DNA of 62,995 nt, filler included, from Sanchytrium tribonematis (Eukaryota), in assembly GCA_018985235.1 (NCBI GenBank). It is 10 parts of 10 records of this genome, joined end to end, with 100 filler letters (N's around TTAATTAATTAA, not from the genome) between each part and the next. Parts side by side here need not be neighbours in the genome. Positions count along the whole stretch, not along the records: positions 54,605 to 58,761 come from JADGIG010000756.1; positions 58,862 to 62,995 come from JADGIG010000757.1; 8 more parts are not named here. One strand, written 5' to 3'. The notes below the pieces were generated by a model that had not been told where the DNA came from, searched no databases, and worked only from the letters and a program-made list of their open reading frames with translations. Positions 1 through 62,995 of the stretch are shown piece by piece; the first letter of the stretch is position 1, and every line of letters begins with the position of its first letter. Position numbers and translations under genes: made by a program.

Positions 1-3000
1 TGAGATGTACTTCAAAAAGAGCTTCAATATTTCTACCTGTATATCCTGTTTCAACAAACTTTGCTAACGCTTCAACATCGGCTTTCATTTCAACAACACA
101 CTGCTCTATTTTCTTAAAGTTCTCAACAACACTTTCCAAATTCATAGAATTGACAGCCAAAATCGATAGATTTTTAATCCAGTCAAAATTAATTTGCTTC
201 GCGTCAGAGGACTTTTCAGAATTCAAAAGTTGTTTCAGTTTGATGTATATGTTTTGTAATTGCATGTTGGAAATGCTAGATGCAACACTTGGGTCAAGTT
301 CAACGACTATTGGATTGTCATTTTTAAACGATTTTAAATGGGTGAAAATATCCTGAAGGTTTCGCACTTCAACAGTTTTGATATTTTCTTGAAAACAAAG
401 ATTAAAATCTTTTTGAAATATAGTAGAAGAAAACAATTTTTTAGCAAAAATGTGTAGAACATCAACGTCAAATTTGTGAAGGATCTTAGGTCCATAAATG
501 ATCTTTGTAATATACTCAATAAACATTTGATAATCAATTTGATTGAGATTTACATTTGTAGATTTTAGGGAAAGTTGATTTAGAAACTTGAAAACTGCCT
601 CAATATCACTTTCATTTAAATCGTATTTGTAATGCATGCCTATTGGATAAAAATTGAGTCGCTGCATCAAAATACAATGTAACCAAAGAAAATGAAACAA
701 AAGTCTATAGTATTCCACAGGCAATTGAATATTTGGAACGAAGTTTAATACGTTTGAGATTTGAGAACTTAATTTTGACTCTTCTTCAATCTGAATAACT
801 TTGCAAGACTCTAAAAGATTGATTGGAAAATTAATGGGTTTGGACGTAAATATTACCTGCTTCTTATTGACTGCAAACTTATTTGCCAAATTATGGATAA
901 ATTGAGGTGCCAGCTCGCAATTTTTGAATAAAATTGGCTGATTTTGCTGCAAACTTGAAACGGCATCTTGTTCACTTTGTTTTGTACCAAAACATACGGA
1001 TTTAATACTAACTTTCTGTTGGATTTGCATGCTGACATCTCTTTCGCTAATGACAATCAAAGATTGAGAGGATGATTCAATGTGACCTCTTAAAATTTCA
1101 TTTTTGTTGACAGACAAGTCCAATCCCAGTCTTTGAGCAAAATCAATTAACGCAGATTCAAATAGTTCAGGCTGATTGATCTTAATTTGAAGCAATGGGT
1201 TGGATTTGTCATTTGAAACTCCATTTAAAACATCCATTATGATCCCATCTTTGGAGTAATAATCTGAAAATGTTATCAAAGTATAGAGCATGTACAGTAT
1301 GATATCATTTTTAAGCAAACGTGAACCAAAGGATTTAAAGTAATGATTTGTGAATCTAATACTTAAATGAAGGTCATCAATATTTGCGCTAACTGCAAAG
1401 TCTAATGATTCCAAAAACAGATTATCATAGGTATGGTAATTCGCATTAAATTGTGCAAATTCTTTTGAAATGATGTATAATTTTGAGACATAATCTGAAA
1501 AGATATCAAAATCATTATAAGCCTGTTGAATAGTTTGAAAAACCTTTTCGGACTGCTGCATTTTTTCAATAATATTATTACTTTCAGACTTGAGAAGATG
1601 TAGTTTTTTCAACAATGCTTCATCCTGTAATATATTACCTTGAGATTCATTTAATGCTTTAAGCAAATCTTGTTCAAGTAATTGCAGCTGTTGCTCATAC
1701 TTTAATTGTGCTTGCAAAATTTCTTTTCTTTGTGTATTCAACTGAGGAGATTTTTTTATGAGAACTTTCTCTAGAGAAAGCGATTTTAGTGACTCTTTGC
1801 TAGAACTATAGTTTAAGACCGATAATCTGCAAGAAAATGCTTCATTTAAATTCAAATTTTCATTGCTTAAAAGTAATAATGAAAAGGATGGTGATACATC
1901 TATTTGATTTTTGCCCAACTTAATCATCAGCCTTCCACCAGCTCGCTGATATTCCATATTGAGGTAAGGCATCAATATAGGATCTAATGATTCCGCATTC
2001 TTGACAATACAAGTATTTCCAAATCTAATTGAATTTTCCAACACTTTGACATAATTTGCATCTCCAAAGCTAGTCACATGAGCTTTCGGATATTTCTTTT
2101 TCAAACCAACAAGCGCAACGTCATTGGAATCTAATATAAATGGAGGATGGAGAGCATGTTTCAAAATTCCATAATTTTGATAAAAGGTTTTGTCTTGAGT
2201 GTCGATAAATAGTTTATCTTCTGCGGAAATCAGCAAATCTTCTATTGAAATCTTAGAGTATGCAATATTGTACTGATCAAGAATAGATCTCATGACTGAA
2301 ATTTGCTTCGTTCTTTCTTGCTGCAATAAAGGACCCAAGTAGGAAATGAAACAACTTTGAAGTATTGCATCTCCAACCACACATTGCAATTTCTCCAAAA
2401 AGCCATTCACTGTGGCGGACCAACGTTGTCTTTCAGCCTCAAGACCAAGTATCAATTCCTCGGCACGATCCACCTTGTTCTTTACACTGTTTAATTCTGC
2501 TTTAATTTGCTCAACCTCTTCTACCATTAGCGTATAATCTCTTTGAAATTCTTCTATTTTTGCATTTAATTCCACAATAAGAGATTGCAATTCTTGAAAC
2601 TTCTCATTTGAGCGATTGAATTGAGTTTCCAATTGCTTTAGCTCATTCCTCAAAGGTCCGACTTTGTCCAAAATTGAGCTGTAGCTTATTTGAGCAGAGA
2701 GCCAAGTGAACAATGGCCCACAAGCTTTAGAAGCCCTATTGACGACATCAAAATTGAAATTTGGATCATTTAGATAATCCTCAATTATTTTTTGCCTTGT
2801 TGTGACAGATAGAGTATCAGTATTATAGTTGACTACACTGGATATGAAATCGTCTCTTCGAATAATTTGCTGAACAACTTTCCACTGATCTGGTTTCGTA
2901 CCTAACATGTAACAAATACATTCCATAGTTAGCTTGATGGCTTGAGGCGGGTTTTGCATACTTCTGATTTCAGTCAGATGTTGTTTCTTGATTTCCGATA

Positions 3001-6000
3001 CGCTCTGCTTAGCCAACTCCACTGCTGGTTCAGCCTGTGACAGTTCAGCCTCTACAATGACTTTTCTAGATTGAATTTGCTCTTGTTTTTCGCGCAAATC
3101 TTCACTAATAGCTAAGCTTTCAGATTTTTTCAGTTCTGCCTCTTGCTGCTTTTGAACCATTTCTTTGAGCTTATTATTTGCAAGTATTTGCTTTGATTGT
3201 AGGTTCTCGTTTTTTACACTCAGGTCTTGTTTAAGATTTGCAACATATTCCACACTTGAATTTAATTTTTCTAGACCGGTATTTAGATGCTGCTGATCCT
3301 GTTCAAACTTATTGACGGTTTCATTTGTTATAGTTTTAAACAATTTAACAGAATGTAGAAAATGCATAGGGGAGCAATTTTGAAGCTTCTGAATTTGAAA
3401 AATGCAACTCGTAATAAGAGCATGAGCTTCATCCAGTTTAAAAAAACTCAAGTCCATGTCTAGCATTTGATGGCCCACCTCTAGATAGCTTGAATCCGAC
3501 CAATCCCCGATGTAATTGACAACACATCTATTGAATAATGCTGGCGATTGTGTAGATTTAGCTTTCGCAGTTTCTTCTGTAAAAGACATTGTAAAAATCA
3601 CATGCAAGTGATCGCTAATTTGCTGTACAAACCATTTGTCAATATCAGAGGCTTCAGTATCGAGACCATCCTTGACCATCAATTCTTTACTTTGAGACAC
3701 TAATTGAGACCATTCTTCATCATCAAAAAGGCCTGGAATTTCAGAATTCGCCAATAAAGTATTCATTCTTTCAATAAACGCAGTGTCTGTTATTAATGCG
3801 TCATCTATTATCAAACTAATTTTTTCTCTTTGAATTGTACATCTTCTAAGCAAATTTTTGAGAAGATCGTCAAAATCCAGTGCTGTATAGCCATGGTGAA
3901 CGCTCAAAACGACAGTAGAGATACCGTTCATCCAAGAGGCAAACTGACTCAATGTTTTTCTGCCAGATCCGGGTACTCCAAATAAAAGAACGTGACCGTT
4001 AGGCTGTTTCAACACTCTATCGATTCGCAAAAGGTGGTTTATAAAATCTGGAGTTAGAAATATTTTTGACTGAGTTTCTTCTTCATTAAACGTTTTGATA
4101 CGCTGCATTAGGAATGATTTTAGCTCCACAACGTCTGATTTTATGTAGTGTCTTGACATCCAATTAGAAAATGTTAGATCTGTAGCCTTTGCTTCAAATT
4201 GAAAAAATTCCAACAAATTATCAGCTAAGATCTTCACACATAAGCTTTTTTCTTCTGGCATAATTAATCTGTCATGAAAAAGTCTCATTCCTTCAAAATA
4301 AGAGAGTTCAATTAGATCTTGAAGATTTGGATACAAATCTTGTTTGAAGTAATTGTTAATTCCCTTGACCCACCGAGTAAGCTCTCTCGGACTATAAATA
4401 TAATGAGTTTGTCTTGAAGAAGGAAAAGACATCTTGCATTGTGAGTAGCAACTCACCATAAAATTTGTCAATGTATCACTGAATTGAATCAACTCAGGGG
4501 TTTTGCGTAAAATGCATCTGTTGAATGTACTGTAAATTCGAACTAAAGATTCAGGGGATGGATAACCTACATATATTACTGTTAATAAACGCATTAATCT
4601 ACTTGACAATTTGACTCTTCCAGCATAACTAGGAGGATTTGCAGCCCCAACAAATATACAGTTTTTCACATTAACAAATTTTAATTGTAAAGGATCCCAA
4701 AAGCCATTTTGAGTCATAATCTGCAAAATAATACTTAAAGCGCATTGGGTCCCATAATTGTCTTCTTTAACCAAATTCATTTCATCACAAAAAATAATCA
4801 GTTTCTTGTTGTCTTTTGGAACTAAAACTTGACCATTGGGAGAGTTTACAACATCACAACTTTGCTTCAAAGAATTCAAAATTTGATTGACGGTAGTGTC
4901 AGAAGAGAAATTTAGACAAACCATTGAGAACTGTAATTGTTTCTTTAGAGCTCCGGTTAAAGACATTGTCTTTCCACTTCCTGCAGGACCAACCAACAAA
5001 AGCCCAGTTTCAGCATTTAGCAACACCGACACTAAATTTTCATTTCTTGTCGTGTCAACAGTAGGAATTATCATATTAAACTTATTTTCATTATTAAAAT
5101 CTAATTGAATATCAGGTAAAGTATCAAAAATATTCACCCATTCCATTCCATTTTCACTTAGACTATTTTCGTAAATGTTCAATGATATATTGCATGTTTG
5201 ATTAAAAACTGGTATAAAACGCGACCGATTCTCATCATCCAAATCTGCACAACATGCATAAAAGCAACTATAGCTAAGAACTGAACTACAAATGTTTGCG
5301 GCGTCGAGGTCTTCCTGCATTGAGTTCAAGATACTGATTGATTTTCCAAAAAATAAGCTAAAAAGTCTATGCAAGTAATGATGAAAATGAAACTCCATAA
5401 TGTGCTCTAGGCTACAACATACGTCGTACAGTTGTAAAATGACAGGAATAGAGGCAATTAGCTGTTCGCTGATTCTTTTAGCAAAAACATCATTAATTTC
5501 AAAAATTCGAAGATAGAGCTTATATATGTAATGCTTCACAAAATCAAATTTAGGAATAAGTTCAGGGTCAAAATATATAATACCGTTTCTACTTACAGTA
5601 GCAGGCGTGGCGTGAATCAGATGTGGCACTTCAAATATAATTTTTATATTCGGTGACATAAATATACGCTCACCAGTGGGTAAAGTCAAAGTTTTGTTGT
5701 CATCTAGAACAGAATTCAAATTTTCACACCAAACAGGATCAATATCACAGTCAAATATTATCCAATGATGAACCTCCTTTTCAGTCGCACAGTTTCGCAA
5801 GATGTTTGTAAACAAACCATCAGTCCATTCTTTACTAACTGGATTCAAAGAACCATAAAGTTGATCTTTTGATAAGACTTTGGCATTTAAGCGATGAATC
5901 TTCAACTTTTTTTCAGCTTCTATGATTTGCTTCGAAATCTCAATACAAGTCGATTTTCCAGTTCCCTCAGCCCCCACGACCATAAATCCTTGATAAATAC

Positions 6001-9000
6001 TTTCGATATTGATAAATTGACGAACCTTCTCCACAAAATTGATATCCGAGGTCAGAGATTCTTTTTGCAAAATATCTATAAGTTTAGTGTTTTGATGCGA
6101 GGTTTCAATCTTTGAATCAAATACACGCTGCATAAGCTGTTTGAATTTTAATGAATCTTCTATTGTTAATTTTGGCGCAACTGTCGCATTCAAACTTTGC
6201 ATAACCGACTCAGTCTCGTTTCCTGTTTGCTTCAAATATACTCCAGCATTCGTGAGTACGCTTTTTAAGGCTCTAAGGCCAAAATCATAATGTGGTAAAT
6301 TTTGGAGTTCCAAATCGCACAACTTGAATAAAGCTACCAATTTAGGCGCCAAAGCGTCACTAGATCTAAAACCATCACAATAGAGTAGTGCTTGAGCAAT
6401 ATCAATCTGATCTGGAGCTTGCATTTTCACTGGTCTAAATAGTTTTTTTAAATTTTGTGGCAAATCATTCCTACCCTTGTAGGTCGGATTCATAGTAATA
6501 AAGATGCCAACACTTGGCTGAATTTTCAAAGGCTGGTTTCCAATTATTTTCTCTATTGGGACTCCATTGCATTCTGATAACGAACCTTGAATATCTTGTA
6601 TAATTTGAGAAATACTGCTCATGTCATTTGGCTCTAATCTGTTGAATTCGTCAAAACATCCAAATGCACCGATGGAACAAAGTCCAAATAATATACGCTT
6701 CATCACAGCGAAACTAAAGGCTTCGTCACAACAAAACACCAAGCAAATAATTCCTAATGCATTAGCCATCGATTTGACACTTTCTGTCTTTCCAGTTCCC
6801 GCTGGTCCAGCAGGTGAAGAACCTAGCTTAGTGTCCAGTGAAAACCCAAATGTTAAATTAGCCTCATTTGTTAAATCGGTTCGAACCAACTTTTCAGAAA
6901 CTCCATAATATTCAAACTGGTATTGAAATGATGAATTTCCAATGGAAACTATAGGTTTTTCATTCGATATATAAGTTCTCATATACTGTTTCCATTGAAA
7001 TGACTCAACTGTTCCATTTTGATTTAAAACTTCGCCGACTGCTTTTCTCAAAGGAAGCAGCTCTTTAATCAAGTTCTTGAGCTTTTTTACAGTAAGATGA
7101 TCAGTTTCGTTGATTAAAAGTTTCAAAATAAACTCAACAAGGTGAGTAATTTTTTCAATAAAACTAGAATCTCTAGAATTGATATAATTTTCCGAGTGAG
7201 ATGTCCAGGATTTTCTAATCGCAAGCTCCAATATCTGATAAGGCTGCTGCAATAATTGAACAAGAGCTTCAGGTTTATCCCAAATTGCGTCCACAACTTG
7301 AACTAAACTTAAAAACGAACCGTATAGGCTTTCTTTAATTGCATTTTCGAACAATGAAAGAGTTGAGATGAGTGTCGTTACAGGAACTGGCTTTATAAAT
7401 TTTAAGTATTCAGTTTCGCGAGAATATATTCCATATATAACTTCATCGTCAAAAGACAACCTTTCGACTCCAGGAAAAAGCTTTGAAATATGCAGCTCAA
7501 TGGTTTTTAAATCTTTGGCATTACCCACCAGTTGAAGTAAGTCCTCATCACCAATGAAGTAGAACCTTGGAAATTTTGCTCTCTCCTTCTCTAAAAATTC
7601 AGTTAACGACTTCTGCAACTTCGATAATCCTTTTTGTGTTCGATCCAAGGTACTAAATATGCTTGGAATATTAATAATATCAAGAATGTATTCCTTAGAG
7701 TAGGCTTTTTTCATCACTGACACGAATTCACTATTATTACTTTCAAACAAAGCTGATTCTTGTGGCAATGTATTGCGTATTTCAACTGTACTAAACACCC
7801 CTTCCAGATGCATCCATAGACGTTGAACTTCGAGCATTGCGTTAAATATCTTGTATACGAGATTTACCTTGTCCACCCAATAAAGAGCTTCTTCCTCAAA
7901 ACCTTTAAAAAATGGCGAGGATTTCATACTATTTAAGGAACTGGAGTACTCTTCACAGCTTTCAAATAATTCAGAAACATTTCTAAGCAGATAACATTTT
8001 TTCTTATAATTGAAGCTGTCCATTTTAGCATTTTTAAAGACTTCCTTACATTCGCCTAAATACTGTTCAAGTCCAAACTCTCCATTTGCAGTAGTGATCA
8101 AATCTTTGTAAAACTTGTCCGCTTTGTTGATCTTTAGGTTCCAAATCTCAGATAACGTTTTTGGAATTTGTTCCGAGTCACCATATTTTTTGGCTAGAGT
8201 TTTAAAATGTCGCTCCTTTATCGCAGGAGATATTAAGTCAAATAAGACTGAATTATTAGCTACAAGCAATTCAACCTGATTTTTAAAGTAGTCTACTGGT
8301 GAATATTGCTTAAAAAATGGGGGCAAATTATCAACATTTGACAAAAGCTTTTCTAACTCAGACCTTACCCATTTGGGATCAATTTCGTTCCAAGACGTCC
8401 CACCCAATTTGCTCAACTCAGAATAAAAAGTTTCAACTTTTTCCCAAACAGACTTCAAATCAGTCAACTCAGTTATAACTAGCATCAGCTCATCATTTTT
8501 CAAATTTGGTAAATCCATTATTTCTCTAGCTTTATTTAATGCATCAAGCTCGTCAGTGTATTGCCTAAATGTATCGCTAAATTTTCTAATGGAATTAATA
8601 CTGGATGAAGTGCTAAAATCGCCACCAACAGGCTTACTCTGATCCCATTTAGAAATTGCGGCATCAATAGAGGAGCTCAATTGTTCCGATTGTTTTTCAA
8701 TAGATAACTTTAAATTGTCGTTTAGAGTTCGCATCGATTCTAATTTACGTTTATGAAATTCTTTCAAAGAGATAAAGAGAGACTCCAAATGCTCAAAATA
8801 AATCCAATCATCTGGATACTTTAAATGACAACGTCCTACGAATACATGCGCATTTCCAATATCATTCAGCAGCTTTTGCATATTTCCTAATTTTTTGGAC
8901 AAAAATTGAATGAAAATTAACAAAGTTACACTGTCATCTTTGCTAGTGAACATTCCAGGTATTTTCACAGACTTCAATTTCTCGGGCTCCTCCATCCCAT

Positions 9001-12000
9001 CTTTATACAACTTTATTGTGTTTTGAAATTCTAAAGTCTTAAATTTTAACTTAGATGAAAATACGTCCAATAAATCTTGTAATAATACATTATATTTTTG
9101 AGCCAAAAAGTCCTTAGCAAGTTGGTAGTCTATCACAATAGGACCAAAGACAGCTATACCATTGCTACTTTCAAGTTGACTTCGATCCTTTTTAATTTCC
9201 GACATTATTTTAAGCCAAACCCCAAGATCTTCACCAAGTTGCTGAACAATTTTATCCGCATTTATAGTGATGAGACCTTGATACTTTGACATAGACTTCA
9301 TGAAATTGTTTGATAATTCATAGTAATGTAAAATCAAGCCATAAAAATCTGAAATAATGGCGGTGTCAAGATACTTAGGGAAGTCAGAGACTTTAATGTA
9401 ACTTCTGCTACCTTGTTCATATCTTGAAGGGATAATATCAGCATTGAAATTCAGAATTCGATTAATTTGCTCTAATAGCCACTCTTTACTTTCTTGTAGT
9501 ACTGGTTCTGTAATTAAAGTTGAATTTTCAATTCTCATTTCACATTGAAATGCCAGGCCTTCTAGCTCTTGTTGGACTACATTGATTGCTTGATCTTTCA
9601 GACTTAATGAGGATAATCTGGCTTTTGACATGCGAGAATTTAAAGTTTGAGCCTTGCTATCTACTTCTTTAATTTTAACTTCAAAGTTTGAAAATATTTC
9701 TTTTGTTATGTTGTTGAGTTTGGGAAATACCTTCTGAAGCAACCATGCCTCATAAAAGTCAGTAACAAAATTTAGTCCGTCCAAATGCATTTGGTCGAAA
9801 ATCACTTGTGCTTTTTCAGACATTGCAGACATCCCGTTAAAATTCATCTCATTCACCAAATGGTTTAAATTCTTTTCGATTTCCATTACTTTGGTCCCTT
9901 TCTGGATTATAAGGTTACAAGACTTGATCATATCTTGGTAAAATTGGCCTGTTCGCTTAATATAATCAATGTTCTTATTAATTTCTCCGTTATCGCTAAT
10001 AGCAGACACACTGGTACTCAAGTCAAAACAATTTAAAAGATGGTTCCAGCTTAAATGGCAGCTTTGTTTGATAAGATAATAGAATGTGTGAACATACCTG
10101 TCTATAAGCTGTAAAGAACTCTTTGGAATTTCATACAATAGTGCTGTAGCCCGCTGAAATACGTCAAACAAAGAGATTACAAACGGGTACAACTTCTTAA
10201 CTTCTTTTGAGAATTGCTGAATGCTAATAGGAACCTGTACATTCATAAATTGTAAATTTCTACATTCTCTGTAAACATTTAAAATTTTCTTGGAAAAGTT
10301 AACCTTAATTTTAGGATCTAAGATAAAAATGGACTTTGAAAAGCACTTACTCAAACCGAAGTTTTGTAATTCTTGAACCCAACTATTCAAGTAGGTATCA
10401 ATATCAATTTTTTTCATAAAAACCCGATTTTCTTCTAAAAGTTTCTGACCTTCATAATGTGACTGGTAATTACCTAAAAGCAGTTTGAGCTTAGCAATTT
10501 GATTTTCCATTGTTTTTTCAACGTTCTTAATCCACATGACCCTTCCACTAACTGGAGGTATGCCTTTAGCTCTATGGAATATACACAATCGAGAAGACTC
10601 ATAGCCATTTAAATACTGATCTTGTAAAGCCTTAATCTGGGATTTAAGATATTCCAAAGAAACTGACTGAAATTCCAACAGAGAACCCCTAATAGTATTC
10701 CTACTTAAAAGTTGAGAATATTTTTCAAATATTGAAAGCATTTGTACAGGAGTGTCCGCGTTTTTTAATAAACTTCGAAGCATGTCAATGAGTTGTGTTT
10801 CAATTCGAGAAATTCGAGCATTGTAAGCTCCCTCTGCATTTATCAATTGTTCAGAACCTTCCACTGATGTATCCAGAACATCCAGACTGGTAAAAAGTTC
10901 ATAGGCAGAATCGATTTCCGCAATTTCGTTGTGCTCCTCCTCATTTTGTTGCTGTTTTATAATTTCGTCCAAACTAGCTCTGAGAGTTTCATGAGAAAGT
11001 CTCAATTGGCGGAGAAAATTAAATCTTTCTCTCAGTTTTTCGTGACCATTAGTAATTTTGTAAGGCACAAATGCTTCAGCCCTTTTCCGTAAAAGCTCTC
11101 TGCAGATAGTCCCAAATTCTTTAAAGTTATCTTCCCAACAATTAAACATCGACTCAAAATCACTGCATATTACTTCAAACTTGTCCTTTGGGGTTGTCAT
11201 CAATTTTTTGGAATTCGTTAGTTTTAAAGCTTGCTCTCCCACATCGCGACTAAGTGCTTCTAAAAAGTGAAGTAATTTTGAGACTGGGTAAGGTGCAATC
11301 TTTGCTTTTTTAGACATGTGTTCAAATATCATTTTAATACCATTGGACATTTGGCTGACCGATTCTGCACTTAAAAGTTCGCTGATTGGGAATTCCTGAA
11401 ATAAGAAGTTGTAACTTTTTGCTTGTCTCAGCGTTTCTTTTAAACCGGTGTCTTGAATGAATGATGCAGATCCGTGAAATCTACGCGCCTGTTGTAAAAT
11501 TAACAATGTAGCTGTGACACCTTGGCTTCTTAATTGGGTCTCAACATGTTCTAAGGTTTTCTCAAGATCTAACCAGAATGCAATTTCTTGAGCGGCGGTT
11601 CCACTTCGCGGATCTCTTTGTAAAGACATCAATATTTTAATATTTTTAAGCCATTCATTTACAAGTGACTGTAATTCGTTCAAGAAATGCCCATCTTGTA
11701 TAAATGTGGGCGGTATTATATCAACACTAATTTGCTGACCTTGAATATTTGCAGAAGACAAAAATTCAATGACTTTTGGGTGAATTTGCAAATTGACAGT
11801 GGGGATCTCAACATTGTTTTGAAGCTGGACTAATGCCAACTCAATTTCAGCTAATTTTTTTTTGGTGGTAGGAACGGCCTTACTTTGAATGTTATTTGTG
11901 GTCTTCGCAAATAGTGGATTTATGGCAAAATGAACATTTTGATATAACGATGACACTACATCATCTCCCGGCAATTGCATAAAAGACAATTTATCAAAGT

Positions 12001-12223
12001 TAAATGTGGATGAAGTATTAGTAATTATGTTAATTTTGCTGCAGGGTAAGTGAAGCTCCTCACTTACAAGATATTGATTATCTTGTTCGTGGATGTATAA
12101 AACTGAAATGGAACAATTTAGAAATTTGTCTATAGTTTCTTTGTAAGAATTTGTTACTACTTCGGTTTTGTCCGGTGGTATTCGCAATATAGCGCTTAAG
12201 TAGTTTGTAAAGGATGTTGTCAT
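1..12223 (-). CDS. DYNC1H1: Cytoplasmic dynein 1 heavy chain; 3' end runs off the window start; at least 4,074 codons with no intron seen
   Basis: ATG at 12223 (MTTSFTNYLS...). Tail motifs KKLAEIELALVQLQNNVEIP and SGTAAQEIAFWLDLE; P-loops AAA1 GPAGTGKTESVK with CFDEFNRL, AAA2 GAEGTGKS, AAA3 GPAGSGKTM, AAA4 GVPGSGRKT. Same frame verified at both ends. Absent from the ORF track, consistent with no in-window stop. Confidence 0.96.
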   Translation of the reverse strand, partial: MTTSFTNYLSAILRIPPDKTEVVTNSYKETIDKFLNCSISVLYIHEQDNQYLVSEELHLPCSKINIITNTSSTFNFDKLSFMQLPGDDVVSSLYQNVHFAINPLFAKTTNNIQSKAVPTTKKKLAEIELALVQLQNNVEIPTVNLQIHPKVIEFLSSANIQGQQISVDIIPPTFIQDGHFLNELQSLVNEWLKNIKILMSLQRDPRSGTAAQEIAFWLDLEKTLEHVETQLRSQGVTATLLILQQARRFHGSASFIQDTGLKETLRQAKSYNFLFQEFPISELLSAESVSQMSNGIKMIFEHMSKKAKIAPYPVSKLLHFLEALSRDVGEQALKLTNSKKLMTTPKDKFEVICSDFESMFNCWEDNFKEFGTICRELLRKRAEAFVPYKITNGHEKLRERFNFLRQLRLSHETLRASLDEIIKQQQNEEEHNEIAEIDSAYELFTSLDVLDTSVEGSEQLINAEGAYNARISRIETQLIDMLRSLLKNADTPVQMLSIFEKYSQLLSRNTIRGSLLEFQSVSLEYLKSQIKALQDQYLNGYESSRLCIFHRAKGIPPVSGRVMWIKNVEKTMENQIAKLKLLLGNYQSHYEGQKLLEENRVFMKKIDIDTYLNSWVQELQNFGLSKCFSKSIFILDPKIKVNFSKKILNVYRECRNLQFMNVQVPISIQQFSKEVKKLYPFVISLFDVFQRATALLYEIPKSSLQLIDRYVHTFYYLIKQSCHLSWNHLLNCFDLSTSVSAISDNGEINKNIDYIKRTGQFYQDMIKSCNLIIQKGTKVMEIEKNLNHLVNEMNFNGMSAMSEKAQVIFDQMHLDGLNFVTDFYEAWLLQKVFPKLNNITKEIFSNFEVKIKEVDSKAQTLNSRMSKARLSSLSLKDQAINVVQQELEGLAFQCEMRIENSTLITEPVLQESKEWLLEQINRILNFNADIIPSRYEQGSRSYIKVSDFPKYLDTAIISDFYGLILHYYELSNNFMKSMSKYQGLITINADKIVQQLGEDLGVWLKIMSEIKKDRSQLESSNGIAVFGPIVIDYQLAKDFLAQKYNVLLQDLLDVFSSKLKFKTLEFQNTIKLYKDGMEEPEKLKSVKIPGMFTSKDDSVTLLIFIQFLSKKLGNMQKLLNDIGNAHVFVGRCHLKYPDDWIYFEHLESLFISLKEFHKRKLESMRTLNDNLKLSIEKQSEQLSSSIDAAISKWDQSKPVGGDFSTSSSINSIRKFSDTFRQYTDELDALNKAREIMDLPNLKNDELMLVITELTDLKSVWEKVETFYSELSKLGGTSWNEIDPKWVRSELEKLLSNVDNLPPFFKQYSPVDYFKNQVELLVANNSVLFDLISPAIKERHFKTLAKKYGDSEQIPKTLSEIWNLKINKADKFYKDLITTANGEFGLEQYLGECKEVFKNAKMDSFNYKKKCYLLRNVSELFESCEEYSSSLNSMKSSPFFKGFEEEALYWVDKVNLVYKIFNAMLEVQRLWMHLEGVFSTVEIRNTLPQESALFESNNSEFVSVMKKAYSKEYILDIINIPSIFSTLDRTQKGLSKLQKSLTEFLEKERAKFPRFYFIGDEDLLQLVGNAKDLKTIELHISKLFPGVERLSFDDEVIYGIYSRETEYLKFIKPVPVTTLISTLSLFENAIKESLYGSFLSLVQVVDAIWDKPEALVQLLQQPYQILELAIRKSWTSHSENYINSRDSSFIEKITHLVEFILKLLINETDHLTVKKLKNLIKELLPLRKAVGEVLNQNGTVESFQWKQYMRTYISNEKPIVSIGNSSFQYQFEYYGVSEKLVRTDLTNEANLTFGFSLDTKLGSSPAGPAGTGKTESVKSMANALGIICLVFCCDEAFSFAVMKRILFGLCSIGAFGCFDEFNRLEPNDMSSISQIIQDIQGSLSECNGVPIEKIIGNQPLKIQPSVGIFITMNPTYKGRNDLPQNLKKLFRPVKMQAPDQIDIAQALLYCDGFRSSDALAPKLVALFKLCDLELQNLPHYDFGLRALKSVLTNAGVYLKQTGNETESVMQSLNATVAPKLTIEDSLKFKQLMQRVFDSKIETSHQNTKLIDILQKESLTSDINFVEKVRQFINIESIYQGFMVVGAEGTGKSTCIEISKQIIEAEKKLKIHRLNAKVLSKDQLYGSLNPVSKEWTDGLFTNILRNCATEKEVHHWIIFDCDIDPVWCENLNSVLDDNKTLTLPTGERIFMSPNIKIIFEVPHLIHATPATVSRNGIIYFDPELIPKFDFVKHYIYKLYLRIFEINDVFAKRISEQLIASIPVILQLYDVCCSLEHIMEFHFHHYLHRLFSLFFGKSISILNSMQEDLDAANICSSVLSYSCFYACCADLDDENRSRFIPVFNQTCNISLNIYENSLSENGMEWVNIFDTLPDIQLDFNNENKFNMIIPTVDTTRNENLVSVLLNAETGLLLVGPAGSGKTMSLTGALKKQLQFSMVCLNFSSDTTVNQILNSLKQSCDVVNSPNGQVLVPKDNKKLIIFCDEMNLVKEDNYGTQCALSIILQIMTQNGFWDPLQLKFVNVKNCIFVGAANPPSYAGRVKLSSRLMRLLTVIYVGYPSPESLVRIYSTFNRCILRKTPELIQFSDTLTNFMVSCYSQCKMSFPSSRQTHYIYSPRELTRWVKGINNYFKQDLYPNLQDLIELSYFEGMRLFHDRLIMPEEKSLCVKILADNLLEFFQFEAKATDLTFSNWMSRHYIKSDVVELKSFLMQRIKTFNEEETQSKIFLTPDFINHLLRIDRVLKQPNGHVLLFGVPGSGRKTLSQFASWMNGISTVVLSVHHGYTALDFDDLLKNLLRRCTIQREKISLIIDDALITDTAFIERMNTLLANSEIPGLFDDEEWSQLVSQSKELMVKDGLDTEASDIDKWFVQQISDHLHVIFTMSFTEETAKAKSTQSPALFNRCVVNYIGDWSDSSYLEVGHQMLDMDLSFFKLDEAHALITSCIFQIQKLQNCSPMHFLHSVKLFKTITNETVNKFEQDQQHLNTGLEKLNSSVEYVANLKQDLSVKNENLQSKQILANNKLKEMVQKQQEAELKKSESLAISEDLREKQEQIQSRKVIVEAELSQAEPAVELAKQSVSEIKKQHLTEIRSMQNPPQAIKLTMECICYMLGTKPDQWKVVQQIIRRDDFISSVVNYNTDTLSVTTRQKIIEDYLNDPNFNFDVVNRASKACGPLFTWLSAQISYSSILDKVGPLRNELKQLETQFNRSNEKFQELQSLIVELNAKIEEFQRDYTLMVEEVEQIKAELNSVKNKVDRAEELILGLEAERQRWSATVNGFLEKLQCVVGDAILQSCFISYLGPLLQQERTKQISVMRSILDQYNIAYSKISIEDLLISAEDKLFIDTQDKTFYQNYGILKHALHPPFILDSNDVALVGLKKKYPKAHVTSFGDANYVKVLENSIRFGNTCIVKNAESLDPILMPYLNMEYQRAGGRLMIKLGKNQIDVSPSFSLLLLSNENLNLNEAFSCRLSVLNYSSSKESLKSLSLEKVLIKKSPQLNTQRKEILQAQLKYEQQLQLLEQDLLKALNESQGNILQDEALLKKLHLLKSESNNIIEKMQQSEKVFQTIQQAYNDFDIFSDYVSKLYIISKEFAQFNANYHTYDNLFLESLDFAVSANIDDLHLSIRFTNHYFKSFGSRLLKNDIILYMLYTLITFSDYYSKDGIIMDVLNGVSNDKSNPLLQIKINQPELFESALIDFAQRLGLDLSVNKNEILRGHIESSSQSLIVISERDVSMQIQQKVSIKSVCFGTKQSEQDAVSSLQQNQPILFKNCELAPQFIHNLANKFAVNKKQVIFTSKPINFPINLLESCKVIQIEEESKLSSQISNVLNFVPNIQLPVEYYRLLFHFLWLHCILMQRLNFYPIGMHYKYDLNESDIEAVFKFLNQLSLKSTNVNLNQIDYQMFIEYITKIIYGPKILHKFDVDVLHIFAKKLFSSTIFQKDFNLCFQENIKTVEVRNLQDIFTHLKSFKNDNPIVVELDPSVASSISNMQLQNIYIKLKQLLNSEKSSDAKQINFDWIKNLSILAVNSMNLESVVENFKKIEQCVVEMKADVEALAKFVETGYTGRNIEALFEVHL

Positions 12224-12369
12224 TTTAAACAAACTGTTTCAAAAAATGTGTTGAAATCTTAACTTAATTTATTGTACCAAACTTAGCGAGTTACTTTACT
12301 TTATCCAATAGTTAATTTTATGATAATCGAAAAGATATTTCTAATTCAGTTGAAAATTTTTCAAAACAA
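12224..12369. promoter_or_regulatory. Putative bidirectional promoter between dynein heavy chain and light intermediate chain
   Basis: 146-bp AT-rich gap between two divergent ATGs; contains CCAAT near 12305. Function inferred from geometry only. Confidence 0.55.
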
Positions 12370-13619
12370 ATGAGTCATTGGGAAAAAGTTTTAACGGACA
12401 ATATAATTTCATCGGACATCAATCATTCAAAATTGTTGCTTTTAGGAGATAGAAAATCTGGAAAATCTACATTTATACAATCCACGTTCAACACAAATCC
12501 AACCACTGACATTTTATTATCCTACAACTATTTTCCATTTAGGGATATAGAAACAAACGATCATTTGCTCGACTTAGATATATACTCGGTCTCAGAGGCT
12601 TTGGATATAACTTCACATATATTTAGCAAAGAATACTCATTAGATACCTTGTGTTGTATATTTCTAAGTTGGGAAGAACCTCAACTTTTCATCGAAAATA
12701 TTGAAAAATGGCTTAAATTTCTACTGGACGTTGTAGATTTAAGCTTGAAGCGTAAATACACAATTGTTGATAAGGAAAATACCATTTTCATAGATAACGA
12801 AGATCCGAATTTTAAAAAGGTTCAGTTCGAACTAAACGAAGCGCGAACTAAATTAAAACGAGCTCTACAGCTTTTGAGGGAATCTCAAGAGAAATCCGAC
12901 ACATTTGGAAAGGACTTATCGAGACTGGACCTTGTTCCATTAAATGAAGGCTCATTAGAAGTAAATTTAGGGATCCCTATTGTATTTATTACATCTAAAG
13001 TTGATGTATGTCTTAATGTTGGAGACGAATTGGAAATAACAAGTGCCAAGTATGGTTTTATAATGCAAGCTATACGGAAAGTGTCGTTAACAATGGGAGC
13101 GGCACTAATAGCCTTGAACAACAAACTCGAACAAAGTAGAAATGAGTTGTACAGTTACTTGCTATACAGGCTAAATCCAGCCTCATTTAAATTTAATTCC
13201 AAAATAGATGGAATAAACCTTGAATCGCTAGTAATTCCTGCAGGTTGGGATTCTTTACCCAAAATCAAGACCATATCCAATACGTCCAACTTAGAAGAGT
13301 CGTTTTTACTGCAAATGACTTTTGAAAATTGTCATCATGATGTTAAAATATCAGGAAGGTCATATTTTAGAAAGCAATTTCCAAGTGACACGCATGATAT
13401 GGAGACGGTTTTTTCTATTAATTGTAGGATGATATCGGAAAAGCACAAAGTTTGCCAAGTTATGTAGACGGATTGTCTGTACAATTTCCTACTTTAAAGG
13501 AGGGCAACATGGCAGTTGCGAGCAATTTAGAAGCGGCAATTGAAACTCCAGTGGCAGCAACCCCAAAGTCTGATGAATTGAATGACTTTTTCCAAAGTTT
13601 GATAAATAAAAAGAAATAA
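12370..13619 (+). CDS. DYNC1LI: Cytoplasmic dynein light intermediate chain; exons 12370-13407 and 13428-13619
   Basis: P-loop-like GDRKSGKS, NLGIPIVFITSKVD and VIPAGWDS. Removing a 20-nt intron restores the C-terminal effector-binding helix ELNDFFQSLINKKK. Confidence 0.92.
13408..13427 (+). other. 20-nt GT-AG spliceosomal intron
   Basis: gttttttctattaattgtag, phase 0; removal restores the DLIC C-terminal FFxSL motif. Confidence 0.85.
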
Positions 13620-13663
13620 TTGGTTCCATGCTTGCACTTGGCAATTAGAAGGGGATCAGAAAC

Positions 13664-15001
13664 ATGAAATTGGAATTTGCTTTTGTAGGACGAGACTTGG
13701 AAAACAAATTATTTTTATATGGGGATCCCGTTGAGCTTAAAATTGGTGGTAGCATTGCATCCCATCAATTTTTCCACAAACTCGACGGATCTAAGTATAT
13801 TCATATTTATAATGAAACTTCTCATATTTGTGTAACTGAATACCAAGGTTATTATTATATTATCAGTATGCTTTTCGAAAAAATTGAACCACAGACAGGT
13901 TTATTAGATTTTTTGTACAAAAAAAGTGAAACAATTGAATACTTCGATGATATGCTGTTAGAATCAGATATAGAATCTTCGTTAGCTGCATTCATACAAA
14001 TATATAGCCAAACCAAAATAGCTAATTTATTTTTGTTAAACGACAGCATTTGTGAGTTATTTACTGATTCAGATTTAAAATTAAATTCGATTGTTCACTC
14101 GAGGCTAGAAAAATTAAGATGCGACATATACTGGACACCGAGATTTAAAAAAAATAAAGGCAAAAACATACCCTTGATGTTTTTGGACCAAGGAGTCACA
14201 CACAATTGTAATATATCACGTTATTTAGCAAAATATTTAATTTTAAATATGAAATTTTGCAATATCGACCAGCTGCCGAAGGGTCTATCTGCATTCCCCC
14301 GACCAGCTCAATGTCGAAGTAATTTCTTGTCGAAAGCAGATATTGACAATCACTATTACGTATTTAAAAGTGATTGCGAACCTGACAAAATGACCTGCAT
14401 ATGGGTTCCGATACCATTTATTGTTATAGTTTTTGCAATAGCAACAAGGGAAAATTTGAGCGAAATTATGCAAGAAATAGAGTCCGATATAAATCTGACG
14501 CAACGACTTTGTAATACCCATAATTCAATTTTAAAATCGCTTATGCCGAAGAAAAATACTGAGAAGAAGAAGGTTCAATACTCTTTCTATCCGAACACTT
14601 CTTCTTTTCTTCAAGGCAAATTTTATCCCTATTTTATTGACCCTGACAGTTTTGGATTGTCGGCTTGCAAAATTAATCTAAATATTGCGCACATTGTTTC
14701 TTCACTAGTAAGGCGCTATTTATTGGAATTTCAATTGTCCTCTCATGCTGTGGTTATAGCAAAACCGTTTTCGGATAGACTAAAATTAAATTCCAAAGTT
14801 GGTTCATCAGCGATCAATTTAATGAACTTTTGGATACTAAGTAGCGATAAAAAAGTGTCTATTACATATGGAACGCCAGCAAGTGTCATTAGAAGCTGTC
14901 CCGTAGGTGTTAACCTTGACCAATTACCTTGTTCTCAAGCAGATATTTCTCTCTCGGATGCAAACACATTTCTTTCGGCCTTCGAGAAGTCTTTCTTGTA
15001 G
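13664..15001 (+). CDS. Hypothetical protein, 445 aa; N-terminus weakly resembles a longin domain (CCZ1/HPS4/INTU type)
   Basis: Long ORF filling the gap between neighbours; the family resemblance is a by-eye impression only. Confidence 0.7.
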   Translation: MKLEFAFVGRDLENKLFLYGDPVELKIGGSIASHQFFHKLDGSKYIHIYNETSHICVTEYQGYYYIISMLFEKIEPQTGLLDFLYKKSETIEYFDDMLLESDIESSLAAFIQIYSQTKIANLFLLNDSICELFTDSDLKLNSIVHSRLEKLRCDIYWTPRFKKNKGKNIPLMFLDQGVTHNCNISRYLAKYLILNMKFCNIDQLPKGLSAFPRPAQCRSNFLSKADIDNHYYVFKSDCEPDKMTCIWVPIPFIVIVFAIATRENLSEIMQEIESDINLTQRLCNTHNSILKSLMPKKNTEKKKVQYSFYPNTSSFLQGKFYPYFIDPDSFGLSACKINLNIAHIVSSLVRRYLLEFQLSSHAVVIAKPFSDRLKLNSKVGSSAINLMNFWILSSDKKVSITYGTPASVIRSCPVGVNLDQLPCSQADISLSDANTFLSAFEKSFL

Positions 15002-15088
15002 TGAGAGTTTATCGTAGTTTAAAATTGTAAATTTGGTTTATTAATAAATTAAAAAACCAATCAAAAAATTAAGATTCACAAGGAGTTT

Positions 15089-15613
15089 ATGGCCAAACAC
15101 AAGCTCTTGAGATTAATTCTCAGTAGTGATTTTGCCGAATCCTTCTTTGAAATAATAAATGAATCACCTGTCAATAAGAGAAGCAAAATTGAGGGCTGCA
15201 ATTCTATAATTTACTCTTCGTCTGTAAGAATAATAAGAAAATGTGTTCCACTTGACTTCAAAGTGCAATCAATTAAAAAATCCAAATTATGTTTAGAAAA
15301 AAAGAATTGGATCGTTATGGTGGACTCATGTACATATAAGATGTTTGAGAGATTTAATAGATACTCAAAAAGATACAATATAGTTGTAATTACTAGCTCA
15401 GTGAGCGTTGATCCCGATGTTCATGAATATATTTTGGAGGATCGCAGTAATATGCCGAGTAACAAATATATAAAGAAAGTATACGATAAAATTGCTGAAA
15501 ATGAATATGGTGGTGACTCTGATCCGTTTTCGTACATGGCGAAACAAAAATCAAAAAAACCTTCACCGCTAAGGAAAGAAATTATACCCAGAAATATGAA
15601 CGGGAGCCCGTGA
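15089..15613 (+). CDS. Hypothetical basic protein, 174 aa
   Basis: ORF fills the intergenic space and converges on TFIIB with a 23-nt gap; no motif recognised. Confidence 0.6.
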   Translation: MAKHKLLRLILSSDFAESFFEIINESPVNKRSKIEGCNSIIYSSSVRIIRKCVPLDFKVQSIKKSKLCLEKKNWIVMVDSCTYKMFERFNRYSKRYNIVVITSSVSVDPDVHEYILEDRSNMPSNKYIKKVYDKIAENEYGGDSDPFSYMAKQKSKKPSPLRKEIIPRNMNGSP

Positions 15614-15636
15614 AATTTTGTTGAATAAAGATTTAT

Positions 15637-16767
15637 TCAAGTTTTGAGAAGCATAGATGAGTTTATAAGTTTTCTTTTCTTCTTTTTTGCTTCCATTAGT
15701 GAGTTGGAACTCAAGAGCAATCGCTTTCTAGAAATTGTCTGAGATAATGCCGGCCCAGTATAGGTATTTTTACCGGAACCTGATATTGAATTAGAAGGCG
15801 ATGATTGAATGGATTCTGGAGTCAAATCAGTTACTACTTCAATGTCAGAAGGAACGACCACTTTCCATTCTGCCTTAGTAACTTGGTCGCTGTTAGCGTA
15901 TAAAATCTTAAGAACACTTTTTGTGGTAGAATCAGATACACCAGTTGCCTCAGCAACATCTTTTGAGCTGACATTTTCGTTGCTTATTTGGCAAGCCATT
16001 AGTATGGCTCCTGATGCAACTGAAAGTGGAGATCTAGATGAGATGCTAGTGATTTGTCTCGCTCTTGTTGCAATGTGAAAAGCAATATTTTCAATTTTTT
16101 GAGATAAGCCTAACATAGAGCAAAATCGAGAAAGAAGATTTTCGGCAGCTACACCTTGAATATTTGGTTGGGCATTAGGTGTAGATTCAGTCAAAGGCTT
16201 GTTCACCAATTTGAAAACTCTTCCAAGTTCCTTTTTAGAAACCCTACAAATACCAGAAATTTCCTTGAAAGATCGATTTACGCCCGCTTGGCGAGATGCA
16301 ATTAAAATGCAAATGGCTTTAACTGCAGTTGGGTCCTTACCTTTAGCCCATGCGCCTTCAAGAACTTTTCGAAAATTTTCTTTACTTTGATCAAGAATTG
16401 ATTTTGTCAGAGACATTTGGTTTCCAAGGATTTCTAGTTCTTGGATACCGCTTATGAGTTGCTTATCAAGAGAGTTTGCGGCCGTTCTTATATGAATTCT
16501 TTGTAAATTTACTCCTCGTCCATTATCAGCGATAACAGTGTCAAGCTGTCGATTTTGGCCGAGAATTGGGTCTGCTGCGTGTCCAGCTCTTGATGGATTA
16601 CTGCTCTCATCGCTGAAATTACGCCATTCAGAGCGAGTGTCAATTAACTTTTCGCTCAAGACCAGACCACAGATACCACATATGAGATCTCCTTGCTTAA
16701 AATCTTCTATTACTTCAACAGGGGGTTGATTACATGTTGAGCAGAAGAGTTTAACATTGAGTCTCAT
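15637..16767 (-). CDS. SUA7: Transcription initiation factor TFIIB
   Basis: Zn ribbon CSTC...GDLICGICGLVL, B-reader IDTRSEWRNF, two cyclin folds (RSFKEI; SRSPLSVASGAI). Confidence 0.96.
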   Translation of the reverse strand: MRLNVKLFCSTCNQPPVEVIEDFKQGDLICGICGLVLSEKLIDTRSEWRNFSDESSNPSRAGHAADPILGQNRQLDTVIADNGRGVNLQRIHIRTAANSLDKQLISGIQELEILGNQMSLTKSILDQSKENFRKVLEGAWAKGKDPTAVKAICILIASRQAGVNRSFKEISGICRVSKKELGRVFKLVNKPLTESTPNAQPNIQGVAAENLLSRFCSMLGLSQKIENIAFHIATRARQITSISSRSPLSVASGAILMACQISNENVSSKDVAEATGVSDSTTKSVLKILYANSDQVTKAEWKVVVPSDIEVVTDLTPESIQSSPSNSISGSGKNTYTGPALSQTISRKRLLLSSNSLMEAKKKKRKLINSSMLLKT

Positions 16768-16947
16768 GGATTAGTGGCTAACCAAAACACGATTGGTTAT
16801 TTTATTGACAAAAAATTAAATTTTAACCAATAAAGGGCTATAATAGACTATTGTAATGGTCTAACATCCAATCAAGATTGATCGCGAATCCTGATATTGA
16901 TATATTTCAAGAAGAATCATACATGGTTTTGATATTAATGTCGAAAC

Positions 16948-17214
16948 ATGTTGGAAATGCCAGATTTACATTTTCCACAAGATTTGGGAAGCCAAAAGAA
17001 ACATAGTGATGTATTGCTTACACCAGAGCAAATGACAGATCACTTCCAAGAAATAAAAGATGGAATTGAACAATTGTTTAAAATGACACAAGAAGCTAAT
17101 GATTATGCCCTCCACCAATTTGGAGTTTACGAAACAAGAATTGAGGAAAATGAGGTAGGCATTACCACATTAAAACAAAAATTGAAAGCTCAGCGACATT
17201 TATTAAAGAAGTAA
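16948..17214 (+). CDS. Small hypothetical coiled-coil protein, 88 aa
   Basis: ORF divergent from TFIIB and ending 8 nt from the ZPR1 stop; helical, charged C-terminal half. Confidence 0.5.
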   Translation: MLEMPDLHFPQDLGSQKKHSDVLLTPEQMTDHFQEIKDGIEQLFKMTQEANDYALHQFGVYETRIEENEVGITTLKQKLKAQRHLLKK

Positions 17215-17222
17215 ATTAATGT

Positions 17223-18479
17223 TTATACAACCATATCGCTAATTCCAAAAAAATCATTCTGCTCTTGCGTTCTCTCGTATTCGATAATTTCAAGATTTGG
17301 GTCAGGATCCGGTGCATAGAGATTTTGAATATAAGAATTTCCCATGGGATCATCCAATTCAAGTGTCCATGATTGCTTCATCGCAATAAGATCATCAAGC
17401 TTTTGTAAAAATTTGCCAAACAATACCTTACGATCGTTTAAGGCTCCATCTCCCTGTGTAAATGGCGTTTTCCCAGAGAGTTCGGTTTTAATCTCATCTA
17501 AAAGACCCTCAATCGTCGTAAATTTGCCACCCAGAGTGCCAGAGCCAAGTTCCAAATCAATATCAGGAATGGAAATGCTACTTGTCTCACTTTTTAAAAT
17601 GTCGCGGCTCAAGTCATCCATATCAACTACTTTAAGTACAATTTTTCTCCCTTTTTCTGATATGGCACCTGCAGACTTAACTTCATTTGACTTATATCCG
17701 CAACTGTCACAAACTGTTGACATAATAACAACTTCCTTGAAATGAGGAATATTGATCAATTTCATTCTAGTGGGACAAGAACATTTGCAACTTGAACATA
17801 AATTGGGAAATTCGTGAACTTCGTCTTTAAGTTGATCAGTTATGTCTACATCAGCATTAGCTGCTAAACCTAGAAATTCAGTATCTTCAGCATTTCTCTT
17901 AAAATTGGAGCATTGTAATTTTGGATCAGCGTTAGGAGCAAATGGATTTTCAATAAAGCTATTTCCAGATATGTCTCTGATAGAGAATGTAAATGGGACA
18001 TTCTTTTCAATATATGACTTGAGAGTTAAAATTAAATTTTCTATTTGAATAAATAAATGATGATTCTCTTCCTTTCTTTGTTCTTGCTGCTGCTCCAGGT
18101 CTTCGATTATTCTATCAACTAGACCTTCTACAGTAGTCAAAACTGCATTTAATTGATTTTGACTAGGTGGAACTTCTAGATCAATTTCTTTAATGTATAG
18201 ACTGGCGCTTGCGGCTTTCACCACCTGTCGTCCAAGATCTTCTTTCCCATTTACTTTAAGAATCATCTCCACACCCTCTTTCTGAATTTCAGATGCAGTT
18301 TGAATTTCATTGTTACTAAAGTTACAATGTTCGCAAGAAAATGCCATTACTACTACTTCTTTAAAATACGGTATGCTGGTTAAAAACAGTCTAGTAATGC
18401 CATTTTCATGACAATTCATACAAAGCGATTCAATTTCGGTGACCTCGTTGTCGTTGTCAGCTTTTAATTGTGTAAACAT
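17223..18479 (-). CDS. ZPR1: Zinc finger chaperone ZPR1
   Basis: Two ZnF/A-B modules: IESLCMNC...IPYFKEVVVMAFSCEHC and CSSC...IPHFKEVVIMSTVCDSCGYKSNEVK; DDPMGNSYIQNLYAPDPDPNL. Confidence 0.97.
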   Translation of the reverse strand: MFTQLKADNDNEVTEIESLCMNCHENGITRLFLTSIPYFKEVVVMAFSCEHCNFSNNEIQTASEIQKEGVEMILKVNGKEDLGRQVVKAASASLYIKEIDLEVPPSQNQLNAVLTTVEGLVDRIIEDLEQQQEQRKEENHHLFIQIENLILTLKSYIEKNVPFTFSIRDISGNSFIENPFAPNADPKLQCSNFKRNAEDTEFLGLAANADVDITDQLKDEVHEFPNLCSSCKCSCPTRMKLINIPHFKEVVIMSTVCDSCGYKSNEVKSAGAISEKGRKIVLKVVDMDDLSRDILKSETSSISIPDIDLELGSGTLGGKFTTIEGLLDEIKTELSGKTPFTQGDGALNDRKVLFGKFLQKLDDLIAMKQSWTLELDDPMGNSYIQNLYAPDPDPNLEIIEYERTQEQNDFFGISDMVV

Positions 18480-18620
18480 TTTTCAAGGGGTATTAAATTT
18501 GAAAGAAATTTCTATAAAAGATCTCTATTAACTACTTAACAATAGAGCCTTGAGTTATCGTTACTTGATCGATACTTCAGGAAATCATCAACGTTTAAAA
18601 TCTCACTTTCTCCTTGTAAT

Positions 18621-18815
18621 ATGATTTTCGTTTCCACTCTGGTTTGTTTGATTTTGTGTGTGGCAGCTATCTTGATACCTCAAAAGTCTCAGAATGGGCT
18701 TATCATTAAAACGATGATAGTCATGACTATTGCAAGTTGTTGGCTTATGTGGTTGATTACATACATGGCTCAAATGAATCCGATCATAGTGCCACAAATA
18801 GAGTTTGAGCTGTAA
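18621..18815 (+). CDS. VMA9: V-type ATPase V0 subunit e
   Basis: Two TM segments and the signature CWLMWLITYMAQMNPIIVP. Confidence 0.9.
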   Translation: MIFVSTLVCLILCVAAILIPQKSQNGLIIKTMIVMTIASCWLMWLITYMAQMNPIIVPQIEFEL

Positions 18816-18880
18816 ACAATAAATAAAAATTAAGCCTGCCGCATTTGTACATCCGGATTAAAAATAACTTGTTCCCCTAA

Positions 18881-20398
18881 ATGACACTAAAAAAGTTTCT
18901 AGACATTTCACTCATTTTGAAAAATATTGATAACCCGATTTATTGCTTGGATTATTTAGTAAATTGGTCAGTTCATATTGAAGAAATAGAAGCACTCGAT
19001 CTAAATGCCCATACTGATTTGTACCAACAACTATATAAATTAAAGCCAAGTGAAGAAAGTGCATTTGGCAAACATTATTACAGAATACTAAGCAATTTTT
19101 TTACTCAATCACCCACAGAAACTGCACTTATATGGCACTATTTAAACGGCTCCAGTAATACCTCACTTATTTATGATGAGGGCGATTTGATGGATTACTT
19201 TATGAGTGTGATTGAATTCGTATTAAGAAATGACGATAAAGAAGGTCCAATTTTACCCATTTCCACTCCGATCATGAGCTTTGATGAAGTAGGGAAGGTA
19301 TTCGAGGATGTGAAGGCCCTAAATCTGCCAGATAGCAATTTATGGAATTACTGTATGTACCTGCTTTGCATTAGACAAGATATGCCTTCATCTAAATATT
19401 TGCAAAGAATGGGAGACTATGTCCCTAGACATTTCAATTCGAAAGGTGATATTCAAATTTTGTTTGCTTTGATGATACAATCTATAAATCAAATTATAGT
19501 CTCAATGAAATCACAAGATAAAAAGAAAATGTTAAGGGATTGTGAAGCTTCTCTTGAAAATATACGAACAAGAAGTAAGGATTTGCATTTAAAAGATTAT
19601 GAATATGTTTCTGCCAGACTTGTACAAGTTTCAAAAGATTTAATGAAATATGACACTTTAGAACATTACGTTGGCTCAAAAGATGGTGAAAATATGTCGC
19701 TTTATTTAAAAGAACTGCAAAAATACTGCTTTTCTTACGATCTAAGTATACCTGTGCAGCATCGACGAATTCCTACATTTTTTAGGACTTTTGAAAAAAA
19801 TTTGAGCTCGAATTATTTTCATAGAACTAATTTTAGCATTTCAGGAAACGCTATTGATTCTTTGTTAAATTCTGAAGAAGTGATTCAGATCTGCGAATTG
19901 GGAGTTTTGTTTTATGATGGCCATCATCCTAGTAGAATATACCTCCAACTTCAACATACAATTTCACAGGCCGAATCTTCTGATTTTAAATATGCCGCGA
20001 TTCTAGGTAGATTAATAGCATGCATTGTGGACTTGGCTCTTGATAATGTCAGTTCTATCGCAAAACTTGACGGGCTTTGTAGAGATGGAATTGCACATGG
20101 TGACAATTTTTTAAAATCTGTTTCTTTGATCATTCGAGGCAAGATATACTTATATGAAAAAGAAGAAGAAAAAGGGATTAAATTATGCTTGCTCGGTTTA
20201 AATGATATCAAGAGGCATCTTGAGATAAACCATCTGAGAGAACTATTTCTTGTATTCTTTAAACAGTATTGTCTAGATTTGGATAATTTGGGCATACTGA
20301 ATCATGTAGATAAATTCAAATACCTTGAAAAGGAGCAACATTTGTATGATTTAAATTTCTCTATACCAATACCTCCAAATAAATTTTTTCAAATCTGA
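18881..20398 (+). CDS. Hypothetical helical protein, 505 aa; possibly a very divergent APC5-like subunit
   Basis: Long ORF. ESAFGKHYYRILSNF...LIWHYL loosely recalls the Apc5 N-terminal motif and the C-terminus looks TPR-like; assignment weak. Confidence 0.7.
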   Translation: MTLKKFLDISLILKNIDNPIYCLDYLVNWSVHIEEIEALDLNAHTDLYQQLYKLKPSEESAFGKHYYRILSNFFTQSPTETALIWHYLNGSSNTSLIYDEGDLMDYFMSVIEFVLRNDDKEGPILPISTPIMSFDEVGKVFEDVKALNLPDSNLWNYCMYLLCIRQDMPSSKYLQRMGDYVPRHFNSKGDIQILFALMIQSINQIIVSMKSQDKKKMLRDCEASLENIRTRSKDLHLKDYEYVSARLVQVSKDLMKYDTLEHYVGSKDGENMSLYLKELQKYCFSYDLSIPVQHRRIPTFFRTFEKNLSSNYFHRTNFSISGNAIDSLLNSEEVIQICELGVLFYDGHHPSRIYLQLQHTISQAESSDFKYAAILGRLIACIVDLALDNVSSIAKLDGLCRDGIAHGDNFLKSVSLIIRGKIYLYEKEEEKGIKLCLLGLNDIKRHLEINHLRELFLVFFKQYCLDLDNLGILNHVDKFKYLEKEQHLYDLNFSIPIPPNKFFQI

Positions 20399-20408
20399 TT
20401 CGAGGCCA

Positions 20409-20750
20409 ATGAACAAAATATTAATTCCAGAAGATATGATTCAGATTTTATCAGATTATGTTAAATCAGTTTTGGAAGATAAACCAGCTGATTTATTAGA
20501 GTGGAGTACCAAATATTTTGAAAATGAAAACAAGGATTATGCAAGAATTTTCCTTAAACACAATGCCTTGGACTCTGATGTCAGATTAGACTTGACTAGT
20601 GTCCTCTCTTTATACAGAAATGAAGAGCTGCAGAACCATATTTGTAGTGGAGAGCATTCAACAAGTAAAGACTATCTAAGAGCTATTCTAGACTATCAGT
20701 TTTATCCCAAAAAGATAGAAATTGAGGATTATTTGAACCAAAATAAATAA
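20409..20750 (+). CDS. RIIa dimerisation/docking-domain protein (ropporin/radial spoke RSP11-like)
   Basis: IPEDMIQILSDYVKSVLEDKPADLLEWSTKYF matches the RIIa D/D consensus. Confidence 0.75.
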   Translation: MNKILIPEDMIQILSDYVKSVLEDKPADLLEWSTKYFENENKDYARIFLKHNALDSDVRLDLTSVLSLYRNEELQNHICSGEHSTSKDYLRAILDYQFYPKKIEIEDYLNQNK

Positions 20751-22011
20751 TTATACAAATTTCTTTATTGAATTTCCTCTTCTGCTTCTATAAACTGTCA
20801 CTGCTGCAACTAGTCCTGCTTGTGCGATAAAAAAGTATATTAAATACTTCAAAATAGACCATACAGCCTCACTTAATTTAGATTCTGTAACTTTGGCATG
20901 CTCGTCTTTAAAAGAATTTGTTTGGCCTTGCTTCATTAAAAAAGAATACCTGAACTCTAATAATTAGATCTTTTAACTGATCAATTTCTGATTTAAAATC
21001 TCTTTGTAATTCCTGTAATTTGGCAAGAGCGGGTCCAAAATCCACTGTCGTTCCGAAAGAGGATCCACGATTATCTGAATATTTTTGAATTGCATCTGTT
21101 AAAGATTGAAGCTTATTAGAGTCAAAATCTGATAGTTTTGATGATATTTTAGCCATCTCTGATTTAATATTTGAAATCTCGACTTTCAATTCTGTAACTC
21201 CTCCTTTGTCCAACGGTGGTTGCGAAGTCTCTGCATGCTGCTTTTGATCTTCCAGTTTTTTCTCATATTCTTGAACCTTCTTTAATTCTTCGGAAGAAAC
21301 CTCAGGTGCCTTAGAACCGTCTTTTTCCTTGGCATCAAGATCAAACAACAAAAAGGATATTAAATCGTGATCATCTGGATTAATACTTGATTCGGCTCCT
21401 ATAACAATGGAATGATCTTTGGGTAGGTCAATTTTCACTGAGAAGCACTCAATCGTTGAATCGCTATCTCCTAAGGCCAGGCTCAATTGGGACTCCTTAT
21501 AAGTCAGTTTCACTAGGTAATTTTTGAATGAATTTCTATAATTATTAAAGCATCCCTCTTTCCTATATTTGGTGTAATCTCCTGAATTGGCAATGGTTTG
21601 CGCTCCATCAGTTTGCACCAGAGCAGTGTGCTGTCTCATTCCGCTTTGAGAATTACCATTAAATATTATCCCAACACCCTTTAAATTAGGAGCGACGCCT
21701 AAAGGTCCAAAGTTATCAAATTTAGGATCCTCCGCAAAATATATTGCGAAACCATTACCACCATATTGACCACCTGTTACTCTAAATTGTGCTTCGATTC
21801 TAAAGTTTTTATACGGGACTTTTCCGCTTACAACATGTCCTTTTGACCCTACCAAAGAATTTGCCAATCTTAAAGCTAGTGGATTATGTTGTGCTATTTT
21901 AGTTTTCCAAAAAGGAATCTCGCCCACCTTTGGAAAAAAGTAAGGCGTCTTCAGTATAAAATGCCAGTCTAACCTTTCAAATGAAAATAACAAAATTAAT
22001 GTTAGCAACAT
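20751..22011 (-). CDS. L-type lectin cargo receptor (ERGIC-53/LMAN1/Emp47-like); exons 22011-20950 and 20930-20751
   Basis: Lectin motifs GGNGFAIYF, GVGIIFN and DDHDLISF; coiled coil. After a 19-nt intron, a TM segment and C-terminal KKFV di-lysine/dihydrophobic sorting signal. Confidence 0.88.
20931..20949 (-). other. 19-nt GT-AG intron
   Basis: gtattcttttttaatgaag, phase 0; joins the lumenal domain to the TM and KKFV tail. Confidence 0.85.
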
Positions 22012-22046
22012 GTTTGGAAAATTTTCAGCAACATGAAAAATATTTA

Positions 22047-23938
<1,892 letters not shown>

Positions 23939-24042
23939 TTTACTTTTTAACGACACAATCTTTAGTATCTTATTAATGAAAATTTTCTTTTACTTGCAAA
24001 TTAAATTGTCGAACTAATTCAATTTACTTAAAAAAAAATTGT

Positions 24043-24213
24043 TTAGGCGCTTTTTAAATTTTTCATCACACAAGAATAAAAAAGTTGAAATTCTTTTTCG
24101 CATTTACCTTTGCTCATTTCCATCGCAAATTTGGCACAGCAGGATCCATAGGACAGAGATTGTGGTCCACAATTGATTATGGACTTTTGAAGACGGGACA
24201 ATGGCCGTGTCAT
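24043..24213 (-). CDS. Twin-CX9C-type small protein, NDUFAF8-like complex I assembly factor
   Basis: CGPQSLSYGSCC...SKGKCEKEFQLFYSCV pattern; first ATG at 24213. Confidence 0.7.
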   Translation of the reverse strand: MTRPLSRLQKSIINCGPQSLSYGSCCAKFAMEMSKGKCEKEFQLFYSCVMKNLKSA

Positions 24214-24332
24214 AATTTTCGCTTTGATCAATTAGTACCAATAATGGAAATTGATCTGCCGTCACGTTGATATTTGGCCAATCATGTGACGTTTTATAAA
24301 AGTATTTAAAGACCTGAGGGGAGAACTTGTGA

Positions 24333-24438
<106 letters not shown>

Positions 24439-24538
24439 NNNNNNNNNNNNNNNNNNNNNNNNNNNNNNNNNNNNNNNNNNNNTTAATTAATTAANNNNNN
24501 NNNNNNNNNNNNNNNNNNNNNNNNNNNNNNNNNNNNNN
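24439..24538. other. Artificial contig spacer
   Basis: N44-TTAATTAATTAA-N44; stop codons in all six frames. Confidence 0.98.
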
Positions 24539-24727
24539 CTTGCAGAAAATTACAAGAATTTTGGAACAACCTTGGAATTTGTTACCGATAAAAGTAGTGA
24601 AGGAAATCAATTTGTTAAAGGTATAGGTGGTATTGGAGGTATTTTGAGATATCAAGTTGACTTTACTGAGCTTGCAGCATATGACGAAGAGTCTGATGAT
24701 TATTTTTCAGATGACGATTTCATTTAA
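24539..24727 (+). CDS. SUP45: Eukaryotic release factor 1, 3' fragment
   Basis: [42 protein letters not shown] followed by an acidic tail. Confidence 0.93.
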
Positions 24728-24903
24728 TAAACCAAAGGTACGAAGAAAACTTTGCCCTGGCTAAAAATACATTGAATTCTTTGGTTCGGAAAGATTTACG
24801 AATCACAGTTGAAACACAGGGCCAAGCGTCTTGTTGCCAATCAGATCGTGTAAATATATTAACAAGACAATTAAAAAGACAGTTACTCTCACAGATACCA
24901 CAA

Positions 24904-25998
24904 ATGCTTTTCACAGTTGGAATTTTCGGTTCTCAATGCTCTAACACTGACAGAGTTAGAAAAGAAGTTAGGGATATGACTCCTGAAGACTGGGCAGATT
25001 ACAAGCAGGCGCTTCGAGCTATGCAAACAGATGGCTCGTACCAAAAGCAAGCCCAGATACACGTTGACATATTCGGAAAAGTACACGGAAATTACGTTTT
25101 TGCTCAATGGCATAGAATTTATTTATGTCAATTCGAGGATGAAGTTCGAAAACATGCAAACAACAAAGCTCTCTCTATTCCATACTATGCTGCTTGGGAG
25201 GACTCTTACAAATATGGAGCCACAAATTTAGATCAATCACCAGTTTTTTCAGAACAATATTATGGTGCCGGAAAAGGTGATGGAAGTTGTGTAACTTCAA
25301 GTGCACAAACCATTTTTGAGTCAGCTTCGACGAATGTCGGTGGAAATCATTGCGTTCAACGTAAATATGACCACTCTAGGGCCGTCAGTGGACGTGACGC
25401 TGTTACCCAATTATACAAAAATAGCAACGATTTTAAGCAATTTAGCGATCTTTTACAGGTTGGTTATCACGCGGAACAACATTTATTTATTAACGGAGAT
25501 ATGGGTCAGCATTATAGTGCAAATGACCCTATATTTTTCGCCCATCATGCCTCAGTAGACTATTTGTATGACGAATATCAAGATGCACACAATGACTACG
25601 ATCCAAACTCTATCCCTGAAAACTCCCAGCAAGCTGCCATCTTTTCACAATATACATATGGTGATGCGCACGCAAACAAAGTTTGTTGTGTGACTTACGT
25701 TCCTTATGGAGGCGGAAATGCGCCTGCACCTACCAATGAAACAGCTCAAGTTGTTGTGAACAAAAAGGCATCTGATGCAGATATGGCTAAATTGGGTATC
25801 AGTCCCGAACAAGCAGCAAAACAAGACCAATGGAATTCCTTTAAAGAATCTGTTGCGAACAACTCAAACATTCCATTCATCAAAGATTTACTAAATGGAA
25901 ACAACACTGCTGGTGTAAAGCCAAAGACAGGCTCATCATCGGTATCAATGGTATCTTCTTCTATGATTGGTGTGTTCATACTTTCCTTTTTCTTTTAA
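24904..25998 (+). CDS. Secreted, probably GPI-anchored tyrosinase-family (type-3 copper) protein
   Basis: RVRKEVRDMT; CuA IH...VH...FAQWHR; CuB YHAEQH...GDMG...SANDPIFFAHHASVD. Short hydrophobic N-terminus; Ser-rich then hydrophobic C-terminus. Confidence 0.88.
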   Translation: MLFTVGIFGSQCSNTDRVRKEVRDMTPEDWADYKQALRAMQTDGSYQKQAQIHVDIFGKVHGNYVFAQWHRIYLCQFEDEVRKHANNKALSIPYYAAWEDSYKYGATNLDQSPVFSEQYYGAGKGDGSCVTSSAQTIFESASTNVGGNHCVQRKYDHSRAVSGRDAVTQLYKNSNDFKQFSDLLQVGYHAEQHLFINGDMGQHYSANDPIFFAHHASVDYLYDEYQDAHNDYDPNSIPENSQQAAIFSQYTYGDAHANKVCCVTYVPYGGGNAPAPTNETAQVVVNKKASDADMAKLGISPEQAAKQDQWNSFKESVANNSNIPFIKDLLNGNNTAGVKPKTGSSSVSMVSSSMIGVFILSFFF

Positions 25999-26283
25999 AT
26001 AAACATTTTTCATTTAAAGTTATCAATTGTCACTAAATTTGAAATCGATTGGCACAAATAATGAAGGGCGCATTTATGTCATAGGAAGTAATTCAACTTG
26101 AAGTGAAAATTGAATATTGAAGATATATTAAATCTTGGCATGCTATCCTCAACTGCCCTAATTAGTTACTCTGAAACTGTCGATTTCCCCTGAACGAACA
26201 TTCGATTCGATCCCCATTTTAATGATCGATCAGATACGTATAAAAAGGTATATAAGCCATATTGCCGAATCTTACTCTAGTCA

Positions 26284-27018
26284 ATGATATATTTGATCCC
26301 AGCTATTCTTATAACTGTAGCTAGTCTTTTCGGATGTTGGTTCGCTCAATCTGTCTTTCCTAAGAGAGGCAAAGTGTTTATCCTTATATTAGTGGGATTT
26401 CTTTGCTGTTTAGTAATTGAAGCATCTATTGTGGTTGAGCAGGTCTATAATCAAAAGATGATCAGATCGATAGTTGAATCGATCGCTTACATAGCTGTGT
26501 TTACCATAGTTAATCTGCTTTATGTCCTGAGAATTCAATCTCTAGGAGTCAAAAGAGACCAATTTGCGAAATTCACTGGCCATTTATTCTGGATTTTAGC
26601 CGTTTTGATTGTTTCATTCAATTTGCTGCAGACTTACGGTATAATTTCAGATTGGATTCATTTCTGGGTTACGATATTCCTATTTGCGATAGCCTACATT
26701 ATTGAAACAGTATTATACCACCGACTCATAAAGGCGTCAGATTTTATGCTTGCATACAGACGCCGAGTCAAAAAACGGGTGATTTTCAAGGCCAAGGTTT
26801 ATTTTGTGATCCTCGTTATGCTTGAAGCTTTGTATATGTTCATCAAATGCTTCTATATGAACACTAATTCTATCAAAGATCATGTTAAAGTTTTCTCTTT
26901 CTGTATAAGACTATTTATTGTAATAGATTTCTATAGAGACTTGATAAAAGCCTACAGACAGGACGAAGAAAACGACTATATAGCTGGAAGCTATTTTCAA
27001 TACAATGACTTTGAATAA
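26284..27018 (+). CDS. Compact 7TM membrane protein, paralog 1
   Basis: Seven hydrophobic segments in 244 aa; shares LYxxRIxSLG and RLFIVxDFY with its neighbours. Confidence 0.8.
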   Translation: MIYLIPAILITVASLFGCWFAQSVFPKRGKVFILILVGFLCCLVIEASIVVEQVYNQKMIRSIVESIAYIAVFTIVNLLYVLRIQSLGVKRDQFAKFTGHLFWILAVLIVSFNLLQTYGIISDWIHFWVTIFLFAIAYIIETVLYHRLIKASDFMLAYRRRVKKRVIFKAKVYFVILVMLEALYMFIKCFYMNTNSIKDHVKVFSFCIRLFIVIDFYRDLIKAYRQDEENDYIAGSYFQYNDFE

Positions 27019-27525
27019 TAAAAAATGTATGTTATTTTGCTTTCATGGTAATAAATACAAGAAAAAGTCGCCAGATAGAGAGGACGTCAAATTTCAGCAC
27101 AAATTCCACAAAATTCGACTACCTTGTTTGGTTCAGCAAATAAAAAAGACAGTTTCAGCATCTTTTGCTTTTTTTCGTTCTAGGGTAGTTCCCGTAAGCG
27201 AGATCAAGATCCAGTCCAGAGCTCACAATTGCCAACATGGGGCTGCATGAAAAGGGACTGCGTGGTTGAGTGACGTCCAAACTAATTATGACTCATGAAA
27301 TCACCACCATCTAAAAATATTTCTACGGATCGAAAGGAGATCTCATGCTTTTTTGGAAATACGCAATTGTGGAAAATCAATGATTTGTTAACTGATTGAG
27401 AAGCATTTTTATTTTGGTGTTTTCGATCGCCTAAAATTATTTCATGTTTCAGATCAATATTCACATGCACGTAATGGTGACTCAACCGATAAGTTTAACA
27501 AAACTCCAAGGGCGACTAAATTGCA

Positions 27526-28251
27526 ATGAAACATATTTTAGTCGATATATTTTGCTTTTCGGTTGCTATAATAAGTATAGCCGGCAGCTTGTTTGCTTAC
27601 TCTGTATTTCGAAAAAGAGGGAAAATATTTGGAATGGTGCTACTTGGTTATATATGCTGCAGCGTTTTCGAATGGATGGTACTTGCAAACACTATGTTTT
27701 CTATACCAATAATTAATTTATCAATCACAAATATTGCTTATGTGGTGGTATGGGGTTTGACTCAAATGCTGTATTTAATTCGGATTTATTCCTTGGGAAT
27801 CGAAAAGACTACTAAGAATCGTATAATATCTCTGATCATTTGGATACTACCAATTCTTTCAGTTCTGATAAGTGTATTACAATATAATGCTTTATTGAGT
27901 AATTTTGCAGCGTATGTCCTTTTAATCTCCGTTGAATTTATTTCTTTTGGAGTAGAATCGATGTTGTTTGATCAATTGATGAATGTGATACATCTAATGC
28001 TAGTCTATCGCCCCAAATTAGTACAACGCCTGACAAAAAAATCAGTTTTCTATTTTTATCTTTTGATCGTGACACAAGTCATTTATTTGATAGGTAAGAC
28101 AATTTCTTACAGCTGTCCATTTGATGCTGAGCATATCAAAATTGTGTCTTTTGGGTTAAGGTTGTTCATTGTCACTGATTTCTACAAAGATATTACGAAA
28201 TCATACAGAACAGATGAAGAAATACAAAGCATTGTGTACCCAAATCTTTAA
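27526..28251 (+). CDS. Compact 7TM membrane protein, paralog 2
   Basis: Colinear with paralog 1: SVFxKRGK, LYLIRIYSLG, MLxYR, HIKIVSFGLRLFIVTDFYKDI. Confidence 0.8.
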   Translation: MKHILVDIFCFSVAIISIAGSLFAYSVFRKRGKIFGMVLLGYICCSVFEWMVLANTMFSIPIINLSITNIAYVVVWGLTQMLYLIRIYSLGIEKTTKNRIISLIIWILPILSVLISVLQYNALLSNFAAYVLLISVEFISFGVESMLFDQLMNVIHLMLVYRPKLVQRLTKKSVFYFYLLIVTQVIYLIGKTISYSCPFDAEHIKIVSFGLRLFIVTDFYKDITKSYRTDEEIQSIVYPNL

Positions 28252-28343
28252 AATTAAAATAAATTGAACCATTTCGCTATAAAAATTCAACTAAAAGTGG
28301 CCGTACCGAATAGTTCCGACATTGACACTCCAGTTCGGCTTCC

Positions 28344-28755
28344 ATGAAACTTGCCCTAGCGATTTGGTTATTTCTATCAATTTGCCTAGTCTCTGTGTTC
28401 TTGGGTATTTATTACTGCATTAGTGTCTTCACGAAGAAAAGCAAAATATACTATCTAGTGGTTGCGACCTATTTGTTCAGTGGTGGAGCCGCAGTCTCAC
28501 TCGCGTTACGAAATATAGATGAAAATTGGTGGAGTTTTGGCGTTTTTATCATATCATACTATACTTCTTATCTGATTACAAATTTGCTATATTTTTATCG
28601 TCTTAAATCGATCGGAGGTGAGAATACATCAGTGATCACCCTATGCAAATTTTCATTTTGGTTATTGGCATTATTGATAATTGCTAACAATATTTTGATT
28701 TTTATGGGATCTATTTCTGGTTTAGTCTTTAGTGTATTTGCTATTTTGTTATATT
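28344..28755 (+). CDS. Compact 7TM membrane protein, paralog 3; 3' truncated by the contig end
   Basis: SVFTKKSKIY, NLLYFYRLKSIG, FWLLA. Confidence 0.75.
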
Positions 28756-28855
28756 NNNNNNNNNNNNNNNNNNNNNNNNNNNNNNNNNNNNNNNNNNNNT
28801 TAATTAATTAANNNNNNNNNNNNNNNNNNNNNNNNNNNNNNNNNNNNNNNNNNNN
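28756..28855. other. Artificial contig spacer
   Basis: N44-TTAATTAATTAA-N44. Confidence 0.98.
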
Positions 28856-29537
28856 TAGAGGTCAATTTCTCTTCATTTTCAATCACATTTAATTTCAATC
28901 TAGGCAATACAGTCTGTTTTGAATCTTTATTTTGATACTCTCTACAATATAATGAGTCATGTAGTAATCCATATGGCTGTATTGGGGTTAATTTACCATA
29001 TTTTACATGATAATTTGCAGTATTTTTGCCATTTGACACAATCAACTCGCAATGAGTTGTACACACCAATTCAATATTATAAGTATCAAATAACAATTTA
29101 GCATATTCATTAGATCGCATTTCAATTTGTTGATATTGTCGATTTCCATCTGTTCCCATCCAACAACTCAATTTTGTCACAAAATCTTCTAAAATATGAC
29201 ATTTAAACTGTGAATTGACCACCACCATCCCATCTGGATCCTTGATCGTATTTATAGAGTATGTCGTTTGTTGTCTATTGTTGCCAACTTGAATCGCTAA
29301 TAATAATTCTGGTTCACCATATTCTGAGCCATGTAATTTCAAATAATATTGTAGATTGCTCCATTTATAAGATACGGCAACATAGTGTTTATTGCCATGA
29401 GTGAATTTGTATTTGTAATTGGGCAATAATGTCATGATTTTACTATCTTGTGCCTTTTGATAGAAATCAGAATAATAGCATTTAATATTAATGGATTTGA
29501 ATAATGAAATGGCATTTAATAGTAGTAAAAACAACAT
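28856..29537 (-). CDS. Orphan secreted protein, family member A; 3' truncated
   Basis: MLFLLLLNA leader; CHILED...SCW...MRSN and LYCR motifs shared with the genes at 30235 and 31385. Confidence 0.75.
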
Positions 29538-29594
29538 TATGAAAGGGGGATATGCGCAAGTCATTATGGTCAAATGATGGCGTCATTTCATTTA

Positions 29595-30101
29595 TTATTT
29601 TTTGCGACAAATGGCAAATGATTTCTTCAAATGACTCGAAAATGTCTTGTATTCTTTTAATGGCGGTGAATAAATATGCAAACTCACTGCATTCTCATTT
29701 GAATGGTTTCCAACTTGATGAATCCCACTCGTTTGAATATACGCCAAATCATTTTCAAGTAATATTTGATGTTGTTTGACTTGTAAATCACCATTATATT
29801 GTATTTCATGTAATTCACCTTGTAATATCTTCATAAAACAATGTGAATTGCCATGATCATGAATGGGTGATTTTTGATTGGGTCCCCAACATAATACCAA
29901 TATTGTATAATTCGCATTCCCGTATACCAAATGACGTGTATATTTGTATGGATTAAATTGAATATATGATGCCCAATCCATTTTTAATGATTTATAAAGG
30001 ATTAATTGATTTTTAATTTGATTTGAATTGATATTTTCTGATTCTTTGGATAATTCTGTATCTATTGTGGATATCATGGATTGCCATGTGATGGTGGTCA
30101 T
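29595..30101 (-). CDS. CDO1: Cysteine dioxygenase
   Basis: YTRHLV, LCWGPNQKSPIHDHGNSHCFMKILQG, GIHQV, AVSLHIYSPP; three His ligands and the Cys-Tyr crosslink residues present. Confidence 0.93.
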   Translation of the reverse strand: MTTITWQSMISTIDTELSKESENINSNQIKNQLILYKSLKMDWASYIQFNPYKYTRHLVYGNANYTILVLCWGPNQKSPIHDHGNSHCFMKILQGELHEIQYNGDLQVKQHQILLENDLAYIQTSGIHQVGNHSNENAVSLHIYSPPLKEYKTFSSHLKKSFAICRKK

Positions 30102-30234
30102 TATGTCAATGGAATTGAAAGGAATAAATAGTTTAGAGTGCCAATCATTGTACAAAATAGACCTTGGACCAATCAAATTGTCGTATTTTAAATTGTTGAC
30201 TGAGCATTGTGACACAAGAATCATACTAAATAAT

Positions 30235-31254
30235 TTATTGCTCCAAATAGTAATTGGAATCTACTAAAGACTCAGTATCAGCAGGATCATTGTCAATTTG
30301 AAATGACTCAGAAGTTCCGAAAACAAACACAACAGTTGGATTTTGCAATCTCAAAACAGTTTCGCCGTCCAATTCAAAACTTTTAGATTCGGATCTAGTT
30401 TCCTGCTGCCCTGCTGACTTTAAAGCAGACTCATCAGAGTTATCTGAGCTTTCCTCTTCAAAATAATTAACCATTAAATTGAAACTATTGCCTTTTCCTT
30501 TTTCAAGATAAAGTTCAACATCACCTAAAGTTTCCCCAGAAGAGGAGTGGACTCGATACCACGTATGTGTCGCAATATTTGCTGACGTTTCATAAACCAA
30601 ATACTTTCTCTCCGTATGCAAACCATCAGACACCTTTAAAGCCAATGATTTGAAACTATTTGCAGTTTCTACGCTGTCGTCAGCTTGATGTGTTCGGCAA
30701 TATACTCCCTCATGTCCAATTGCAAATGGTTTTAAAGTTGCCATTTCCCCAAAATCGACTGTTGCCATTGTAAAAAGAAGATAAGCATTGATGTTGCAAA
30801 AATAAGCACATGGAACACTCAATTGAATGAGTTCCTGTTCATTGTCTTTAAATGTGACTGATCCTGTGTTGGATCGAATGGTGTTTGTAGCAAATAGTTG
30901 CGAAGATTCTTTCCAACAACTAACTTTCACTTTAACATCTTGTAATACATGACAGACGAAAAACCCGATTCGCATCTTGGGTGGACCTCTCTTCACATAG
31001 AAATAACCATTATTACGTTGAGATAGATCAAAGACATTCTTTTGCTCACCATTTCCTAGTGTCAATTGTAAATTAGACTCAACGAGATTTAGTGTAGTAA
31101 ACAATTGATGTCCACCGTTCTCAGTCCATGTATCGGGCTTCCCGTCAGACCTCAAGTTTAGTACTGTACTCTGGCCATTGTTGTAGTTGCATCTCAGTTC
31201 CAACTCATATGGTTTAAACATGTATGCATTCAACAGAAATAGCAAGTAGAACAT
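30235..31254 (-). CDS. Orphan secreted protein, family member B
   Basis: MFYLLFLLNA leader; CHVLQD...SCW...IRSN, VYCR, ELYLE. Confidence 0.78.
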   Translation of the reverse strand: MFYLLFLLNAYMFKPYELELRCNYNNGQSTVLNLRSDGKPDTWTENGGHQLFTTLNLVESNLQLTLGNGEQKNVFDLSQRNNGYFYVKRGPPKMRIGFFVCHVLQDVKVKVSCWKESSQLFATNTIRSNTGSVTFKDNEQELIQLSVPCAYFCNINAYLLFTMATVDFGEMATLKPFAIGHEGVYCRTHQADDSVETANSFKSLALKVSDGLHTERKYLVYETSANIATHTWYRVHSSSGETLGDVELYLEKGKGNSFNLMVNYFEEESSDNSDESALKSAGQQETRSESKSFELDGETVLRLQNPTVVFVFGTSESFQIDNDPADTESLVDSNYYLEQ

Positions 31255-31309
31255 TTGTCTCGAGGGACAATTGCGCAAATTTGATTTTGTTGCATCCTGG
31301 TAGTACAAA
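31225..31309. repeat. Duplicated promoter plus signal-peptide cassette, copy 1
   Basis: Two 34-nt blocks (31225-31258, 31276-31309) identical to 32300-32333 and 32350-32383. Confidence 0.92.
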
Positions 31310-31384
31310 GGAGTGCATTGTTGTACGGTGTCACATTGACTAAAAAATGTAGCAGATGCACGGTGTGTTTTAAATTTCATTTAT

Positions 31385-32329
31385 TCATACCTGTAGAGTC
31401 ACCTCAATCATTCCAGTATTAGTATCCGGATTATTATAAAGACTTACGAGTGATTTCTTTCTATTATTTTGCATTTGTTCTACTTTAACACGAATATTTT
31501 GACTGAATTGATATCCATCAGATGCCCTATTGTGCATTAATCCAATTTCTTGAATGGCATTTCGATATCGAATGACCAATACAATAATTCCCTCTTTATT
31601 TTCAAGATACAATTCCAGTCCATTTTCAAATTGTTCAATATTACCATCAATCAATGTAAATGGTTCTTTAATATCAGATAGTGTCAATTCTAATCGAGAC
31701 AATTTAGTTTTGACATTGTCATTCTCTCTAGATCTTCTACAATATAAATCACCATATGCAAATCCAAAGTATTTCTCATCATCTGCTCGTTGGACAGTTT
31801 TGTCATCAACATTAAACACACATTTATCTGCACACCTTAAACTTACACGCTGATTGTAAATTGAAACTGCAGCATGATTGGATCTAATCTTCGTTTGCAT
31901 AAATTGTCTATTTTCTTGTGATCCCACCCAACAACTCATTTCAAATTCAACATCTTGGAATACTCGACAGCTCAATTGATTACTTAATTCCATTAATGGT
32001 GAAATGGATTCATCATTGGAATCAAAATAGCCATGATAAGGCTGAATGAATGCTGGTTGCGGCCAATCTACACGTTTATAAGCGGCAAATGCACCTAATC
32101 TACTTTTTTTTAATACAAATGCTCTATGGTCAGTAATGAATGTACTTGTCAAAAAGTATCGATTGTTTTTTGCAATAAATTCCATTCTTAACCCATTATC
32201 GAAAGTCATTAATTGATTTTCTGTTAATGAGACTAAAAAGGTAGAATCCAGATCAACGCATTTCAATGTCAATTGGGTTTTTTCATCATTAGTCAAAACT
32301 GCATTCAACAGAAATAGCAAGTAGAACAT
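31385..32329 (-). CDS. Orphan secreted protein, family member C
   Basis: MFYLLFLLNA leader; CRVFQD...SCW...IRSN, LYCR, ELYLE. Confidence 0.78.
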   Translation of the reverse strand: MFYLLFLLNAVLTNDEKTQLTLKCVDLDSTFLVSLTENQLMTFDNGLRMEFIAKNNRYFLTSTFITDHRAFVLKKSRLGAFAAYKRVDWPQPAFIQPYHGYFDSNDESISPLMELSNQLSCRVFQDVEFEMSCWVGSQENRQFMQTKIRSNHAAVSIYNQRVSLRCADKCVFNVDDKTVQRADDEKYFGFAYGDLYCRRSRENDNVKTKLSRLELTLSDIKEPFTLIDGNIEQFENGLELYLENKEGIIVLVIRYRNAIQEIGLMHNRASDGYQFSQNIRVKVEQMQNNRKKSLVSLYNNPDTNTGMIEVTLQV

Positions 32330-32383
32330 TTGTTACGGGGGATGATTCCCAAATTTGATTTTGTTGCATCCTGGTAGTACAAA
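32300..32383. repeat. Duplicated promoter plus signal-peptide cassette, copy 2
   Basis: Blocks identical to those at 31225-31309. Confidence 0.92.
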
Positions 32384-32585
32384 TTTGACCCTTTCCAATC
32401 ATGATTCTCTATTCATGTCTGTACGACCCACATGGTCACACCAATAGAAATTTCACATGTACAAATGTTTCAAGTCATTCTGGCAAATAAGTGGCAATAA
32501 ATAGCCATTCATGATTATGTGGTACCAATTATCAATATTAATGGCAAATGGGTTGACATTAAATATAGTCTGATGCGTTATAATC

Positions 32586-33070
32586 ATGCATTTGAATTTA
32601 CTCAATATTTTCAATCAATGTGTCCATCTTTATGGCAAATCACCTTTTATTCAATTATATGATACATATGGTGAATCAAATATGATTGTAAATGGGAGAG
32701 TATTCCAATGTCATGATTCCATTTCATTTGATGCGCTAGTGCCAATATTGCAAATTATGGCTAAAAATGAAAATGAGAAACACGTATTGGAATATAGATT
32801 AGCCCATTTTGCAGTATCTACTCCAGATCATCCACCAGTACGCATTCAAATCAACCATGTAGATCAACTCTATCTCACCAATGAACAAGGGGATTTTTCA
32901 GACACGCTTTCCAATACATCCAAATTGCAAATTACTAGTCAAAATACCACTTCATCCATTTATCCAATCCATAAATCACTCATTATCATCTCTGATATTG
33001 ATGATACCATTAAAATAGCCAATATTACCCATAAACAAGCAGCCATTCGCAAATTATTCATTGAGCCATT
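32586..33070 (+). CDS. App1-like phosphatidate phosphatase (HAD fold), 3' truncated
   Basis: IIISDIDDTIKIANIT, the DxDxT motif typical of the APP1 catalytic domain. Confidence 0.7.
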
Positions 33071-33170
33071 NNNNNNNNNNNNNNNNNNNNNNNNNNNNNN
33101 NNNNNNNNNNNNNNTTAATTAATTAANNNNNNNNNNNNNNNNNNNNNNNNNNNNNNNNNNNNNNNNNNNN
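33071..33170. other. Artificial contig spacer
   Basis: N44-TTAATTAATTAA-N44. Confidence 0.98.
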
Positions 33171-36100
33171 TGTCTCTTGTATTCCTTTTGTGTCCACTAT
33201 CGGGATCACAATTTTCTGCTTGTGGAATACTTGGATCACCAGTCAAATCCATGCCCATTTGGCACATCCCCTCGTGATCCAAGTCACTTTTTAATTTGTT
33301 AAATGCGGTATTTTCTGTCAACCGGATCTTAACAAGCATATTTTCTAGGGTACTTTTTAGGTATCCATCATTCAAGGAGTGGACCATTTTTACGTGTTTA
33401 CCTTCTACTTTCAACACACGAAAAGGACCCTCAAATTGACAATTCATTTTAGGATGAATACCTTCAATTCTATAAAGTACCAAATCACCAACTAATATCT
33501 TCGATTTCTGACTACTTGATTTCATTCCATTAATTTTAGCCACTCTCTTAATTCTATTACAATATTTGATAATTCTGAGTCTGCTAAGCTGCTCCATTTT
33601 CTTTCCCATTTGTCTTTCGATAAATGCGTATTCTAAGTCACTGCAATACTTATGTTTTTCATTCAAAATATTGATTTTGCAAGGATTATGGATCTCAATC
33701 GGTGATATACGGAGCGGATCAGTGGTTCCATGATTTATGGCCAACATGGTATTACCAACAATTTCAGGCCATGAATATGCCCTATTTTCTCCAGTATGGT
33801 CATATTTACAGACAGTCCGCATCATTGACAGAATTGTCTGATTTGATCTTTCACAGGGGTTGTTTCTATGAATGAAGGGCGTGATAAAGTGGATTTTAAT
33901 CTGTTTGCCCACTTTTAATGCCAAATTATAAATAAATCTCTCACTTTTAACAAAATATGCTGCATTATCCAGAATAAGTTGGTCTGGGATATCCATATAT
34001 GAGAATGCTGCCACTAATGCCTTATTAATCGAGTCGCTTTTCATATCATCCAGTATATGGAGGGACACAAATCCAGAAAATGTGTCACTGATTACTAGAA
34101 GTGAATTCACTACGTGACCAGATTCATCTTCCTCATTGCATAACTGGAGGACATCCATTGCTAGTTCTTGTCCAGGCATGGTAGGTGGAGTGCGTGCCAT
34201 GATGTTCTTTGACTCGGGTCTCTTTTTGTAAATGGAGCACCATTGGCAATAATTTGTATATTCCAGAGCATCTGAAGCCATTTTGGGCCAATAAAACGAT
34301 TTCATTTGGTCCAACATGCGTTGCGATCCCTGATGCATTGCATTTCTGTCAACGTGGGACATGTACATCACGATGCTTCTGTAACAGGGAGGGACAACAA
34401 TCCTGCCGTCTAATTCAATCAATTCAACATAATTATTCTTTACATACTCATTCATCATACCTTCTTTCGTGTCATGTGGGTGTATTTTAGAGGCCATTCT
34501 CCAAATTTCAGGATCATTCAGTTGTTCAATCAAGAATTCCTTCCTTGAGATTCCAGGCACTACGTAGTATTGAGAGTCCCAATTCCAGTCAAGAGTATGA
34601 ATTTGTTGATCCTCCGTAATTTCCACGGCTTCCATTACATCTAAATCCATTAAATCCATATCCGCATTTTCATCACGATTTTCAATGAATTGTGATTTCT
34701 GGGGTTCTTCCACGACGTCACTTCCTTCTTTGGATGCTTTGGCTTGATTCCTGGTGATTACTTTAACTTGTGGGTTTCTCTTAATCCAATTCTGTTTGAA
34801 ATGCGAGTAGGATGTTTTGTATTTATCTCGTAAGACAGTTCCAAGTGATCTACACACCACTGTTGTATCTGACGTATCGTCTTCGTAATAAACTGCATCT
34901 TTTCCGGATAATCTCCCAGTTCTACTCTTCTCGATTTCTAAAACTCCAATTTTTCCATTATTCAATGGAATCCGCACGTTGATGTTGGCAGTCATAGGAA
35001 GCTTAATTTCGTCATTTGATAGACACTCGACTATATTGTACTCATCATTAGATTCATCCAGGGAATAGACTGGATTAAATTGACTATCTTTTAAACATTT
35101 CATCAATTCTTTATATTTCTTGCTGAACCAAGGATTAAACAAGTTGAAAGGCATTATTTCGAATATCATGGTGTTAATTGAAGATCCTTTAGCTAAATTC
35201 AAGTGGTCAGGCAATCTTGGATTGAAATGTTGCATTTCAGCGATGGAAAATGTACCTGTTTCAAGTTTCTGTTTTAATACGTACTGGGTGATATGTTTGA
35301 TTTTAGCGTTATCATATATATAATGACTGCCTTGCTTGATTCCAGGATCTAATTTTTTTTATATTGACGTCTGCTGCTCTTGTCTGATTTAATAGTTTGT
35401 AAAAGTTTATAATCTTATCGTGAATTTCCTGGATGTTTGGCAATTCTAGTTTATATACCGCCACGTAGATTTTATCATTCTTAATGTACCTTGCTGGTAG
35501 TTGTGGGCAATGATCTAAGTATCCTACTGGTGTAAATATTTGAATAGTCTTAAAATTAGTCTGTTTTAATGCTTCCAATCGCTCAGTAAGCATTTTTAGA
35601 TACTCCTTGGCTCTTTTGCCTCCCATGGGGTAGAATTGTGAATACTCTTTCATCAAAACATCTTCATTAAGCAGTGTCTCAATATCTGGTGATGATGTGA
35701 ATGGATACACGTTGAACTCATTAATAAGTAGATTTCTGTGTTTCTTCGTCATATCAATATCTTCTACTTTTAATGCTCTCGTTTTGGGCAGTAAGAATGA
35801 TGGGTCTGGACATCTGCTGCTCATTGTTTCAGGGGAACTTCTAGAACTTTGAGCTGTTCCGTTTTGATCAGTACTTTGTAATTTGATGATTTGGTCAGCA
35901 TGTTCCATTGCTTCCTCCACTTTTGGATGTCTACTTAGGTAGTCTGCATCGACATTCATGGTGCCTTTGATGTAAATGATTGTTAAATTAAAACTTGATA
36001 AATATACTGCCCATCTGTACAATTTTCCCCAAGATCTGTAAATACAGTGACTCTGTTTCCAAATATATATCGCTGCCATTTTTTTAATGCTTCGACTATT

Positions 36101-37381
36101 GCTAATGCCTCTAATTCTGTGATATGCCATTGGGCTTCTTGTCTATTTAAGGTACGACTCCAAAAGTACAATGGACGACCCTTTTGTAGTAAAACCGCAC
36201 CAAGGCCTCGATTACTTGATGCATCAGTTCTGATTTCAAATGGAAGTGTTGCATCGGGATAATTCAGTAAAATGCGTTTAGACAACATTATTCGCACAGC
36301 ATGGTAAGCAAGTGCTTGTTCGTCCTCCCATTTCCAGTGCACATCCTTTCGAAGCAGTTTAAGAAACGGTTGTGCAATTGCTGAGTAATTTGGGAGATAC
36401 CGTGCATAAAATTGAAAAGCACCGTGTATGGATGCTAATTGTTTCTTATTTTGAGGCTCGCTGGCTCTCAATAATGCCTCTACCTTTTCGGGATCACTTC
36501 TAATGCCCTTGTTGCTCACAATGTGTCCGAGCAGTTCCATTTCTTGGTAACCAATTGAACACTTAGAAGGCTTCAATTTGTAATTGTACTTTCGTAACCT
36601 TGTAAATAAGCTCCTTAAGGTGTCAAGCATACTCTCGAAGGTGGGATCGCCTGTGCTAATGTCATCTTGGTAAGCCTTAGCTAAATCAAGCCCTTCCACC
36701 ATTTCATCCATATTTCTTTGAAAGATTGCAGCAGCATTAACCCAGCCAAATGGGACAACGCAATATTGGTACATCTGCCCGTCAAAATAGAAAGCGGTAT
36801 ACTTTCGAGAATCAGGGTGCAGTCCTATCTGCCAATAGCCTGACGTCAAGTCAAAATGACAAAACCACATGGACAGTGCAAAACGGAGAATTTGCTCTTC
36901 TGTATCTGCCTGGGGATAGACGTCTAATACGGTGATACGATTTAAAGGACGAAGGTCAGTGCAAAATCTCTTTTCTGTTGTGTTCTTTTTGTCAACAATG
37001 ACGGTTTCATTCAAATATTCGGAGGTAGGGATCTTTTCAATTACATTTTTCTCCAACATTAATTTGATGTTTTCAGCCATGATTTGGAATTCTTTCGCAG
37101 TTCTAGGTCGCCTCCTTTCTTTGTAAGGGACATCAGTGGTCACTTTAATTATCACTGGGGGAACTTTGGCACCAATCTGTCCCGTAAATACATCAATAAA
37201 TTCTTTGATCTGCTCTTTTTTGTCGCGATGAAGTCTCGGGTTAATATTTAGCTGTTCCCAAACCTTCTCAAACGTATTCTGTTCGTCAAAATCATCGAAG
37301 TGTATAATATCGGCGACGCCTGGGAGTTGTTCTTGAAATTGTTCATTGTATTCTTCTACTACATATTCTTTTCCATCAATA
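33171..37381 (-). mobile_element. Ty3/gypsy LTR retrotransposon pol region (RT, RNase H, integrase); two frameshifts; LTRs and gag outside the contig
   Basis: RT: RFCTDLRPLN, FDLTSGYWQI, VPFGWVNA, YQDD. RNase H: TDAS, ELEALAIV, VFTD, DADYLSR. Integrase: HHCC (HVDRNAMH...CQWC), D,D-E (LAMDV, LILDNA, CERSN) and GPF motif. Domain order RT-RH-IN is gypsy type. Confidence 0.95.
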
Positions 37382-37481
37382 NNNNNNNNNNNNNNNNNNN
37401 NNNNNNNNNNNNNNNNNNNNNNNNNTTAATTAATTAANNNNNNNNNNNNNNNNNNNNNNNNNNNNNNNNNNNNNNNNNNNN
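37382..37481. other. Artificial contig spacer
   Basis: N44-TTAATTAATTAA-N44. Confidence 0.98.
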
Positions 37482-38731
37482 ATTTGTGGCATTTGTTGCG
37501 GCATTGGAGGATTAGATTGTTGAGAATATTGTGATGACATTGTGGGATATTGCATTTGTTGTGGGATTGGTTGATTCATTGGCTGATGACTGGGATGATT
37601 TGGGTGTGGGAGGGATGGATAGGGCATTGCATTCATTTGAGATGGCATTTGATTTTGATTTGAAGTGGGAATCATGTTAGAGGGGTAATTTGTGACAGGG
37701 GGATTGGGTTGCTGCGTGGCCTGAATATGGGACAGAGAAGGATATTGTGGCTGTATTGGCTGTTGCACGGGTTGCACGGGCTGCTGGACAGGTTGTTGGA
37801 CAGGTTGCTGAACTGGTGACTGAGTAGATTGTGTTGGTTGTTGCACGGGAGATGGATTTGATTTGACTGGTGACTGCAATTTATAACAATCTGGTACTTC
37901 TAATCCAAGTCCATCCATTAATAACTGGCCATTCACTATCCCAGTTTCTGTGTGAGTGCCATGAATCATTTGAGACATTGGCACAATTTCATTCATAAAT
38001 AAAAATCCCTCTAATTGACTAATGACTTGATTATTCTTGTAAATTGGAATTGAAAATGATTTCAATTTAGATTGATGATGGTACCATTCTTTTAATGGTA
38101 AAGAAGCAGTAAATTGGTCAGATTTATTGAATATTTTGAAAAATATGGATTGATTCAAAAATAAAGATAATGGCATTTCTAATTGGATTAATGGCAATTC
38201 ATTCCAATTACATGGATTGGATTGACTAGTACCACTTAATTTGACAGTATCTAATTGATATTCTAATTGAAATGCAGATTGAAGGTGTAAATCACATTTT
38301 AATTCTTTTAATGTAAATTGCATTTGATTTAATATTAAACACTCAATATCAAATACACATTTACCACTAAATTGATTATTATCTCTTAATTCTATTTCAT
38401 GGTGAATGGGGCCGGTTAAAATGGTATGTAAATCAATTTTACATTCTCCAATAAAATCATCTCTTCCAAAGACATCCTTGTCAAAACATTGGACATGACA
38501 TATCTTCTCTCTTAATCTACTAATATACCTTGTCTCATAATAAAATTCAATTTGGTATTCAAATACGGGATTAATTGATTTTTTAATGGTTTCTGTGACA
38601 CAATTCTTGTAATTATCAAAATTAAATACTAAATATGGATCAGATAATCCATTTTTATCTTTTGAAGTGAGATTATAGCACTTGATATGGTTTATAGTGA
38701 CTTTGAAGCGTGTGGGTAAATTTTTAGACAT
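37482..38731 (-). CDS. C2-domain protein with a Q/P-rich low-complexity tail; 3' truncated
   Basis: NLTSKDKNGLSDPYL, TIKKSINPVF, FDKDVFGRDDFIGEC (Ca-binding Asp residues present); a likely second degenerate C2; QQP-rich tail. Confidence 0.85.
37757..37850 (-). repeat. Coding tandem repeat (PVQQ)n
   Basis: Imperfect 12-nt units encoding PVQQPVQQPVQQPVQPVQQP. Confidence 0.7.
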
Positions 38732-38815
38732 GTGTTTCAAGGAGTCAATTTTAAAATTTTGATGTTGAAACACGGAATGGTTATGGGTCATACAAAGGCA
38801 TCCCCCGAGTCAAAC

Positions 38816-39619
38816 ATGTTGTTCAACGTTATTTTGTTTGCCGAAATCTCATCGGAGGTTCAAGCAGCTCTTAACTATGCGAATAGAAATCAGCAATTAG
38901 TGGATGGTTGCCTAGAACGTAAAGAATGCTGTAATGTAGATCCACAAATCAGACATAGTGCACAAATAGAATTGAAGAAACTATTTGAAAGTCATCCTGC
39001 TTCTATTTACTATTTCGGTGATTTAGAAATAGATTTGAAGAAACGCTCATTAGATCAGGAAACACAGCAAGTAAGTCCTAATCCGCCTCATGGTAATAGA
39101 ATTGAAACATTGTTAGTATTGATTACTCTGGCCGGTTGCTCATTTGTGTCTGGTTTATTTACCAGCCTATCCTTCCCTGCAGCCAAAAATTTAGCAGCTG
39201 CGAGGAAACTATTAATTGAAGAGGAACAAAGATTTACAACTGATTGTAATTTTAATTTTCTTTGTGATCAGGACGTTGGTGAAGCCACTGATTGTGCCAC
39301 CAGTGGCCATGGTCATGGGAGAGTAGAAAATTGTGGCCCTGTGCCCTTTATCAATGAAAAATTGGGCATTTGTGATGATACTGATACTGAAAATCAGCAA
39401 GCTTGTTTGGATTATTTAAATCATCAAGTTTGCTACATTAAGCAATTAGGGTCTGCAAATTCCAAGACCTGCATCAGTGAGATTTATCAAAATCTTTTGG
39501 ATGCAAAAAATACTGTTTCTAAAATAAAAATGCACCGTGATAATACGATTGGAGCCGCTGTTGGAGGTGCTACAGGTGTGATTATTATTATGGCGTATCT
39601 TTATATGTATCGATTATAA
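38816..39619 (+). CDS. Orphan secretory-pathway protein with a Kex2-type LKKR site, two hydrophobic segments and a Cys-rich loop
   Basis: MLFNVILFA leader preceded by CCCCC; LKKR|S; hydrophobic LLVLITLAGCSFVSGLF; Cys-rich loop; C-terminal TM IGAAVGGATGVIIIMAYLY. Confidence 0.7.
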   Translation: MLFNVILFAEISSEVQAALNYANRNQQLVDGCLERKECCNVDPQIRHSAQIELKKLFESHPASIYYFGDLEIDLKKRSLDQETQQVSPNPPHGNRIETLLVLITLAGCSFVSGLFTSLSFPAAKNLAAARKLLIEEEQRFTTDCNFNFLCDQDVGEATDCATSGHGHGRVENCGPVPFINEKLGICDDTDTENQQACLDYLNHQVCYIKQLGSANSKTCISEIYQNLLDAKNTVSKIKMHRDNTIGAAVGGATGVIIIMAYLYMYRL

Positions 39620-39629
39620 TAAATTTTAT

Positions 39630-41303
39630 TTATTGGTGCATTTCTTTCACTTTCATTTCCCTATTTAAATCATATTGCCATGTTTTACTAGTCTCATTTG
39701 GATCAAACATCTTAAATACATTATCTGATTCTGGATAATATTCATAAATTTCCAAATTAGAAGGCATTTTTAATGCGGAATCACTCAATTTGTTAATTTT
39801 CACAAATAATGAAGTCATATGTCCCAAATGCCCTACCCCACTCTGTACCACTCCCTGTTCTTGATTCAATTGTTGCATATTTGCCATATTGATCTCTGCC
39901 AATGTTTTATTATTTTTTGGATAATATTCAAAACTACCTGGAAAGAAAATAGTTTCTACAGTCGTGTAATGCCCTAAAACATGTCTCATTTGATGGTGAC
40001 ACTTGACAATCTTACCCCGACTTGCTTCTTCCAAGCCCTCTTGAATTAATGAATAATCCAAATCATGCACATAATCCAATATATTTTTACTCAACATCTC
40101 CTTGGAATTTAATCCAAAATACTGTTGCACCAAATAATTAGGACTCACTACTAATAATAATCCATTTAAACTGGTTTTGCACCATAAATTAGACAATCCA
40201 TTAAAATAATGTAAATTGGATAAAACACTCACTGGATGTGGCAATAATGTGAATATAAAGCATGATTTGTTGGATATGGTAATTAATTGACCATTTAGTG
40301 CACACCAGAAATAGCCATTTGATTTCCTATTGAATCTAATTGCAAATTGTAAATCAGATTGATTTTTTAATTCATTTCTCATTTGATTCCAATCTGATTG
40401 ACATGTAAATTGATGCAGTGGCTTATTTAGTAAGTCAGATGCATTATATTCTAATAAATCATTGGCAGATGGAGATGTGTGTAAAATTTGACCATTTTTA
40501 GAAATGATTAAAATTGGGATTTGAGAGTGTAATAATTCATAAAATGCATGATCACCTAGTTTAGTGAGTAATAAAGGGTCTTGTAGATCATCAATCATCT
40601 CCGGTAAATAATTAATAGGTGATTTGGGCGTATTTGACTGTTTGGCACTTGATTTATCATTTTTGCTCATTTTACTGGGTTTGCTTTGTTTGCTGAGTTT
40701 ACTGGATGCATCTGAATGATATTGGGTATCATCTAGCTGATAATTGATAATATAACTACCAGATGCCATTTTATTCATGATTAAAGTGGGTTGCTCAATC
40801 AAATTGACTTGAAATCCAACAATAAAGTGCATTTTGTCAATTTTAACAGGAATCATAGAAACGAGATTGATAAATGGCTCACCATTCTTTTTATAATTGA
40901 TTAAATTGAACTGGCCTTCTGCAAATCCATCTACGCATTGTTTCATTTTGAAGATAATGTTATTATCTGTTCTACGGCGGACATCTCCCTTTAATATGGG
41001 TTTCGGATCTGTGTTTAATTGCTGTAGAAATCTACAATTGTGGCCGATGCAGTCAGTTAATGCGTATCCTGTTAAATCTTCAAATGCGTCAGAAACATAG
41101 ACAATTGGACAATCGGGTTGATTTGCATCAGATACTACGAATGCACATGATAAATCAACAGGGCCTAATTGGATTTGTGGGTTGGGTCTGTTGTGTATGG
41201 CACTAAGAATGGTTAATAGGTCAAATCCACTGGTTGAGTAGAGACCTGCTGAAGATTTGGATAGATTGGATTTGTTGGTGCTTTTGGTGATTGTAGATGA
41301 CAT
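39630..41303 (-). CDS. wc-1: White Collar-1-like blue-light photoreceptor (LOV-PAS-PAS, no GATA zinc finger)
   Basis: N-cap YSTSGFDLLTIL...RPNPQIQLGPVDLSCAFVVSD; photoactive GHNCRFLQ; INYKKNGEPFIN; VGFQV; two further PAS domains; ends just after WQYDL. Confidence 0.88.
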   Translation of the reverse strand: MSSTITKSTNKSNLSKSSAGLYSTSGFDLLTILSAIHNRPNPQIQLGPVDLSCAFVVSDANQPDCPIVYVSDAFEDLTGYALTDCIGHNCRFLQQLNTDPKPILKGDVRRRTDNNIIFKMKQCVDGFAEGQFNLINYKKNGEPFINLVSMIPVKIDKMHFIVGFQVNLIEQPTLIMNKMASGSYIINYQLDDTQYHSDASSKLSKQSKPSKMSKNDKSSAKQSNTPKSPINYLPEMIDDLQDPLLLTKLGDHAFYELLHSQIPILIISKNGQILHTSPSANDLLEYNASDLLNKPLHQFTCQSDWNQMRNELKNQSDLQFAIRFNRKSNGYFWCALNGQLITISNKSCFIFTLLPHPVSVLSNLHYFNGLSNLWCKTSLNGLLLVVSPNYLVQQYFGLNSKEMLSKNILDYVHDLDYSLIQEGLEEASRGKIVKCHHQMRHVLGHYTTVETIFFPGSFEYYPKNNKTLAEINMANMQQLNQEQGVVQSGVGHLGHMTSLFVKINKLSDSALKMPSNLEIYEYYPESDNVFKMFDPNETSKTWQYDLNREMKVKEMHQ

Positions 41304-41680
41304 TTAATTAATGGGGGAAGTTTGATTTTAAATGAAAAATTGGAGCCGATTCAGCCAAACATTTTGGAAAAAACAGCAGCAAAAAATAAAAATCAGATCG
41401 GAAACATGACACGTGATAGAGGAGACAGATGAGAAAAACAAAAATTGATTTAGAAGCATATGTATTAAGCATTAATTCAAGGTATTTATTAGCTTGTTGT
41501 GTCAAAATGTGTAGTCTGCTGAACTAGGCTTTTTTGACTTTTTTTTGTGTCTTTCTAATGAATAATTGCCATAAAAGAGACCGAATAAAAGCATTACATC
41601 CAGAGATACTCGAATAATTAATCTCAATGTTAATTTGAACTCAAATAAGACTGGCAGGGTGGGCATAATTTCAGGATTAT

Positions 41681-41780
41681 NNNNNNNNNNNNNNNNNNNN
41701 NNNNNNNNNNNNNNNNNNNNNNNNTTAATTAATTAANNNNNNNNNNNNNNNNNNNNNNNNNNNNNNNNNNNNNNNNNNNN
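41681..41780. other. Artificial contig spacer
   Basis: N44-TTAATTAATTAA-N44. Confidence 0.98.
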
Positions 41781-42420
41781 ATGCAACTTTTAAACATACT
41801 TGGAGAAAAAATTTTGCAAGTCAACCCAGATGAAGAATAGATTTATTATTAAAGACAAAATCATATTTAATTCCGGATTTATTATGGGGAACAACTATTG
41901 TCTCTTAACAAGCTCCTACAGTTGACGATGACCTCAAAATAATTTAAAATATATGCTAAGTGTCGTTCTCGACAAAATAGATCGATTTGAAGCTAAAGTG
42001 GCTCACATGCAAAAGTAACCACACATTATCTATGTCAGCAAATCACTACTCTTTACTTAATTATCCTCCTTGTGTAATCACTATCAGTACCTCAAAACTT
42101 TGCTGTCAGGAACATAACTTACAAATGCTTTCAAGTGAGCACTCCTCTGCTAGATAATTAGCTATGAAATTAAATTATATGTCTTAGCTGTAATTAAGAT
42201 TACAAGGGTTAAAGGGAGATTGAAGTATTTATTTGTTGAGAGCATGAGAAAATCGATATATTGCAAACAAGCACTTGAGAATTGCTTTGGTTTAGAAAAA
42301 TCAAACCTGAGTAAAGCTTAAAATTTCGGAAGCGTGATTGCGCTAATGGTGATATACCTAAGCAGCATTTGCGTGGCAATCGAATCTTTGATATCAAATA
42401 AACTATAAAAATTTAAAGAT

Positions 42421-43416
42421 ATGAAACCTATTCTTCGCATTTGCATCTATTCCATTATTTTGATAATATTATACCAACTAATAAAACCCGCTGTTCAAAC
42501 TACTAAAGAAGAATCTGGAGACAATTATGAACCGATAATAAATGAGAACTTTCGTACAAATGGCTTCAAAGATAACAATAGCAGCGATAGTTTGGAGAAA
42601 TTTATCAAGTTAGTCAATATTCCACGAGTGTCTGGGTCTGATGGAAATAAAAAAGTGCGAAGTTTGGTTGTAGATCATTTAAAGAAGACGGGATTCGAGG
42701 TTGAATTAGACAAATTTACCGACCAAACACCAATTGGAGAAATTGATTTTGCTAATATTATCGGGAAAAAATTTAAAAACAAGAAAAAATTCAAGAATCA
42801 AAAAGCAATTATTTTAGCGGCTCATTATGATTCAAAATACTTCAAAGGACAGGAATTTTATGGTACTATAGATAGCGCCACTTCGGTCGGTCTATTAATG
42901 TCAATATCTGAAAAAATAAGCAAGTTGAAACCGTGTGATTCCAAATACGAGTTGTATTTGGTATTTTTTGATGGCGAAGAAGCTTTTGAAAAATGGACTG
43001 CAACAGATAGCGTTTACGGTGCACGTCATTTAAGTGAAAAGTGGAAGGGAATTATGGATGATTTTGAGTACATGATTTTGTTTGATCTTTTGGGCGCCAA
43101 AGATGCAGGGGATGGACATATTCGAAAAACGCCTTATTCTTATGATAAAATATACAAAAAATTACTACAAATTGACGAATCTGATGATTCTTATCAAATT
43201 TTGGGAGGTTCCACTTACAAACAATTTGATGACGACCACCGTCCATTTATGGAGAAGGGAATGAAAGTTGTCCATATTATTCCTCATGAGTTTCCGAAAG
43301 TTTGGCATACACTAGATGATAAAATTGATTTTGTGGACATGAATATAATGAGGAATTACGAAAAATTAACATGGCAATTCTTAATTAAAGAACTGGAACT
43401 TGAAGGCTGCCTTTAA
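42421..43416 (+). CDS. Glutaminyl-peptide cyclotransferase (M28 family) with N-terminal membrane anchor
   Basis: AAHYDSK, IDSA, FFDGEEAF..WT.TDSVYGARHL, FDLLGA, DDHRPF, FPKVWHT.DD. Confidence 0.92.
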   Translation: MKPILRICIYSIILIILYQLIKPAVQTTKEESGDNYEPIINENFRTNGFKDNNSSDSLEKFIKLVNIPRVSGSDGNKKVRSLVVDHLKKTGFEVELDKFTDQTPIGEIDFANIIGKKFKNKKKFKNQKAIILAAHYDSKYFKGQEFYGTIDSATSVGLLMSISEKISKLKPCDSKYELYLVFFDGEEAFEKWTATDSVYGARHLSEKWKGIMDDFEYMILFDLLGAKDAGDGHIRKTPYSYDKIYKKLLQIDESDDSYQILGGSTYKQFDDDHRPFMEKGMKVVHIIPHEFPKVWHTLDDKIDFVDMNIMRNYEKLTWQFLIKELELEGCL

Positions 43417-43431
43417 TAAATTAGTATTTAT

Positions 43432-45597
43432 TTACAAATCTTTGTCTGTCGATTCATTTTTCAAAAACTTTAAATCTTTTTTCTTTTTCTTATTTTCTTT
43501 TTTGTTTTTCTTCCGTTGTTCTTTTTCTTTGATTTCCTCTGGAGTTTTCGTACGTTTCTTTTTTTTCTTAGAAAATTCTTTATGCTCTTCTTCGAGCAAT
43601 ATTGGGCGTTTAGCGGATACACCGATTCTTTTTTTGTATTCCAAAAGTAAATTATCTCGTAATTCACAAGACGGGAAATTCGACATATCATAATATTTTA
43701 TGTTGACCTCCAGCAGCCAATTCTGATTAATCGGGGTACAAGTTCTAATATAATCCTGGGCAGTTTGAACCACTTCATTAAACATTACCAAAAATTCCTT
43801 CTTTTTCACGACACTGCTTGGATGAAGCTTGACATCTTGATTGTCTTTCACAGTTTTGTAAGATTTAGCAGTTCTGTTATAGTAAGCTACGAAACTAAAG
43901 AATCCTTCCAAAAGGCACTTTTTAATATTAATTTCATGAAGATTCTTGTTTTCCGGTTCCTTATAGTTTGACTTTTTCGGGAGATATTGCTTGAGTTGTT
44001 GTTTAATACGCACTGCACTATTTAAATTTCTCATATTAAGATAGTTTTCCCAGCACCACTGTTTTTTATCAGAAACTTGGATAAATTCTTTAAAAATATT
44101 TAAAAGTGTAAAGTGATCTCCATTTTGATCTTTAAAATGAGAATGGCAAGAATCAGCTTCTTCCCTTTTGTCAATTGGTCTAAGTAAACAATTTGGAACG
44201 CTAAGCATCGCGATGATGCTCAAAACATCTTCTACACAATCATATTTTGGTGCGGTTAGCACAATTTTCGCATATTCGGGGTCTAGTGGTAAGTCTGACA
44301 TCAAATGGCCTATTTCAGTCATCTGGCCGTCGTCGTCAATGGCTCCGAGATAATTTAGCATTTCTAATGCCCTGATTAAAGTTCCGGGACTAGGCGGATC
44401 CATGTAAGCAAAGTTGACGATATCATCGATGCCAATTTTGAATAATTGAAGAACCACATGCGTTAAATTACTTCTTTGCATTTCAGGATATGTTTGTGGT
44501 ATCAAATCATTAAACGAAGCTTCAGTGTACAATCGAAAACACTTTCCGGGTCTTGTTCTTCCCGCACGACCCGATCTTTGATTCGCGGAGGCTTTTGAAA
44601 TTGGAGTCACTTGCAATGATTGCATCCTCGTCTGTGGATTGTATGCCTTTTGTTTTACGAACCCAGGGTCTACCACATAAACCACTCCATCAACAGTAAT
44701 ACTCGTTTCGGCAATATTAGTCGCCACTACACATTTTCGCGAGGTTTTAGATGCGGGCAAAAAGATTTTTTTTTGCTCGGCAGGATTGAGTTGAGAATAT
44801 AATGGCAAGACAGTTATGGGCTTCAAAGATTTGCAAGACTGTCGGATTCTTTGACAAGCGTCTTCAATTTCGTCTTCACCTGTCAGAAAAACTAAAATGT
44901 CACCTTCATCCTCATATTCATGAATCAGTTTGACAGTTTCAATACTGGACTCTAAATAATCTTTTTGAGGCTTGTCGGCGTAAAATATGTCTACAGGAAA
45001 TGTTCTTCCTGGAATTTTTAATAGTGGTGCGTTGAAAAATGTGCTAAATTTCTCCGAATCCAAGGTTGCACTCATCACGACAATCTTGATGTCCTCTCTT
45101 TTGGTCAGAAGCTCTTTTAATACCCCCATTAGGATGTCAGTAGCCAAGGTCCGTTCGTGAGATTCATCCAAAAGTATAACTTTGTATTTGAGAAGTAAGG
45201 GGTCTGTCATGGCTTCTCTCAACAACATTCCATCCGTCAAGTAAATTAGTTTAGTCTTCATGCAAGTCATGTCCTCAAATCTTATTTTATATCCACATTC
45301 TTTTCCCAACTCAACATCCATTTCTGTTGCAACTCTTTCGGCAACACTCATTGCAGCGACACGACGTGGCTGAGTACAAGCAATAACGCCGCTTTCTTTT
45401 AAATAATGCTCTGCAGCGAACTGAGGCAATTGTGTTGTTTTACCTGATCCAGTTTCTCCGATAATGAGAAATACTTTATTATTGTCTAACATTTCAACAA
45501 ACTCGTTCTTATACTTATAAACAGGTAGTTTTTTGCGAGTCTTAAGTATTTCATCGTGTTTCTGCGAATATTTTGAAGTTGTGAAAGGATTTATCAT
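43432..45597 (-). CDS. PRP43: DEAH-box RNA helicase Prp43/DHX15
   Basis: INPFT...RKKLPV, GETGSGKTTQLPQF, DESHERTLATDILMG, SAT, QRSGRAGRTRPGKCFRLYTE; first ATG at 45597. Confidence 0.92.
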   Translation of the reverse strand: MINPFTTSKYSQKHDEILKTRKKLPVYKYKNEFVEMLDNNKVFLIIGETGSGKTTQLPQFAAEHYLKESGVIACTQPRRVAAMSVAERVATEMDVELGKECGYKIRFEDMTCMKTKLIYLTDGMLLREAMTDPLLLKYKVILLDESHERTLATDILMGVLKELLTKREDIKIVVMSATLDSEKFSTFFNAPLLKIPGRTFPVDIFYADKPQKDYLESSIETVKLIHEYEDEGDILVFLTGEDEIEDACQRIRQSCKSLKPITVLPLYSQLNPAEQKKIFLPASKTSRKCVVATNIAETSITVDGVVYVVDPGFVKQKAYNPQTRMQSLQVTPISKASANQRSGRAGRTRPGKCFRLYTEASFNDLIPQTYPEMQRSNLTHVVLQLFKIGIDDIVNFAYMDPPSPGTLIRALEMLNYLGAIDDDGQMTEIGHLMSDLPLDPEYAKIVLTAPKYDCVEDVLSIIAMLSVPNCLLRPIDKREEADSCHSHFKDQNGDHFTLLNIFKEFIQVSDKKQWCWENYLNMRNLNSAVRIKQQLKQYLPKKSNYKEPENKNLHEINIKKCLLEGFFSFVAYYNRTAKSYKTVKDNQDVKLHPSSVVKKKEFLVMFNEVVQTAQDYIRTCTPINQNWLLEVNIKYYDMSNFPSCELRDNLLLEYKKRIGVSAKRPILLEEEHKEFSKKKKKRTKTPEEIKEKEQRKKNKKENKKKKKDLKFLKNESTDKDL

Positions 45598-45740
45598 GTT
45601 TCTTAATATCTCCCATCTCCTTTCCAAATTTAAATGCAATTCCCGAGCATGAAGAAATAGCAATTAGCCCACCATAAGTGGGCAACCAACCTTATAAAAT
45701 GCGAAAATTCATACTTGTCACTCACCTTCCCAAATATCCC

Positions 45741-45960
45741 TTACATCACGAATATATCGTTTCTCAAAAAAGGATGGATACAGACTCAGAAATTCAAAGT
45801 ATCCTGTCGGTGCGTCCTCTTCGCTCTCATCATCAGTGCTGTAGTCATCAGAACAATTTCGCTTTCTTTTAGGCTTGAAGTTTGGAAATTTCTTGCAAAA
45901 CTGATGCTCTAAAATAATATTAACTTCTAGTGGTTCAAGTTTAATACCAAATGTGGTAGC
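45741..45960 (-). CDS. Possible 3' end of an unidentified gene
   Basis: Open frame from the contig edge with a basic (KPKRKR) and an acidic (DDESEED) patch, ending in TAA at 45743-45741. Confidence 0.35.
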
Positions 45961-45961
45961 C

Positions 45962-46061
45962 NNNNNNNNNNNNNNNNNNNNNNNNNNNNNNNNNNNNNNN
46001 NNNNNTTAATTAATTAANNNNNNNNNNNNNNNNNNNNNNNNNNNNNNNNNNNNNNNNNNNN
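45962..46061. other. Artificial contig spacer
   Basis: N44-TTAATTAATTAA-N44. Confidence 0.98.
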
Positions 46062-47750
46062 GTGTGGCACAATGCAAGAAAGAATGAAACCAGGCAATAG
46101 AGGTAAAAGAGACTCGCAAATGTTGATGATGCGATGGCTTAACAAATATTATTATGAAACAGGCATGAGTCCATTGGAATTGGAAATGACTTGGCACTGT
46201 AAATACCAAATTGGTGTGGATCCGAGTGAGTATGAGTATTGTTTGATGGTGGATGCAGATACGATTTTAACAAAACAGTGCTTGATGCCTTTAATGAGCC
46301 GTATGCACCATGATACTCAAATTATGGGTTGCTGCGGAGAAACTAAATTGCAAAATGAATCACAAAATATGGTCACGATGATGCAGGTGTATGAATATTA
46401 TATTTCTCATCATTTGAGCAAGGCTTTTGAATCTTTATTTGGAAGTGTCACTTGTTTACCAGGTTGTTTCTGTTTATATCGAATTAAACAACCCATTAAG
46501 AACAGTGGGAGCGTAGAATGTAATTTATTATTTATTTAGTGAAAGGAAAACCATTATTAATTTCTAATCAGATTATTTCTGATTATGGTACGAATGAAAT
46601 TGATACGCTGCATTTGAAGAATTTATTGAGTTTGGGAGAAGATCGTTATTTGACTACTTTAATGTTGAAATACTTTAATTATCAAAAAATGGTGTTTGTG
46701 AGTGATTCTGTTTGTTTAACAATGGCACCAGATCAATTTAAAGTTTTAAAATCTCAAAGAAGAAGATGGATTAATTCTACTGTACATAATTTAGCAGAAT
46801 TATTGAATTTGGATTCATTATGTGGATTTTGTTGTTTTAGTATGAGATTCATGGTTTTATTGGATTTGACGAGTACGGTGGTTGGACCAGTCGGTGTTTT
46901 ATATTTGGGATATTTGGTTGGACTCATTATTTATGGATTAATCACAAATACATTGGGATTCTTTCCATTGACCTCGTTTTTATTATTGAGTGCGATTTAT
47001 GGATTGCAAATGTTGATTTTTATTATTAAGCGAGATTTTCAACATGTTGGTTGGATGGTCATTTATATTTTTGCAATTCCTGTATTCCATTTAATTCTTC
47101 CATTGTATAGTTTTTGGCATTTTGATGATTTTACTTGGGGAAATACGAGAATGATTCAAGAAGATGGAAAGAAAATTGTGGTAAATGAGGGTGAATTTGA
47201 TGTGAATATGATTCCTCACAAGACTTGGAATGAATATGAAGTACAAATGAAGGAATTGCAGATTGAGCGAGGCACTGTGAATGCGCCACAACCAGGTGTG
47301 GAAAATACAAAACTTGGCAATTCTACTCAAAATAGTCAAACTTCTTTATTAGCGAAACCCTCTAATCAAATGAAATCTATGAATCGTCAAGTGAGTTGGT
47401 TTGTAGATGAGAATACACCTCAATCTAACAGAATGAGTATTTACAAGTCGCCTCAGCCTCAAAATAATTCAATGGGCCAAATGATAACTCCAACAGGTAT
47501 GGCTGTGAAATTGAGCACACCAACTACTCCAACTTCCAATAATAACAATTTGAATAAGAGAAGCATTTATGTAAATGATTTGCCAAGTAAAGAAGTGGAT
47601 GACGATTCCTTATTGAAAAGTATTGCAATTATTAAAAAGAATGGAGAATTTACTAGGAAACAAATACTGGTCATGTTGCAACAAGAATACATGTGTGAAC
47701 TGGGAAAGGATAGGATTTATGAATTACTCGATCAAATGGAATTGAAATAA
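46062..47750 (+). CDS. Chitin synthase, division 2 (class V/VII-like), 5' truncated; exons <46062-46519 and 46540-47750
   Basis: [72 protein letters not shown]-like C-terminus. Confidence 0.94.
46520..46539 (+). other. 20-nt GT-AG intron
   Basis: gtaatttattatttatttag, phase 1; joins the two chitin synthase ORFs in frame. Confidence 0.9.
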
Positions 47751-47800
47751 ATGATTTTTAATTAAGGCAAATTTTTTGTTTCAGCCCCGTAGGTCAAGAA

Positions 47801-50235
47801 ATGGAAGCGAAATGGATATCAATTTTGACAAAACTTCAATTTTCATTTGGACAGTCAGTGAAAAGTGAGATACCAAAAGAGATGGTAACATTCTTAGAAG
47901 GAAATGATAAATTGCAATTTGTGGCATTTGACAAGCAATTGAGGTGTTCTTCACGATTTATGCCAAATTTGGTGAATGTATATATTATCAAGGACCAGGA
48001 GATCACAATGGGAGTGCTACAGTGTAACCAATTTGATGCTGCATATAGTTTATATCAAGTCTATGGTAATTTGGTGGAAGATGCCTTTGTGAAGCAGCAA
48101 TTGGACAAAAGTGAAAAATATATTGGTCATATGACTATTAAAGAACGATTCAACATGGATTTGAAAACAGCTTCACAGCTCTCATTCCCTGAATTCGAGA
48201 AAGTGGGCGAAAAATGGTGCAATGAGCTTGAGTTGATTCTGTTAGAAAGTGAGCAGTTGCAAAAGCAGGATGACGAATTAACAGGACCCAGAGCAGAACT
48301 GATATACTGGCAACAAAGAGAGTATAAATTTAAAGAGATTCTCGACCATTTGGGGTCCGATATTTTTCGGAAACTCAAGGAGAAGCTTTATGAAGAAGTC
48401 AGCCCAGTGTATGAACACTTGTGCAGCCTGGAAAAAAAAATTCTTCATCACTATAGTGAAGCTCATGACAACAGTTCTTTCTTGGCACCGTTAGATGAGT
48501 ACTCCCAAGGACTTTGTAGCCTCAATTATGAGAAATTGCTTCATTCTATTGGACCCATCATGAATATTTTATACGCGGTGTATTGTGGCTCAAAATACTT
48601 TAATACAGCAGACAGAATAACCAGCCTTTTGATTAAAATCACAAACGAAATTTTATCAACCGTAAAAAAGATTTTAGCAACTAGACTAAAAAACAATTAC
48701 TACGAAGATGCAAAAACCTATATTGATGATTTGCCGAAGGTCTTGGAAATTTATAAAACCTATACTAGTGAGTTCCAACAAATCAAAATGAAATTGAGTT
48801 TGCAAGAAAGTTTGCCTAAATTTGAATTCAGTGAAATGTATGTTTTTGGGAGACTTGAAGCATTCACCAAAAGACTTAAGAAGATTGTTGATTTTTGTGA
48901 TACGATTCAAGTATTAGAAAATTTCAAATCAATTCACATAGATGGATTTGGTCCTTTGCTTAAAAAATATGGAACATTTCACAATCAAATTCTCCAGAAA
49001 AAGACGGAATGTTTGGACTACAAACGACCCGAATTTGACCAAGACTATGAGTTTTTAAAGTCTCAAAGTGGGATTCTCTTAGCTGATCTTCAAAGTCACT
49101 TTTCTTCCTTTGTACAAAGATATGAAGATGCTAAATTTATATTACTGAAATTAAAAACCATTGAACCTTTACAAAAGCACTTTGGTCTTGATTTCTCTCC
49201 TCAATTCGATTTGATGTTTTCAAGATTTGCAACAATTACTTTACCAAATGTGAAAAAACATTTTGATAAATATAAAGACGACCCAAGGCCTTGGAATCTT
49301 GATGACACTTTCACTATGGGAAAATTAAAATGGTGCAAATCGATGGTGGCATTAATTCAAAATCCGCTAGAAGCTTTGTGTACAATTAAAGATTTTTCTA
49401 ATCATCCTGATTACTCAAAATGTGTTAGAAATTACAATAAATTGATGAAGGCGATTATGGCTATTGAGAATATGGTTTTGGATCAATGGAAGTCTCAAAT
49501 AGACCATGCAGTTGACAGTTTATCAGCTTCCATATTTATTGTAGATGATAAGTGCACCTTCTATGTAAATTTAGATCCGATGATTGAAGATTATGTGAGA
49601 GAAGTGGAATATTTTCAGTCGAATGATTACTCTATTCCAGAAAACGTCATTGCGATTCTTGACGCTTGGCCAACAATCCTTCAGGTTAAAAAAGACCTAG
49701 AAGATATTGTAACGGAGAGAAATGTTTTGCTAAAAGATCACTGGACTCCCCTAAAAGACTATTATCTCAACTTTTCTAAGTATTTCGATAACAAATTGGC
49801 CTTGGGTATCATCTCAATCAATTGGAATTCCTTTTCATTAGTTAAATACACTCGAGAACTAAAAACGATTTTTGGCGACGCTCTTCTTGTAAAGTCGAGA
49901 ATCAACGAAATTATAAAAAATGCTGTAGAGCCCATACTTCACAAGTTATCCCACATATTATGGTTCATCGTCAGCCAAACCGACAAAGTTTCCGTCGGCA
50001 ATTACAAAGATGAATCTTTTAAACGTATAGGTAGATGTGTTTCCGCTGCAAACAATTTGATGTTACAAGTTGAGCAGTCTGGATTTACCATAAAAACCCT
50101 TCTTTCTAATTTCCTTAAGAAATTGGGTATCTTGACAGATGAATCTCTTTCAGTAACGTTTGAAAAAGTTCTTGGCCACTTGAAATCGCAAGTTGTGGAA
50201 AATCTTGTGTCTGGAATCAAATGGTCTATGGAGGA
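47801..50235 (+). CDS. Axonemal outer-arm dynein heavy chain (DNAH5/DNAH8, gamma-type) N-terminal region; 3' truncated
   Basis: GPRAELIYW, SKYFNTADRITSLLIKITN, FEFSEMYVFGRLEAFTKRL, LDYKRPEFDQDY. Confidence 0.85.
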
Positions 50236-50335
50236 NNNNNNNNNNNNNNNNNNNNNNNNNNNNNNNNNNNNNNNNNNNNTTAATTAATTAANNNNNNNNN
50301 NNNNNNNNNNNNNNNNNNNNNNNNNNNNNNNNNNN
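50236..50335. other. Artificial contig spacer
   Basis: N44-TTAATTAATTAA-N44. Confidence 0.98.
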
Positions 50336-50336
50336 A

Positions 50337-50756
50337 TATTTGACAACAGATACTCAAAATGGGAAATTGGTGGTATTTGATGAAGCCCATAAATATTTAC
50401 AGCCAAATGGAAAAGATGAATTAAGTGCGTCAATTATGACAGCAGTGCGTCAAATGAGACATCATGGGTTGCGTGTCGTGATTTCGACTCAAAATCCAAA
50501 ATCAATTCCACCAGAAATGATTGATTTAGTTAGTGTTGCATTTTTACATCGATTTCATTCTCCGGATTGGTTTCATTACTTAAAGAGTAAATTACCATTG
50601 GAAGATGAGCATTTTGATGATATTATGGCATTGGAGACTGGTAATGCATTGGTATTTTACGATTGGGATGAATTATTTGGAGGTGAGAAGTTTTGTGAAT
50701 TGGCGATTCGAAATAGATTGACGGCAGATGCGGGATATTCTAAAGTGAGTCATTGA
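50337..50756 (+). CDS. C-terminal part of a HerA/FtsK/VirB4-superfamily P-loop ATPase
   Basis: Walker B VVFDEAHKYL; arginine-finger region RQMRHHG followed by VVISTQNP; LETGNALVF; IRNRLTADAG. Confidence 0.8.
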   Translation, partial: YLTTDTQNGKLVVFDEAHKYLQPNGKDELSASIMTAVRQMRHHGLRVVISTQNPKSIPPEMIDLVSVAFLHRFHSPDWFHYLKSKLPLEDEHFDDIMALETGNALVFYDWDELFGGEKFCELAIRNRLTADAGYSKVSH

Positions 50757-50923
50757 ATAAATACAAATTAGTATTGAATTGGGATGATTTGATTTGAATT
50801 TGAGTTAATTGGAGAATTTCAAAGTTTTAAAAAATAATTTAGAGTATTTGATCAGTCAAAAAGTAAGTATTTTTAAGACATTAAAATAAAATTTGATCCC
50901 AATAATGGAATAAAGAAAGGATT

Positions 50924-51300
50924 TTATTGAAAGTATTGCTTTGTCTTTGATTTCTCTACTCCAAATACTTTATACTTTTCATCATCAATTTTAATCAAAT
51001 GAAATTGATCTAATAAATATTCCTGATTCTTTTGTTCTAAATGTAAATCCATCCACGCACCATCATATGCATCCCATTTAACTAATTTACCATCCATTTG
51101 TAATCCAAATATATCTTCATCAATCACTTGAATTTGAATGATAAATTCTATTGTTGATTGAATTACTGGCATTGTTAATAATACACCCTTGTAAAATATC
51201 GAGTGATGCATTTAGTATCCTGATTAATCAATACACAAAATGTATTCTTGTTATAAATGGAGAATCGACTAATTTTATCATGAATCTTGTAGTTTTGTGA
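50924..51300 (-). pseudogene. Degenerate tectonin-like paralog (last blades only, frameshifted)
   Basis: IQIQVIDEDIFGLQMDGKLVKWD...LDQFHL...VFG aligns with the C-termini of the neighbours; upstream similarity (FSIYNKNTFCVL) lies in another frame. Confidence 0.5.
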
Positions 51301-51403
51301 TAAATTGTCCCATTGTTTTGTCTTAATGGTTGCTGATATGAGATGATTGCTATGATTGGATCAATCATTTTGAAATTAAAAATATTTGATAATTTTATTT
51401 ATT

Positions 51404-52132
51404 TCATTTTGTGATTCTCTCGTTGCCATAAATTGTATATGTAGTAGAATCTTTTCCTTCTGTAATGTAAAAATTATCAAATTGAGTGTCAACTCCTGTT
51501 CTAACCCATGTGTGGTGTTGTCTATTCCAAATATAAATGTATCCAGAAGAAGTGATTCCAAATAAATTGTCACCTACTAATTGAATTTGACTCATTTGTT
51601 TTACGGATCTTAATTTTTTAAGCCCTTTACCAAAATCGAATTGCACGCTATAATTGACTAAATCGTCATTCATTTTGTAAATTGAAAGACAGTATCTGCC
51701 ATCACTTGTCATGGTAGAACTGCCTACATTTTGTTCACTCTTAAGAGTCTTTAACTTACCATTCAACATATTGTAAATGGCAAATTGATAGTTTGTGACT
51801 CCGGCAATCACATTTCCATTATTGGCCAAGTAAAATTGATCCAACTCAATGTTTTTGACACCTTCGTTTTGAAACCAATTATTTGTTGATGCATATTCAT
51901 TTTTGCACCAAATCTGACGTTTGTTGTTGCTAATGCAAATTCGAGTTCCTTGGAGGTCCATTGCAAAATGATGGACTTCCCCTGGTGCTTCTACTTTTTT
52001 CCATTCATTGTTTTTATCGTTGATATCCATGCAAAACAATTCATAATTGTGATTGTTTGCACAAATTGTAGTTCCAGAGACAGCATATCCAAATGCATTT
52101 TCAAGAGATATTTGTGAGTGAGAGAATTTCAT
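51404..52132 (-). CDS. Tectonin-like beta-propeller lectin, paralog 1
   Basis: Repeats of W...[IV]..[FI].[ML].G..IC....IWC; SQIQLVGDNLFGITSSGYIY; ATG at 52132 preceded by CCC. Confidence 0.72.
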   Translation of the reverse strand: MKFSHSQISLENAFGYAVSGTTICANNHNYELFCMDINDKNNEWKKVEAPGEVHHFAMDLQGTRICISNNKRQIWCKNEYASTNNWFQNEGVKNIELDQFYLANNGNVIAGVTNYQFAIYNMLNGKLKTLKSEQNVGSSTMTSDGRYCLSIYKMNDDLVNYSVQFDFGKGLKKLRSVKQMSQIQLVGDNLFGITSSGYIYIWNRQHHTWVRTGVDTQFDNFYITEGKDSTTYTIYGNERITK

Positions 52133-52319
52133 TGTTTTAAAAAGGGAGATGCGGTATTTGTAGTTATTTGATGCGTGCAAGTCATTTATGAGTGGGTGCA
52201 AGATACTTGCATCATTTCTGTGTATGGATGCAAGACACGTGCAGCTTGTCGTAGAGTGGTTGGAAAAGTGTTTTGCAATTCTGTTATTGGTAAATCAAAT
52301 AATGAAAGACCATCATTTA

Positions 52320-53006
52320 TTATTTTGAATCATCTGGTACGCCGTATGGAGTCAATGTAATTTCTCCATTTTGTGGTCGTTCAACAATATGAAATTGCTT
52401 AAATTTGTTTGGTAAAAATAATTCAAAAGATCCAGTTTCACTTCTTTTGTAAATTTTACCATCCTCTCGCAATCCAAAAATATTGTTGTTTGTTACTTGG
52501 ACTTGAGTATACCTATACCCAGAAGTCAATGTTAAAATGGTAGATTCTGGTTGTAATTGGCATTGAATGCATCCATCCGTGGAAATCACACAAAATCGAC
52601 CATTTGGTGCCACTGAAGAAGAGTTAATTGTTTTTTTTGTGGGACTTGATAGATGATTGTTGGCATCTCTTGTAACAAATTGTTTGTTTAAATCAATACC
52701 CGCAATGCCATCTTCGCTTAAATCAATTTGTTGCAAATATAAATTGGAAACTGGATTCCATCTTAAATCTGCAGATAATTTTTCAATATCGTTGCACCGT
52801 ACTCGATTTTTAGTATCTGTGTAACAGATTCTAGTTTTATAAACTGCAAATGATTTCCCCTTTTTGGCAATTCGAGTCATTCCTGTTCCTGTTTCTGCTA
52901 AATAGTCGCAATGCAATTCTAATGCAGTATTGGTAGCACAAATAAATGTATCTGATGCTGCATAACTTGTTGAATCTTTTAAGGAAGCAGATGATAAGAA
53001 ACTCAT
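52320..53006 (-). CDS. Tectonin-like beta-propeller lectin, paralog 2
   Basis: YAASDTFICATN, LQQIDLSEDGIAGID, TQVQVTNNNIFGLREDGKIY. Confidence 0.72.
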   Translation of the reverse strand: MSFLSSASLKDSTSYAASDTFICATNTALELHCDYLAETGTGMTRIAKKGKSFAVYKTRICYTDTKNRVRCNDIEKLSADLRWNPVSNLYLQQIDLSEDGIAGIDLNKQFVTRDANNHLSSPTKKTINSSSVAPNGRFCVISTDGCIQCQLQPESTILTLTSGYRYTQVQVTNNNIFGLREDGKIYKRSETGSFELFLPNKFKQFHIVERPQNGEITLTPYGVPDDSK

Positions 53007-53128
53007 TGTTTGTTTAAGGAACGACAGCTATTTATAACTTTTTGGAAATTAATAGACATGTGTGATTGGATACTGTGTGCGTGCAGAGGCGCTGTGATTC
53101 GACACAGGGTGATTGCAGAGTCTGTTAA

Positions 53129-53473
53129 TTAATTGGACAAGTGTTTTGCAAAACCCAAGGGACTTGATCCTTGAGGTTTTGATTGAAATATCCAAATGGA
53201 ACTCTGCAAAAGAAATCGAGATATATATTCATTAATGTAAAAAATTATTGCTTCTTGCCATACTCCATAAACTTCAAATCTTTCCGAATAAACTTTTCTT
53301 AATTTCGAACCAATTTTCTTGTCATGAATACTGATATAGAACTGTGAATATGAGCGTGCAGTATTAGATTTCAATGGCACTTTTGCCCATCCATTGCTTA
53401 GCACATAAATTTGGCCATCGGTTCCTAAGCCATAGGCTGTACCTCCAAATGATTAAACGCGAGTAATTTGCAT
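53129..53473 (-). pseudogene. Tectonin-like fragment with an in-frame TAA
   Basis: MQITRV*SFGGTAYGLGTDGQIYV...SQFYI...VYG; TAA at 53455-53453 where paralogs have Gln. Confidence 0.55.
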
Positions 53474-53607
53474 CGAGCCAGGTTTCTGGTTAGGTTTCTT
53501 CTGTGTATAAATGGCACAGATCGTTTTGCAGTTTTATGATTGGTGAATCATTCTGTGTCATTTATCGTGTTTTACACGTTGAAGTACGTTAAAAGTCATT
53601 CTATTTA

Positions 53608-54306
53608 TTATTTTTCTGCGCCATAAATCATAGCATATCCCTGAACATCTCTCACATAAAATTGACGGAATAAATTTGGAATATTCATGTTTATCCAAGT
53701 ATTTTTGTTTAAATCATATTTGTATATCTTGCCAGTATCAGTGAGTGCATATATATTGGTACCAGCTAGTTGAATCTGAGTAAATCTTATGGATTTGTTT
53801 GAATGTAATATTTTCAAATCATCACCAAATTGACATTTGATACATCCATCTGATTTTAAAATGCAATAATTTCCATTTATATCCATGGAAGATGATTTGA
53901 CATGAGTATCGATGGCTCTAGACCACTGGATTTGTGGATATTTGGAAATATAAAATAAACCATCAACTCCAATTCCACTGATTTGATCACCTGCCAGATT
54001 GATTTGTTGTAAATCACCATTAATTTGATTCCAATTGCCATTTGGTAAATTCGAATTGCACCAAATTTGATGATTTAATTTGGTAATGCAGATATTTCGA
54101 CCATTAATGGAAATAGTATCCACCTGTTCAATATTTGAGATCAAATCCCACTTTCTAACATATGCAATGGTCGTATCCATGCAAAATATTTGATTGAATT
54201 TGTTGGTGGCGCAAATGAAAGAGTCAGATGCCACATATTGGATACCATTTTCTAATTTATAGTTGGAAATGATGGAATTCATTATTTGTTGGTCATTGGA
54301 ATTCAT
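53608..54306 (-). CDS. Tectonin-like beta-propeller lectin, paralog 3
   Basis: WNQINGDLQQINLAGDQISGIGVDGLFY matches the tectonin blade consensus; 232 aa is about six blades. Confidence 0.78.
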   Translation of the reverse strand: MNSNDQQIMNSIISNYKLENGIQYVASDSFICATNKFNQIFCMDTTIAYVRKWDLISNIEQVDTISINGRNICITKLNHQIWCNSNLPNGNWNQINGDLQQINLAGDQISGIGVDGLFYISKYPQIQWSRAIDTHVKSSSMDINGNYCILKSDGCIKCQFGDDLKILHSNKSIRFTQIQLAGTNIYALTDTGKIYKYDLNKNTWINMNIPNLFRQFYVRDVQGYAMIYGAEK

Positions 54307-54504
54307 TTATAGTTTAGAGATGGGTTTTGAGTGGTTCGCGGGTCTGAGATTATCTTGTAATTAATTGTTTTGCAGAACAAAGGGGTGTTTGATTGGTTTT
54401 AAAATATTTTAATGAAATGACTGTTTTGCAGTGAATAGAATTTAACACGTGCACGAGTGCGTTAAATACATGATGGAAATTGTAATGTTTTTAAAATTAT
54501 TTAT

Positions 54505-54604
54505 NNNNNNNNNNNNNNNNNNNNNNNNNNNNNNNNNNNNNNNNNNNNTTAATTAATTAANNNNNNNNNNNNNNNNNNNNNNNNNNNNNNNNNNNNNNNN
54601 NNNN
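54505..54604. other. Artificial contig spacer
   Basis: N44-TTAATTAATTAA-N44. Confidence 0.98.
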
Positions 54605-54605
54605 T

Positions 54606-56856
54606 TTAGATGAAGCCATAAAATCTGATGCTAAATTGGCAGAGTTAGACTCGATCATGAAATCTGGCAACAATTTGTTGACATCTAAATTGATTAGCAC
54701 TTGTTTACCTAATGGTCTTCAAAAAGCTTTTCCAGAAAATGGTTTTCAACTAATGACTGGTACTGGTGCTAAAGGTTCGAACGTTAATGCTAGCCAAATT
54801 AGTTGTTGCCTAGGACAACAAGAACTCGAAGGTAGACGACCACCCATTATGCAAAGTGGGAAATCATTACCTAGTTTCCGAGCAAAAGATATACATCCGA
54901 GAGCTGGTGGATTTATAGCAGACAGATTTTTGAGCGGTATAAGACCTCAGGAATACTACTATCATTGTATGGCAGGAAGGGTATTTTTCTTTAATTTAGG
55001 AAGGTCTGATCGATACAGCCGTCAAAACTGCTAGATCGGGATATTTACAAAGATGTTTGATAAAGCATTTGGAAGGGTGCTCCGTTGCCTATGATAATAC
55101 TGTTAGAGATACCTCCGACAAAAATGGAGCTGTAATACAATTCTTATATGGAGAAGACGGTTTGGATGTTATGAAATCAAATGGTATAAACGACTTGGAG
55201 TTTTTGAAATCAAATTACAAATCCATGAAATCCGCCAATCAAGACGATGTTGTGAGAAAATTGCCAAGCAATGGTAAAATAGAAAAACAAATGGCGAAAT
55301 CCTTGAAAAAGAAACACAAGTATGATCCATGTATTAACATTTATTCCCCGTCTCAAAATCTAGGCAGCACAAGCGAAAAATTTAATGAAGCATTGACCAG
55401 TTTCTCTAATGATGAGTCTTTTAAAACTTTTATGAATCTTCAATACATGAAGGCCCTTGCAGAACCAGCAGAAAGTGTTGGCATATTGGCAGCTCAATCT
55501 ATAGGCGAGCCCAGTACACAAATGACGCTGAATACCTTTCATTTTGCTGGATTTGGTGCAAAAAATGTCACACTCGGTATCCCACGATTAAGAGAAATTC
55601 TCATGACCGCTAGTGCAAATATAAAAACCCCTATGATGCAAGTCAAGGTTTTAAATGAAGTCAGTGACAGAAAACTCGATCGATTTGTGAAGTCCTTAAA
55701 GAAGATTCAGTTTGCAAATATTGTACAAAAGATTACTGTTAATGAAAGCTTAAAGTATACATCGCATGACAAAATGAGGCAGTATGATATTAAAATTGAA
55801 TTGCTCAACAAAAAAACCTGCAAACAAATTTATAACCTCAAATTGGACGATGTTTTAGATTGTCTTGAAAAACGACTTGTACCTAATTTGATTCAACTAA
55901 TTAACAAAACATTGAAATCTAAAGAAAAAATTAGCATAGAGGTTCAAGGCGAAGAAGAGGACGCTCTAATGGAAGGTTTGGAAGAAATTATCAATGATGA
56001 AATTGGTGCCGAAAAGATTGAAGATGAAAATGACGAAGCCATAGAGGATAAAAAACAGGATGTGGAATACGAGGATAATGAAGACGTGGAAATGGTAGAT
56101 TCTGATCATGGAAATGAAGCTGTTTTGAAAGAATTTGAGAAGAAAACAGCGGAGGATATTGACGAGCTTTTGGTTGCTTCTGCTCGCAGAAATTTGACTA
56201 CCAAATTTGAATACGTTTCAGAATTTGACTATGATAACAAAAAGGGTACTTTTTGCAGCTTGTCAATTAGCATTCCTAATGAAAAAATTACAAAAGCCTT
56301 AAAGTCTGTAAATTCCTTCAAACTGATGCCGCTGCTAGAGACAGTTTGTCACAAAGTAGTTTGCAGACAGGTTCCTGGCGTATACAAAGCATATGAAAGC
56401 AAGAATGTGGCAGGAGAAAAAATAGTCGTAGTAGAAGGAAATAATTTAAAGGCGTTGTGGTCTTTTGCGGAAATTATAGATATTAATGATATTTACACAA
56501 ATGACATCGCAGCAGTATTGAAGGTTTATGGTGCTGAAGCAGCTCGACAAGCTATTGTTAAAGAAATTTCCCAAGTCTTCGATGTTTATGGAATTGCAGT
56601 TGATATAAGACACTTGTTTTTAATTGCAGACTATATGACGAGGGAAGGTGGATTTCAACCATTTAATAGAATAGGTTTGGCAAAACATCCTTCGCCAATG
56701 CTGAAAATGTCATTTGAAACAACTTGCCAAGTTTTGCAAGACACAGTCATGTTTAATGGTAAAGACAATGGCAAAAGTCCAAGTTCTAAGCTGGTTCTTG
56801 GAGATATTGTAGGTTCCGGAACTGGGAGTTTTGATATAATGGTGGAAAGTAAATGA
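54606..56856 (+). CDS. RPA1: RNA polymerase I largest subunit, 5' truncated; exons <54606-54980 and 55000-56856
   Basis: [25 protein letters not shown]; spliced bridge helix [45 protein letters not shown]; acidic Pol I expander region; no CTD. Confidence 0.97.
54981..54999 (+). other. 19-nt GT-AG intron in the RPA1 bridge helix
   Basis: gtatttttctttaatttag; exact removal restores the invariant [14 protein letters not shown]. Confidence 0.95.
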
Positions 56857-56862
56857 GATTTA

Positions 56863-58761
56863 TTATATTTTTTCGTATTTTCCTATATATCTTTTATCAG
56901 CCCAAGCAAGCCTGCCAATACTAATTTTTTCATGTAACTTTTGGCTGTTGGTGGGCCTTTTGATGAGAAATGAAATGGAATGTGCACCACCATAACTATT
57001 GAAGGATAGTGGGAATAGACGGGCAGATTCATCAATCTCATCCAAATATTCTGTATTCTCTAAATTTTTGACTTTTTTGGTTGTGAGCGAGACTTGGTAT
57101 CTCTTGATTTTGATCGGAGGGCCATCCTCTTGGTGTTGGTTCTGATGCATATTTCTGATAGTCCTATATCTGTAACCAATATATAAGATAGATGCCATTA
57201 ATATGCCAATAAAAGAGCTCATGATTGTAAACAAAACAATTTCTACGGTATTTCCATTTCCACAATATCCTATATTTCTGACCTGCTGTACTCTCAGCTC
57301 CCCGATTAACGGCGTACTGTAATTGTGGCTGAGCTTGAAAAAGAGTGGGCCAATATACCAGTCCATTTCACTACCCAAAATATTGATTTCTGGATTCATT
57401 GATGTGAGAGAGTTTGTATTTCTTAAAAAGTATGGTACACTTTGAAGTTTAAAATCTACTGGATACAAAAACCTACTTTGTATACTAATGTCTGAGCAAC
57501 TATCTTCCAAATAATCGAGCCGTATCCACAAACCTTCCGTTGGGATACGTATTTCGTATCGCTTGTCAGGCTCAATTGTTTTATGTAAAGGGCATTCGTT
57601 TAATATGCGAAAACTAAATTCTTTTGAATATCCTGTGGTTGAACAGATATCATTAGACCACCCACATCCCGGGGAAGAATTACAGGAGAAGCAGTCATAT
57701 TGCAAATTGCAATAGTCAACTAAGTTAAAAAAATATACAATTTGTACAGTTATTGTGAAGTGATCTTGTTATATTCAATTTGCTGGATGAATTTTCGTAA
57801 TTGAAAAGTCTCTTTCCAGGACCCTCGTATAATTGCTCATCTTTAACAAACAAGCGAGATCCTCTTTTAGGAATTAAATCAATAGTTTCAAGAGAGAGAC
57901 ACCTTTCATCGAATAAAAAATATGCACTGATTGCTGAGGATTCTTTAGAGCTCATCCGAAATGGACTGACGACCTGTCCAATAGTATAGTTCTTATATGA
58001 AATGTAATGATTGTAAAAGACATTTGGATTTTTAATGGTGGTCTGGAACCAAATTCTGGAGCTTTTTGAATAGAACCAGATATTGCTCATGAACACAATG
58101 AGAAGATCAGGGTTTATGGCAGATTGTTGTATGCCATATATAATACCCCTAGGTACTCTACTTAGTCGATTTAAAGTTATCTTGTCATTCGAGTCGATTA
58201 AAACATCAAAGATCCCGCTAGATGTATCAGCTAGAACTAAGCTATTGTTAAAGTAAGTATATGTGAAGAAACCATTATTATAATGATATATTTGCTTCCA
58301 ACCGTTTTCACTGTAAACTGATATGTTGGAATTAAAATTTTGGTCAAAATATGCATACTGAAAAGGTTCCCAAAAATCATACTGTCCACCAATTAATATG
58401 TCTGTATTATTTAAAGTAAATGTATCATGTAAAAATAGACTTGGTGTAGTATAATTAATTAATGTTCCTGAATGTGTAATGGAAAAGTTAAACATTTGCA
58501 TATTTGCTCTTCCACCAATTAAATAAATACTATTGTTTTTTTCCAATAAAGAGTAGTCGAGCTGTTCAAATCTGTTAGAATTACAAAGATTAACGTCATT
58601 GTTTGAATTTGATGTGCTGTTCGATTCCACCTCCAATACAAGATCCGCACCACTAGTAATATTTACAAAGCAAACTGGTTTTTCTATGTAGTCTACACAA
58701 ACTGTGTAGTTTTGCGAATGGCACATTGAACCATTTTTAGAAGCATTCAATGCAATCCTGT
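56863..58761 (-). CDS. Attractin-like single-pass surface glycoprotein (kelch-like repeats, PSI domain, TM), 5' truncated; exons >58761-57739 and 57719-56863
   Basis: Kelch-like IYLIGG and ILIGG; many NxS/T sequons; PSI-like CNLQYDCFSCNSSPGCGWSNDIC; TM IVLFTIMSSFIGILMASILYIGY. Confidence 0.65.
57720..57738 (-). other. 19-nt GT-AG intron
   Basis: gtatatttttttaacttag, phase 1; joins ORFs 57725-58750 and 56863-57705 in frame. Confidence 0.85.
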
Positions 58762-58861
58762 NNNNNNNNNNNNNNNNNNNNNNNNNNNNNNNNNNNNNNN
58801 NNNNNTTAATTAATTAANNNNNNNNNNNNNNNNNNNNNNNNNNNNNNNNNNNNNNNNNNNN
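58762..58861. other. Artificial contig spacer
   Basis: N44-TTAATTAATTAA-N44. Confidence 0.98.
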
Positions 58862-59813
58862 CTGCATAAAGCCGGCTCTATATTGAGCAAAATGGCGGAC
58901 ATGAGTAGATTCAATCAAATCTGCCATATTGTCACTTATTAAAAGTCTCCTAAGCTTAGGAACATCTGTCTGTGTATCATCATCCACTAAATTAGTAAGA
59001 ATTACATTTAATCGAGCCCCAACTATATTTACGCACAGGAGCACTCTTTCCAGTCTTATCTTTAATGCTTTCATTAGCACCCACTACAGCATAGGGATAA
59101 TGTTGCAAAATGTCTGAAACTTGATCTTTTCCTTCGCCTGAATTCCAAGGATATACTGGAATCTCAAATTCCTTTAATGAAGCAAGAATTGATTCTTTGA
59201 ATTTTGTTAATTCGTCGGGTGTAAATGCATCTCCCTTTGAAATTACAGGTATTACATTACACCAATTTGAAAGTGTTTTCAAGGCAAGCACATCGAGTTC
59301 TTTCAAACCATGTCCTGTAGGAGGGATAAAATAAAGTATACAGTGAATTCTGGTATCTTGTATATGTTTTCTTTCAGTGGACCTCTCAATATTCAAATGA
59401 CTTTCGTATTGTGCCTTTATATACGCCAAAATTGGTTCGAGATCTGATGATCGATTCAGTGTTAAGCCAAAACCTACTGTATCAAGTAGAGTTAGCCGCA
59501 ATTTAACACCATTTTCTTGTAATAATTGTTCAAATTGTTGCATTTGAATGGTCTTGGCAGGTCTGCTCGAATGAAGTAAAATATTGGTATGAAAGAGAGA
59601 ATTAATGAAAGTAGATTTCCCAAGACCTGTTTCGCCGACTATCATCAAATTGAATGTGTATTCTTTACATTTTGCTTGCTTTAAGGCATGTTCGCTAAAT
59701 GCTTCTATTCCAACCGGGCCTCTTAAAGAAATTTGTTGGTAGTCAGTAGGTGCATCTTGTGGATTTGCGGATCCAAATCGACCTTTATGTTGAAGAGCAT
59801 ATTCCAAAGGCAT
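58862..59813 (-). CDS. Septin, 3' truncated; exons 59813-59006 and 58986-<58862
   Basis: FNLMIVGETGLGKSTFINSLF, DTVGFG, DTRIHCILYFIPPTGHGL, NVIPVISKGD; spliced septin-unique element RKYSWGSIKLDDDTQTDVPKLRRLLI...HFAQYR. Confidence 0.94.
58987..59005 (-). other. 19-nt GT-AG intron
   Basis: gtaattcttactaatttag (contains CTAAT), phase 1; restores the septin-unique element. Confidence 0.92.
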
Positions 59814-59834
59814 TTTCAATTTGTTTCAAAAAAT

Positions 59835-62258
59835 TTATTCTTTCTTATTCGCTTCACTCAATTCATTTTCAAGTTCTGCCTCATTTTTCGCTGCTTGATT
59901 AGAAATATTTTTTATCCGCTCGTCTAATTGTATTTCTTCATCGTTTGAGCTGTCTTTTCGCTCGCGGAATTGCTTATCTTTTTTATAAACCAGCGATAAT
60001 TGATCGTTGAGCACATTTAGACCAAATCTTTTAAGTATCCTAGGCATATTCACACGATATAGCATGTGTCCATCTACGATATCTGACAAATCCACATTTT
60101 CTATTCCAGCCTGGTTGACACCTCCAAGCCCGGCAACACTAAATAATCCACCGCTTGTTGCTCTGAACAGATATCCCAAGATCCAGTCATTACGTGCATA
60201 GCCATTAACAAATCTACCACTGACTACCGAAGTAATGGATTCCCATTGTGACTTGCTAGCAGTCACGGGACATCCTGCTAAGAATACATTTTCAACAATA
60301 CCGTAGGCATGATTTCGTTGCAGTTCTTCTAGACAAAAATATATCACTCTAGCTCCCAGAGAATAACCGACAAGACTTATGGGTCTACCATCTTGAAATT
60401 GTCTTATAAGTTTGTCTGCCAAGATGTATCCAGCTTTTTGAGCTCTGTCTAACGCATTACTCCAAGGATTATCTATCAAATAGCCAAGTTTTGACAAGGC
60501 TATTGGCCAAGATAAAAATGCGACAAAAGAACTCATCATTGTAAGAGCGAGTGCTTGCTGAACAGTGCTAGAAATAACCTCCGAAGCCAAAATTTTAAAA
60601 ATACTTCCAAGTTCTCTCAACATATTTGATTCCCACATAATAGAAACATGATCACCTTCTTCAGGGGCTAACGGGAAGAACGGCAAGGCAATGTCTGAGT
60701 CCTCTCTGTCTCCCGCACTTAGCCAACCGCCTACTGATATGGTAAGTGAAACTTGCCTTTCATGAAGTACAGTGTAAAATTCAAATTGAGTGATGTTCTT
60801 AGTTCTTTTAGCCATTCCATTCGCCCCCATAATTGAACCCACTATTCCGGTACTTCCACCAACAGCAAGGCCACCCGCTGTTGAGCCAAGAAAAGCTCCG
60901 CCGCCGGTCAATCCTATTTTGGCCAGACCAACAGCTAATAAAGGAGCCGCTAAACCTCCGCTGACACCGATAGTTATACCACCAGCAACGCTTGCCAATC
61001 CAATTGCAATGTATCTCCTTTTCTTATCTTTATTTTCTCTTGCCTCCAGGTCTTGCTTAGAGTATTCTTTGTTGTCGTCTAGTTCCGCAATGTATCTAAG
61101 CTTTTCTGCAACAACTCTCTCAATCCAAAGTACATCACTTCTAGGTACACTGAGAAGTCTTGATAATCTAAACAAAAGAGCTCTTGAACGAGCATCGTAA
61201 GAGTAATCTGAGATTAGAGCTAAAAATAAATCAGTCAGCATGGTGTGACGTATATCCGTAGCATCTGGCTCAATGTATTTAGTAATATTGCTTAGATCTT
61301 TTCGCTCACTTGGTTTGTATAAAATTTCAGGAACAATCGAGGACTCTGTCGGGCTTTCAAGAGACTGGGGACTAGGCGGTGTCTGTAGCTCTTCTTGAGA
61401 ATCAACGTGGCGATAATAGTTCTCCTCTTTTTTTGATTCCTCAGCCAATTCTTTTTCAATGTCAAGGCAACTGTCCTCCATCATAGCTATCTTCATTTTA
61501 TTATAATTAAAATCTCTTTCCCACGCTATTTTGTCTTTAATATCTTGAGGTATAATGCTCTCAGCAATGTCGATGGCCATTACATCGTGAGAACTCATTG
61601 CTTTAATCATTTGCCTTTCCTCAGGACCGATATTTAAATGTTTGAACAATTTTGACCGTATTTTGGTAGCCCAGTGATCAGAGCTTTCAAAAGCGAGGTT
61701 TTCCTTGGTTTGCTGGCTCCAAAACATGTAAGAATTTTCTTCTTTTTTCTTAGATAAATTAACACTAATTTCATTGAGCAATATACAAACTAAAGAGGCA
61801 TAGCCTATCAGTTCCATGGAAGAAAATTGTTCTGCGGTATTGCTTAAGATTTCTATCGCATTTGAAGATGCATTTTTGGAACTAGTTGGAGTCGACAATA
61901 CTGTTTGTATAAACGTATTTGAAACCGATGAATTTGGTGATATAGAATTATTTCTTACTCTTTCGGGAATAGCAACTATTATGTTTTCTTCAGCGTCAAA
62001 AAATTCGGTAGAACTACTATTTGCAGACTCTAACTTATTTACGCCCTTTTTTGGAGTTGTGTCATTACTTTTGGGTGCACTTTCAACTTTATCTGGTGAA
62101 CTTTCGTCAATTGTAGAATCTTTGGTGGAACCTTCATCACTATTCATATTAAGTTGCAAATATCCAATATCCTCATCTGATGAATTTGGCTGTTTCATCT
62201 CTTTATTCGAGCCCAAATCAACTTTTTCATTACTTTTTGACGCATTACGTTTGACCAT
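59835..62258 (-). CDS. DUF726/TMCO4 (Mil1-like) alpha/beta-hydrolase-fold membrane-associated protein
   Basis: YDARSRALL, GGITIGVSGGLAAP, IDNPWSNALDRA, RPISLVGYSLGARVI, VSGRFVNGY..NDWIL. Confidence 0.9.
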   Translation of the reverse strand: MVKRNASKSNEKVDLGSNKEMKQPNSSDEDIGYLQLNMNSDEGSTKDSTIDESSPDKVESAPKSNDTTPKKGVNKLESANSSSTEFFDAEENIIVAIPERVRNNSISPNSSVSNTFIQTVLSTPTSSKNASSNAIEILSNTAEQFSSMELIGYASLVCILLNEISVNLSKKKEENSYMFWSQQTKENLAFESSDHWATKIRSKLFKHLNIGPEERQMIKAMSSHDVMAIDIAESIIPQDIKDKIAWERDFNYNKMKIAMMEDSCLDIEKELAEESKKEENYYRHVDSQEELQTPPSPQSLESPTESSIVPEILYKPSERKDLSNITKYIEPDATDIRHTMLTDLFLALISDYSYDARSRALLFRLSRLLSVPRSDVLWIERVVAEKLRYIAELDDNKEYSKQDLEARENKDKKRRYIAIGLASVAGGITIGVSGGLAAPLLAVGLAKIGLTGGGAFLGSTAGGLAVGGSTGIVGSIMGANGMAKRTKNITQFEFYTVLHERQVSLTISVGGWLSAGDREDSDIALPFFPLAPEEGDHVSIMWESNMLRELGSIFKILASEVISSTVQQALALTMMSSFVAFLSWPIALSKLGYLIDNPWSNALDRAQKAGYILADKLIRQFQDGRPISLVGYSLGARVIYFCLEELQRNHAYGIVENVFLAGCPVTASKSQWESITSVVSGRFVNGYARNDWILGYLFRATSGGLFSVAGLGGVNQAGIENVDLSDIVDGHMLYRVNMPRILKRFGLNVLNDQLSLVYKKDKQFRERKDSSNDEEIQLDERIKNISNQAAKNEAELENELSEANKKE

Positions 62259-62487
62259 TTGTTAATATTTGAAATTCCATGTAATAGTTTTCAAAAGTGA
62301 AAGATCAAAAGAAATGATTGGAGAAAATACTTGATTGCAAATGCTCGAATCAAATTCTGAGAAGATAAATTTTTGGCTTGGTGAAGGCCAATACCTTAAA
62401 ATTGATAATACATACCCAAATAAATCTAGTTTTCAAGATTTTAAAAGAAACGTGTCCTTCCATATCTCCTTCAAACTAATTTGTACA

Positions 62488-62995
62488 ATGGTCAAAGTAT
62501 ACTCAGTAGATTTTGGCACTTGTGACACTAAACGATGCTCAGCAAGTAAGCTGGTCCGCAGTAAAAAAATAAAGCCAGTTAATCCAAGACACACGTGTAA
62601 AAGTATCACTCTGAGTCCCTTTGGAGAAAAAGCATTGTCTCCTGTTGATCGTGATTATGTCGTTAAATCTGGAATTGCCGTGCTAGATTGCTCATGGAAC
62701 CATGTAGAAGAATTACCGGTGAAATTTACTAGGGGAAGCTATAAAGACCGTTTACTACCTTTCTTGGTTAGTGCTAATCCAATTAATTATGGTAAAGCTT
62801 TTAAATTGAATTGTGCGGAAGCCTTGGCCGCAGGTTTGTATATTTTGAACTTCAAGGAAGAAGCCATAGATTTATTGGAAGGGTTTTCTTACCAAGATGC
62901 CTTTTGGGACCTTAATTTAGACTACTTAGAAAAGTATAGTTCTTGTCAAACTTCTTTGGAAGTAATTGAAGCTCAAACTTTTTTTATGAAAAAAT
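62488..62995 (+). CDS. TSR3: 18S rRNA aminocarboxypropyltransferase; 3' end runs off the window
   Basis: DFGTCDTKRCSASKL, LSPVD, GIAVLDCSW, RLLPFLVSANPINYGK..KLNCAEALAA. An in-frame upstream ATG at 62341 is an alternative start. Confidence 0.93.
   Translation, partial: MVKVYSVDFGTCDTKRCSASKLVRSKKIKPVNPRHTCKSITLSPFGEKALSPVDRDYVVKSGIAVLDCSWNHVEELPVKFTRGSYKDRLLPFLVSANPINYGKAFKLNCAEALAAGLYILNFKEEAIDLLEGFSYQDAFWDLNLDYLEKYSSCQTSLEVIEAQTFFMKK

Follow-up and report, generated by a model that had tools for sequence, protein, structure and literature searches.

Seven genes in the 62,995 nt of DNA analysed here (the window, made up of 10 contigs with N-spacers between them, GC 32–38%) are each interrupted by an insert of 19 or 20 nt, and these inserts are very probably U2-type (major-spliceosome) introns of a sanchytrid, removed in a ruler-like manner with a fixed branch point. 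It is highly probable that tiny introns are real in this fungus. The insert ends, the restored reading frames and the homology across the junctions are best accounted for if this zoosporic fungus has introns of the spliceosomal type that are all tiny, as proposed earlier by a reading of the sequence alone (the sequence-only reading). The wider reading that we favour, with a probability of about 0.7, is that all Sanchytriomycota splice almost only 19–20-nt introns with a fixed 14-nt lariat, that these are the shortest in Fungi (microsporidia included), that they arose independently, beside the intron-normal Blastocladiomycota, that they are still being gained and lost, and that they were overlooked as the proteomes were predicted without splicing.

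Ends, lengths and host genes of the inserts

All seven inserts start with GT and end with AG, five being 19 nt and two 20 nt long, and they are spread over contigs 1, 7, 9 and 10 of the window, in agreement with the coordinates, lengths and four independent contigs given by the sequence-only reading. Removal of the insert returns an open, homologous reading frame at 7/7 sites, the chance of GT..AG ends being 0.0032 per register, with 1–3 registers per site. The AT content of the inserts is 79–90%, and they are located mid-gene or close to the 3′ end. Their length had been described as fixed to the base, which homologs bear out for RPT2, RPA1 and septin, and nearly so for chitin synthase (3–4 of the 7); for the DLIC, lectin and PSI-type genes homology sets only the frame and not the boundary. 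The density is approximately 0.14 introns/kb, calculated over a coding total of ~51.7 kb in 39 putative genes, and no longer introns were detected in the window genes with Pfam or homolog coverage. A length of 19–20 nt in 7/7 introns of these 63 kb is compatible with up to ~35% longer introns genome-wide (95% bound).

The proteasome ATPase gene RPT2 (minus strand, exons 23349–22690 and 22670–22047) has a 19-nt phase 0 intron at 22671..22689, within the Walker A motif (GTGK|TLL). Among 122 proteins examined, two were without the motif, and in 118 of the other 120 GxPGTGK is followed by TL, the exceptions being the unspliced ORF of the window itself and a distant protein, P0199. As this distant protein is also interrupted at GTGK, the position may be an ancient one, or one that has been targeted more than once. 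In the gene for the RNA polymerase I large subunit RPA1, the 19-nt phase 0 intron (54981..54999, plus strand) falls within MAGR|EGLID, and MxGR is followed by EGL in 119/120 proteins; the exception, P0243, has a tail identical to the unspliced tail of the window, which implies that another assembly, possibly of the same reads, has this insert on a longer contig. The septin intron (58987..59005, minus strand, 19 nt, phase 1, with CTAAT as branch region) separates matches to Pfam profile positions 1–230 and 231–269, which are contiguous over the break (230|231), and the chitin synthase (Chitin_synth_2) intron (46520..46539, plus strand, 20 nt, phase 1, putative branch A at 15, or −6) separates profile positions 144–294 and 297–525 (294|297).

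The dynein light intermediate chain (DLIC) gene carries a 20-nt phase 0 intron at 13408..13427 (plus strand, exons 12370–13407 and 13428–13619), with TAA at nt 12–14 and the putative branch A at 14 (−7). Its second exon gives back the C-terminal LNDFFQSL helix, and an FFxxL-type C-terminal helix motif is present in 89/127 DLIC matches of >400 aa. The 19-nt phase 0 intron at 20931..20949 (minus strand, exons 22011–20950 and 20930–20751), which ends in AAG, interrupts an ERGIC-53-like L-type lectin (ERGIC-53 match with E 3e-21), where exon 2 contributes a hydrophobic segment and lets the protein end in KKFV, similar to the KKFF signal of ERGIC-53. For the seventh gene, which encodes a membrane protein with a PSI-like cysteine motif, homology supports the frame only (57720..57738, minus strand, 19 nt, phase 1), and its former label of attractin-like was not sustained, with no matches in a Pfam search and a weak PSI-type match (E 0.44).

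A fragment of each split gene is found letter for letter, unspliced, in EukProt (7/7). According to PMC8371127, the published sanchytrid proteomes were obtained with TransDecoder on genomic contigs, and the introns would have been overlooked because of this mode of prediction.

Internal motif and putative branch point

The consensus of the seven inserts is GTA(W)-T-rich-T12-W13-A14-Y15-N-W-A-G, with G1 and T2 in 7/7 and A3 in 6/7, only T, A or C at positions 4–11, T12 and W13 in 7/7, A14 in 6/7 and A at −6 in 6/7. An A at position 14 and/or −6, within T-W-A-Y, is thus found in every intron: the five 19-mers have it at 14, which equals −6, and of the 20-mers chitin synthase has A at 15 (−6) and DLIC at 14 (−7). 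Five of the seven have TAA at nt 12–14. The A at 14/−6 is likely to be a ruler-type branch point, as in Stentor. This fixed motif and the Sanchytriomycota lineage were both missed by the sequence-only reading.

GT-AG ends and a TAAY-type box are hallmarks of spliceosomal introns, and the recognition and branching steps proposed here follow established spliceosome chemistry. In this model U1 and U6 would recognise the 5′ GTA, and U2 would pair with the T-rich T-W-A-Y box with the A at 14 bulged; branching at A14 would give a lariat loop of ~14 nt, and the AG 5–6 bases downstream of the branch would be used without a polypyrimidine tract. Intron length would then be set by adding two spacings that hardly vary, with the one extra base of the 20-nt introns lying 5′ of the branch A in chitin synthase and 3′ of it in DLIC. 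An Rfam scan of the window returned no snRNAs, and the only spliceosomal protein seen in the window is the spliceosome-disassembly helicase Prp43/DHX15 (43435..45600, minus strand), which is uninterrupted and full-length and also serves as lineage marker. A miniaturised spliceosome, as supposed by the sequence-only reading, is hypothetical.

A scan of the window with the motif gave 31 matches of 14–30 nt, including seven of 19 nt (1.0 expected, and two of the seven probably due to chance) and two of 20 nt (2.5 expected), but as the motif was drawn from the same seven sequences, the 19-nt excess is circular and descriptive only. One further candidate is a 21-nt in-frame, stop-free segment (GTAAT...TTATTTAG) at 14208..14228 on the plus strand, in an unassigned ORF, which has the same ends as the seven introns; with 1.5 such matches expected by chance, it may be nothing. 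An 18-nt in-frame candidate in the dynein gene (7731–7748) was rejected, because alignment with human dynein shows no extra residues at this point of the unspliced protein. A blind scan of the window for GT..AG segments that join frames returned 555 candidates whose lengths show no peak, and the ability to join frames therefore says little by itself. U12-type (minor) introns are characterised by an RTATCCTT 5′ signal and a TCCTTAAC branch signal; these were found in 0/7 inserts, two of which start with GTAT, followed by TC or TT, and this class was discarded.

Lineage and possible traces of tiny introns in relatives

Sanchytrids are tiny parasites of algae. The Prp43 of the window is 67% identical to P0004 of Amoeboradix gromovi (EukProt) and 68% to P0005, compared with 54–56% for the six other orthologs aligned, and RPA1 exon 1 is 89% identical to P0244 of A. 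gromovi. In an RPA1 tree (quick maximum-likelihood, 19 rows, without bootstrap), the window groups with A. gromovi and P0245 with an SH-aLRT of 100, and this group is joined with six Blastocladiomycota-side rows, again at 100. Based on the Prp43 identities, the RPA1 identity and this tree, the sequences place the organism as a sanchytrid (Sanchytriomycota) other than A. gromovi, which is the closest relative with a name. The contig with the chitin synthase gene, and only this contig, also carries an outer-arm, DNAH5-like ORF (47762–50233), which matches DNAH5/outer-arm gamma dynein with E 4e-50, with no cytoplasmic dynein at 1e-10. Sanchytrids are reported in PMC8371127 to lack axonemal dyneins, and the ORF is discordant with this absence, which is a reported trait and not a diagnostic one.

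Relatives were compared as proteins called on unspliced contigs. The RPT2 proteins P0122, P0241 (A. gromovi) and P0242 have a continuous GTGKTLL, and the intron of the window is absent, but all three stop at 361 aa with FQIHT and four further residues (GIYY, CSLN and GNTN). Such endings are expected of a phase 1 intron that starts with GT and has a stop codon at nt 12–14, different from the RPT2 intron of the window, and the phase 1 19-nt introns of the window themselves read through as CNSY-stop and CIFF-stop. The chance of an ending of this type is 0.03–0.07 per sequence, the three sequences being related. Alternatively, the intron could be 14 nt long, its terminal TAG being the stop, or it could be a longer one that contains the stop.

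The sanchytrid-like DLIC representatives P0372 and P0373 both end near the DLIC intron of the window. The VTPLHIG tail of P0373 allows GT..AG at 19 nt with A14 at the homologous site, as do 100/4110 background V-peptides, and decodes to DIPKAQPFKAYV, compared with DIGKAQSLPSYV in the window (core DIPKAQ vs DIGKAQ). From a fixed start, 19 nt is both the shortest feasible and the best-scoring length, and in the fixed-site null the score was reached in 4, 92, 21 and 110 of 1000 trials for 6, 8, 12 and 15 residues; with start and length free, the decoding is not significant (109/200 random targets reach the score). The decoding of P0373 thereby lends weak to moderate support to a 19-nt intron, and the tail of P0372 gave no feasible solutions.

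RPA1 of A. gromovi (P0244) and P0245 is uninterrupted at the intron site of the window, and since the RPT2 and RPA1 introns of the window are both absent from these relatives, the sequences indicate that intron positions turn over within the sanchytrid group. Metagenome scans found no RPT2 with an 11–24-nt gap at GTGK, and with a three-sequence Prp43 alignment at least 80 loci of ≤56% identity, none sanchytrid-like among the matches listed. Because the RPT2 frames of three relatives all stop at intron bases 12–14 and the DLIC tail of one relative fits 19 nt, tiny introns are likely, on this indirect evidence, to be phylum-wide in sanchytrids. Gain or loss of introns would be ongoing among sanchytrids under a size limit, as introns are rare (~0.14/kb) and their positions differ.

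Alternative explanations and known tiny-intron systems

The tiny introns may be real and yet belong to a mixed length distribution or be specific to one species, with most sanchytrid introns longer. We consider this unlikely, even though the sample consists of seven introns, the RPT2 and RPA1 introns are missing in relatives, where lengths are derived from peptides only, and about half of the window ORFs have no homolog for testing. All seven are short across four contigs, the covered genes have no longer break, including a dynein ORF of 4079 aa, and the stop at nt 12–14 is common to the RPT2 of three relatives. Far less probable is that the inserts are artefacts of amplification or assembly, or insertions that turn the genes into pseudogenes. 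In favour of this, the contigs are short and of low coverage, as judged from their EukProt labels, the published sanchytrid assemblies were made in single-cell mode (PMC8371127), and at each of the seven sites an indel of one base is enough to open the frame. Such errors were rejected as an explanation, since the frames then open only with 6–7 extra residues, unseen in the RPT2 and RPA1 motifs of homologs. Nor would artefacts be expected to yield GT..AG seven times at 0.003 per register together with a shared internal motif; the inserts share no more than 6–9 nt with their flanks and are therefore not duplications, and with the flanks not copied, tandem-duplication artefacts were dismissed as well. 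The interrupted genes are essential housekeeping genes, otherwise intact, and the RPA1 insert implied in P0243 comes from another assembly, possibly of the same reads. A decayed Ty3 element and a tectonin-like fragment in the window contain frameshifts, but no such insert.

Least probable of all is that the segments are bypassed without a spliceosome, by ribosomal frameshifting or hopping, or by endonuclease-type splicing. Evidence against it comes from the GT-AG ends and the TAAY-type box, which mark spliceosomal introns, from the presence of Prp43, and from the 6–7 residues that frameshifting alone would add to the Walker A motif of RPT2 and to the invariant RPA1 motif. Retention of the segments is conceivable, since short microsporidian introns are spliced in <20% of transcripts (PMC6349667).

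Tiny introns, as in the reading we prefer, have counterparts elsewhere. The sequence-only reading named heterotrichs and nucleomorphs but missed mikrocytids (16–17 nt) and myxozoans (median 22 nt); with these and other cases already known, the introns of the window are one more convergent tiny-intron case. The heterotrich ciliates Stentor coeruleus (15–16 nt, PMC9505925) and Fabrea salina (15 nt, PMC9004412) likewise have AU-rich GU-AG introns of one or two lengths with the branch A six bases from the end, in Stentor at the 10th of 15 or 11th of 16 nt (PMC9505925); they differ by a loop of 10 nt rather than ~14 and by thousands of introns, as opposed to ~0.14/kb of 19–20 nt in a fungus, known here from sequence alone. 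Chlorarachniophyte nucleomorphs match in length range and GT-AG ends, Bigelowiella natans having almost 900 introns of 18–21 nt in 283 genes (PMC6009652), but there introns are dense, without discernible branch motif, and reside in an endosymbiont remnant nucleus, whereas the window has a branch-like box and represents an ordinary nuclear genome. Mikrocytids are also parasites with few introns (224 in M. mackini, PMC10245619) of very narrow sizes and conserved sequence in housekeeping genes, yet they are rhizarian, their introns are 3 nt shorter, and a reduced spliceosome is documented. Microsporidia and Rozella are likewise holomycotan parasites with short introns, which at ~25 nt in E. cuniculi and ~30 nt in Rozella (PMC6349667) are longer than those of the window, and microsporidian introns, which often interrupt genes for ribosomal proteins, are 5′-biased and inefficiently spliced. 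Parasitic myxobolids and dicyemids (median 22–27 nt, PMC13644364) also have a 5′ signal reduced to GTa and little or no polypyrimidine tract, but are animals with wider lengths and a weaker branch signal, farther from the AG as length grows. In PMC8476143 Allomyces has 1.30 and chytrids have 3.93 introns/kb, densities that refer to conserved orthologs and are only roughly comparable with ~0.14/kb. As sanchytrids group with Blastocladiomycota, the 19–20-nt state likely arose independently of microsporidia.

A literature search, mostly of main texts from outside subscription journals, returned no report of such introns in sanchytrids and none below ~25 nt in any fungus, in line with the sequence-only reading, by which such introns are not known to have been described for a zoosporic fungus. 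In the available portions of PMC8371127 and PMC10459994 the word 'intron' occurs once each, in a reference title, and that of PMC9010356 contained nothing relevant to sanchytrid introns. If spliced, the introns of the window would be the shortest fungal introns among those reported in the literature searched.

The lineages whose introns have reached the lower size limit of splicing would thereby include a true fungus for the first time, one whose close relatives are intron-normal and well studied. With a putative loop of ~14 nt, between that of Stentor (10 nt) and microsporidia, and such relatives nearby, it can be asked which parts of the spliceosome change as introns shrink. Such introns escape standard gene finders and read mappers, and as seven genes are fragmented in EukProt and RPT2 of A. 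gromovi is cut at 361 aa, sanchytrid gene counts and some claims of gene loss may need to be rechecked.

Gene packing and further intron-like sites

Genes are very tightly packed along the whole of contig 1. The first ATGs of RPT2 (minus strand) and COQ7 (plus strand) overlap within a single CATG palindrome (window 23347-23350), and provided that COQ7 starts at that ATG, the two would form a head-to-head pair with zero intergenic space. A 21-nt in-frame segment with intron-like ends (14208-14228, plus strand) lies inside an unassigned 450-aa ORF, and could represent either a hidden 3n intron or chance. In an unrelated eukaryote (P0199), the RPT2 ORF is likewise broken at GTGK, with V as the next residue, a hint that an intron occupies the position it has in the window's RPT2.

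Tandem families and disrupted elements

Two tandem families, one of three multi-pass membrane proteins (26281-28754, plus strand) and one of three members with signal-peptide-like starts, which flank a cysteine dioxygenase gene (28857-32332, minus strand), consist of unassigned proteins that are apparently lineage-specific. The ORF of a Ty3/gypsy-type retroelement (reverse transcriptase, RNase H and integrase; 33172-37380, minus strand) is disrupted by two frameshifts, with no intron motifs at either, and one (53132-53600) of four tandem tectonin-like beta-propeller paralogs (51407-54306, minus strand; weak Pfam matches) is broken. A fragment of a P-loop ATPase, cut by its contig start (50337-50753, plus strand), matches the Zot family weakly (E 9e-6) and has the look of a bacterial-type domain.

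Putative light sensor and dynein

A protein with LOV-like PAS and additional PAS domains (39633-41303, minus strand; Pfam PAS_9, PAS and PAS_3), similar to White Collar-1, is a possible blue-light sensor.

The chitin synthase gene with the 20-nt intron shares its contig with a dynein heavy-chain N-terminus (47762-50233, plus strand), cut by the contig end. This ORF best matched DNAH5/outer-arm gamma (E 4e-50), and matched no cytoplasmic dynein at a threshold of 1e-10. Its presence is at odds with the absence of axonemal dyneins reported for sanchytrids in PMC8371127.

Follow-up and report, generated by a model that had tools for sequence, protein, structure and literature searches.

In the heterotrich ciliates, among the closest described systems, one report places the branch point A (BP-A) of the tiny introns of Stentor coeruleus at position 10 of 15, which is -6 (PMC9505925), and another gives the intron consensus of Blepharisma undulans as GTAAWWTTTATWTAG (PMC13685798). 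Other reports describe 19-nt introns in the Bigelowiella natans nucleomorph, 16- to 17-nt introns in Mikrocytos mackini, and median lengths of 22 to 27 nt in myxobolids and dicyemids (PMC2483917, PMC10245619, PMC13644364), none of which is a fungus. Sanchytrids are tiny algal-parasite fungi, and their public genomes measure ~11 Mb. Their phylum, Sanchytriomycota, is sister to Blastocladiomycota rather than to the microsporidia, and their proteomes were called as plain open reading frames (ORFs) (PMC8371127), which is why tiny introns have been overlooked in them.

The window analyzed here, a 62,995-nt stretch of Sanchytrium tribonematis DNA composed of short contigs chained by linkers, contains seven genes that are each interrupted by a GT-AG insert, five of 19 nt and two of 20 nt (Table 1), all seven having GT...AG ends. 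This corresponds to 7 introns per 39 gene pieces, or 0.13 per kb. Exact removal of the insert yields a gap-free conserved protein in four cases (RPT2, RPA1, septin, and lectin), as judged by homology, while in the other three it restores the frame at ends that homology does not pin (CHS donor, DLIC, and attractin-like). The inserts are very likely spliceosomal introns. The initial annotation had listed them under positions 54981 to 59005, an interval that contains RPA1, attractin-like, and septin but none of the remaining four; it also missed the larger point, namely, the occurrence of 19- to 20-nt fungal introns in an unannotated phylum. These appear to be shorter than any fungal intron that we found in print, including the 22-nt intron of Encephalitozoon.

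Table 1. Introns, putative branch-site adenosines, and a context gene in the window
Feature	Position	Strand	Remarks
DLIC (dynein light intermediate chain) intron	13408..13427	+	20 nt, phase 0, GTT donor
DLIC putative branch A	13421	+	+14/-7; 3' end TTAAT-TGTAG
Legume-like lectin intron	20931..20949	-	19 nt, phase 0, AAG acceptor
Lectin putative branch A	20936	-	3' end TTAAT-GAAG
RPT2 (proteasome ATPase) intron	22671..22689	-	19 nt, phase 0, in Walker A motif (GK/T)
RPT2 putative branch A	22676	-	3' end TTTAC-GTAG
Prp43/DHX15 helicase gene	43432..45597	-	Context only; best PDB matches DHX15/Prp43
CHS (chitin synthase, Chitin_synth_2) intron	46520..46539	+	20 nt, phase 1
CHS putative branch A	46534	+	+15/-6; 3' end TTTAT-TTAG
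RPA1 (RNA polymerase I largest subunit) intron	54981..54999	+	19 nt, phase 0
RPA1 putative branch A	54994	+	+14/-6; 3' end TTAAT-TTAG
Attractin-like (Kelch/cysteine-rich membrane protein) intron	57720..57738	-	19 nt, phase 1
Attractin-like putative branch A	57725	-	3' end TTAAC-TTAG
Septin intron	58987..59005	-	19 nt, phase 1
Septin putative branch A	58992	-	Within TACTAAT word; 3' end CTAAT-TTAG

The junctions are pinned to different degrees. Excision of the RPA1 intron joins ...HCMAGR to exon 2, on whose first residue the Pfam Rpb1_5 match begins (profile position 16). The septin junction is gap-free relative to solved septins, with exon 1 residue 215 matching residue 236 of 8dkt_B and exon 2 residue 2 matching residue 240, and it falls between positions 230 and 231 of the Pfam Septin profile; the spliced RPT2 product shows no gap at the junction relative to 22/22 homologues. 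The lectin gene is one that we take to be ERGIC-53/VIP36-like. For DLIC, CHS, and attractin-like, PDB, Pfam, and Atlas matches do not reach across the junction. The CHS match passes from Pfam profile position 294 to 297 across the break; because the loop at this junction is variable, the donor may instead be at 46505, giving a 35-nt variant with the same acceptor. An alternative acceptor 6 nt downstream yields a stop. The DLIC intron has the weakest pinning of all and is followed by a final exon of 63 codons that ends in an FF-SL--KK helix, a putative motif for which database look-ups gave no confirmation. The attractin-like intron links ORFs of 340 and 285 codons, and a 28-nt variant uses the identical acceptor; database look-ups confirmed no family and found no homologue that pins the junction, and the gene name is the label of the initial annotation.

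A motif-blind frame-break scan found four of the seven junctions exactly, RPA1 among them, as well as the CHS acceptor; at its thresholds, it missed DLIC and attractin-like and revealed no further convincing intron in the window. Within 41,916 coding bases, there were 29 motif-bearing in-frame candidates of 15 to 24 nt whose length is a multiple of 3 (3n). The candidate whose 3' end was best, a 21-nt stretch in a dynein gene (4101-4081) that carries the exact 3' end of the lectin intron, was the only one of the 29 to be aligned and proved to be coding, so the motif alone is insufficient. A 14-nt GT-AG stretch in a retrotransposon (36007-35994) was also rejected, since the frame is broken farther upstream, by a deletion. 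Although no 3n length occurs among the seven introns, as had been remarked, avoidance of such lengths is not significant (P = 0.059), and their absence follows from a length mode of 19/20 nt.

The seven introns share one internal layout. All seven 3' ends read as the initial annotation quoted them, and its counts of GTA donors (six introns; GTT in DLIC) and of A at -6 (six introns; -7 in DLIC) were borne out. Counted from the donor, this A lies at +14 in six introns and at +15 in CHS. The spacer between branch word and AG is 2 nt in six introns and 3 nt in one, in keeping with the proposal that the branch-to-AG distance is nearly fixed, and T occupies -3 in six introns. The T-run does lie upstream of the putative branch site (T fraction, 0.45 to 0.73), and the predicted lariat loop is 14 nt (15 in CHS), close to the earlier estimate. 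The proposed motif, YTAAY-NNAG, is exact in only four introns: RPT2 and CHS have TTTAY and DLIC has three spacer bases, making the actual consensus YTWAY-N2/3-AG, with YTRAY in five introns, CTAAY in septin only, and TAAYTT-AG ends in three. None of the introns has a G at +5, such that the donors are weak, and none contains an internal AG, such that the acceptor is the first AG in all seven. Marks of U12-type introns are an extended donor, RTATCCT, and the branch sequence TCCTTAAC; the column counts of the seven introns show no sign of either.

The sample is only seven introns, from which the motif itself was derived. Chance expectation was assessed by shuffling each intron's interior (200,000 shuffles). 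An A at -6 in at least six of the seven occurred in a fraction of 0.000565, the same enrichment at any 3'-anchored column in 0.0082, and at any column with either anchor in 0.0156; all seven had a TnAY word within some shared two-column slot in 0.000465. The enrichment of A thus exceeds composition (P = 0.0006, or 0.016 when corrected for column and anchor). Among decoy GT-N15/16-AG stretches, 199/618 (32%) have A at -6, including 52/128 AT-rich (41%) and 20/97 T-rich (21%) decoys. The -6/-7 A is also the best site for pairing with canonical U2 (GUAGUA) in 7/7 introns, with scores of 3.0 to 5.5 of 6 and the weakest in RPA1 (3.0) and RPT2 (3.5), although the organism's own U2 may differ from this sequence; no U2 snRNA was found in the window, and there was no Rfam match.

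Related sanchytrid proteins carry traces of similar introns. The window RPT2 groups with Amoeboradix gromovi record P0244 at 100/100 (341/361 residues identical, 94.5%), which places the window in Sanchytriomycota, and its GK/T intron is absent in three close relatives. GK/T is likewise contiguous in 80/80 other RPT2 loci, and the IHT site is spanned without an intron in 76 of these; the loci are the best 80 of 428 relatives, the closest being 75% identical and none a sanchytrid, and they lean towards intronless or transcript records, such that intron absence there is weak evidence on gain. All three relative RPT2 proteins end four residues past IHT (GIYY, CSLN, and GNTN), which likely reflects a phase-1 intron whose stop occupies bases 12 to 14, after a pyrimidine. 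This geometry is like that of the septin and attractin-like introns of the window, each of which meets its first in-frame stop at the branch-word TAA; 41/1005 AT-rich decoys have similar stop placement. The three tails are orthologous and hence non-independent, and intron length is not readable from them. In record P0003, the lectin reads through an intron at the window's site, and of 34 lengths tried, only a 20-nt intron fits the tail to window exon 2 (24/30 residues; next best, 10/29), which shows an orthologous 20-nt intron in this relative. Public protein sets contain RPT2, septin, and DLIC as unspliced, read-through forms. A search of metagenome_contigs with an RPA1-site pattern for a 13- to 43-nt intron returned 0 stretches, and the nine window ORFs looked up fell in single-member clusters only.

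The window also encodes a helicase that matches DHX15/Prp43 at E = 3.5e-235, versus 1e-182 to 1e-187 for DHX8/DHX16; Prp43/DHX15 acts in lariat-spliceosome disassembly and in ribosome biogenesis. The A. gromovi annotation includes Prp8, SF3B1, both U2AF subunits, SF1/BBP, U1-70K, Isy1, Prp17, and Dbr1 (PMC8371127, supplement file 4). Taken together, the window Prp43 and these annotation rows establish that the major spliceosome is present in the lineage. For Slu7 and Prp18, looked for by name, KO, or KOG with identifiers that we presume to be theirs, the same annotation has 0 matches (1 for Prp17), in a group where only about half of the proteins are annotated. Both are second-step factors and are tied to long branch-to-AG distances.

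We consider it probable that the inserts are ordinary U2-type introns near the physical minimum, with the +14/-6 A as the predicted branch and the first AG after it as the likely acceptor. U2 would pair with YTWAY, leaving the A bulged, and the first step would generate a 14-nt lariat loop, with only 3 to 4 bases from branch to AG. A 3' pyrimidine tract would not fit into this span, and the T-run would fall inside the loop; the reported lack of such a tract is therefore true, but only because the few bases between A and AG, mostly T, could not hold one. Within the loop, the T-run may serve as a spacer and as a U2 partner tolerant of G-U and U-U pairs, and possibly also as a U2AF2 site located upstream. 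Each distance would look fixed because each is pressed against its lower limit in an intron-poor, very compact parasite genome, and no dedicated measuring device would be needed.

Such a device, with the spliceosome measuring a fixed span (14 nt from donor to branch, the 2- to 3-nt spacer before AG, or the whole 19 to 20 nt) and sequence being secondary, is an unlikely alternative. It would account for the restriction to 19 to 20 nt in 7/7 introns and to 20 nt in P0003, for the recurrence of A at +14 and at -6 (6/7 each), and for the weak donors, and it could accommodate a loss of Slu7 and Prp18, although with about half of sanchytrid proteins annotated their blank is weak evidence. No intron has a skipped AG, however, and a first-AG rule covers all seven; moreover, the extra base of the 20-nt introns precedes the A in CHS and follows it in DLIC, so neither distance is rigid. 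The 3' ruler from branch to AG proposed initially does not stand out, the position of the A being just as constant when counted from the donor.

There is a slight chance that the introns are real while the terminal A or TAA is not the branch and instead reflects AT-rich background or is retained as a stop in frame, routing unspliced transcripts to decay. The TAA stops of septin, attractin-like, and likely the three relatives fit this idea, as does the frequency of A at -6 in AT-rich decoys; yet the A is still in place in the four phase-0 introns, whose frame meets its first stop only 40 to 60 nt downstream, outside the intron. RPT2 and CHS likewise lack TAA but keep the A, which in RPT2 is the sole A beyond base 5, and the shuffle P values (0.0006 to 0.016) also argue against background. 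That the inserts are assembly or amplification artifacts, pseudogene lesions, or programmed frameshifts, as a fragmented assembly of short joined contigs might invite, is most improbable: the seven inserts are independent, are spread over essential genes from six contigs' worth of sequence, and agree in their GT...AG ends and internal layout; the lectin is broken at the identical codon in relatives known from other records; and gap-free proteins arise by removal rather than by frameshifting.

Building on the reading of minimal U2-type introns, we hold, with only a little more confidence than doubt, to a broader account. In it, Sanchytriomycota would have spliceosomal introns shorter than any others so far seen in Fungi (mode, 19 to 20 nt; perhaps 15 nt at one site in the relative P0002) and would have converged independently on the ciliate -6 geometry with a 14-nt lariat; their spliceosome would keep U1, U2AF, and SF1 and have dropped Slu7/Prp18; intron positions would turn over fast (RPT2 orthologues of 94 to 96% identity differ in the site of their single intron); and public sanchytrid proteomes would be truncated at every such intron. 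Read-through forms in public protein sets could then bias gene-loss counts for the phylum. With sanchytrid genomes public and ~11 Mb in size, a genome-wide intron logo and spliceosome inventory would be a short computation.

What is new here is the lineage and the size; the fused branch/acceptor layout is already known from Yarrowia, Encephalitozoon, and Stentor/Blepharisma. The constrained BP-AG introns of Yarrowia lipolytica, Trichomonas vaginalis, and Giardia lamblia similarly lack a 3' pyrimidine tract and have the branch near AG, and the 2-nt spacer of Yarrowia puts its A at -6, as in the sanchytrid; in contrast, Yarrowia introns are long with an invariant ACTAAC, and Trichomonas and Giardia have a 4-nt spacer (PMC2483917). 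The seven introns lack the strong, invariant WCTRAY branch word of this type and also its strong donor. Microsporidia are also intron-poor holomycotan parasites, but their introns are 22 to 76 nt long with a strict GTAAGT donor and a strict branch word, whereas those of the sanchytrid are shorter, with GTA/GTT donors and a degenerate word (PMC2483917, PMC3629993, PMC6349667); TAAYTT occurs in 13/13 Encephalitozoon cuniculi introns and, as TAAYTT-AG, in 3/7 here (PMC2483917). Nucleomorph, Mikrocytos, myxobolid, and dicyemid introns share the size class, the narrow length window, and a donor cut to GT(A). Unlike the sanchytrid introns, however, those of nucleomorphs, Paramecium, and dicyemids are reported without a branch signature, and the weak A column of myxozoans shifts away from AG as introns lengthen.

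The likeness to Stentor suggested in the initial annotation is real. Heterotrichs (Stentor and Blepharisma) have the GTA donor and A at -6 (6/7 each here), a T-rich interior, and low intron density, and their TTTAT-W-TAG type of end is exactly that of the CHS intron. Their introns are 15 to 16 nt and mostly 3n with A at +10/+11, whereas those of the sanchytrid are 19 to 20 nt, never 3n, with A at +14/+15. Since heterotrichs are unrelated to sanchytrids, the likeness is convergent: the sanchytrid introns work like this class without being members of it. If our reading is correct, a fungal lineage would be added to the few eukaryotes whose introns are shorter than 22 nt and would provide the third independent case of a branch A at -6. 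This recurrence would point to a common lower limit for the second step of the spliceosome, while the lariat loop would be free to differ, at 14 nt in the sanchytrid versus 10 in Stentor.

All seven introns of the initial annotation were present in the window with the 3' ends quoted for them, three of them within the interval 54981..59005, and junction evidence indicates that these inserts are a real feature. Without its insert, RPT2 reads GPPGTGK|TLLAKAV, with no gap at the junction relative to 22 of 22 aligned homologues (picked among 120 listed matches). In RPA1, exon 2 opens with a residue that aligns to Pfam profile position 16, and residue numbering in solved septins continues across the septin junction without a gap. 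The legume-like lectin proteins of three relatives (P0002, P0246, and P0003) part from the window protein at one shared Q|V codon. For P0003, 20 nt, which is compatible with an AG end, was the sole intron length of 34 tried at which the read-through tail matched window exon 2 (24 of 30 residues, versus 10 of 29 for the next-best length); this fit pins the window's lectin intron and implies an orthologous 20-nt intron in the relative. The CHS acceptor is firm; its donor could instead lie at 46505, giving a 35-nt intron, since the junction loop is variable. In DLIC (dynein light intermediate chain) and the attractin-like gene (a Kelch/cysteine-rich membrane protein), removal restores the reading frame, with ends unpinned by homology.

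Positions of the seven introns in the window
Intron	Position	Strand	Length (nt)
RPA1	54981-54999	+	19
Attractin-like	57738-57720	-	19
Septin	59005-58987	-	19
Lectin	20949-20931	-	19
RPT2	22689-22671	-	19
CHS	46520-46539	+	20
DLIC	13408-13427	+	20

A motif-blind scan of the window for frame breaks recovered four of the seven junctions plus the CHS acceptor and no additional convincing intron. Intron density is 7 per 39 gene pieces, or at least 0.13 per kb. Unspliced read-through ORFs of the window septin and DLIC stand as such in the protein collection. Past the Prp43 stop, an intron-like word (43411-43435, minus strand) with a GTA donor and TACTAAT at +15 would close on AT after 20 nt or on AAG after 25 nt; it is probably a chance occurrence in the 3' UTR.

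Column counts (positive from the donor, negative from the acceptor) bore out the reported A at -6 and GTA donor, each in six of the seven introns. T occupies both +12 and -12 in all seven, position -5 is always a pyrimidine, and -3 is T in six. The proposed consensus YTAAY-NNAG described four introns but failed as an overall word, for which YTWAY-N2/3-AG is the better fit. When each intron's interior was shuffled (200,000 rounds), a fraction of 0.000565 of shuffles put A at -6 in six or more introns; an equally strong A arose in any 3'-anchored column in 0.0082 and in any column from either anchor in 0.0156. Window decoys (non-intron GT...AG stretches) carried A at -6 in 21-41%. By the shuffle fractions, A enrichment at -6 exceeds what base composition gives in this sample of seven introns.

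The A at -6 or -7 is the predicted branch point: it is the best-pairing A in all seven introns (scores of 3.0-5.5 of 6) when U2 is given the canonical word GUAGUA, which is conserved across most eukaryotes (PMC13685798) but may not be this organism's. The predicted lariat loop is 14 nt (15 in CHS), in line with the earlier estimate of about 14 nt. The initial annotation further proposed a ruler by which the spliceosome measures from branch to AG. Although A at -6 in six introns would suit such a 3' ruler, all seven acceptors are simply the first AG past the putative branch A; internal AGs occur in none, and the next AGs, 4-6 bases downstream in RPA1, lectin, and CHS, would disrupt the frame. 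Measurement from donor to branch would fit equally well, as A also stands at +14 in six introns. The two 20-nt introns differ in where their extra base falls, before the A in CHS and after it in DLIC. The seven introns do not distinguish among a 3' ruler, a 5' ruler, and a pair of minimum distances, and so do not establish the ruler claim. Most likely, two minimum distances, on the donor and acceptor sides, would set the branch position, rather than a ruler from either end.

Avoidance of lengths divisible by three was likewise not upheld: no such length occurs among the seven introns, but P = 0.059, and the absence follows from a length mode of 19/20. Of 29 in-frame 3n candidates in the window, the one tested, a 21-nt motif look-alike in dynein, was rejected because it is coding; the motif alone is thus insufficient to define an intron.

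Spliced RPT2 shares ~75% identity with the closest named fungi beyond its own clade and 94-96% identity with the relatives' RPT2 proteins P0125, P0244 (an Amoeboradix gromovi record), and P0245, with which it forms one long-branched clade (support 100/100, 21-row tree). This clade and identity place the window's organism among the sanchytrids (Sanchytriomycota), algal parasites sister to Blastocladiomycota whose genomes measure 10.5-11.2 Mb, with GC near 35% (PMC8371127).

The three relatives lack the window's RPT2 intron at the GK|T site (window gene 22047-23349), and their proteins end at residue 361, four residues past IHT, where the window protein continues. Read as a phase-1 intron, from protein only, so that length is not derivable, the orthologous tails after IHT (GIYY, CSLN, and GNTN) place a stop at intron bases 12-14 and a pyrimidine at base 11 in all three, with differing interiors. 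In the window's septin and attractin-like introns, the branch TAA likewise forms this stop; 41 of 1005 AT-rich decoys share this stop pattern. These comparisons point to an A at +14 common to the clade and to recent gain or loss of RPT2 introns among orthologues of 94-96% identity, at GK|T in the window and after IHT in the relatives. The P0002 and P0246 lectin proteins (versus window 20908-22011) have the read-through tail VILI and then a stop; the P0002 intron would be 20 nt with TAA at 13-15 or 15 nt ending in TAG, and the 20-nt form is the more parsimonious reading. The matches listed from the metagenome collection included no sanchytrid DNA.

The window's ten contigs (GC, 30-40%) are linked at nine places (24439-58861) by N44-TTAATTAATTAA-N44, which has stops in all six frames; ORFs spanning linkers were rejected as artefacts of contig joining. 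The first contig is gene dense (12 intergenic spacers, -2 to 180 bases), and other eukaryotic genes in the window include cytoplasmic dynein, chitin synthase, septin, COQ7, and TFIIB. The cytoplasmic dynein heavy chain (>4,000 codons, no intron) and DLIC lie head to head at 2-13616, separated by about 146 bases, and the N-terminus of a second dynein heavy chain lies at 47801-50235. A three-PAS-domain protein (39630-41303, minus strand) has a first domain that we take to be LOV-like, presumably making it a white-collar-type photoreceptor. A Ty3/gypsy-like retrotransposon (33171-37381, minus strand) with RT, RNase H, and integrase zinc finger has a deletion-type frame break near 36040, and tectonin/beta-propeller-like lectin paralogues cluster at 50924-54306 (minus strand), one apparently broken (53129-53452). 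On the plus strand, a P-loop ATPase fragment (50336-50756; weak Zot Pfam match, E 9e-06) is possibly of bacterial or phage origin, and a small protein (20355-20750) weakly matches the RIIa docking domain, a flagellar-type module (E 0.018).

Among the rows listed, the A. gromovi annotation (PMC8371127 supplement; at least 3,755 rows, and at least 171 in a second sheet) includes Prp8, SF3B1, both U2AF subunits, SF1/BBP, U1-70K, Isy1, Prp17, and Dbr1. Slu7 and Prp18 had no match among these rows, a weak blank since only about half of the proteins are annotated. In yeast, both are dispensable at short branch-AG distances. The annotation splits A. gromovi SF1/BBP into two adjoining ORFs on one contig (supplement file 4, rows 1135-1136), the pattern expected if a tiny intron interrupts the gene.

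In the accessible text of the sanchytrid genome paper, for which ORFs were called by TransDecoder on contigs, "intron" occurs solely in a reference title, and its supplementary information may bear on sanchytrid introns (PMC8371127). The accessible portions of PMC10459994 and PMC8476143 do not describe sanchytrid introns, and the main text of PMC4435813 gives no intron lengths. A search of largely open-access literature on sanchytrid introns or spliceosomes and on the shortest fungal introns found no description of them; the window introns may be the shortest in Fungi.

The fused branch point-acceptor layout is already known and convergent; the news is the size and lineage of these introns. 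Yarrowia has a fixed 2-nt branch-AG spacer, which equals A at -6 as in the window, and Trichomonas and Giardia have a fixed 4-nt spacer, all lacking a pyrimidine tract; Encephalitozoon-type TAAYTT occurs in 13 of 13 E. cuniculi introns, and 19-nt nucleomorph introns have no branch signature (Irimia and Roy, PMC2483917). Reported lengths are 22-76 nt in E. cuniculi (PMC3629993), about 30 nt in Rozella (PMC6349667), 16-17 nt in Mikrocytos (PMC10245619), and a median of 22-27 nt in myxobolids, in a source that names Microsporidia as the fungal exception to a 30-nt floor (PMC13644364). The Blepharisma consensus is GTAAWWTTTATWTAG (PMC13685798), and the suggested likeness to Stentor holds, where 90.9% of introns carry A at position 10 of 15 (PMC9505925). 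The window introns thus work like those of heterotrichs and microsporidia but fall outside both groups by length and by strength of signal.
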